The notes under the pieces were generated by a model, which was not told the DNA's origin, did not search any database, and worked only from the letters and a program-made list of their open reading frames with translations. Positions 1 through 35,007 of a stretch of DNA of 35,007 nucleotides are shown in pieces. Within the stretch, counting starts at the first letter, position 1. Each line of letters starts with the position of its first letter. The translations under genes were made by a program, and so were the position numbers. Source of the DNA: a virus (lineage: Duplodnaviria; Caudoviricetes); IMG/VR virus record IMGVR_UViG_3300025466_000107, positions 1-35,007 of that record; one strand, given 5' to 3'.

Positions 1-2
1 GA

Positions 3-317
3 ATGGGAAACCGTGATGAAAAATCAGGAGATGGTTGGCGGTTTCATGGTCGGGGCTGTATTCAGTTGACTGGACACGATAACTATTACCACTTTGGGCA
101 GTCAGTCCAGAGGGATATGGTCAAAGACCCGCAACTTGTTGCGACCCCTATGTATGCTGCTTTGTCCGCTGGGTGGTTCTGGAAGACCCACGGATGCAAC
201 GATCTGGCTGAAGCGCAGAACTGGGAAGGCTTAACCAGAAGAATCAATGGCGGTACATTTGGGTTGGAAGAACGGATCAAATTAACCCAACACGCACTTG
301 CCGTTTTAGGTGGGTAA
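3..317 (+). CDS. Glycoside hydrolase family 19 endolysin (chitinase/lysozyme-like), C-terminal part; probably truncated by the window edge
   Basis: GH19 motifs GDGWRFHGRGCIQLTGHDNY, AALSAGWFW and TRRINGG..GLEER. Confidence 0.9.
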   Translation: MGNRDEKSGDGWRFHGRGCIQLTGHDNYYHFGQSVQRDMVKDPQLVATPMYAALSAGWFWKTHGCNDLAEAQNWEGLTRRINGGTFGLEERIKLTQHALAVLGG

Positions 318-331
318 TGGGACAATAAGCT

Positions 332-2254
332 ATGGCTGATCAACCTACCGCACTACTCCCCATTATGTTTCGCCCTGGTGTAAACAGGGAACAAACACAA
401 TATGCCTCAGAAACGGTAGGAACTAATGCCCCCAACTTCAGCATTGTAGGCAGTTGGTATGCCTCTCAGAATGTCAGGTTCAGGCAAGGATTCCCTGAAA
501 AGATCGGTGGATGGGTTCCTTTAGCATTAGGAACATATCAAGGTATCTGTCGTTCTCTCTTTAGTTGGTCTACTTTGGGTGGACAAAATCTCATTGGCGT
601 AGGAACTAACCTCAAGTTCTATGTCAATCAAGGTGGGCCTTACTACGATATCACGCCCATTCGGTATACAGTTACCCTTACAAACCCTTTTGCCACAGTC
701 AATACTTCCAAAGTTGTCACTGTAACTGCTGCTTCTAGCGGTGCAGTCCTTGGGGACTTTGTTACCTTTTCTGGCGCATCTGCGGTGGGAGGTATCACGA
801 TCAATGGTGAATACCAGATTCAATCTATTGTAGATACCAATACATTCACCATCCTTGCAGCGACCGCAGCCACCTCCACGGCAACTGGAGGCGGTACAGT
901 TTCAGCCGCTTTCCAGATCAATGTAGGACAAGCCATTGAGGTTCCTCTTGTGGGTTGGGGAGCAGGTGCTTGGGGCTATGGCTCATGGGGAAATGGCGCT
1001 TCTTCTACCACGGCCTTGAGACTATGGAGTCAGGCTAACTTTGGGCAGGACTTGATCTTTGCCCCAAGGGGTGGATCGATCTTCTATTGGGCGGCATCTA
1101 GTACGATTTCGTCTAGAGCGGTATATGCAACTTCACTGTCGGAAGCTTCAGATGTACCGACTGTTGTTAATTTTATCTTTGTCTCCGATGCTAGTCGCTT
1201 TGTGTTTGCATTTGGTGCTAACCCATTGGGAGGTTCTTCGCAAGATCCTATGCTGGTTCGTTGGTCTGATCAGGAATCTGTGACCATGTGGACACCCGCA
1301 GCCACAAATCAAGCGGGTGATCTCCGTCTATCTCGTGGCTCCCAGATCGTAACCTGCGTACAAAACAGGCAAGAGATCGTGGTTTGGACAGATACTTCGG
1401 TCTATTCTTTCCAATATGTAGGAACTCCCGCAGTATGGAGTTCTCAAATTATGGGAGATAACATCTCCATCATGGGGCAGAACGTTGCTGTTCTAGCCTC
1501 TGGTACATCCTACTGGATGGGTATTGATAAGTTCTATAAGTACAACGGTACTGTATCTACCCTGCGCTGTGACCTGCGTGAATACATTTATGGCGATATC
1601 AACACCAACCAAACCCAACAGTTCTTTGCAGGAACGAATGAAGGTTTCAATGAGGTGTGGTGGTTCTATTGTTCAGCCAGCAGTACAGCTATCAATCGAT
1701 ATGTAGTCTATAACTATGTAGATGATATTTGGTACTATGGCAGTATGAATAGGACTGCTTGGATTGATTCCACGCTCCTCACATATCCTATTGCCGCCGT
1801 TCCTAATAGTACTTATGGTAACACTTTGGTGTATCACGAGTATGGTTTAGATGACAATACGACTGGAACTGCATATCCAATCGACTCGTATATACAATCT
1901 TCCGAGTTTGATTTGCAGTTTGGGACTAAGTTTGCGTATGTAAACAGAATACTTCCTGATGTGACATTCCGTAAATCTACGACTTCCAGTCCGCAAGTGA
2001 CCATGACCTTAATCCCCATGCAGAACTCTGGCTCGGGGTATAACACACCGCAGACTACAAACGGCTCTATCAATACAGCTACTGTGACTCGCACGGCAAC
2101 CGCTCCCATTGAACAGTTTACTGGGCAAGTGTTTATCCGATTGCGTGGTAGACAGATGATCTTTCAGATTGAAGGAAATCAGTTGGGATTACAGTGGCAA
2201 CTCGGTACACCTAGGATTGAGATCAAGCCAGACGGAAGGAGAGGTAATACATGA
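332..2254 (+). CDS. Virion tail/head-stabilisation protein (P22 gp10 / tail tubular B-like, beta-rich)
   Basis: 640-aa ORF rich in Trp, Ser and Thr. N-terminal NVRFRQGFPEKIGGW, VRWSDQE, EVWWFY and C-terminal RLRGRQ...WQLGTPR are typical of this podovirus family. Lies upstream of the ejection proteins. Confidence 0.7.
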   Translation: MADQPTALLPIMFRPGVNREQTQYASETVGTNAPNFSIVGSWYASQNVRFRQGFPEKIGGWVPLALGTYQGICRSLFSWSTLGGQNLIGVGTNLKFYVNQGGPYYDITPIRYTVTLTNPFATVNTSKVVTVTAASSGAVLGDFVTFSGASAVGGITINGEYQIQSIVDTNTFTILAATAATSTATGGGTVSAAFQINVGQAIEVPLVGWGAGAWGYGSWGNGASSTTALRLWSQANFGQDLIFAPRGGSIFYWAASSTISSRAVYATSLSEASDVPTVVNFIFVSDASRFVFAFGANPLGGSSQDPMLVRWSDQESVTMWTPAATNQAGDLRLSRGSQIVTCVQNRQEIVVWTDTSVYSFQYVGTPAVWSSQIMGDNISIMGQNVAVLASGTSYWMGIDKFYKYNGTVSTLRCDLREYIYGDINTNQTQQFFAGTNEGFNEVWWFYCSASSTAINRYVVYNYVDDIWYYGSMNRTAWIDSTLLTYPIAAVPNSTYGNTLVYHEYGLDDNTTGTAYPIDSYIQSSEFDLQFGTKFAYVNRILPDVTFRKSTTSSPQVTMTLIPMQNSGSGYNTPQTTNGSINTATVTRTATAPIEQFTGQVFIRLRGRQMIFQIEGNQLGLQWQLGTPRIEIKPDGRRGNT

Positions 2255-2430
2255 TTCCAAATATCAATGTTTCTCCTAACCTGCCTTTGCCTCCTCCTCA
2301 GTACGATCAGGCTTATTTGGATAACCTGACCAAGGTTCTTCGTCTGTATTTCACGAGCAACGATAACGTTAACCAGATTGGTATGAATCAAGTATCCACC
2401 AATCAAGCTCTTATTTGGCTGGGGGTCTAA
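2251..2430 (+). CDS. Small virion-associated hypothetical protein (59 aa, MIPNINVSPNLPLPPPQYDQAYLDNLTKVLRLYF...)
   Basis: Translated by hand. ATGA overlap with the upstream stop, AGGAGAGG SD, and TAATG overlap with the next gene. Confidence 0.75.
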   Translation: MIPNINVSPNLPLPPPQYDQAYLDNLTKVLRLYFTSNDNVNQIGMNQVSTNQALIWLGV

Positions 2431-2780
2431 TGGCTGCTTATCAGAACGTAACCCCAGTACAGTTATCACAGGCTAGTCTAACGACCAGCTATGTCACGCT
2501 CTATACTGTTCCATCTAATCCAACTACTCCTACTCGGACGTACATGAAGCAGATTGATGTCTGCAATACGACTGGTAGTCCCATCACGTTTAACCTGCAT
2601 ATTGTCCCTGCCACGTTCAGCGAGACAACCAATAATGCTTTTATTTATGGTGTATCGGTAGCGGCAAATAGTATTTATTCCTATTCTGGGGTACAGGTTT
2701 TGCCGACTGCTTCTACGATTCAAGCCAAGGCTTCAGCTACAGGTTTAAACATATTCATCAGTGGTGGTGAGGCCGTATGA
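2430..2780 (+). CDS. Small beta-sandwich-like virion/tail protein
   Basis: ATG at 2430 coupled to the upstream TAA; TLYTVP...VCNTT pattern common in phage tail regions. Confidence 0.6.
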   Translation: MAAYQNVTPVQLSQASLTTSYVTLYTVPSNPTTPTRTYMKQIDVCNTTGSPITFNLHIVPATFSETTNNAFIYGVSVAANSIYSYSGVQVLPTASTIQAKASATGLNIFISGGEAV

Positions 2781-3892
2781 CAACAACCGCAGTGGATTAT
2801 TCCAAGATATTTCCAGGGGCAAGCCAGCAGTTTTATGATGCTTTAAACGCTATTCAATCTGGCGGGGCTAAGGTTGGCTCTGTAACTATTCCTAGTCAAG
2901 ATGAGAATGGCAACGATATTTCGTTTAAGAGTACTGCGTTGGTTGATTCAAGCGGGAATCCAATCAGTTCAGCCGGGCTTAAACAAGTTGGCACTAACCA
3001 ATATGTGATCAGTACCCCATCAACTGGCGGGACAATGAACATTCCGGTCAGTATTGATCCTAAAACAGGAACAATTCAACCCGTCAATAATTACCAAAGC
3101 GTATCTTATACAGGTGGATCTTCAGGTTCTGTCCTTGGCCAGATAGGCAACACCGTTAATGGTGCTTTAAACGACCCCCTTGTCAACGCAGCAATAGGTT
3201 TAGCCATGCCCGGGGCAGCACCTTTTTTGGCTGGGGCCAAAACGGTGCAGAGTGTTGCTAGTGGTAAACCCTTAAATGTGGGTACAGTTCTTAATGCTTT
3301 AACTTCAGCATCTGGATTGGGCAGTACATTGGGTTTAGATCCATCCACTATAGATGCGTTAAATACAGCCAAAACTGCTGTCAGTGGTGTAAACGCAGTA
3401 CAGACCGGAAACCTGGCTGGGGCATTGACAAGTTTAAACAACTTAACAAATTTCCTCCCGGCTGGATCATCTCAGCTTGGAAATGTGGTTAGTGGGATTG
3501 CAGCCCTTAAAAAGGGTGACACAGCAGGCGCTTTAAGCGCCTTGTCTAGCCTGACATCAGATCCAAATCTACAGATAGCATCTCAGGCTGCTGGGGTTCT
3601 TAAACAATTAAGTCCAATTTTGGGTGGAGTTGCCAGTTCAAAATCTACAACTCCTTCTAGCAGTTCATCTGGGGCTTCATCTGGAGCTTCATCCAGTGCC
3701 TCCACTCCTTCCGCTGCGCCCATGACTTCAGGTATCGCCACACCGCAGACAACTCAAACAGTTGCAGGGCCAATTGTGGCCTATGACATGGAAGGTGTCT
3801 ACAATCCATTCGTGACAAATGAAACTCAAACCGCTAAAATGTCAGCAAAAGGCGGGTCTATAGGCTTGCCATCTCTATTAAGGGGTAAATAA
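2777..3892 (+). CDS. Putative ejection/internal virion protein, G/S/A-rich
   Basis: 371-aa ORF coupled at both ends; amphipathic GA-rich repeats (GNLAGALTSL / GDTAGALSAL); ends in an AKGG motif. Confidence 0.55.
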   Translation: MTTTAVDYSKIFPGASQQFYDALNAIQSGGAKVGSVTIPSQDENGNDISFKSTALVDSSGNPISSAGLKQVGTNQYVISTPSTGGTMNIPVSIDPKTGTIQPVNNYQSVSYTGGSSGSVLGQIGNTVNGALNDPLVNAAIGLAMPGAAPFLAGAKTVQSVASGKPLNVGTVLNALTSASGLGSTLGLDPSTIDALNTAKTAVSGVNAVQTGNLAGALTSLNNLTNFLPAGSSQLGNVVSGIAALKKGDTAGALSALSSLTSDPNLQIASQAAGVLKQLSPILGGVASSKSTTPSSSSSGASSGASSSASTPSAAPMTSGIATPQTTQTVAGPIVAYDMEGVYNPFVTNETQTAKMSAKGGSIGLPSLLRGK

Positions 3893-6669
3893 TGACGACC
3901 ACAGCCATATCAGATTCTTCTTCAGGTGATAATTCTCAATTAACTGACGAATACGGCAATCCAATATCTTGGAATCCTAATTTATCAACCCAAACCACTT
4001 ACACTAATGGTCAAAATGCTGGAACTTCTGTAACTGATTCATCTACAGGATTATCTTCAACACCAACAGATGGCTCTGGTACTTCCTTATCTTCTGCTTT
4101 AAACGATATTTCCAAGTTTATATCCACCAATAAAGGCATTTTAGGATTGGGTGCTTTGGGTAGCTTGGCAACCAGCAATACAGGTGGCGGGGGAGCAGGT
4201 TCTTCTAGCGCTTCTATCCCAGCCTTGATTGCATCTAGGATGCAGGTTCCCGGCGCTTCTAGCGTTGTCACGCCCGGCCAGCCTAACCAACAGTATTTCA
4301 CAGATACTCTTTATACCGATCCTAGCCAACAAGCCAATGCACAAGCTGCCATTGAGGCTCAGGCTCAAGCCATTGCGGCCAATAGGACTAACGCTCCTGT
4401 GCCTAATTTTGCTATGCCTTGGAATCAAGGAACATCTTCTGGCGCCCCCTACAATACTCCTTCGTATACAAACTATACAACAAGTGATATTGCCAACTTT
4501 ATAGCTGGTAGTGGTTTAAACGTTAATGATCCAGCCGCAGTTGCCGCTGCAACCAAAGCTCAGAATGCTAACCCTGCTGTGGTTAATCAATACATTGCTA
4601 GCTTGAAGAACAATCCTTCTGGCGTGGCAAGTCTACCAACCAGCACAACATCACCTATTGTGCAACAGACAGCAGATGGAGGTGGTGGCATTAAAACTTT
4701 AGCGACCACACCCACTCCCACTGTAACCAAACCCACACCTACTCCAACGCCTACGCCTTCGTATACACCTTATACAGCGCAGGATATTGCTAATTACATT
4801 GCACAAAACAATATTAATATACAAGATCCAGCTCAAGTATTGAATGCTATCAAGGCTACAAATGCTGACCCAGCCGTTGTTCAAGCAGCGCTACAGAACT
4901 TGCCTGCCGCTCAACCTCAGTATCAGCCCCAAGCAGCCCAATCAACTCAAGCCACAACTAATGCTACGAACTTTAATGATCTATTGAATTCACAAGCATT
5001 TACTAATCCTGCGGCTTATATGGCTTCTCAGGCAGCACCTACTCCATCTCCTGCGCCTACGCCTACTCCAACTCCTACGGCAACAACACCTCCTCCTGCC
5101 GACACTTCCACTATCACGCAGATTGTGTCTCAAGGTCAAGCAGCAGGCCAAACTCCTGCTGAGATGGCTTCTCAGCTCATTGCACAAGGTATCCCTGCGT
5201 CTGATGTTATTGCTGTGGTTGGCTCACAGAATGCTGATGTAGTGAATCAAGCTTATGCCGCAGCCTCTGCGCCTGCTGATAACAGTGCTTCATTTGGTTA
5301 CGATACTGCCGCTGACGGTGGATTGATGGAATTGCATTATGCGATGGGAGGATCAACCCCCGCAGAACCAAGATATCTACAAGGCCATACCGATGGCATG
5401 GCTGATGAACTCAACACATCCATTGATGGGGTTCAGCCTGCCAAATTAAGCCACGGTGAGTTTGTTGTTCCTGCGGATGTTGTCTCCCATTTAGGTAATG
5501 GTAACTCTGACGCAGGCGCTAAAAAACTTTATGAGATGATGGCCAGAGTTCGCAAAGCCAGAACAGGCAATGAAAAGCAGGGCAAGAGAATTGATCCTGA
5601 TAAATTCATGTATGGCGGGAAGGCTTATGCCAAAGGCGGTATTGCTAGTTTTGATGGAACAACTACCAGTACAGTATCTAATACCTCTGGGATTCCCGGT
5701 CTAACCAACACTGGGGGAACTTCCACCCAAGGACTATCTTCTTACATAGCTCCTTACGTGACCAACATGTTGGGACAAGGCCAAGCCTTGGCCAACACAT
5801 CCATGCCTGTTTATCAAGGGCCATTGACCGCTGGCCAGTCAGCTCTACAGAACCAACAGTTCATGGGTCTATCAGAAATGGCGCAGACTGGGTATAACCC
5901 AATGCAATATCAAACGCAGAATTGGAGTAATCAAGGCGCTCCACAGATGCCAAATGTTAATGTTCCAAGTCAAACCCAATCGGTTAGTCAAGCAGCCAAT
6001 CAAGGCACAGCAGGCTATGGCCAGCCTATGAGTTTAAACATGGATCAAGGTTCTAGTGCTGCTTCTCAGTACATGAACCCTTATTTGTCTCAGTCACTTC
6101 AGCCTCAATTAAACCTATTGGCTCAACAGGCTCAAATTAATGAGCAAGGTGATTTGGGTAAATTGACCTCTCAAGGCGCATTTGGTGGATCACGCCAAGC
6201 CGTGCTTCAGGGTATGGATCAGAATGCATTGCTAGGCCAACAGGCTAATCTAATTGGCCAAGGCTATAACACAGCCTATAACAATGCTCAAACTCAGTTT
6301 AATGCTGATCAACAAAGACAATTGCAGGCTCAACAAAATACCGAAGCTTCTCGTCAGTTCAGTGCTGGCTTTGGTCAACAGAATTTGCAGGCTCTTGGTA
6401 CGGCTGGAGGAGTTCAACAAGGCATTCAAAACGCCGCAGATCAAGCCGCTTACGCAGAGTTCCAGAAACAACAACAGTATCCCTATCAACAGTTGGCATT
6501 TGAGCAAAGCTTATTGCAAAACTTACCAACAAGCGCAACAACCACTACACCAAATTCCATGTCAGATTTAGGAACAGCCTTGGCTGCGTTGGGTGTAGCT
6601 CAAAATCCTTTGGTGTCTAATTTCTTAGGACTTGGATCTTCTTCTACAACGACTAACCCTCAAGGATAA
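3892..6669 (+). CDS. Putative DNA-ejection (pilot/DNA transfer) protein, Q/T/P-rich
   Basis: 925 aa with PT linkers; a GHTDGMAD...PAKLSHGEFVVPADVV domain; a C-terminal YMNPY...GAFGGSRQA Q-rich region typical of podovirus ejection proteins. Confidence 0.65.
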   Translation: MTTTAISDSSSGDNSQLTDEYGNPISWNPNLSTQTTYTNGQNAGTSVTDSSTGLSSTPTDGSGTSLSSALNDISKFISTNKGILGLGALGSLATSNTGGGGAGSSSASIPALIASRMQVPGASSVVTPGQPNQQYFTDTLYTDPSQQANAQAAIEAQAQAIAANRTNAPVPNFAMPWNQGTSSGAPYNTPSYTNYTTSDIANFIAGSGLNVNDPAAVAAATKAQNANPAVVNQYIASLKNNPSGVASLPTSTTSPIVQQTADGGGGIKTLATTPTPTVTKPTPTPTPTPSYTPYTAQDIANYIAQNNINIQDPAQVLNAIKATNADPAVVQAALQNLPAAQPQYQPQAAQSTQATTNATNFNDLLNSQAFTNPAAYMASQAAPTPSPAPTPTPTPTATTPPPADTSTITQIVSQGQAAGQTPAEMASQLIAQGIPASDVIAVVGSQNADVVNQAYAAASAPADNSASFGYDTAADGGLMELHYAMGGSTPAEPRYLQGHTDGMADELNTSIDGVQPAKLSHGEFVVPADVVSHLGNGNSDAGAKKLYEMMARVRKARTGNEKQGKRIDPDKFMYGGKAYAKGGIASFDGTTTSTVSNTSGIPGLTNTGGTSTQGLSSYIAPYVTNMLGQGQALANTSMPVYQGPLTAGQSALQNQQFMGLSEMAQTGYNPMQYQTQNWSNQGAPQMPNVNVPSQTQSVSQAANQGTAGYGQPMSLNMDQGSSAASQYMNPYLSQSLQPQLNLLAQQAQINEQGDLGKLTSQGAFGGSRQAVLQGMDQNALLGQQANLIGQGYNTAYNNAQTQFNADQQRQLQAQQNTEASRQFSAGFGQQNLQALGTAGGVQQGIQNAADQAAYAEFQKQQQYPYQQLAFEQSLLQNLPTSATTTTPNSMSDLGTALAALGVAQNPLVSNFLGLGSSSTTTNPQG

Positions 6670-6672
6670 ATC

Positions 6673-8121
6673 ATGCCAATGAATTTGTTCAAAGCTCAGG
6701 ATGATTTAAACAATCTGATTAGTCAGGCTAGGACACCTCAGCAAATTGATGCAGCCAAGGTTTACCTTAAGCAATTGGCCAACGGTGCTAATAAAGAGAT
6801 TCCACAGTTCATGGCTCTTAATGTCTTGAATCAAATGGAGTCATCTAATCCCACGCCTCCTCCTCCCACTGGAACTATCAAAGACAAGTTGACTGGAACT
6901 CCTCCTCCAATGCAGGCTGCCCCTCAAATGCCACAAGGTGGCCCACCACAGGGTGCGCCTATGCCTGCTCCACAACAAAATCCACAAGCGATGACAAAGG
7001 GCGGTATCGCTCATCTGCCTGTGGATGAGAAGATGTACAACTTCAAAGAAGGTGGAGTGATTGGGTTTAAGACTGGAGACCCTGTCCCAGATCCAACTTT
7101 CAAAGACCTATACACACAAGCCAAACAAGAAGCGGCAGACTACGCCAAGAATATGGAGATGCCTGCTGACCCCGATGCAGTGAGGGCGCAGTATGTTAAA
7201 GAACATCCTGAGATGGCTATCCTTAATCAATTACCCGGACAGGAATTGCAAAAAGGAATAGCAGCACAAGAAGCAGCCCAAAAGGCCGAGTATCAAAGAC
7301 AGTTGGCTCAAGGCGAAGGCAATAAAGCCATGAACCTTTCTAATGCTTTATTACAAGCCGCAGAGCAAACTCGTGGAACAAGAGGCTTGGGTGGTTTAGG
7401 CCCAGCATTGGCTGGGTTTGGTGGAACGTTCAATGCAGCCACAGCAGCAGAACAAGAGCGTGTAAACAAGCTTAACGCAGCCAAGCAAGAAAAAGATATG
7501 CTCATCTTGAAATACAAGAGTGATCTTGAAGCTGCTCAAAGAGCAGCGGCTGAAGGTAGGTTTGCCGAGAAGTTGGCCTATCAACATAGCATGGCTGATT
7601 CAATTAACAAAGCCAAACTCATGGGCTTTGATCTTGATTCTAAAGCTCTTACATCTGCGGCTGGTATTGATGAGGCTAAGATTCGTGAACGTGCTGCTTA
7701 TGCTGCTGCCAATAAGCCAACAGACTTCATGAATGCTTATAACATTCTTAAATCTGATCCTAAGAATCAAAATGTATCACAGGAAGAACTCCTCAAGAGG
7801 GCTTCAATGGCATTCCATGCGCCTCAAGAAGGTGGCGTACAGGAAAGAATGTTGTCATTTGCTATGGGACAAAAAGCCAAAATCAGAGAAGACATGAACA
7901 TCAAGATTGGCTTGATGAGTCCCAAAGGTTCTCCAGCTTATGAAGCAGCTCAAACTGAGATAGCAAGAAGAGAAAAAGCAATCGATGATCAGATCTCTCA
8001 ATTTATGGGTGGTATGATGCCAACAGGATCTTCCACAACTCCTGCGCCTACACAAACTAACCCTTTGTTGCCACCGCCCAGTAGTGGAGGTTGGGGTCAG
8101 TCTACTGTTGTTAATCCTTAA
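6673..8121 (+). CDS. Putative ejection/internal virion protein (coiled-coil)
   Basis: 482 aa, helical and A/Q/K-rich; MTKGG and FKEGG motifs; sits between the ejection protein and the giant protein. Confidence 0.55.
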   Translation: MPMNLFKAQDDLNNLISQARTPQQIDAAKVYLKQLANGANKEIPQFMALNVLNQMESSNPTPPPPTGTIKDKLTGTPPPMQAAPQMPQGGPPQGAPMPAPQQNPQAMTKGGIAHLPVDEKMYNFKEGGVIGFKTGDPVPDPTFKDLYTQAKQEAADYAKNMEMPADPDAVRAQYVKEHPEMAILNQLPGQELQKGIAAQEAAQKAEYQRQLAQGEGNKAMNLSNALLQAAEQTRGTRGLGGLGPALAGFGGTFNAATAAEQERVNKLNAAKQEKDMLILKYKSDLEAAQRAAAEGRFAEKLAYQHSMADSINKAKLMGFDLDSKALTSAAGIDEAKIRERAAYAAANKPTDFMNAYNILKSDPKNQNVSQEELLKRASMAFHAPQEGGVQERMLSFAMGQKAKIREDMNIKIGLMSPKGSPAYEAAQTEIARREKAIDDQISQFMGGMMPTGSSTTPAPTQTNPLLPPPSSGGWGQSTVVNP

Positions 8122-8123
8122 TT

Positions 8124-11100
8124 ATGCCAACATATAGAATCACTGCGCCTGATGGTAAAACCTATCAGATTGATGGGCCTGCGGGAGCCTCTCAAGAGGA
8201 CGTTAAAAACGAAGTGATTCGGCAGCATCCTTACGCTGCTTATACAACAGAAGAATTAAAGAATGCTCCTACTGCCTCAACCTCAACAGCAGATTTTCTG
8301 CGTCAGGTTGGACAAGGAGGAATCAGCGGGGCCAAGTCTTTAACCGATTTATTTGGTGCAGGCAATGATAGCCTATCCAAGGCAAATGAATATCTTGAAA
8401 AAGGTTTGTCTCCCCAGCTTATAGAAGAACAAAGGATTAACCAAGAACTTCAAGAACGTGCCAAAGGCAAGGGGATACTTGAGGAGTTGTCAGCCAATCT
8501 GCGCCCTGTTTTCCAACATCCCTTTACATCGACTGGGTCTGCAATAGCATCTAGTGTTCCAATGATTGCTGGTTCTGTTTTAGCAGAACCATTGGGTCTT
8601 GCAACCGCCGCCGAGTTAGGAATTGGCTCTTTAATGGGTCTTGGTGGACAGAAGGGTCAAAACTATCAGAATGTCCATGATGAGGCCATCAAGCAAGGTA
8701 AATCAGAACAAGAGGCCGAAGCCCTTGGTCAACAAGCCGCAGAGTATAGTGTTAAAAACTTACCCAGTTTGGCGGCGGGTGCATTATCTGGTGCATTGGA
8801 AGGCCCACTTAGCCCTGCGGCTAAACTTGGAAGATACTTGCGTCCCGGCGAATTGGCAGAGGGGGCTATTAAAAACATACCCAAACCAACCTTTGCTCGG
8901 GCTTTAGGTACATCTGCTCTTGAAAGTGGTTTAGGTGAATTTGTTCAAGGATCAGCGGCTCAGTTGGGTTCTAACCTGGCCCTACAGAACGCAGGATTTG
9001 ATACACCCCTTATGGAAGGTGTCATGGGTGCAGGCGCTCATGATGCCTTGATTGGTGCTTTGACGGGAGCGGCAGTATCGCCTGCTCAGTTAAGCAGTCT
9101 CAAGCGGGAATATGATGCTGACCAAGCCAAGATCCTAACAGAAGAAGCTGCCAAGAAACAGAAAGAAAGCGCAGATCTTCTAGCCAAGTTCAATGAACAG
9201 AACCAAATCAATCCCGAGCTTTTAGCTCTTCCTGCGCCTGCTCCGAAAGTTGAAGGCAATCAGGCTGAACAATCCCTATTCAACCCTCATGGTAACTACA
9301 CGGCAGAAGAGCTAGGCCCAGAGCGTGTAGCGGCTATTGATGCCCACAGGGCAGACAATGGTAAGCCTCCATTAAAGAGTTATTCAATTGAGGACATTGT
9401 TGATGCAATGCCCAGCCAATCTCTCGATCCCAATGACACTCGGGAAAAGAACCCAGCGGGCGAGAGAGCCGATTTAAACGCATTGATTGCTAACAAGGTG
9501 GGTCATACCAATGAGAAGGTAACCCCACAAGATGTGGTCAACAAGGCTATAGAAAAGAACGTAGATCCTTCTGGCGAAGGGTTTAAAGACTTCCTAAGAC
9601 GCACCACAGGTATTGGTGAGTTGAATATGATGACGGACGGCCAGAGATTTGCCGCCCAACAAGCATTGCAGAAGATGGAACCCCATACAGGGGAAGCTCC
9701 TTTAATTCTGCCTCGTGGCACAACGGCTACCCATTACGATGCAGATCAGCGTTTAAACAGCATCAATGCATTAGACCAATTGGGTGGGAACGTTAGCCAA
9801 GAGAAGGCTATCGAAACCATCAAGAAAGCTACCGGACTACAAAGAGATCAAGACGCACAGCATATGATTGCTGACCTTGTTCGGTCTGGTGATTTTGATT
9901 TAAACAAGGACAATGAGCTGGAGCAACCCAGCTCTACCTCGTATTTACCTAGTGGATACCATATTGAAGAAGGTTCGTTCAAGGAGGGTGAGGCCCCAGA
10001 ACACTTCAAGATCATGGCCGGAGATAAGGAACTTGGGATTGCTGATACCCAAGAAGCCGCAGAAGAGAAGAAAAATAAATACCTAGAAACTCGGGCTAAG
10101 AAGTCCGATAGTATTGATAAAGAGATAGAAGAAAAGCAAGCTGCCGTCCAAAAATCAAAAGATGATTTAGAAGCGATGGAGGCGATGGGTCAGGGAAGAA
10201 CTCCTGAATACCAAAAGGCATCTGGTGATTACGCCAGAAAGGTATCTGACACTGAAAAAGAGATTGGGAATTTAAACAGGACTAAAGCTGAATTAGATCC
10301 TGAAGTTAATCCTTTATCAATCAAGGCAGGAAACATCGTACCGAAGACCCGTAAGGGATTCACGATCTTCAAGAACAGCCAATCTATTGGTACTTTCCCT
10401 GATAGAAGTGCAGCAGAGAAAAGCATTGCTGCCAACCTTAGTACCAAGGAACTAGAACAGTTAACAGGTGACAAGCGCAGACGTAGCTTTGCTCGTTTGG
10501 CTGAACAAGAACTCAATGACCGGGTAACTCCAGGAATCAAGGTACGTGTAAACAAGGAGTTTGAGCAAGCTGCTCCTGAACTGGGTAAGCAGCTAGAAGC
10601 CATTTTGGCTAAGTTTGGGTTGAAGGGTGTCGGCTTAAAGCTCATGAGTACCCTTGGTGGAAACGAAGGTGAGTATGCACAAAGCCTCATCAAGATAGCC
10701 TTGGATATCACCGATCCAATTGGTGTATTGCGCCATGAATCCGTTCATGCATTGAAGGCGTTAGGGTTCTTTACCGACAACCAATGGAACGCTCTGAGGC
10801 GCATGGCGAAGGATAAATGGATCAAGGAATTCCTGAAGGATAAACCTTTTGCTGAAGGCAAATCCCGCTATGACGCATACATGGAAATGTACAAGGGGGA
10901 TATGAATGCCATCGAGGAGGAGGCTATAGCCGATGCCTTTAGGTATTATGCCGAGAAGGGAAGCCCCCCAGGAATGATTGCTGCGCTATTGAAGCGTTTA
11001 AACCAATTCTTTGAAGCCCTGCGTAACGTTCTAACCGGGAATGGATTCAACACCGCAGAGGATATCTTTGAAAAGATTGAGAAGGGTCAGTTGGTTAAGG

Positions 11101-14100
11101 CTGAAGCCAAACCAGCAGGAACAAAAGCTAGTATCAAAACTGCCAAGTGGGCAGAGAAAGAAGAAGCTCCCGATAGGTTTGGCAGGGAAGATGTACTGCG
11201 TCAGATGTATAGGAAGCTTAATGATGCCTATACAGAAGCTGATTCACCTGATGAAGCTTATGATTTGGCTTATAAAGCCTCTACCCCACCTCAGCAAAGA
11301 ATTTTGCGGGCGTTGAAAAAAGATGATTTCCTTGGCTTTGATTATCCACATCAAGCAATTAGAGAAATTGTTGAGAATCCTGAGAACTATGATCTCTCCA
11401 CACCTCTTAAGGTTGCTCTTTCAGTCGTTGGCAATAAAGGAACAAAAGCTAGTCTTAAGACTCCATTGTCCACCAGAGAGATCATGGAGCAAAACGATCA
11501 GTTTGCTCAGGCAGAACTTGGTTTAAACACAGAAAAAGCTAAAGGCAAGACTGGTGTAAACAACGTACGGGATATTGCTAAGGCTTTAAACGCACAGACA
11601 GTTGGTGAAGAGGGCGCAATGAACCGCCTAAGCCACACCGTCAAAGATGAAGACAGAATTGCAAAAGCAATGGCTGACGAAGTTGGTTATCAATTAAGAG
11701 CTACTGCTAAGACAGGAACAGGTTTAGGGTGGTACTCCAATAACTATCCCAACGCAGTCAAAATGTTATCTCGTAGATTCCCAGAGCTTGAGAACAACAA
11801 ACATGCTAGATCGGTATTTTCTGCGCTTGTTGCTGTAACCTCTAATGGGGAAAGAGTTGCTAAGAACATTGACAATGCAATTAAATTGTATTCAAAACTT
11901 AGAGATGGCAAACCTTTGGTTGCTATGGGTAACCGCCGTGCGTCTGCTTTGGATAAAAATTTAATAAACATTGAAAACTTATTACGTAAGTACGGCGCTG
12001 ATTTTGAGAAGGAATTACTTAAAGAAATCACTGTTAAAGACATGAATGCATATCTGCGTTCTATTGGTGAAGAATCAGATGCCAGCTACTTAGCTAATAC
12101 GGTCATTCCATCAGCCGCTATTCACTTTGGCCCTAAGCTTGGCGCTTTCTACGCCAACCTGTCCGGTTCAGAGGGTTACCTCACAATGGACTTATGGTGG
12201 ACTAGATCTATCAACCGTATGCGTGGTTTGTTAATACCAAAGGCTACAAAAGCATCTCTTGATAAGTTTAGAGAAATGCTTGATATGCCTGACGCAAGCG
12301 TTAATGATTTGGTTGAAGAGTCTATTCCACTAAGAAACATATACGAAGAAAATGGTTTTGTAACTGATCTTGAGTTTCTTGCTGGTGGTAAAGAACCTGC
12401 CAAAAAAGTTCTTAAAGAAGCATGGTTTAAACGGGCGGAAGCCGCTGCTGGTGATGCCTACGATCAATTTTTGTTTGAACACAACTTACTTAAGATGGCT
12501 AACACCATCTATAAGAATGAATTTGAAATGTTGGAAGAAGCTCCATTTTCTGCAACAGATAGAGCTTTTATGTACAAGGCGGCACGTAAAGCCCAAGCTT
12601 TACTGCGTGGTGAAGGAGTTGACTTAACTCTTGCAGACATTCAAGCTGCCTTGTGGTACTATGAAAAACGTTTATATGCAAAACTTAGTGGAAGGAAAGC
12701 AGATGATATCGGATACGAAGAAGCCATTATCAAACAAGCCAATCAGGGTAATAGATCCGTCAGACCCAGTGTGGTCTTCACTGGACAACAAAACGGCGGG
12801 AATGTCTCCACAGGAGCGGTTCAACTTTCTGGACAACCTAGTTCAGCAACTGTCAAAGCCAGTCTCAAAGGAATAGTAGCAGAGGTTGCACCGAACCCTG
12901 ACCAAGAGGTAGCCGCCCGTTGGCGCTTAATGAACAGCGCAGACAAACAACAAACCACTGAGGTGGTTGCTCGCCGTGTCATACCCAAGTTATTTGATGA
13001 CATGGGATTCAAGGGTTGGTCTTACAACATTTCTTCTGGTAGATATGAGGGTGAACAAAACCCCAACATCATCATCAATGCGCCTGACAGTGCAACAGAC
13101 GAAGAGTTAAATGAATTTGCTAGAGTTATAGGTAATGTCTTTGATCAAAAGGCTATGGTTACTTATGACGAAGACAATACAACGTCAGATTCTCAGAATG
13201 GATTTGTTTCAGTCATCATTCCAGAAGGAATGAATGATAAGACATTAAATGATCTTAGAGAACATATTTCCAAAGAAGTTCCAGAAGCCAACGCAGATAC
13301 AGTGCGTAATGGCAAAATCCACTTTGGAAACTTCTCTAAGTACACAGACAATGAAATTTCTGATGAACAATATTACAACAATATAAAAGATGCTATTGCT
13401 AATTTTGATTACGATGGTATTATTGATGTTCAAAAACCAATCCGATTCCATAGTGAATTGATTGAACCTGCAAACAGGGAAGAGTATTTAGAAGGAACAA
13501 GATATGGCACAGATCAGGGAAGTAGAGAGAAAGCCGGGGGAGACGATCTTTGGAGGCAAGGGCGTAATAGGCTTGAAGCCATTTCAGAAGATGCAATCCA
13601 ACTCAGGAACAAGTGGATCGAATCCGGAACGAAGTCTAGCGAGAGCGGCAGAGCAGGCGCTACTACGTTCCCCAATGTTGAAGCCGAGTACGGGACACCA
13701 ATAGAGAATGCGTCAAGCGCAGTCGGTGTTCATTTCAGCAAACAAAAACGCAACACATTAATATCTAAGTTCTTTGGCACTGGTCTGAAAGGGCTAGAAG
13801 GCGAACGTCTCAGCGAGCCTGCTAACAGAGACATCAAAGACCGTATCTATTTTTACGTAGATAAAGGTAAAGGGATTGTTCCAGAAGCTGGAGTTGGTGG
13901 TGCAGCGCATGTTGTGCGTTTAAACAATCTTTACGATGCAGTCAAAGATCCTTTAGGCATTATCAAAACCAACAAAGGTGAAGGTGCAAATGAACGTGCA
14001 TCTAATCTAGAACGTAAGATCAAGAACGCAGGGTTTGATGGATACATGTTTATGGATCCGTTGCAAAACCAAGGCTATGCCGTATTGATTGGTAAACACA

Positions 14101-17100
14101 ATATATCTGTTCCACCCAGCAAAGCCAGTTTGAAAGCTCATGATACACCTGCGTTTAAACGTTTCTTTGGCGACAGCAAGGTTTTAGACAAAGCTGGCAA
14201 ACCAATGGTTATGTACCATGCCACCAACGCAGACTTCAATACATTCAGACGGTCTGATGATGGCAAGCTAGGCGAAGGTATATACAGTACCTCTATACCT
14301 GAATATTCAAATGAGTTTGCCCCTGAAGGCAACATCATGCCTTTGTATGCCCACGCAGAGAATCCATTTGTTATCAATGTAACTCGTGGCGATAAAGCTC
14401 TCACAGATAGATTTTCAGGCGATATCAATAAAGCAATGGTCAAGGCCGTTGAAGAATTCACTGACGGCAAAACAAGGTTGATGGATCTAGAAGGCAATCA
14501 AGTCAGGGAACTGTTTGAGAAGAACGGCTACGATGGCATTATGGTCAAGGACGACCAAGGCAATATCGTAGAGTTGAATGTGTTTACACCCAATCAATTG
14601 AAGTCGGCCATCGGCAACAAAGGCACTTACGACTTCAACAAACCAGACATCCGAGCAAGTCTTGGCACTCTTTTAAACGGCATACCCAACGCTGCGGGCC
14701 TGGCAGATCGTTTAAACACTGTTACTCCTGGTAGAGAAGATGTAGGCTTCGCCCGTAGAATGATTGAGGCAATCAACCCCAAGAACTTTGGTGATCTAAG
14801 GATTAACTTCCTTAACCGCTATAACCAAATGGCAGTCCATGACAAGATGCTTGCCAAGGCCAAAGGCGTTGTTAAGCTGATGGCCGATGCCAGTGCTGAG
14901 TCTGCGGCTTTGATGTCTGACCTAGCGTCAGGCATTGCAGCAGAAGCCATGAGTAAAAATGGTGGAGTTCCAGTCTATAAGAATGGATATACCTCTATTG
15001 ATAGATCTGTGAAGAGCGTGGTTGAGATCTTTGCCCCGCTTGCCAAAATGAACAACCCAGACATGTACAGGTTATACCAGTTCTGGGCAGGCGCTAAACG
15101 AGCTAGAAGACTGATCAGGGAAGGCCGTGAAGAAAACTACACATCCGCAGATCTTCAACATGCCAAAGAACTAGAGAAGAAGTACGGTCATATCTTTAAT
15201 CAAGTCCATGATGATTGGATCAAGTACAACAACGGCCTTGTCAAATACCTCGTTGACACTGGCGTGTTGTCGCCAGAAAAGGCCAAAGAGTTCTCCAAGT
15301 ACTCAGACTACATCCCGTTCTATCGTCAGATAGATGGGGACACCACGGTAGGCCCACAGTTGTTCCAGTCCTTGACTGGGGTTAAAGCACCCAAGAAGCT
15401 CAAGGGTGGAGAAGGGCCATTGGCTGATCTCTTAGAGACTGTGGTCAGGAATACCCACGCCGCTATCCAATCTGGTACAAAGAACGTGGCGGCTACAAGG
15501 GCTGTTAAGAACGCAGAAGAGTTAAAGCTGGCTGAGAAAGTACCGTTTAAACAGGATAACTTCAACACCGTGAAGATCTTCGAGAACGGGAAAGAATCCT
15601 ATTACAACGTGGCTGACCCTCTATTGATTCAGTCTATGCAGGGTTTAAACTTACCTGACCTGCCGTTCTTGGGGATTCTTTCTGCGCCTGCCAATTGGTT
15701 ACGCAACATGGTGACCAAAGATCCAGGATTTATGTTGGCCAACATGATGAAAGACTCGATCTCGGCCTACATCACCAGTGGGTCAAACATGACCCCAGTC
15801 GTTGATACAGTCAAGCATTTCACCACTGCAATGGCAGGCACTAACCCAACCATTGAAAAGCTCAGAGCCGCAGGTATTGGTGGTGGTCATTTGGGTGGAA
15901 ACATTGAGGTTGCAGGTAGAGACTTGGCCAAGAAGCTACGTAAGGAAGCTGGAACTAAGACAACCCTAGAGAAAGGTCTTACCCCATTTACATCTCTCTG
16001 GGATGCCCTAGAACATGGAACAGAAGCATCTGACCTCGCAACCCGTGCTGCGATATTTGAGAAGACAATGGCCGAGACAGGCAATGAAGCAGAGGCCATC
16101 TATCAAGCCTTGGAGGTGATGAACTTCTACAGGAAGGGGGCTAACCCTATCATTCGTATTTTGTCTGCGGTGACCCCATTCCTGAACGCAAGGATCCAAG
16201 GTTTGGATGTGTTCTACCGTGCAGGGTTTGCACCGTTTATTGACAAGAATGCAACAGAAGCTGACAAGGCTAGACAGAAAGCTTTCTTTGTCCGTGGCGC
16301 AACCATCATGGCATTATCTGCGGCTTATTGGATAATGACGCATGATGATGATGATTACAAGAAACAGGAACAAGAAACTCGGGATAACAATTGGTTAATC
16401 CCTTCCCTCGGGGTAAAGATCCCAATTCCATTTGAGGTGGGCTTTATCTTTAAAGTATTCCCTGAGCGAGTCTTGGAATATCTCTATGGCAATGACACGG
16501 GCAAGGATTTCCGTCAATCTATGAGACGGGGGATTACCTCTACCCTGTCTATCCAAGCACCGCAGATCTTCCAGCCTGCGCTTGAAACCATGACCAATTA
16601 CTCATTCTTTACCGGACGGGCGATTGTTCCCCAAGGCTTACAGAATGTAGCCCCCGAATATCAAGTCGGCCCATCCACAACCAAAACCTTTGAGGCCATA
16701 GGTAAAGAGTTGGGTCAGTCACCCATCATGCTTGAGCATCTATGGCAAGGCTATACAGGAACGATGGGGATGTACATGGTGGATGCTATAGATTCCATCA
16801 TCAATTTAAACAGCGATGTCCCCAAAGCGTCCAAGCGCTTTGAACAAATGCCATTCATCAAGAGGTTTGCCCTAGATCCAGAGGCACGGGGGTCGGTATC
16901 ATCCTATTATGATCTTAAAGACTCAGTGGATCAGGCGGTGCGTACATCCAACCTATTAGAGAAGACGGGCAACTACCAAGACATCGGCGAGTATATGCAA
17001 GAGAACGCAGGACTCCTAGCCACGGATGACTACGTTAAATCTATGGACAAGAGCATGAAGGATCTACAGAACGAGGCCACAATCGTTCGTTCGTCAGGCA

Positions 17101-17204
17101 TGAGTGCTGATGAGAAGAGGGATGCATTGAAGGCTATCGGTGAGGCGCAGAATGCCTTAACGGCCAATGTCCAGTATCTTAAGAAGATGATGTCTGAACG
17201 ATAG
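8124..17204 (+). CDS. Large polyvalent internal virion protein (HExxH metallopeptidase, HhH-glycosylase-like, ART-like domains, LPD38-like C-terminus)
   Basis: 3026-aa uninterrupted ORF. HESVH at 10734-10748 with downstream EEAIADAF. FKRFFGDSKV..GKPMVMYH...GIY...GYDG...NQLKSA (ART-PolyVal pattern) at about 14130-14650. RDNNWLIP..IPIPFEVG (LPD38 pattern) at about 16380-16440. Confidence 0.85.
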   Translation: MPTYRITAPDGKTYQIDGPAGASQEDVKNEVIRQHPYAAYTTEELKNAPTASTSTADFLRQVGQGGISGAKSLTDLFGAGNDSLSKANEYLEKGLSPQLIEEQRINQELQERAKGKGILEELSANLRPVFQHPFTSTGSAIASSVPMIAGSVLAEPLGLATAAELGIGSLMGLGGQKGQNYQNVHDEAIKQGKSEQEAEALGQQAAEYSVKNLPSLAAGALSGALEGPLSPAAKLGRYLRPGELAEGAIKNIPKPTFARALGTSALESGLGEFVQGSAAQLGSNLALQNAGFDTPLMEGVMGAGAHDALIGALTGAAVSPAQLSSLKREYDADQAKILTEEAAKKQKESADLLAKFNEQNQINPELLALPAPAPKVEGNQAEQSLFNPHGNYTAEELGPERVAAIDAHRADNGKPPLKSYSIEDIVDAMPSQSLDPNDTREKNPAGERADLNALIANKVGHTNEKVTPQDVVNKAIEKNVDPSGEGFKDFLRRTTGIGELNMMTDGQRFAAQQALQKMEPHTGEAPLILPRGTTATHYDADQRLNSINALDQLGGNVSQEKAIETIKKATGLQRDQDAQHMIADLVRSGDFDLNKDNELEQPSSTSYLPSGYHIEEGSFKEGEAPEHFKIMAGDKELGIADTQEAAEEKKNKYLETRAKKSDSIDKEIEEKQAAVQKSKDDLEAMEAMGQGRTPEYQKASGDYARKVSDTEKEIGNLNRTKAELDPEVNPLSIKAGNIVPKTRKGFTIFKNSQSIGTFPDRSAAEKSIAANLSTKELEQLTGDKRRRSFARLAEQELNDRVTPGIKVRVNKEFEQAAPELGKQLEAILAKFGLKGVGLKLMSTLGGNEGEYAQSLIKIALDITDPIGVLRHESVHALKALGFFTDNQWNALRRMAKDKWIKEFLKDKPFAEGKSRYDAYMEMYKGDMNAIEEEAIADAFRYYAEKGSPPGMIAALLKRLNQFFEALRNVLTGNGFNTAEDIFEKIEKGQLVKAEAKPAGTKASIKTAKWAEKEEAPDRFGREDVLRQMYRKLNDAYTEADSPDEAYDLAYKASTPPQQRILRALKKDDFLGFDYPHQAIREIVENPENYDLSTPLKVALSVVGNKGTKASLKTPLSTREIMEQNDQFAQAELGLNTEKAKGKTGVNNVRDIAKALNAQTVGEEGAMNRLSHTVKDEDRIAKAMADEVGYQLRATAKTGTGLGWYSNNYPNAVKMLSRRFPELENNKHARSVFSALVAVTSNGERVAKNIDNAIKLYSKLRDGKPLVAMGNRRASALDKNLINIENLLRKYGADFEKELLKEITVKDMNAYLRSIGEESDASYLANTVIPSAAIHFGPKLGAFYANLSGSEGYLTMDLWWTRSINRMRGLLIPKATKASLDKFREMLDMPDASVNDLVEESIPLRNIYEENGFVTDLEFLAGGKEPAKKVLKEAWFKRAEAAAGDAYDQFLFEHNLLKMANTIYKNEFEMLEEAPFSATDRAFMYKAARKAQALLRGEGVDLTLADIQAALWYYEKRLYAKLSGRKADDIGYEEAIIKQANQGNRSVRPSVVFTGQQNGGNVSTGAVQLSGQPSSATVKASLKGIVAEVAPNPDQEVAARWRLMNSADKQQTTEVVARRVIPKLFDDMGFKGWSYNISSGRYEGEQNPNIIINAPDSATDEELNEFARVIGNVFDQKAMVTYDEDNTTSDSQNGFVSVIIPEGMNDKTLNDLREHISKEVPEANADTVRNGKIHFGNFSKYTDNEISDEQYYNNIKDAIANFDYDGIIDVQKPIRFHSELIEPANREEYLEGTRYGTDQGSREKAGGDDLWRQGRNRLEAISEDAIQLRNKWIESGTKSSESGRAGATTFPNVEAEYGTPIENASSAVGVHFSKQKRNTLISKFFGTGLKGLEGERLSEPANRDIKDRIYFYVDKGKGIVPEAGVGGAAHVVRLNNLYDAVKDPLGIIKTNKGEGANERASNLERKIKNAGFDGYMFMDPLQNQGYAVLIGKHNISVPPSKASLKAHDTPAFKRFFGDSKVLDKAGKPMVMYHATNADFNTFRRSDDGKLGEGIYSTSIPEYSNEFAPEGNIMPLYAHAENPFVINVTRGDKALTDRFSGDINKAMVKAVEEFTDGKTRLMDLEGNQVRELFEKNGYDGIMVKDDQGNIVELNVFTPNQLKSAIGNKGTYDFNKPDIRASLGTLLNGIPNAAGLADRLNTVTPGREDVGFARRMIEAINPKNFGDLRINFLNRYNQMAVHDKMLAKAKGVVKLMADASAESAALMSDLASGIAAEAMSKNGGVPVYKNGYTSIDRSVKSVVEIFAPLAKMNNPDMYRLYQFWAGAKRARRLIREGREENYTSADLQHAKELEKKYGHIFNQVHDDWIKYNNGLVKYLVDTGVLSPEKAKEFSKYSDYIPFYRQIDGDTTVGPQLFQSLTGVKAPKKLKGGEGPLADLLETVVRNTHAAIQSGTKNVAATRAVKNAEELKLAEKVPFKQDNFNTVKIFENGKESYYNVADPLLIQSMQGLNLPDLPFLGILSAPANWLRNMVTKDPGFMLANMMKDSISAYITSGSNMTPVVDTVKHFTTAMAGTNPTIEKLRAAGIGGGHLGGNIEVAGRDLAKKLRKEAGTKTTLEKGLTPFTSLWDALEHGTEASDLATRAAIFEKTMAETGNEAEAIYQALEVMNFYRKGANPIIRILSAVTPFLNARIQGLDVFYRAGFAPFIDKNATEADKARQKAFFVRGATIMALSAAYWIMTHDDDDYKKQEQETRDNNWLIPSLGVKIPIPFEVGFIFKVFPERVLEYLYGNDTGKDFRQSMRRGITSTLSIQAPQIFQPALETMTNYSFFTGRAIVPQGLQNVAPEYQVGPSTTKTFEAIGKELGQSPIMLEHLWQGYTGTMGMYMVDAIDSIINLNSDVPKASKRFEQMPFIKRFALDPEARGSVSSYYDLKDSVDQAVRTSNLLEKTGNYQDIGEYMQENAGLLATDDYVKSMDKSMKDLQNEATIVRSSGMSADEKRDALKAIGEAQNALTANVQYLKKMMSER

Positions 17205-17472
17205 AGTTATCGAAGAGCCAGCCTATCGTTTTACGGTGGGCCGCCTCCCACATGTTTAAACGTTCCTCCCGGGTCATCTTGCTGCCTTGGTCTAAGGCCA
17301 TATGGCAGGCATAACAAAGGGCCGCAATCCTATAGTCATGTGCTTTAAGACCACGGCCTTTGCCATCTATTAACTGATTGGAATGTGCGGCCACTACCGT
17401 GCCATCTTCAATGCCACAGTTTTGACAGGGGGAATTCCTTACCGAATCCAACAGGGTTCGGTTCCTGTACAT
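17179..17472 (-). CDS. DUF1364/YbcO-like His-Me (HNH-like) zinc protein
   Basis: PCQNCG..GTVVAAHSNQ..GKGRGLKAHD..AALCYACH; likely start MYRN with AAAGGA SD; overlaps the giant gene convergently by 26 nt. Confidence 0.75.
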   Translation of the reverse strand: MYRNRTLLDSVRNSPCQNCGIEDGTVVAAHSNQLIDGKGRGLKAHDYRIAALCYACHMALDQGSKMTREERLNMWEAAHRKTIGWLFDNSIVQTSSS

Positions 17473-17611
17473 TCCTTTTTGGTACAAAGATTACCTCTTT
17501 TCCGTCTATGTCTTTGGTTGTAAATCGATGGCCGTTTAAACATTGTCTGCGTCTTCGATCATCTCGTTTCTCAAGGATTCTTGTGCCTTTACCACATTCA
17601 GGACAGTTCAT
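17408..17611 (-). CDS. Zinc-ribbon protein resembling the NrdR N-terminal domain
   Basis: MNCPECG..TRILEKR..RRRRQCLNGHRFTT. Confidence 0.7.
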   Translation of the reverse strand: MNCPECGKGTRILEKRDDRRRRQCLNGHRFTTKDIDGKEVIFVPKRNVQEPNPVGFGKEFPLSKLWH

Positions 17612-17847
17612 TCTAGATCCCATTCATCTTCAGGCCAAACAAGGACGGGTGTCTCGGGGCCAAGATACCCATCTTCTATATTGAACTCAATGAACTCTCG
17701 GGCTTCTTCCGCAGACATGCCATCCCTTTTCATTAGAATTTCCCTTATCTTCTCCGCATCATATACCAAGACTTCAACTTGCGTTTGATCTCTCCATGTG
17801 TATGCAGGGCCAAGCATGGCCTCATCATAGTCGTCATATTTGATCAT
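17608..17847 (-). CDS. Hypothetical phage protein (acidic)
   Basis: 79-aa ORF with ATGA coupling and GGAG SD; EEAREFIEFNI..YLGPETP pattern. Confidence 0.75.
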   Translation of the reverse strand: MIKYDDYDEAMLGPAYTWRDQTQVEVLVYDAEKIREILMKRDGMSAEEAREFIEFNIEDGYLGPETPVLVWPEDEWDLE

Positions 17848-17966
17848 AGATCCAACTCCGGAAAACGTTGTTCAAGGAACCCTCTTCTAGCTTCTTCGCT
17901 CCACCTCTCCCAAGAGAAGTAGATAACCTTTAGCTTTCTATTTGAGTATTTCTATAGGACTCTCAT
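17844..17966 (-). pseudogene. Coupled 41-codon frame interrupted by an in-frame TAG at codon 5
   Basis: MRVL*KYSNRKLKVIYFSWERWSEEARRGFLEQRFPELDL*; ATGA overlaps at both ends exactly fill the gap. Confidence 0.35.
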
Positions 17967-18370
17967 ATAAGTTTCATTTGCCTTGGAGATGGGGTGAAGT
18001 CAAACTCAATACCATATTTCAATAATTCTATCTTAATATGGATAAGGCTTACTCTGCCAATGTTGGGTTCTTTATAGAGAAACCTTTGTTGCTTAAGTAA
18101 ATCTTCAACGGTGTGAATGTCGGCCATCCGCAATACATTTTTAATCCTTTTGGTTAGATTAAGGTCTTCTAGTCGAGGTAACTTAGGTTTAGCCTCCTTG
18201 GTTTTAATCATTGCATCTGCAAAATCATAAGCCATTTTGGATACTTGAGTACAATATGTTGAGTTTAAACCACCCTCCATAATGATGCCTTGCATGGCCA
18301 TGCCTGCAAACCAATCTCTTAAGTCCATGCCTTCTTGCATTGTGTTGTTTGGATTTGGAAATGCTTTCAT
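17963..18370 (-). CDS. Phage protein with a C-terminal RNA polymerase alpha-CTD-like domain
   Basis: LEDLNLTKRIKNVLRMADIHTVEDLL...EPNIGRVSLIHIK aligns by eye with the RpoA CTD ([26 protein letters not shown]...TPNLGKKSLTEIK); N-terminal AFP..GMDLRDWFAGMAMQG phage module. Confidence 0.8.
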   Translation of the reverse strand: MKAFPNPNNTMQEGMDLRDWFAGMAMQGIIMEGGLNSTYCTQVSKMAYDFADAMIKTKEAKPKLPRLEDLNLTKRIKNVLRMADIHTVEDLLKQQRFLYKEPNIGRVSLIHIKIELLKYGIEFDFTPSPRQMKLI

Positions 18371-18606
18371 GTGTTTTTCTCCTTTAGTTTGGCTTCAATT
18401 TTTTGTCCTAATTCAATTCGATTCTCTGGGTCTTCAAGGTTACAGACTAATTCAGCAATTTCATCAACTGTTAGTCCTACCCATTCTTTCTTACAAAATC
18501 CTCCATAGTTGGAACACATTTCTGAATTCCATTTGGATTCGTTTACACGCTCAGTCTCTTTGCATTTGGCTGCAATGCGTTCAAACTCTTCATCTTCTTC
18601 AGTCAT
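18367..18606 (-). CDS. Small modular hypothetical protein (MTEEDEEFERI...EWVGLT...IEAKLKEKNT)
   Basis: Coupled ORF; paralog of 18773-18994. Confidence 0.75.
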   Translation of the reverse strand: MTEEDEEFERIAAKCKETERVNESKWNSEMCSNYGGFCKKEWVGLTVDEIAELVCNLEDPENRIELGQKIEAKLKEKNT

Positions 18607-18776
18607 AACACCCTCCTATTAACCCACCAACATTTGATGTACCCCCAGAATGTTCTTTTAAATAGTTGTGCTTCTAATTTATTGATGCGCTCCTTCAGCT
18701 CATAGTTCTCCAACAACAATTCACTGTTATGCATAGACATCATGTTCCATGCTTTTTGTATGTCTTTTCTAATCAT
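18603..18776 (-). CDS. Hypothetical protein (57 aa, MIRKDIQKAW...)
   Basis: Translated by hand; ATGA overlaps at both ends; AAGGAG SD. Confidence 0.65.
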   Translation of the reverse strand: MIRKDIQKAWNMMSMHNSELLLENYELKERINKLEAQLFKRTFWGYIKCWWVNRRVL

Positions 18777-18994
18777 GTGTTGCGCTCCTTCAGCTTGGCT
18801 TCAATTGCTTTAGCAAAGTTATAAATATTAGGCACAGAAAAACCAATAAATTCTTTTTCCAATTCGTCTATTTGATCTTCTGTCAGTCCTACCCATTCTT
18901 TTTGTTTAGAAACCAATGGAGGTTCTAGAATGTAATCAATTAAGTATTGTCGTTTCTTTACAATACGTTCAAATTCTTCATCTTCTTCAGTCAT
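18773..18994 (-). CDS. Small modular hypothetical protein (MTEEDEEFERI...EWVGLT...IEAKLKERNT)
   Basis: Coupled ORF; paralog of 18367-18606. Confidence 0.75.
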   Translation of the reverse strand: MTEEDEEFERIVKKRQYLIDYILEPPLVSKQKEWVGLTEDQIDELEKEFIGFSVPNIYNFAKAIEAKLKERNT

Positions 18995-19302
18995 TGGTTT
19001 CCCTCCGTTGTAATGTCTTCTGTTCTATGTCGAGTGCAAGCCTTACCGCATGACTCATCCCAATTCTTTTGCGTTGTTACCTTGTCACCGCATCTAGTGA
19101 CGTAATGATAGTTACCATCGTAGAACCTGTAGACTTTGCACCCATCTATCTCTTGTATGACTTGCATGGCGTGGCTTTTTTCACGCTCTTCTTTGCTTGG
19201 GCCAAAACCTAGCCACAAACCATATGCCATAGCCCATGCTAGAAAACACATAACAACGACAACAAGTATTGAGTAAATTATTTCTGCAAATGTTAGTCTC
19301 AT
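18991..19302 (-). CDS. Membrane-anchored protein, DUF4884-like
   Basis: N-terminal hydrophobic helix followed by EIDGCKVYRFYDG..HYVT. Confidence 0.6.
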   Translation of the reverse strand: MRLTFAEIIYSILVVVVMCFLAWAMAYGLWLGFGPSKEEREKSHAMQVIQEIDGCKVYRFYDGNYHYVTRCGDKVTTQKNWDESCGKACTRHRTEDITTEGNQ

Positions 19303-19571
19303 GTGTTTAGCTCCTTTAGCTTGGCTTCTACCAATAACAAATCGTCATAAGGACTTTTGGTGCTTCCATGAATTTCTTGTCTTTCCTTATCCGTAAGTCC
19401 TCTCCATTTTGGGGGGTAATATACAAGATACCCAACAGGCTTATGCGCCATTTCAAATGTGCCTTTTCGTATATGTAAAGCATGAACTTCTGCGTCCCCA
19501 CCTATGTCATTAGCAAGGGTGATTGCTTGCTCTCTAGTTTGTTCAATCCAAACAACTGATTCTTTAATCAT
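19299..19571 (-). CDS. Small modular hypothetical protein (...WRGLT...VEAKLKELNT)
   Basis: Coupled ORF carrying the shared C-terminal module. Confidence 0.7.
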   Translation of the reverse strand: MIKESVVWIEQTREQAITLANDIGGDAEVHALHIRKGTFEMAHKPVGYLVYYPPKWRGLTDKERQEIHGSTKSPYDDLLLVEAKLKELNT

Positions 19572-19906
19572 GTGTTCTTCTCCTTCAGCTTGGCTTCAAT
19601 GCGTCTTGCGTACACATCAATCGTCTGCGTTGGCAAACCTTGCAAGCACTCTTGTATTTCCTCATCAGTCAGTCCTACCCATGTGCGTTGTGGTTGGGTG
19701 TAAACAGGAATGGTGTATTCTTCTTTTGCGCCAGCTTCCATCTCCCTAAACAAAGAAGTCTTACAAGCACCGTGTCTGTTCATCCACGCCACAGGCTCAT
19801 CTTTTGTTTCTAGTGCTTCTTTAATAATTTCAATAGCCTTGATGCGTTTGTCGTAGTCAAAATCAGTCAACGCTTCTAATGCAATTTGTAATGCTTCTTT
19901 AGTCAT
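19568..19906 (-). CDS. Small modular hypothetical protein (MTKEALQIALEAL...EPVAW...TWVGLT...IEAKLKEKNT)
   Basis: Likely start at 19906 (ATGA overlap); shared C-terminal module. Confidence 0.75.
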   Translation of the reverse strand: MTKEALQIALEALTDFDYDKRIKAIEIIKEALETKDEPVAWMNRHGACKTSLFREMEAGAKEEYTIPVYTQPQRTWVGLTDEEIQECLQGLPTQTIDVYARRIEAKLKEKNT

Positions 19907-20076
19907 TTTGCATCTTCCCAAATCCATCCCAACAATTCAGTTGTGTTTTTGATTTGTTCATCAGTAGGTTTTTGAAACATTGCAAATTTTGTTGTAGGCC
20001 CACCACTATACAAACACCAGAAACCAACTGGCTCAGGAGGTTTGTAAAAAGTAATTTTAGTTTCTGTGTTAGTCAT
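19903..20076 (-). CDS. Hypothetical protein (57 aa, MTNTETKITFYKPPEPVGFW...LLGWIW)
   Basis: Translated by hand; GGAGG SD; coupled at both ends. Confidence 0.65.
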   Translation of the reverse strand: MTNTETKITFYKPPEPVGFWCLYSGGPTTKFAMFQKPTDEQIKNTTELLGWIWEDAK

Positions 20077-20233
20077 TCTTGTCCTCCATCTCTTTCAACA
20101 TATGGTTCAACGCCATCATCTGTTTACTTTTCTCCATGCGTTGGGCATGAAGAAAATTCATTGCCTCGTTCAAGGCTTGAGTTGCCCCATACAGTTCAAT
20201 GATCTCTTCTTTAATTTCTTCTTTGGTTTTCAT
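20069..20233 (-). CDS. Hypothetical protein (54 aa, MKTKEEIKEEII...EDKND)
   Basis: Translated by hand; ATGA and ATGACTAA overlaps. Confidence 0.6.
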   Translation of the reverse strand: MKTKEEIKEEIIELYGATQALNEAMNFLHAQRMEKSKQMMALNHMLKEMEDKND

Positions 20234-20502
20234 TCTTCTACCCTTTCATATGTCATTTCAAAAATGTCAGGCTTGCATGGATAATGTTCGCCCTTCACGC
20301 CAGTAATAATCCAGTCTCCAGGAATGACGTAATGTGGCCCCTCCAATGTATCAATCATGCCCAAATCTTTACACTTAACACCTACAACATCTGCATACCA
20401 AGTTTCAGTGTTACCAGTTGTTGCAGGATAAACATCAGGATGGTCGCCATGTTTGAACCATTGCGTAGCCTCAATCACCACAGGTTTCTTTCTAAACTTC
20501 AT
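20230..20502 (-). CDS. Conserved phage protein (PGDYG-like family)
   Basis: MKFRKKPVVIEA...TLEG...PGDWIITGVKGEHYPCKPDIFEMTYE. Confidence 0.8.
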   Translation of the reverse strand: MKFRKKPVVIEATQWFKHGDHPDVYPATTGNTETWYADVVGVKCKDLGMIDTLEGPHYVIPGDWIITGVKGEHYPCKPDIFEMTYERVEE

Positions 20503-20794
20503 TCTTGCCCCTTCCATCAGGATGTTCGTTAAATTCTGTTACCGCTTGGTGATGCAACATTGGCGCATTGCGTTTTAAATAACGCATTGCTAATCTTTTC
20601 CAATGTGGTTGATTGATGCAACTTTTAAAAATAATATGGTTTGATTCTTCAACTGCTTTTTCTGATACCAGTTTGGCAAAAGTCTCAAGGTCTTCAGTAA
20701 AACCCACCCAATCATCGCCAAATTGAGCATATACACCAAGCCTTTCAAAACCTGCTTGTTTAGCCAACTCTTTAATTTTTTCTTGCGTAATCAT
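20492..20794 (-). CDS. Small modular hypothetical protein (ELAKQAG...LETFAKLV)
   Basis: Coupled ORF; shares motifs with 20791-21129. Confidence 0.7.
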   Translation of the reverse strand: MITQEKIKELAKQAGFERLGVYAQFGDDWVGFTEDLETFAKLVSEKAVEESNHIIFKSCINQPHWKRLAMRYLKRNAPMLHHQAVTEFNEHPDGRGKNEV

Positions 20795-21129
20795 TTGCTA
20801 TCTCCTCTTGCTCGAATTGCTTTAGATGTTTTCACTAATTGAGTCATTGCGCCTTGAATAAAACACTTTGCAATGTGTTCATCATCTTCAAGTTCATTTA
20901 TGGCTTCTTGGTTTTGCAACATAGTCAAGTCACATAACTTAGCACACGCCTCACGTTCTTTTTCTGCTACCAGTTTGGCAAAGGCTTCAATCTGTTCTAT
21001 CGTCACAGGTACAGTCAGGCTAACTTTATAAGGCGACCAATCTGCTTCACCTGTTGGCTCTGCCCATTGCGTATAAATACCAGACCATCCAGCCTTCTTA
21101 GCTATCTCTATGATTTCTTCTTTAGTCAT
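20791..21129 (-). CDS. Small modular hypothetical protein (MTKEEIIEIAKKAG...AFAKLVAEKEREACAK...AIRARG)
   Basis: Likely start at 21129; shared modules. Confidence 0.75.
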   Translation of the reverse strand: MTKEEIIEIAKKAGWSGIYTQWAEPTGEADWSPYKVSLTVPVTIEQIEAFAKLVAEKEREACAKLCDLTMLQNQEAINELEDDEHIAKCFIQGAMTQLVKTSKAIRARGDSK

Positions 21130-21385
21130 TCTTGTCCCTTGCTCGGATTTTGTCCGCAATGATTTCAGAGTAATTACGCTCTAACCCATCTGCGTATGAG
21201 TCAGCAATCTTTGCACACTCTTCACATTCTTTTAGTATTGCCACTTCGATTTGTAACTCTGCGTTTTTCAACATCATTTGTCTGCCGTTTTCCATCAAAT
21301 AATTTGCCAAATACAATACATCGTCTTTTTTGTATGGCATGGTTAATATTTGATCTGCAATATCAAATAGTTCTTCTTTAGTCAT
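21122..21385 (-). CDS. Small modular hypothetical protein (MTKEEL...ECEECAKI...KIRARDKND)
   Basis: Likely start at 21385; shared modules. Confidence 0.7.
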   Translation of the reverse strand: MTKEELFDIADQILTMPYKKDDVLYLANYLMENGRQMMLKNAELQIEVAILKECEECAKIADSYADGLERNYSEIIADKIRARDKND

Positions 21386-21557
21386 TTTTTCCCCTTTTAC
21401 GAATAGCGAAAGCACAACCTCCTGCCCAATTCTCATCTTCTAGCGCATATTGATCACAAATCTTTGCACACGCCTCACGTTCTAGTTCTGCTATCCATCT
21501 ACAAAGTTTTACAAAATGTTCTTGTATTAAAAAATAATCAATTTCTTCGTTAGTCAT
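21378..21557 (-). CDS. Small modular hypothetical protein (MTNEEI...EREACAKIC...AIRKRGKND)
   Basis: Likely start at 21557 with AGGAG SD. Confidence 0.7.
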   Translation of the reverse strand: MTNEEIDYFLIQEHFVKLCRWIAELEREACAKICDQYALEDENWAGGCAFAIRKRGKND

Positions 21558-21657
21558 CTTTATGCTCCTGTATAAACATCCAAGCAATTACCGCTGCCAC
21601 TATCAATGTAAACGCAGTTGCCATTAAGGCAATGATCAAGATGATTGTGTCCGTCAT
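21550..21657 (-). CDS. Small single-pass membrane peptide (35 aa)
   Basis: Translated by hand as MTDTIILIIALMATAFTLIVAAVIAWMFIQEHKDD; coupled at both ends. Confidence 0.6.
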   Translation of the reverse strand: MTDTIILIIALMATAFTLIVAAVIAWMFIQEHKDD

Positions 21658-21839
21658 GATTCACCTATCAGTTTAAACGTGGTTGTTATCTTTTCCTGAA
21701 TTGATTTTTTATCTGCGCCTTCTTTCATCTCCGCATCAATCCAACGCAGAGTTTCATACATCACCTCTGCATTGACGGCTCTTCTTAGCTTGTCTTCATC
21801 ATCAGGGTAATTAAAGGATAGTGTGGCTTGCATTCTCAT
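21654..21839 (-). CDS. Hypothetical phage protein (MRMQATLSFNYPDDEDKL...)
   Basis: ORF with GAGGGG SD and coupled stop. Confidence 0.65.
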   Translation of the reverse strand: MRMQATLSFNYPDDEDKLRRAVNAEVMYETLRWIDAEMKEGADKKSIQEKITTTFKLIGES

Positions 21840-21987
21840 TCTTCCCCCTCGATTTGGCCAGTAGCCATTTATCACCTAACATTCGGATGGCCTTGACCCA
21901 CTTGCGTTGGTTCTCCCTATTTTGATAATAGGGAATGTAGTCCACGTTGTATAACTTTCTTGCCCGTTTAAGCATTGTTATGTTCAT
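21811..21987 (-). CDS. Hypothetical phage protein (58 aa, ...NQRKWVKAIRMLGDKWLLAK...)
   Basis: Translated by hand; AAGGA SD; fills an operon gap. Confidence 0.6.
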   Translation of the reverse strand: MNITMLKRARKLYNVDYIPYYQNRENQRKWVKAIRMLGDKWLLAKSRGKNENASHTIL

Positions 21988-22195
21988 AATGTTCCTTTAA
22001 TTGTTGTGGCATTTTTTCTGTGATCCAGAAGCCATCTTTGTTTAAACTCATACCAGCAGCCAGCATTTCTTCGGTTGTCATGCATCTGCGGTCTACTCCA
22101 AACTTACCGATCCTGTGCCATATAAAAGGTTTGTTGCTGTTAAACCTTTGTTTACACGAACCGCATTGGTTTTTACTGCCCGTTAGTGGTTTCAT
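21968..22195 (-). CDS. Small zinc-binding protein (CxxC...HR...C, FDXHR-like)
   Basis: NQCGSCKQRFNS..FIWHRIG...RRC. Confidence 0.65.
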   Translation of the reverse strand: MKPLTGSKNQCGSCKQRFNSNKPFIWHRIGKFGVDRRCMTTEEMLAAGMSLNKDGFWITEKMPQQLKEHYEHNNA

Positions 22196-22481
22196 TGGTC
22201 ATCTTCTTTTTAACAAGTTCTAACTCGATAAGTTCTGCCATCGAGGTTCCCGATGGGAATCTCAACTGGGCAGCTTGCATCTCATAAATGTTGGCTATAC
22301 AAGCTTCAATGCCTGCGTTATACCCTGCGGTGAATGGATCACCTTGGGAAAACTTAGAAGACAATGCTTCTCGTATAACCTGTGCCATTGTGACTCTGTA
22401 CTTCTTTGAGTACTTCTTTAAGTCTGAGATATCTTTCGGTTCTAAATACGTCATTACCGCTTTATATTTAGAAGGTGTCAT
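22173..22481 (-). CDS. Putative ribbon-helix-helix (CopG-like) DNA-binding protein
   Basis: N-terminal VMTYLEP..ISDLKKYSKK..VTMAQVIREAL fits an RHH strand-helix-helix pattern. Confidence 0.55.
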   Translation of the reverse strand: MTPSKYKAVMTYLEPKDISDLKKYSKKYRVTMAQVIREALSSKFSQGDPFTAGYNAGIEACIANIYEMQAAQLRFPSGTSMAELIELELVKKKMTNETTNGQ

Positions 22482-22875
22482 TTCGTTTCCATTCGTTAAA
22501 TACATCCATCAGTTCGGTGAATCTTTCCTGCGCTTTCTTGTTTCCGTTGAGTTCAGTTCTTGATTCAATCCGACAGTATCGGCAGACTCCATCTGCCGCC
22601 CCCGTTTCACCATCTATATCTGTAAGATTGGTGGCCACAAGGAACTGTTGAAAAACAGGATCTCGGCAGATCATGCCTGCCGTCTTGACCATGTTGTTGT
22701 AAGGCACTGCTGACTCATCATCTGCAATGCGTTGTATAGCCACTGCATATCTTGCCCCAACAAAGTCACGCAGAATCTCTTCCGGAACCTCATCGGGGTG
22801 CATGGCAAGCGTTAAGATAAAACCTGTGCGGTCTTGCTTTAACGCTATCTTCCTTGCTTCAAAAGATAGTGCCAT
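22468..22875 (-). CDS. Conserved hypothetical phage protein in the recombination module
   Basis: 135-aa ORF coupled to the upstream gene. Confidence 0.7.
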   Translation of the reverse strand: MALSFEARKIALKQDRTGFILTLAMHPDEVPEEILRDFVGARYAVAIQRIADDESAVPYNNMVKTAGMICRDPVFQQFLVATNLTDIDGETGAADGVCRYCRIESRTELNGNKKAQERFTELMDVFNEWKRNDTF

Positions 22876-23168
22876 CAGAATGGATCTTCTTCATCTTGGG
22901 ATTGATGCTCTTGACGGATACCGCCACCCTCTTTAGGAATGAAACGATCCACGGCCAAGGACAGGTATGTCTTTCCGTTCTTGTCGGTCTTCTTCCAACC
23001 TGACAACTTAACCACGTGACATCCATCTTCAATCTTGACATTGGTCAAGTCTTTCATGTTGATATGGATAGTCCCGTAGTAGTCGGGAGACTGTGGGCCT
23101 TTCTTAAAATTGGATGGGCGAAGTGATCCGCCGTCAGGCTTTTGTTTAAACGCTGTTGTATATGTCAT
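22875..23168 (-). CDS. Putative single-stranded DNA-binding protein
   Basis: PDYYGTI...LSGWKK...YLSLAV OB-like core with an acidic DEEDPF tail; directly downstream of the annealing protein. Confidence 0.6.
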   Translation of the reverse strand: MTYTTAFKQKPDGGSLRPSNFKKGPQSPDYYGTIHINMKDLTNVKIEDGCHVVKLSGWKKTDKNGKTYLSLAVDRFIPKEGGGIRQEHQSQDEEDPF

Positions 23169-23929
23169 GACTGCTCCTTGAGTTGTTTAAATTTGAGCTT
23201 AAGCTCGGTGAAATGATCTCTAACTTTCGCATAGAGATCGGGGTGAGAACGCTTGAGATCGTCCAATTGGGTTTGGTTGTTCTTCCAGTAGTCTGATAGA
23301 TCGTTGACGCTTTGTACGTGCCAAGCCTTATTCGCATACTCAATCATGCCTTCAGCAAAGAGTTCTCGACTGGCATCATCCACGGGTGTACCCGAAACAA
23401 CCTTCTTCACTGCCTTCTGAACTATGGCCTCCACCTTCTCTTGCTGCTCTTGTTTAAACGCAACATCCGCAGCTTCCTCGGGTACATCTTCTCCTGCATA
23501 AATGTAGAGTCCTAGGCCATGCAGGCTGACTGCCTTGGTCATGCAACGCATGATCGCAGTGTTGACTGCAAATGCATCAGGGTTGGTGATGGGTTTATTC
23601 CTGTAGTCCATGACTGGCAACATACAAGTACGGGGTTGGCCAAACATGGTGACGGTGACCCATACCATGCCTGTGCCGTTTACATCCATGTATGGTTTGC
23701 CGTCAAACTGTTCCACGTGAAACACTGCGCTTGGATCAGCTTTCAAAACTTCTGCCCACGCCCACGCCCAACTCAAATACGTTAAGCCATTCTTCTTTTC
23801 GGTATGGTCATTGACATTAATCTTCAGTAGATCCAAGGGCGAGTTCGGCTTGGTACTGGTCGCACCATTCGGCAACTCCGCAGTAGTTTCCTGTGCAACG
23901 GACGGGTTCACCTTTTCTAGTTTCGACAT
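23165..23929 (-). CDS. Sak-like (DUF1071, Rad52-fold) single-strand annealing protein
   Basis: INVNDHTEKKNGLTYLSWAWAW...LPVMDYRN...VNTAIMRCMTKA...GLGLYIYAGED; start uncertain. Confidence 0.85.
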   Translation of the reverse strand: MSKLEKVNPSVAQETTAELPNGATSTKPNSPLDLLKINVNDHTEKKNGLTYLSWAWAWAEVLKADPSAVFHVEQFDGKPYMDVNGTGMVWVTVTMFGQPRTCMLPVMDYRNKPITNPDAFAVNTAIMRCMTKAVSLHGLGLYIYAGEDVPEEAADVAFKQEQQEKVEAIVQKAVKKVVSGTPVDDASRELFAEGMIEYANKAWHVQSVNDLSDYWKNNQTQLDDLKRSHPDLYAKVRDHFTELKLKFKQLKEQS

Positions 23930-24692
23930 ATCCTTTTTCCTTTTCTGCCAACTCTGTGGCTTCTTCGATTGATTTAAATAACTTGATGGCTGTTTTACGG
24001 CCTTCCCTCTTGACGGCATAGACTGTCTCTCTTTGCCATCTTTCCTCATCAGAGCAGAGCGGTAGCTCTTCTCCAAAGTCCTGAAACATCTTGGCATTGC
24101 GATGTTGTTCTAATCTGTCCCGAACGTAGGTTTCAGTCTTCACTGCATCCCACATTGGAATATCCACCATGTGAATAGGGGCTTTAGGATATCCATCCTT
24201 CTTTTCATGGCGACTGAAATCCCTAATGAAAGCGCAGATCTGTAATCCAACAACTTTACGTTTCTTTACCTTCTCAACTAACCACTTGTAGACATTCAGT
24301 TGTTGCTCCCATTCCACCTTGTCTTGCATGACTGCCCACGCAGAGGTGAACTTGTAGTCAATGATGACAATCCCCTCGGGGGTTTCTTTTTGCAAATCGA
24401 TCTGTCCGGAGATGGCTATTTCGTCCACATTGATGAAGAGCCTCTCCTCCTGTATGTACCCGTCAGTTACGCCCCTTTCCATGACCACATGCAACGCAGA
24501 ACCGAGCAATTGCCATAGGTTGTCAGCCACGTCCTGAACGACCTTCTCGTCATACTGCTCACGCAGTCTTCTGATGCGTGGAGGAGACATCAGTTCTGTT
24601 ACGCTATACTGCGATGCTCCTTTAGAGTAATATTCCGTTGTCGCTAAAGTCATTAGCGTCTCAGGAACGTTCCAATTGTTTGTAATTTTCAT
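23817..24692 (-). CDS. PD-(D/E)XK Cas4/RecB-like exonuclease
   Basis: LGSALH...EERL...ISGQIDL...IIDYK...QQLNVY; C-terminal Cys cluster RC..YC..WC; AGGAG SD. Confidence 0.85.
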   Translation of the reverse strand: MKITNNWNVPETLMTLATTEYYSKGASQYSVTELMSPPRIRRLREQYDEKVVQDVADNLWQLLGSALHVVMERGVTDGYIQEERLFINVDEIAISGQIDLQKETPEGIVIIDYKFTSAWAVMQDKVEWEQQLNVYKWLVEKVKKRKVVGLQICAFIRDFSRHEKKDGYPKAPIHMVDIPMWDAVKTETYVRDRLEQHRNAKMFQDFGEELPLCSDEERWQRETVYAVKREGRKTAIKLFKSIEEATELAEKEKGYVETRKGEPVRCTGNYCGVAEWCDQYQAELALGSTED

Positions 24693-24713
24693 TGACTCTC
24701 CTATAGGTGTTGA

Positions 24714-25160
24714 ATGGATGATTTGAATAATATCACTATCGAAAACGATTTGCAAGCACTTTCATTATATATTTTAGGTGAGCCTGCAAGTAAAGCAAAT
24801 TCACGCAGGGTGGTGCGTATTGGCAACATGTCTCGGTTGATCAAAAGCCAGAAAGCGTTGGATTATTGCGATAGGTTTAAACAGCAATGCAAGCCGCTGG
24901 CTAATCTCATGACTCGTGATGTCAGGGTGATCATGAAGATCTATTACGCTTCCCGCCGTCCGGATTTGGATGAGAGCTTGATTCTTGACCTGATGCAGGG
25001 TCTGGTCTATTTAAACGATAGACAGGTAAAAGAGCGTCACGTGTACTGGGGATTGGATAAAGAGAATCCAAGAGCCGAGATTATTGTCGAGGAGTTGCCG
25101 ACAAAAAAGCCCCGCACTAAGGCGGGGCAAAGGACAACTGCAAGTTTGCAAAGAAAATGA
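24714..25160 (+). CDS. rusA: RusA-like Holliday junction resolvase
   Basis: GEPASKANSRR...RRPDLD...DLMQG.VYLNDRQV...PRAEI; start uncertain. Confidence 0.8.
   Translation: MDDLNNITIENDLQALSLYILGEPASKANSRRVVRIGNMSRLIKSQKALDYCDRFKQQCKPLANLMTRDVRVIMKIYYASRRPDLDESLILDLMQGLVYLNDRQVKERHVYWGLDKENPRAEIIVEELPTKKPRTKAGQRTTASLQRK
24727..24755 (-). promoter_or_regulatory. Sigma70-type promoter for the leftward recombination/small-ORF operon
   Basis: Minus strand TTGCAA-17 nt-TATTAT with an extended TG. Confidence 0.6.
25103..25128 (-). terminator. Intrinsic terminator on the minus strand within the 3' end of rusA
   Basis: GCCCCGC-6 nt-GCGGGGC stem preceded by A6 on the plus strand. Confidence 0.6.
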
Positions 25161-25167
25161 AAATAAC

Positions 25168-25197
25168 TTGCAAAGGAATATTAGCACATAATAGAAT
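25168..25197 (+). promoter_or_regulatory. Putative sigma70 promoter upstream of the structured non-coding region
   Basis: TTGCAA-18 nt-TAGAAT. Confidence 0.5.
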
Positions 25198-25203
25198 GAA
25201 GGT

Positions 25204-25430
25204 ACATCAAGAAGTGTAGAGATTGGTGGGTATGAAGTCGGTCAACGGTGCGCTGAACGTCTAGAGTCTGGCCAGTAATCTAGCGATAACATCTTCATCC
25301 CGATGCTCCACGCAGGTCATGACTGCAACAGTCTCTACTCTTGTTGGTGTGCAACGGGTTAGCGCCGTTGTAAACTCCTATTTGAGTTTGGAACACAACA
25401 CACTGCTTTATGTGCCACCAACTTTTTTTT
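25204..25430 (+). ncRNA. Candidate structured non-coding RNA with two multi-stem domains (strand uncertain)
   Basis: Nested stems 25216-25225/25329-25338 and 25228-25237/25293-25301; a cloverleaf closed by GTTGGTG/CACCAAC (25343-25422); followed by T8. Confidence 0.5.
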
Positions 25431-25439
25431 AAAAGGGTA

Positions 25440-25469
25440 TTGACAAGTCTTGATACTTGTTGATACACT
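25440..25469 (+). promoter_or_regulatory. Sigma70 promoter for the replication operon leader
   Basis: TTGACA-18 nt-TACACT with an extended TG. Confidence 0.65.
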
Positions 25470-25477
25470 GCGATCAC

Positions 25478-25596
25478 TAATTGGAAGTGGAACTCCGATT
25501 AAGAGCCGTTAAATCAAACTCCGACCCCGCATGGGGTTGCGATAGCCCACAAGGTTATTGTGTTCCACCGGGGTTTGACTTAACGGCTTTTTTTTT
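25478..25596 (+). ncRNA. C4/CI-like antisense/attenuator RNA with an upstream target hairpin
   Basis: About 23-bp outer stem (25501-25523/25569-25591), two inner hairpins, unpaired GTTCCAC (25562-25568) complementary to the loop GTGGAAC (25487-25493), then a U-tract. Confidence 0.6.
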
Positions 25597-25864
25597 GTCT
25601 CCATTTTTCTATAACTCATTCACTGGTCGGTTAACAGTAGCGGTGAATGTTTAAACCCCCTACTATGGGAAAGACAAGGAAGCAGGGGTACGGGTGGCGA
25701 AGTTAGCGCCCTATTGTCGAACGGCTGACGAGTCACGTGGCTCCGGAGAGCATGGTGTAAAGGGCTTAGGATAGGCTAAGTCCGTCCACCAAAGAGCATC
25801 CCCTTGGGGATGCAATGACGGCAAGTAAAGGTATGACGGCTAAGACAGGGGGTTATCACTAACC

Positions 25865-26341
25865 ATGCGTGTTGTATTAACAAAGGAAGAGTTATTCATC
25901 TGCCGAACCCTCGGGGTCATGAGGAGATCTGCGGCGATGGGGAATGTTGTAGATCAACAGATGGGTAACCAAGAGACTTGGGCTATTGATATTGATGGAA
26001 TGATAGGTGAATACTGTGTGGCTAAGTATTTGAACCTATGCCCCGATCTGACGGTCGGGGTAAGATCAGGAGGGGCAGATCTCATGACCCACAAGGGAAT
26101 GAGTATGGATGTTAAAACTACTCGGCACAAAAACGGTAGGCTTTTAGCAACACTAAAGAAGATAGAAGATCCTTGTGATATTTACGTTCTTGCCATCGTT
26201 GATGACACGGGCGCAGATATTATTGGATGGGCAAGGAAGAATGATCTCTTCCAAGATAAAAACAAAGTGGATTTAGGGTTTGGTGAAGGCTATGCCCTCG
26301 AACAAAATCAATTAAAGGAATTCAAAAATGGCAACTCGTAA
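25865..26341 (+). CDS. Hypothetical protein, possibly restriction-endonuclease fold
   Basis: 158 aa; GE..VAKYL...GADL...MDVKTT resembles PD-(D/E)XK spacing. Confidence 0.55.
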   Translation: MRVVLTKEELFICRTLGVMRRSAAMGNVVDQQMGNQETWAIDIDGMIGEYCVAKYLNLCPDLTVGVRSGGADLMTHKGMSMDVKTTRHKNGRLLATLKKIEDPCDIYVLAIVDDTGADIIGWARKNDLFQDKNKVDLGFGEGYALEQNQLKEFKNGNS

Positions 26342-26582
26342 TTACAAACAAGAATATGAAAGATATGACGGCACTCCAGAGGTTAAAAAGAAAAGGGCAG
26401 AGAGAAACAAAGCACGGGCAATGTTAGAAAAAGCAGGCGTGGTTCACAAAGGCGATGGTAAAGACGTTGACCACAAACGACCCCTCAGCAAAGGGGGAAC
26501 TACGGTCATGGGGAATCTTCAGGCAAAACCTGCCAGCCAGAATCGCTCGTTTAAACGGAAATCTGATGGCAGCATGAAATGA
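26328..26582 (+). CDS. Small HNH endonuclease
   Basis: RNYKQEY...RAERNKAR...GDGKDVDHKRPLSKGG..NL...NRS. Confidence 0.8.
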   Translation: MATRNYKQEYERYDGTPEVKKKRAERNKARAMLEKAGVVHKGDGKDVDHKRPLSKGGTTVMGNLQAKPASQNRSFKRKSDGSMK

Positions 26583-28246
26583 ATCCCGAGTTCATTGAGC
26601 AGTTCCATTTTGCCGACACGCTCAGGGTGACATGCCCCAATTGCAAAACCGAGCGTAAGAAATCCAACAACAAAGACATGAGGCTGACCCGTCAACCAGA
26701 CGGGGCAGTTCTCTACCATTGCCATCATTGCCAAACAAACGGGTCAGTGCAACCCAAGGAGAGATATGTGTCAGCAGTACCCAACATTCAAGTAGTCAGT
26801 AACGCACTGACGACCCCTCACTATGATTACCTCAAGTCGAGGGGGATATCAAAAGAGACCGCAGATAAAATGAAGCTGTTTGCGGCGGACAAGTTCTTTG
26901 GTCGTTTAAACAAAACCAGCGCAGCCATCGGCTTCCCGTATTACCGAGACGGCGCTTTGGTGGCAGTCAAGTACCGTGCCTTCCCTGATAAAGACTTCAC
27001 GCAGGAATCAGGTGGGGCGCATGATTTCTTTGGAATAGATCACGTGGTCAAGGGTAAACCCTTGGTCATTGTAGAGGGTGAGATTGATGCCCTGACCCTC
27101 ATGGAGGCAGGGATAGAGAATGCAGTCTCCGTGCCTAGCGGTGCGCCCATCAAAGTAGCGGATGGTAAGGTCTCCCCATCAGAAGACAAAAGATTCGCCT
27201 TTGTATGGAACGCCAGAGAGATCATTGATTCTGCGCCTTATGTGATTATCGCCACTGATCAAGACACCGCAGGACAGGCGTTGGCCGAGGAGTTGGCAAG
27301 AAGGATAGGCAAAGACAAATGTCGGCTTGCCAAGTTCGACATGAAAGATTTAAACGAGGTATATCTTGATGACCCTTTTCGGATTGAAGATATCCTGAAC
27401 GATGCGACACCTTACCCGATCTCAGGGTTGTCGATGGCCGAATCTTACGTGGATCGTTTAAACGACCTCTACGCAGCGGGAACGGGTAAGGGTGCATCGA
27501 CTGGATATTCTTCGCTGGATAACGTTTACACGATAGCTACATCGCAGTTGTCTGTCGTCACTGGCTATCCTTCGTCAGGCAAGTCCAACTTTGTTGATCA
27601 GTTGATGGTCAATCTAGCCAAGAATGAGGACTGGAAGTTTGCAGTATGTTCGTTTGAGAATCAGCCCGAGATTCATATCTCAAGGCTCATGGAGATTTAC
27701 ACCAAGAAAAGATTCTTTGACGGCAAGGAACGGATGACTCAGGAGGAAAAGGATCATGCGTTTAAATGGGTCAATGAGCATTTTCTGTTCATTGATACAA
27801 ACGGGGAAGAGCCAAGCACACTGGAATCCATCCTTGAACGGGCAAAGGTGGCGGTGAAAAGGATGGGCATTCGGGGGATGGTGATTGATCCCTATAACTA
27901 CATCGATTTAAACAGGGACTCGACCGAGACTGAGGCTATCTCCAATATGCTTTCCAAGGTACAAAGGTTTGTTAAAACGCACGACATCCATTGTTGGTTC
28001 GTAGCTCACCCCTCCAAAATTAACCGCAGTGGGGTGGAACAACCACGGCCTGATGGCATGGCCATCTCAGGATCAATGGCATGGTGGGCTAAGACGGATT
28101 GTGGAATCACAATCCACAGAAAAGATCATTACGTAGAGGTGGCAGTGTGGAAATGTAGGTATAGATGGGTGGGTACGCAGGGGGAAACGACCCTTCTATA
28201 TAACAAGACATCAGGCACGTACTCCGAGAACCTCGACACCTTCTAG
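26579..28246 (+). CDS. Bifunctional DNA primase-helicase (T7 gp4/Twinkle-like)
   Basis: Zn finger CPNC...CHHC; TOPRIM EGEIDA and DQD; Walker A GYPSSGKS; VIDPY, VAHP and SGS SF4 helicase motifs. Confidence 0.92.
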   Translation: MNPEFIEQFHFADTLRVTCPNCKTERKKSNNKDMRLTRQPDGAVLYHCHHCQTNGSVQPKERYVSAVPNIQVVSNALTTPHYDYLKSRGISKETADKMKLFAADKFFGRLNKTSAAIGFPYYRDGALVAVKYRAFPDKDFTQESGGAHDFFGIDHVVKGKPLVIVEGEIDALTLMEAGIENAVSVPSGAPIKVADGKVSPSEDKRFAFVWNAREIIDSAPYVIIATDQDTAGQALAEELARRIGKDKCRLAKFDMKDLNEVYLDDPFRIEDILNDATPYPISGLSMAESYVDRLNDLYAAGTGKGASTGYSSLDNVYTIATSQLSVVTGYPSSGKSNFVDQLMVNLAKNEDWKFAVCSFENQPEIHISRLMEIYTKKRFFDGKERMTQEEKDHAFKWVNEHFLFIDTNGEEPSTLESILERAKVAVKRMGIRGMVIDPYNYIDLNRDSTETEAISNMLSKVQRFVKTHDIHCWFVAHPSKINRSGVEQPRPDGMAISGSMAWWAKTDCGITIHRKDHYVEVAVWKCRYRWVGTQGETTLLYNKTSGTYSENLDTF

Positions 28247-28262
28247 CTCATGGGGTGAGCTT

Positions 28263-28363
28263 TGTTTAAACGCAAGGCTTTCCCTCCGCCAGAATCCCCA
28301 GGAACAGTTGTTTAAACGCAATGACCTACCTGGAACTCACAGCGGTCTTCTGTTTAAACGCAA
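28263..28363. repeat. Three direct copies of TGTTTAAACGCAA
   Basis: Exact 13-mers at 28263, 28309 and 28351 (spacing 46 and 42 bp) in the convergent intergenic gap. Confidence 0.9.
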
Positions 28364-28377
28364 ATCCTGGTGGGGAC

Positions 28378-28403
28378 AAAAAAAAGCGCCCCGAAAGGCG
28401 CTT
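28378..28403 (-). terminator. Intrinsic terminator of the leftward early operon
   Basis: AAGCGCC-CCGAAA-GGCGCTT stem with an A8 tract on the plus strand, directly after the stop at 28402. Confidence 0.8.
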
Positions 28404-28629
28404 AAGTTTTACATTTATATACCGCTCCAAACATCGTTTTGTACTGGCCAAAGGCTCGTGGGGTTTTATCGTACCCCATCTTGTAAACCCTCCATCGGCC
28501 ATCGTACTTGATGTATTTCTCCCCTGCGTTGACCTCCATGTCAGAGTTTATAAGTTCAATAATATGATCATATTTGTACGTCTGCTTTAGGAAATCGGGG
28601 TCACGGCACGTTAAGGCTTTGACCTTCAA
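28402..28629 (-). CDS. Hypothetical protein
   Basis: 75-aa coupled ORF, last gene before the terminator. Confidence 0.7.
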   Translation of the reverse strand: MKVKALTCRDPDFLKQTYKYDHIIELINSDMEVNAGEKYIKYDGRWRVYKMGYDKTPRAFGQYKTMFGAVYKCKT

Positions 28630-28835
28630 TGCATAGGCTTGTTGGGTGCAACAAGCTCATCATAGAGAACCGATGAATAATTCAGGAAGTCTTCCTTCGT
28701 CACGTCATTGTGTCTCATGATGTTTAAACAGACACTCATGAGGGTAGCAAAGGCGACCTCCTGCTCTATTTCGTTTTCAATGAGTAGATCAACAACCTTG
28801 TCGTTGAGGTCAACGATTTGTTTTAATGGGTTCAT
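28626..28835 (-). CDS. Hypothetical protein
   Basis: 69-aa ORF, GGAGG SD, ATGA overlaps. Confidence 0.7.
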   Translation of the reverse strand: MNPLKQIVDLNDKVVDLLIENEIEQEVAFATLMSVCLNIMRHNDVTKEDFLNYSSVLYDELVAPNKPMH

Positions 28836-29065
28836 ATTCCCTCCACTCGTTTGACAATGTCCATTGCATCGGGTTCATAGGGTGCAAGCACCTTAATGAG
28901 TTCATACATCTGCGGGGCAAAGGCAATCATCCTTGCGTTGTCCCTTTGTGCCTCAAGGGTCAGCACTTTAGATGAACAGTCAGCGATCCGAACATCTCCC
29001 GCTTTTGTGTATTCCCACACTGTCGTTTTATCGGGCGAACCGATCCACCATTGTTTAAACATCAT
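28832..29065 (-). CDS. Hypothetical protein (IADC...NARMIAFAPQMYEL phage motif)
   Basis: 77-aa ORF with GGAGG SD. Confidence 0.7.
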   Translation of the reverse strand: MMFKQWWIGSPDKTTVWEYTKAGDVRIADCSSKVLTLEAQRDNARMIAFAPQMYELIKVLAPYEPDAMDIVKRVEGI

Positions 29066-29154
29066 GGCCTCCAGTAAAGTAGATCAATCAATATAACAAC
29101 AACGGCAATCGCATAAGCGAGGGTCAGCGCCCATGAATCATCAATTGGTTTCAT
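29062..29154 (-). CDS. Small membrane peptide (30 aa, ending DLLYWRP)
   Basis: Translated by hand as MKPIDDSWALTLAYAIAVVVILIDLLYWRP; fills the gap and is coupled. Confidence 0.55.
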   Translation of the reverse strand: MKPIDDSWALTLAYAIAVVVILIDLLYWRP

Positions 29155-29335
29155 CTTCAGTCTCCCATGAACGGTTTTCAAACTCAGTCACCAATGCCTC
29201 GTCTGACATTTTGTCATAGGCAATCCCAAAGCGCAGAATGTAATCCAAGTACTCAACGTCATCATGTTGCATGGCCTGACGTATTGTCTCAATATCATCT
29301 TCGACTAATCGGTCAATCATTACTTGTCTATTCAT
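29141..29335 (-). CDS. Hypothetical acidic protein
   Basis: 64-aa ORF with GAGGAG SD. Confidence 0.7.
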   Translation of the reverse strand: MNRQVMIDRLVEDDIETIRQAMQHDDVEYLDYILRFGIAYDKMSDEALVTEFENRSWETEDETN

Positions 29336-29336
29336 T

Positions 29337-29507
29337 TTAGTTCTCCTCGATTTGTTCGTCCACGTCCGACTGGTCGTATCCAGTCAATATTTCAGGCCGA
29401 TAATGGCTCAACACCTCATCAACACACCTAGAACATACCCTCGCAAGAGGGATGTTTTGTGCGTCTGTTTCCCACCATGATTCTTCTTTTGTATGATTAC
29501 ATCTCAC
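29337..29507 (-). CDS. Hypothetical Cys-containing protein (56 aa, GTG start)
   Basis: Translated by hand as MRCNHTKEESWWETDAQNIPLARVCSRC...; AGGGAG SD. Confidence 0.55.
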   Translation of the reverse strand: MRCNHTKEESWWETDAQNIPLARVCSRCVDEVLSHYRPEILTGYDQSDVDEQIEEN

Positions 29508-29676
29508 GACTCTTCTCCCTTTTTAGAATATTACTCACCCAAACCTCAATCTCTTGATCGGACATTCGGCCGATCACCACGCCTGCCAACTCGTAGAATG
29601 TCATGTTGGCCATCTGTTTAAACATAGCGTCCACTATGTCATCTCCCCACGTCTGCTTGATGGTTTCAATTTGCAT
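29497..29676 (-). CDS. Hypothetical protein (MQIETIKQTW...)
   Basis: Likely start at 29676 with AGGGG SD. Confidence 0.6.
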   Translation of the reverse strand: MQIETIKQTWGDDIVDAMFKQMANMTFYELAGVVIGRMSDQEIEVWVSNILKREKSREM

Positions 29677-29848
29677 GGGGAATTCCCCTGAAATAACGCA
29701 AAGCACTACGGTCATTATTGTCAAGGTCATCAATGCATGACTCCATGTCATCGAGCGCCTGCTCGAATGAATCAAGGCCTTGCAAGTCCATGTAGTCAAT
29801 GACGGCTTGCTCTGCTGACTCGCCTGTGTGAATGAATGGTGTACCCAT
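29666..29848 (-). CDS. Hypothetical acidic protein
   Basis: 60-aa ORF, GGAGG SD, TAATG coupling. Confidence 0.65.
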   Translation of the reverse strand: MGTPFIHTGESAEQAVIDYMDLQGLDSFEQALDDMESCIDDLDNNDRSALRYFRGIPHAN

Positions 29849-30021
29849 TATTTTTCGTCCTCCACTTCCATGTTGTAGGCTTTGTTTTCCTCCCTTTCAA
29901 TTTCATCCATCCATTCTTCCACGTAAGGGATTGGAGGGAAATCCTCCCTGATTTCAGTTGCGCCATCATCCCACGTGATTTGGACTGCATAAGATTTAAT
30001 TCTTCTATCAAACATTTTCAT
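29848..30021 (-). CDS. Hypothetical acidic protein (MKMFDRRIKSYAVQITWDDG...)
   Basis: Translated by hand; coupled at both ends; preferred over the 29796-30011 frame. Confidence 0.6.
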   Translation of the reverse strand: MKMFDRRIKSYAVQITWDDGATEIREDFPPIPYVEEWMDEIEREENKAYNMEVEDEK

Positions 30022-30188
30022 TCCCCCTTATTGAGTTTATTAAGATTGATTACTTCCTTCCGCTTGGCCTGTCTTTTCAGAATGACCCTCGCCCTCGCCC
30101 CGTACTTATCGCCCGATTGTGGAGCGCAACAGGGGCAGGCGAACCCCCCGTTGCCCACGACTGAAAACCTCTTGTAAATGCCCTTCAT
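30018..30188 (-). CDS. Small basic protein with GxGGxxCPCC motif (56 aa)
   Basis: Translated by hand as MKGIYKRFSVVGNGGFACPCCAPQ...; AAGGGGG SD. Confidence 0.65.
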   Translation of the reverse strand: MKGIYKRFSVVGNGGFACPCCAPQSGDKYGARARVILKRQAKRKEVINLNKLNKGE

Positions 30189-30197
30189 GATTCCCCC

Positions 30198-31745
30198 TTA
30201 TGCTACTAATTTGATTTGTTTAAACGATGCGTTTGCCAAGTCTTTAACATCCCTGATGCAGATGTTGTTCTCATACACTCTCGACACGTCTAACTCGATG
30301 CCCACGCCCACGGTTGTAATGCCGAGGTTGTTGCCCTGTTTGATCTGAGCGATCACCTCATCAGCCCATCCATTACCATCGGTGAGGACGAATGCAATTT
30401 TGCGTGACTCGGGACGTGCGTTGAGGATCTCATGAGCGTAGCGAATTGCAAAGTAATCGTTGGTTGCGTAATTTGGGTTGAACTTTGCAAGTATTCTCTT
30501 GGCCTTGGCCACTGGCGTATTGAACGGGACAAGTGTTGAGGTGCGGTGATTGAATGCAATGATCTGCACGGCCACGCCTGCCTGAGTGAGGGTCTCATAA
30601 AGTGCAACGCACGTCTTGACGGCATTTGTAGTGCGTGACCCTGACATAGATCCTGACGCATCGAGGACAATCACGACCGCAGAATCAATACCGCCCTCTT
30701 CATGATGGCGTTTAAACACACGCACATTACCAGTGGCAATCGATGCAAGTGCGGATGAATTGATCTGCCCTGCCTTGCGGTTTAATTGGTACTCATCAAG
30801 TCCTGAGTCCTCGAAAAGTTTACGCACTTCATGACGTAGTCTTGAAGGCACGGCCACTGTAGTATCGTGATTGAGGCGATCGCTAGTGTGATCCTCTGCG
30901 TCTCCGAGTCCTGCCTCTTTATTGTATGACCCGATGCCTGCTTGACCCTCGGGGACTTCACAATTCGGTTCTGTTTCCCGTGCGTCTTGGCCATCGACTG
31001 GAGCGGTCGCTACGCCTTGATCGCCCTCGCCTGCACCCTCACCCTCACCCTCGCCTGTTTGATCGCCCTGAGCGTCTCCTGTGGCCTCCTGAGTACCCTC
31101 CTCGCCCTTGTCTTGACCCTTGTCTTGACCCTTGTCTTGACCTTGATCTGGTGACTGCTTGGGCAGTTGTTTCAATTGAGACATGATCCACTCTGCAATT
31201 TTCAAGGTGTCACGGCTTGACTTGGCACTGTCAATTCGAACACTGGCCTCATCGAATATTGGAGCGAGTCCCTCGGGCAGTGCGATCCTCTTGGCGTAAC
31301 GTCTGCCGTGGCAGGCAAACAGCCAAGGGTAATTACGGGGGTCGGCCATGCCCTCAGTGCCTGCCTCTGCGATCATTTGATTAATCAGCTTGCTAAAAAC
31401 GCCTGCAACGTTGCCCGTCATGCCGTCTGCGATTGCCTTGCGCTCGATCCACACGTCCTCTACTGCGTTATGCAACTGTCTCATGTATTGAGTTGTGGCA
31501 TTGACTGAGAAATCAGTGTACCTGACGTGACACAATTCATGGATGACGAACCCCACGTAGCGATCCAAAAAAGCCTGAGTAAGGATCGCATCGTCTGCCA
31601 CGTCTGCGAGCTTGACGAACCCCTGCGAATTAACCGAGGCAGTGGGGATATTTTCCCAACTCATGCCGTTAATTTTAAGAGTGCTATTGGCGCTGATTTT
31701 ATTGAGGATCGACTCGACCCCTGCTTTGAATGTATGACCTTTCAT
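30198..31745 (-). CDS. CobT-like protein: N-terminal HExxH metallopeptidase-like domain, acidic G/E/D linker, C-terminal vWA domain
   Basis: VIHELCHVRYTDF and NAVEDVWIE; MIDAS VLDASGSMS, T, LTDG. Confidence 0.85.
   Translation of the reverse strand: MKGHTFKAGVESILNKISANSTLKINGMSWENIPTASVNSQGFVKLADVADDAILTQAFLDRYVGFVIHELCHVRYTDFSVNATTQYMRQLHNAVEDVWIERKAIADGMTGNVAGVFSKLINQMIAEAGTEGMADPRNYPWLFACHGRRYAKRIALPEGLAPIFDEASVRIDSAKSSRDTLKIAEWIMSQLKQLPKQSPDQGQDKGQDKGQDKGEEGTQEATGDAQGDQTGEGEGEGAGEGDQGVATAPVDGQDARETEPNCEVPEGQAGIGSYNKEAGLGDAEDHTSDRLNHDTTVAVPSRLRHEVRKLFEDSGLDEYQLNRKAGQINSSALASIATGNVRVFKRHHEEGGIDSAVVIVLDASGSMSGSRTTNAVKTCVALYETLTQAGVAVQIIAFNHRTSTLVPFNTPVAKAKRILAKFNPNYATNDYFAIRYAHEILNARPESRKIAFVLTDGNGWADEVIAQIKQGNNLGITTVGVGIELDVSRVYENNICIRDVKDLANASFKQIKLVA
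31105..31140. repeat. 12-bp tandem repeat (CCCTTGTCTTGA) x3, encoding QDKG x3 in the linker
   Basis: Direct inspection. Confidence 0.9.
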
Positions 31746-33130
31746 TATTTCACCCCCAAGTACTTGTTGAAAATTTCAGCGTTTAAACAGGCAGACCCGA
31801 TGCCCCTTAAGGCGATACCTGAGTCCTCGACCTGACGGTTAACCATGACTGACTCCCATGCCTCGACCATGCCAAGGTAAGGCACGGCCTGAATGAACCC
31901 GATCACCTGACGAATGGACGGTGCGTCCAGTATGTCCCCAGTCTCGACCTTGGCACGTGCAGTATGCACGGCCTTGAGTACGTGCGTGGCCAATTCACGA
32001 CTGCATCCTGTATGCTTGACCACTGCATCGATCTCAAGATGCATTGGCAGGAAAGTAAATTTGATCACTGCGGTAAAGCGATCACCCAATGCAGAGTTCG
32101 TTGTGCGAGTCCCTGCATATCGGCCTGTGGTGTCACCATTGAGGAGGGTATTGTCTGCCCCGAAAATAATCACGCCCTCAGCCTTACGCCACACTTGACC
32201 CCCGTAGGTGACCTTGGCATTGGGTTCGAGAAACCCGTTCAAGGGTGCTAGCTCGCCTTGGTCTGCGTTAGTGATTTCATCCAAGAGGATCACAGTCGAG
32301 GGGGCAGTGTAAGCCCGCAGGAAGTCACCCTGTTTAAACACTGTTGCCCCGTTCTCCAAGCCCACATCTCCAAGGTAATCCGAGGCAGTGGTGTACTTGT
32401 GAAAGTTGTAGCGCATGAACCCACGGCCTGTACGTGCCGAGAATTGCTCGGCAGTCTGACTCTTGCCTGTACCCTTTTCACCCCCGAACCAAGTATTCCT
32501 GCCCGTGTCCTGAGCGAAAGCGAGGGTTCGCAGAATGGACTCAGTCCAAATAAAGCAGGGGTCAACCGCAGGGGCAGTAGAGTCATTGTAGATATCGAAT
32601 TCAAAGGGGAGGTCAACCCCAAAAACATCAAGGCAGGATCTGCGATCCACTTTGACCACGGGGTTTAAATTAGCGACCTTGGCCTCTGACCCTGATGCAA
32701 TGACGGCCTGTTTAAACGGGGCAAAGGCGTTGTCAATCAGGGTCTCAAGCTTGCGATTGACCTCTGCCTGATCCACTCCAACGCTGACCTCGGCAATGTC
32801 TGCGAGTGAGTCCTCGATCCTCTGAATGGCCTTAGACTGCACGTCTAGGGTGTTGGTCAAGGCCTTGATTTTCTCGACTGATTCCAAGGCCACGGCCTGA
32901 GCATTATTGGCCACTGCCTCGATGGCAGGGTTAGCCGTACTGACAACGGGGGCGAATGGTAGTGCTTGTCTCACGTCATCGACACTCAATTTGCCTGCAT
33001 CGATTTGGCCATCGAGCCACTGGATCATGACGGTTTTTTCGGCAGGCGTTGACCCTGAAAATTTGATGTAAGCCCCTGCAATCGTTGCCGTGGGCAGAGA
33101 GGCCATGACTTGTTTGTTGACGATTCCCAT
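31745..33130 (-). CDS. MoxR/CobS-like AAA+ ATPase with a long N-terminal coiled-coil extension
   Basis: Walker A GEKGTGKS, Walker B ILLDE, ADNT sensor, NSALGDRF arginine finger, SIRQ; adjacent to the vWA gene. Confidence 0.9.
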   Translation of the reverse strand: MGIVNKQVMASLPTATIAGAYIKFSGSTPAEKTVMIQWLDGQIDAGKLSVDDVRQALPFAPVVSTANPAIEAVANNAQAVALESVEKIKALTNTLDVQSKAIQRIEDSLADIAEVSVGVDQAEVNRKLETLIDNAFAPFKQAVIASGSEAKVANLNPVVKVDRRSCLDVFGVDLPFEFDIYNDSTAPAVDPCFIWTESILRTLAFAQDTGRNTWFGGEKGTGKSQTAEQFSARTGRGFMRYNFHKYTTASDYLGDVGLENGATVFKQGDFLRAYTAPSTVILLDEITNADQGELAPLNGFLEPNAKVTYGGQVWRKAEGVIIFGADNTLLNGDTTGRYAGTRTTNSALGDRFTAVIKFTFLPMHLEIDAVVKHTGCSRELATHVLKAVHTARAKVETGDILDAPSIRQVIGFIQAVPYLGMVEAWESVMVNRQVEDSGIALRGIGSACLNAEIFNKYLGVK

Positions 33131-33141
33131 AATTTTTATCC

Positions 33142-33726
33142 TTATGCTAGGGTTAGAGCTTGGCCATCGATGGGGCAGGCAGGCAAACGGGGACTGCCGT
33201 ATTCATCGAATGCCCACTTAGAGGTGAGTCGAATGGTATAACCACAGGCACACATGGCCTTGAGCATCCTAGTGCCTTGAGTCTTACGGGTAGCGTAGGA
33301 CAATTGAGCATGAGGGTAGTCACCAAGGGATTGAATGATCGCCCCGTATCGTGACATGAAATCGACTGCCCCTGATGTTGCCTTGTATCCACGTGTTGCC
33401 GAGGGAACTAAGCCCATATAATCGGCGATGCGTTTAAACGTTGCACCATGATTCATTGCCCCGTTCGTTGTGTGGCAGAGTTCATGGATCACGCACTCAG
33501 CGACTGCTTGAGGGTCGGCCAATTCAGGGGAGATCAAAATCTCAAAGTGGTTATCGCCTGAGTTCTGAGCAGGGAAACACTCACCGATTGCACGGGAGCG
33601 CTTGGCATTCAAAGGGAAACCGCAAGTAATGCGAATGGCCTGCGGTAAGGGAAACCCGTAAAGGTCAAACATGGGGCGCAACTCTTGAATGAGTGCGACA
33701 AGATACTCCTCACGTGTAGAAAACAT
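33142..33726 (-). CDS. SprT-like zinc metalloprotease with a C-terminal Zn ribbon
   Basis: IGECF...EILISP...VIHELCH...HGATF; CACGY...PACP; GGAGG SD before ATG 33726. Confidence 0.75.
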   Translation of the reverse strand: MFSTREEYLVALIQELRPMFDLYGFPLPQAIRITCGFPLNAKRSRAIGECFPAQNSGDNHFEILISPELADPQAVAECVIHELCHTTNGAMNHGATFKRIADYMGLVPSATRGYKATSGAVDFMSRYGAIIQSLGDYPHAQLSYATRKTQGTRMLKAMCACGYTIRLTSKWAFDEYGSPRLPACPIDGQALTLA

Positions 33727-33804
33727 AAAACCTCCGATTAAAGAATGGCAATATCGCCACGTACAAGGCCAGTGTTTAAATCTCAACCTCTGAACCTTTA
33801 ACGC

Positions 33805-33834
33805 ATGATATCACTATTGGTTGACAAGGTGCAA
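33805..33834 (-). promoter_or_regulatory. Sigma70 promoter of the early SprT-MoxR-vWA operon
   Basis: Minus strand TTGCAC-18 nt-TATCAT with an extended TG; AT-rich UP-like tract upstream (33835-33858). Confidence 0.6.
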
Positions 33835-34153
33835 GTAATATTTTAATTTATTTTATTTGAGGGCAATTCAAAGCCTTATATATTAGAGGACGGCCTGCAC
33901 TGCGTTTGTGTATCTAAGTATTCATTTTGAGTTTAAGCATAGAGTATGCCAAGGGTCAATAACTTAACATAATCAGACCGATTTTTAGCCTCTTGGTGAG
34001 CCGATCGGGTGTCGGACATGGTTTACTATTGAAAAGTTTTTTTGAGCGATTCTAGGGGTGTTTTAAGCGTTTTAGAGAACTATAGTTCTAGCGTGTGTAT
34101 TTGAAAATAAAAGGGTTACAAAGTACATATAAATTGAATACTATTAATGTATA

Positions 34154-34229
34154 TGTGGATAAAGCTGGGTATAAACTGTGGATAACATCCTGTGGATAAC
34201 ATTTGTGAGTTATACACTACAGTGGATAA
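34154..34229. promoter_or_regulatory. Cluster of DnaA boxes
   Basis: TGTGGATAA (reverse complement TTATCCACA) exact at 34154, 34177 and 34191; one-mismatch boxes at 34166, 34210 and 34221. Confidence 0.8.
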
Positions 34230-34233
34230 GCTG

Positions 34234-34261
34234 TTGACAAGAACGACACTGTAATTACAAT
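34234..34261 (+). promoter_or_regulatory. Sigma70 promoter of terS
   Basis: TTGACA-16 nt-TACAAT. Confidence 0.6.
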
Positions 34262-34308
34262 CAGGGTTAGTCAGTGTTGCAGGTGATTACTACGGGGAGT
34301 GTTTAAAC

Positions 34309-34929
34309 ATGGGCAGAACCACCAGTGAAGAGTACTTGGCCAAGCTTGAGGAGCTTGAGTCGAGCGATGAAAATTCGGGCGAGGGGGAGATGAGCGAAGC
34401 GGAGCGGTTAGCCATGCTCGCAGATAAACCAAAGGTAAGGAGAGACGGCCAAGTAGTGGGATCAATGCATAAGAGGGAAAGGCCATTGTCGGCATCCCAA
34501 GTGGCCTTTGCGAACTGTCTTATTAGAGGGGCAACCCTCAAGGTTGCCTACAGAGAGGCTTATCCTAATTCAAAGGCTAACGATGCTTGCGTCATGTCCA
34601 ATGCGTCCAAGCTTGCAAAGGATATTAGGATTAAACGGCTAGTGAATGATGGGGTTGAAGAGACCATCGAACACTTAAGTGAGGATGTGGCGGGGACAAA
34701 GCGATATGTGTTGAAACAACTGTTGGCACATAGTAAAGAGGCCAAGCAGGAAGGAACCAAATTAAAAGCACTGGAACTACTCGGCAAGTCTGTCGGCCTC
34801 TTCATTGACAAGACGCAGACTGAGGTCAAGCAGGCAACACCTGACGAACTCAAGCGAGAGCTAGCCACTCACTTAAAGCTACTCAACAACGTGCGTCCTC
34901 TGCCTGCTACGGTCATCAAGGCCGTGTAA
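34309..34929 (+). CDS. terS: Terminase small subunit
   Basis: LSASQVAFANCL...AYREAY...ASKL..IRI HTH-like region and KALELLGKSVGLF motif typical of TerS; GGGGAG SD. Confidence 0.75.
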   Translation: MGRTTSEEYLAKLEELESSDENSGEGEMSEAERLAMLADKPKVRRDGQVVGSMHKRERPLSASQVAFANCLIRGATLKVAYREAYPNSKANDACVMSNASKLAKDIRIKRLVNDGVEETIEHLSEDVAGTKRYVLKQLLAHSKEAKQEGTKLKALELLGKSVGLFIDKTQTEVKQATPDELKRELATHLKLLNNVRPLPATVIKAV

Positions 34930-34963
34930 ACGCAGGCGTGTAAACGGGTTGCACGTGTAAACG
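34923..34963. repeat. Three direct copies of CGTGTAAACG
   Basis: Exact 10-mers at 34923, 34937 and 34954; the first overlaps the terS stop codon. Confidence 0.9.
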
Positions 34964-35007
34964 GGGCGTGGCCGTGACCCACTGCCCCCCAACCCCCCTC
35001 CCTGGGC

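What the first reader, a model, noticed from the sequence alone, without database searches (positions are those of the whole stretch)
2743..34308. Genome-wide, frame-independent iterated palindrome (Y)GTTTAAAC(R)
Seen: at least 38 exact GTTTAAAC by hand count, at 2743, 3432, 4514, 6032, 9751, 10996, 11521, 12425, 13918, 14153, 14710, 15545, 15643, 17254, 17534, 18263, 21671, 22040, 23144, 23452, 24875, 25649, 26549, 26904, 27456, 28264, 28310, 28352, 28722, 29053, 29616, 30218, 30710, 31781, 32332, 32710, 33432 and 34301. Roughly one is expected by chance in 35 kb. 28/38 are preceded by C/T and 33/38 are followed by A/G, giving a 10-bp palindrome. There are also 13 GTGTAAAC/GTTTACAC variants and many ATTTAAAC/CTTTAAAC near-matches. 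The motif occurs in genes on both strands and in two reading frames (x-L-N and F-K-x), so selection appears to act on the DNA rather than the protein. Established: phages usually avoid palindromes because of restriction; iterated motifs such as HIP1, Chi, KOPS and matS are chromosome-organisation signals. Inference: this is a dispersed binding-site system, for example for genome coating or protection, packaging, ejection, recombination, or a decoy/self mark. The RHH protein (22173-22481) and TerS are candidate binders.
Basis: partly seen in the sequence, partly recalled or inferred. Interest (0 to 1): 0.85.

Follow-up and report, generated by a model that had tools for sequence, protein, structure and literature searches.

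The report
Phage DNA address word and reader
This lake phage writes the eight-letter palindrome GTTTAAAC at almost every place its genes allow, and across the unrelated phages and plasmids compared the word goes with one small zinc-ribbon protein that likely binds it as a dimer and would act as a genome-wide repressor, a candidate for the missing repressor of several cultured temperate phages.

Summary
In detail: 38 GTTTAAAC against 0.6 expected, with 32 of 35 codable positions used, and the flanks and variants as reported. It is not a host signal: same-host phage pairs differ 17 vs 0 and 20 vs 1. The likely reader is not the RHH protein or TerS but the SprT-like gene at 33142-33726, the only window gene shared with 11 unrelated word-bearing cultured replicons. 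The word tracks its C-terminal zinc ribbon, not its protease: 11 of 12 records with an intact ribbon carry the word, 4 with a degenerate ribbon carry 0-1 copies, 12 without the gene carry 0-3. Catalytically dead relatives keep full arrays, and two phages encode the ribbon alone. The protein is predicted to dimerise, and a site usually lies just upstream of its own gene. Best reading: an autoregulated, stoperator-like repressor/roadblock system with an unrelated reader. Against it: this clade has no integrase or ParA, and the word is nearly invariant across host phyla. Binding and repression are untested. This scan noted the same word and gene before on other genomes; ten literature searches found no description of the pairing.

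The parts
2743..34308 (.). Array of 38 perfect GTTTAAAC sites (2743, 3432, 4514, 6032, 9751, 10996, 11521, 12425, 13918, 14153, 14710, 15545, 15643, 17254, 17534, 18263, 21671, 22040, 23144, 23452, 24875, 25649, 26549, 26904, 27456, 28264, 28310, 28352, 28722, 29053, 29616, 30218, 30710, 31781, 32332, 32710, 33432, 34301); 13 in the 17.2-kb virion arm, 25 in the 17.8-kb early/replication arm
378..34962 (.). 13 G-form sites GTGTAAAC/GTTTACAC (378, 3387, 7460, 10546, 11554, 14582, 18541, 19698, 22150, 27524, 34924, 34938, 34955); 12 A-form sites ATTTAAAC/GTTTAAAT are also dispersed over the window
33142..33726 (-). SprT-like zinc-ribbon gene, 194 aa; the likely reader
   Evidence: PHROG 6361 E 7.7e-34; Pfam SprT-like E 2e-4, below cut-off; association tests
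33307..33726 (-). N-terminal SprT/Wss1-like domain (residues 1-140) with intact HELCH at residues 81-85 (33472-33486); predicted dimer interface
33145..33285 (-). C-terminal Cys ribbon (residues 148-194, KTQGTRMLKAMCACGYTIRLTSKW...CP); inferred DNA-reading domain; Q150, T152, R153, C159, C161, Y163, R166, K170, W171, C184 invariant in 80 homologues
33774..33781 (.).
34234..34308 (+). Best sigma-70 match of the region scanned (TTGACA-16-TACAAT, 34234-34261), with a perfect site at 34301-34308 filling the spacer between the SD and the TerS start codon
   Evidence: site near the TerS start in 41 of 58 clade loci
34924..34962 (+). Three G-form sites at the end of TerS
   Evidence: two or more sites around or after the TerS end in 48 of 58 clade loci
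28264..28359 (.). Three perfect sites, 42-46 bp apart, just after the primase-helicase stop, between converging terminator-like hairpins
   Evidence: two or more sites within 250 bp after the stop in 37 of 45 clade loci, background 6%
34154..34199 (.).
   Evidence: two or more boxes upstream of TerS in 55 of 58 clade loci

Best explanation
The 38 palindromes are a selected genome-wide address that is likely read by the phage's own SprT-like zinc-ribbon protein (33142-33726), which is predicted to dimerise and would act as a repressor and transcription roadblock on the phage's own DNA. Shown here: the word is selected at DNA level, is phage-specific, and tracks the C-terminal ribbon of this one gene across unrelated phages and a plasmid. 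Predicted: the N-terminal SprT-fold domains dimerise and leave two ribbons free on linkers, one for each half-site (consensus (Y)GT(T/G)TAAAC(R)). Inferred: the protein fills the perfect sites first, then shuts its own promoter through a weaker site; sites at the TerS start and at operon ends hold back late and read-through transcription, and sites inside genes add spaced roadblocks, as stoperators do. In integrase-bearing AZ/EH-type phages this would be lysogeny; in this integrase-less clade it would be a carrier state or a delay of late genes. Release by self-cleavage through the HExxH site is speculation, and cannot apply to the many relatives that lost it.
For: Reader: only gene of 40 shared with all 11 word-bearing cultured replicons. 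Of 28 hand-picked records, 12 have an intact ribbon and 11 of them carry 4-37 sites; 4 have the N-domain with a degenerate ribbon and carry 0, 0, 0, 1; 12 lack the gene and carry 0-3. Same-host pairs: Floof 17 vs BubbaBear 0; JasmineDragon 20 vs CallinAllBarbz 1. Picking contigs by the word alone, 13 of the 16 densest have the gene. Two encode only the 55-60 aa ribbon, each with a site about 50 bp upstream, and carry 42 and 23 sites in under 20 kb. HExxH lost in 16 of 48 clade rows at equal density (16.5 vs 15.8 per 10 kb). Dimer: score 0.82, best control 0.00; the mark was reached by 20 of 30 solved homodimers and 1 of 23 monomers; runs agree in at least 93% of contacts, pLDDT at least 87; interface in the N-domain. 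Repression: a site lies within about 70 bp upstream of the gene in 9 of 13 word-bearing cultured records, and upstream of the truncated gene in Liebe; in 15 of 46 clade loci an imperfect site lies 44-85 bp upstream, often inside a -35/-10 promoter. Conserved clusters at the primase end and TerS start and end. Spacing more even than random in 5 of 9 cultured phages at P<0.05. Literature: AZ phages form lysogens with no identified repressor, and Liebe (frameshift in this gene, clear plaques) differs from Maureen (turbid) by that change and three others (bioRxiv 10.1101/2025.05.26.655371, section 14); among 116 Microbacterium phages only Floof, Percival and Zeta1847 are named as turbid, integrase-bearing and without a repressor gene (PMC7302621 passages), and all three carry this gene.
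Against: No binding or repression was measured. This clade shows no sign of lysogeny: no tyrosine integrase or resolvase in 10 near-complete relatives, no ParA in 5, and only 14 GTDB loci, all in MAGs, none shown integrated. Marky, R5C, ep3 and JasmineDragon also lack both integrase types tested, yet Marky has 37 sites. The word is nearly the same in phages of three or more host phyla, whereas immunity operators usually diverge. 32 of 38 sites are inside genes, and in the window and two complete relatives spacing is random (CV 0.90-1.18). Exceptions: plasmid pRS1931s1 has an intact ribbon and no T/G-form site; ep3 (4, gene present) is barely above ECOO78 (3, gene absent); G211 has a dense 12-bp version and no detected reader. 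No ribbon residue cleanly separated the T-, G- and A-form users by eye. The cultured records are hand-picked and fall into a few lineages, so counts are not independent.
Confidence: 0.52

Rival explanations
1. Same reader, different job: a self-limiting coat or self-mark. The protein covers phage DNA at intervals during infection to block host translocating or restriction machines, organise replicating DNA, or guide packaging, and repression of its own promoter only matches protein to site number.
For: Near-saturation of codable positions, even at the cost of amino-acid changes; even spacing in cultured phages; the densest arrays are in integrase-less phages; word conserved across host phyla; clusters beside TerS and sites within 60 bp of the left end in GardenState, Floof and Liebe; low-density arrays on plasmid pUT1, where the gene sits next to the partition genes; strong avoidance of other palindromes shows restriction pressure.
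Against: Clear/turbid contrast of Liebe and Maureen and of EH versus EB phages; sites in core promoters and between SD and start codon; one dimer per 1-6 kb covers little DNA; close relatives lose gene and word together and remain viable.
Confidence: 0.3
2. A DNA-tethered SPRTN/Wss1-like protease: the array parks an active metalloprotease along the genome to cut host or phage proteins that bind or get trapped on it.
For: N-domain fold nearest SPRTN, Wss1 and minigluzincins (Foldseek best E 6e-3; VIA Z 7.5-7.7, middling); HExxH intact in the window, in 32 of 48 clade rows and in all 13 cultured rows aligned.
Against: HExxH lost in 16 of 48 clade rows with undiminished arrays; ribbon-only genes go with very dense arrays; four records keep the protease domain and lack the word.
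Confidence: 0.09
3. One reading: the RHH protein (22173-22481) or TerS binds the word.
For: Both are conserved in the two complete clade relatives tested; sites cluster at TerS.
Against: Neither has a tblastn match (E<1e-3) in any of 11 unrelated word-bearing replicons.
Confidence: 0.04
4. A host signal (Chi-, KOPS-, matS-, HIP1- or uptake-like) or a mutational by-product copied by the phage.
For: The true host is unknown, so its chromosome could not be examined directly.
Against: Same-host phage pairs differ 17 vs 0 and 20 vs 1. In 151 genomes of the order of a Burkholderiales MAG, YGTTTAAACR peaks at 38 per 2.0 Mb against 25 per 35 kb here. The word occurs in phages of Actinomycetota and of several proteobacterial classes.
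Confidence: 0.03

Closest known systems
Operator/stoperator arrays of Cluster A mycobacteriophages (L5, Bxb1; PMC6550527 passages read, PMC9283540 seen in a search listing)
   Same: 20-30 repressor sites spread over the genome, most not at promoters, read by a phage-encoded protein that also controls its own promoter; AZ/EH/BH-type phages here carry 16-37.
   Different: Stoperators are asymmetric, oriented with transcription, differ between subclusters, and are read by a monomeric two-domain repressor. Here the site is an 8-10 bp palindrome in either orientation, nearly invariant across host phyla, mostly inside genes, with an unrelated SprT-fold plus ribbon protein predicted to be a dimer, and it is densest in phages without integrase.
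SprT-like protease of Cluster AZ/EH/EB actinophages (Lizalica gp46; bioRxiv 10.1101/2025.05.26.655371, section 14 read)
   Same: [quoted passage not shown]
   Different: The preprint predicts a SPRTN-like protease function and gives no binding word (0 hits for GTAAAC/GTTTAC in its main text). The word, the ribbon dependence, the dispensable catalytic site and the dimer model are not in it.
SPRTN/Wss1 DNA-dependent metalloproteases
   Same: N-domain fold and HExxH.
   Different: Known as structure-specific repair proteases without a sequence address (recalled); here catalysis is often lost and the ribbon can stand alone.
HIP1 of cyanobacteria (seen in search listing; features recalled)
   Same: 8-bp palindrome iterated through coding DNA independent of frame.
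   Different: HIP1 is a host-chromosome feature tied to a methylated core; this word is phage/plasmid-specific, AT-rich and tied to a replicon-encoded reader.
Lambda CI / LexA repressors (recalled)
   Same: DNA-binding domain joined by a linker to a peptidase-fold domain that dimerises.
   Different: Different folds and reversed order; a few operators instead of tens; self-cleavage is not shown here.

Membership tests
Cluster A stoperator system | About 20-30 sites dispersed over the genome, most not at promoters | tested here: met
   38 perfect sites in 35 kb, 32 coding; 16-37 in the actinophages
Cluster A stoperator system | Asymmetric site oriented with transcription | tested here: not met
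   Perfect palindrome; the asymmetric G-form occurs both ways in nearly all-rightward genomes (GardenState 10:6, Yang 6:14)
Cluster A stoperator system | Reader homologous to the L5-type repressor | tested here: inconclusive
Cluster A stoperator system | Temperate phage with integrase or parABS | tested here: not met
   0 of 10 near-complete relatives with PF00589 or PF00239, 0 of 5 with PF13614; met only by some cultured carriers (Yang, GardenState, Persinger, Alexa)
Cluster A stoperator system | Bound repressor blocks elongation and gives immunity | not testable with these tools
   Needs reporters and immunity assays
SPRTN/Wss1-like proteases | SprT/minigluzincin fold | tested here: inconclusive
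   Model pLDDT 93; Foldseek best 6mdw E 6.1e-3, none under 1e-3; VIA Z 7.7, rmsd 3.1, 96 aligned to 6mdx, tied with other minigluzincins; Pfam SprT-like 21.5 bits, cut-off 25.6
SPRTN/Wss1-like proteases | HExxH zinc site | tested here: met
   HELCH at 81-85 in the window; lost in 16 of 48 clade rows
SPRTN/Wss1-like proteases | DNA-activated proteolysis or self-cleavage | not testable with these tools
   Needs purified protein
HIP1 / Chi / KOPS / matS / uptake sequences | Enriched in the host chromosome | tested here: not met
   151 genomes of the presumed host order, maximum 19 per Mb against about 700 per Mb here; the real host is unknown; same-host phage controls lack it
HIP1 | Cognate DNA methyltransferase | tested here: inconclusive
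   None among 41 window proteins scanned, but the window is about 35 of 60-65 kb; no methylome available

The most novel reading that the evidence does not exclude
A widespread, undescribed class of phage repressor built from a SPRTN-like protease: the peptidase domain dimerises, two zinc ribbons silence the genome at tens of palindromic sites, and DNA-triggered self-cleavage of the linker switches it off, a RecA-independent mirror image of lambda CI. It would be the missing repressor of AZ/EH actinophages, and in integrase-less lake phages it would mark a dormant, non-integrated state replicated from the adjacent DnaA-box origin.
Probability: 0.2. Interest if true: 0.93.

Novelty: new variant of a known kind. 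Interest (0 to 1): 0.78.

Why it matters
It assigns a binding word to a large phage/plasmid protein family now labelled 'SprT-like protease' or 'transcription elongation protein' (2,661 clusters at 50% identity with E<=1e-10). It makes a stated open question testable in harmless lab strains: which gene is the immunity repressor of Cluster AZ and EH phages. If the repressor reading holds, stoperator-style silencing evolved twice from unrelated parts, and abundant integrase-less lake phages may have a hidden dormant state. If the coat reading holds, it is a new kind of sequence-addressed self-mark on phage DNA. Either way the word is a cheap sequence tag for the system.

Tried and rejected
Literature: ten searches found no paper on this word in phages or on its pairing with the gene. 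Most subscription journals are not in the library, and I opened no supplements; the AZ preprint mentions repeats 'data not shown' near this gene, and its supplements were closed. Papers seen: 10.1101/2025.05.26.655371 (passages and section 14), PMC8758107, PMC6550527 and PMC7302621 (passages only); others only as listings. The ribbon folded alone gave a poor model (pLDDT 51), so its fold was not searched. The ESM Atlas gave leads only (best 0.82; a Zn_ribbon_SprT cluster at 0.78). A profile search of solved structures gave one weak hit (E 0.57). I looked for a replacement word in the three EB phages with altered ribbon residues against five EB phages without the gene and found none, nor in CN1. 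No simple residue code for the three word forms was seen; in Yang and Liebe the G-form may reflect TTAA avoidance (0/19 and 1/32; CallinAllBarbz 0/27), but G002 uses the G-form without TTAA depletion (60/55). Even spacing was rejected for the window and for G005 and G018; G002, G204 are clustered. Eight word-selected contigs with only 3-4.5-fold excess and no reader were not counted as arrays. G221 and G231 are dense without a reader but only 35% and 51% complete; G223 was missed by the profile search and later showed a divergent homologue with a site just upstream. The reverse test used 44 contigs of 17 kb or more among the first 80 of 120 loci, and 5 of its 13 dense positives were clade members already seen. 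No RNA holder was listed among 24 freshwater runs. One of the 151 genomes (G074) is unpublished; no claim depends on it. Percival and Zeta1847 were not counted for the word.

Full report
What the window is. A 35,007-bp fragment of a tailed phage held by freshwater metagenomes: endolysin, virion and ejection proteins including a 3026-aa polyvalent protein, Sak, exonuclease, RusA, primase-helicase, a MoxR/vWA pair, an SprT-like gene and TerS. Complete relatives are 60-65 kb. No cultured phage exceeds 32% identity in the primase among the best rows. A Burkholderiales host is my inference from one MAG contig with a 64%-identical homologue; it is not established.

Observation. Confirmed in full: 38 sites against 0.62 expected; 32 in genes against 2.0 after synonymous shuffling, using 32 of 35 codable positions in both open frames. 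Use falls in the order GTTTAAAC 32/35, GTGTAAAC 10/17, ATTTAAAC 11/49, CTTTAAAC 5/41, and 0-1 for ten control words, which reads like an affinity series. The peptides that can carry the word are themselves over-represented (35 vs 12), so selection has altered proteins. The genome meanwhile avoids CGCG and many 6-bp palindromes.

Relatives. Of 80 loci fetched by the primase (many near-duplicates), 75 hold the word at 2.4-21.6 per 10 kb; four use GTGTAAAC with no GTTTAAAC, one uses ATTTAAAC with none, and one mostly ATTTAAAC. In 36 aligned primase genes one site is kept in 33, while most others come and go; L054 has changed two of them to the A-form by synonymous change.

Not the host. YGTTTAAACR reaches at most 38 per 2.0 Mb in 151 genomes of the presumed host order, against 25 in this window. 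Phages isolated on the same strain differ sharply: Floof 17 vs BubbaBear 0, JasmineDragon 20 vs CallinAllBarbz 1.

Earlier scan notes pointed to the SprT-like gene; I tested this independently. All 82 viral loci fetched by this gene hold 3 or more perfect sites, and 41 of 46 primase-selected contigs, 9 of 9 near-complete ones, hold the gene. Among 40 window proteins only this one matches all 11 unrelated word-bearing cultured replicons; RHH and TerS match none. In 28 hand-picked records: 12 have an intact ribbon, and 11 of them carry the word (Marky 37, Yang 20, Liebe 17, R5C 17, GardenState 16, Alexa 9, Mica 7, pUT1 6, Mano 4, Persinger 4, ep3 4), often at under 0.3 expected; ep3 is weak. The twelfth, plasmid pRS1931s1, has none, but has GTGTACAC about 50 bp upstream of its gene. 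Four records keep the protease domain with altered ribbon residues and carry 0, 0, 0 and 1. Twelve lack the gene and carry 0 (eight), 1, 2, 2 and 3. In the reverse test, contigs picked only by a pair of words had the gene in 21 of 44 cases and in 13 of the 16 densest; two of the three dense misses are fragments. These counts span few lineages and are not independent.

Which part reads. HExxH is lost in 16 of 48 clade rows with no drop in density. Two phages encode only the 55-60 aa ribbon, each with a site about 50 bp upstream, and carry 42 and 23 sites in under 20 kb. The AlphaFold2 model (pLDDT 93) has an N-domain nearest SPRTN, Wss1 and minigluzincins at middling scores, a low-confidence linker and a small Cys ribbon whose fold could not be tested alone. 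Two copies are predicted to pair through residues 3-7, 32-43, 51-70 and 139-145: score 0.82, best control 0.00, a mark reached by 20 of 30 solved homodimers and 1 of 23 monomers, runs agreeing in at least 93% of contacts, pLDDT at least 87. This supports but does not show a dimer; it suits a palindrome and would explain why those residues stay invariant. How ribbon-only versions pair is unexplained.

What it likely does. A site lies within about 70 bp upstream of the gene in 9 of 13 word-bearing cultured records, upstream of the truncated gene in Liebe, upstream of the preceding gene in GardenState and R5C, and inside the gene in pUT1. In 15 of 46 clade loci an imperfect site lies 44-85 bp upstream, often in a -35/-10 spacer; 31 have none within 130 bp. 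The window has GTTTAAAT 47 bp upstream. This is the pattern of negative autoregulation through a weaker operator (inference). Clusters are positionally conserved after the primase stop (37 of 45, background 6%), at the TerS start (41 of 58) and at its end (48 of 58). Spacing is more even than random in Yang (CV 0.44, P 1e-4), Marky (0.60, 3e-4), Floof (0.50, 0.003), Liebe (0.60, 0.02) and R5C (0.61, 0.03), not significantly in Mica, Alexa, GardenState or JasmineDragon, and random in the window (0.90) and two complete relatives. Published phenotypes lean to repression: Liebe, with a frameshift in this gene and three other changes, is clear while Maureen is turbid, and AZ phages have no identified repressor; Floof, Percival and Zeta1847 are the turbid, repressor-less exceptions among 116 Microbacterium phages. 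Against a plain immunity repressor: no integrase, resolvase or ParA in this clade, none of two integrase types in Marky, R5C, ep3 or JasmineDragon, no integrated copy shown in GTDB, and a word that barely changes across host phyla. DnaA boxes beside the gene in 55 of 58 loci leave room for a non-integrated carrier state but do not show one.

Comparison and novelty. It would work like the Cluster A stoperator system but fails membership on site symmetry, orientation and lifestyle. The protein family is known by annotation and was proposed as a candidate repressor in one preprint, without a word. Ten searches found no description of the pairing; supplements were not seen. The scan has noted the same word and gene in at least 15 other genomes; added here are same-host controls, the ribbon-only genes, the dimer model, the weak-site autoregulation pattern, the spacing test and the conserved clusters. 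Family size: 3,812 clusters at E<=0.001, 2,661 at 1e-10, 809 at 1e-30. Verdict: real, new variant of a known kind, interest 0.78.

Noticed in passing
Possible host-initiated origin or DnaA sink.
   Followed up: partly
window, whole length: A second enriched word, CTGCG/CGCAG: 134 copies, 130 in genes against 50 after synonymous shuffling; 11-65 per 10 kb across the clade, so separate from the main word. CTTCTAGC and CTGGAACT are also 9 vs under 1 in genes.
   Followed up: no
window, whole length: Complete absence of CGCG and of many 6-bp palindromes (CCATGG, TGCGCA, CTGCAG, GCATGC), a footprint of host restriction systems.
   Followed up: no
L472 (G211), 1-17948: A phi29-like phage with inverted terminal repeats carries CCGTTTAAACGG 22 times, mostly just upstream of gene starts, with no SprT-like or ribbon gene detected: probably a separate start-associated system on the same core word.
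   Followed up: partly
L503:5797-5964 (+) and L504 about 14460-14640 (-): Stand-alone ribbon genes of 55-60 aa, each directly followed by a gene starting MTTT(F/-)GMEFEVQG.
   Followed up: partly
window 28246-28260 and L046-L080 after the primase stop: A small hairpin GCTCA-N5-TGAGC(T) recurs between the clustered sites after the primase gene in many relatives.
   Followed up: no
window 8124-17204: 3026-aa polyvalent protein with ART-PolyVal and LPD38 domains, probably ejected with the DNA; all 13 codable GTTTAAAC positions of the virion arm are used.
   Followed up: no
   Followed up: no
L231:1-2806 and L232:1541-4814: On plasmids pUT1 and pRS1931s1 the SprT-like gene sits beside the replication and partition genes; 74 plasmid records match, mostly Sphingomonadaceae.
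   Followed up: partly
L273 about 2411: PPpW-3 lacks the gene but keeps a site at the same place as Mano's (2413), perhaps a vestige after gene loss.
   Followed up: no
L317-L320, L322, L324, L327: Dormibacterota MAG contigs carry intact-ribbon homologues with one GTTTAAAC about 700-780 bp downstream of the start and few other sites.
   Followed up: no
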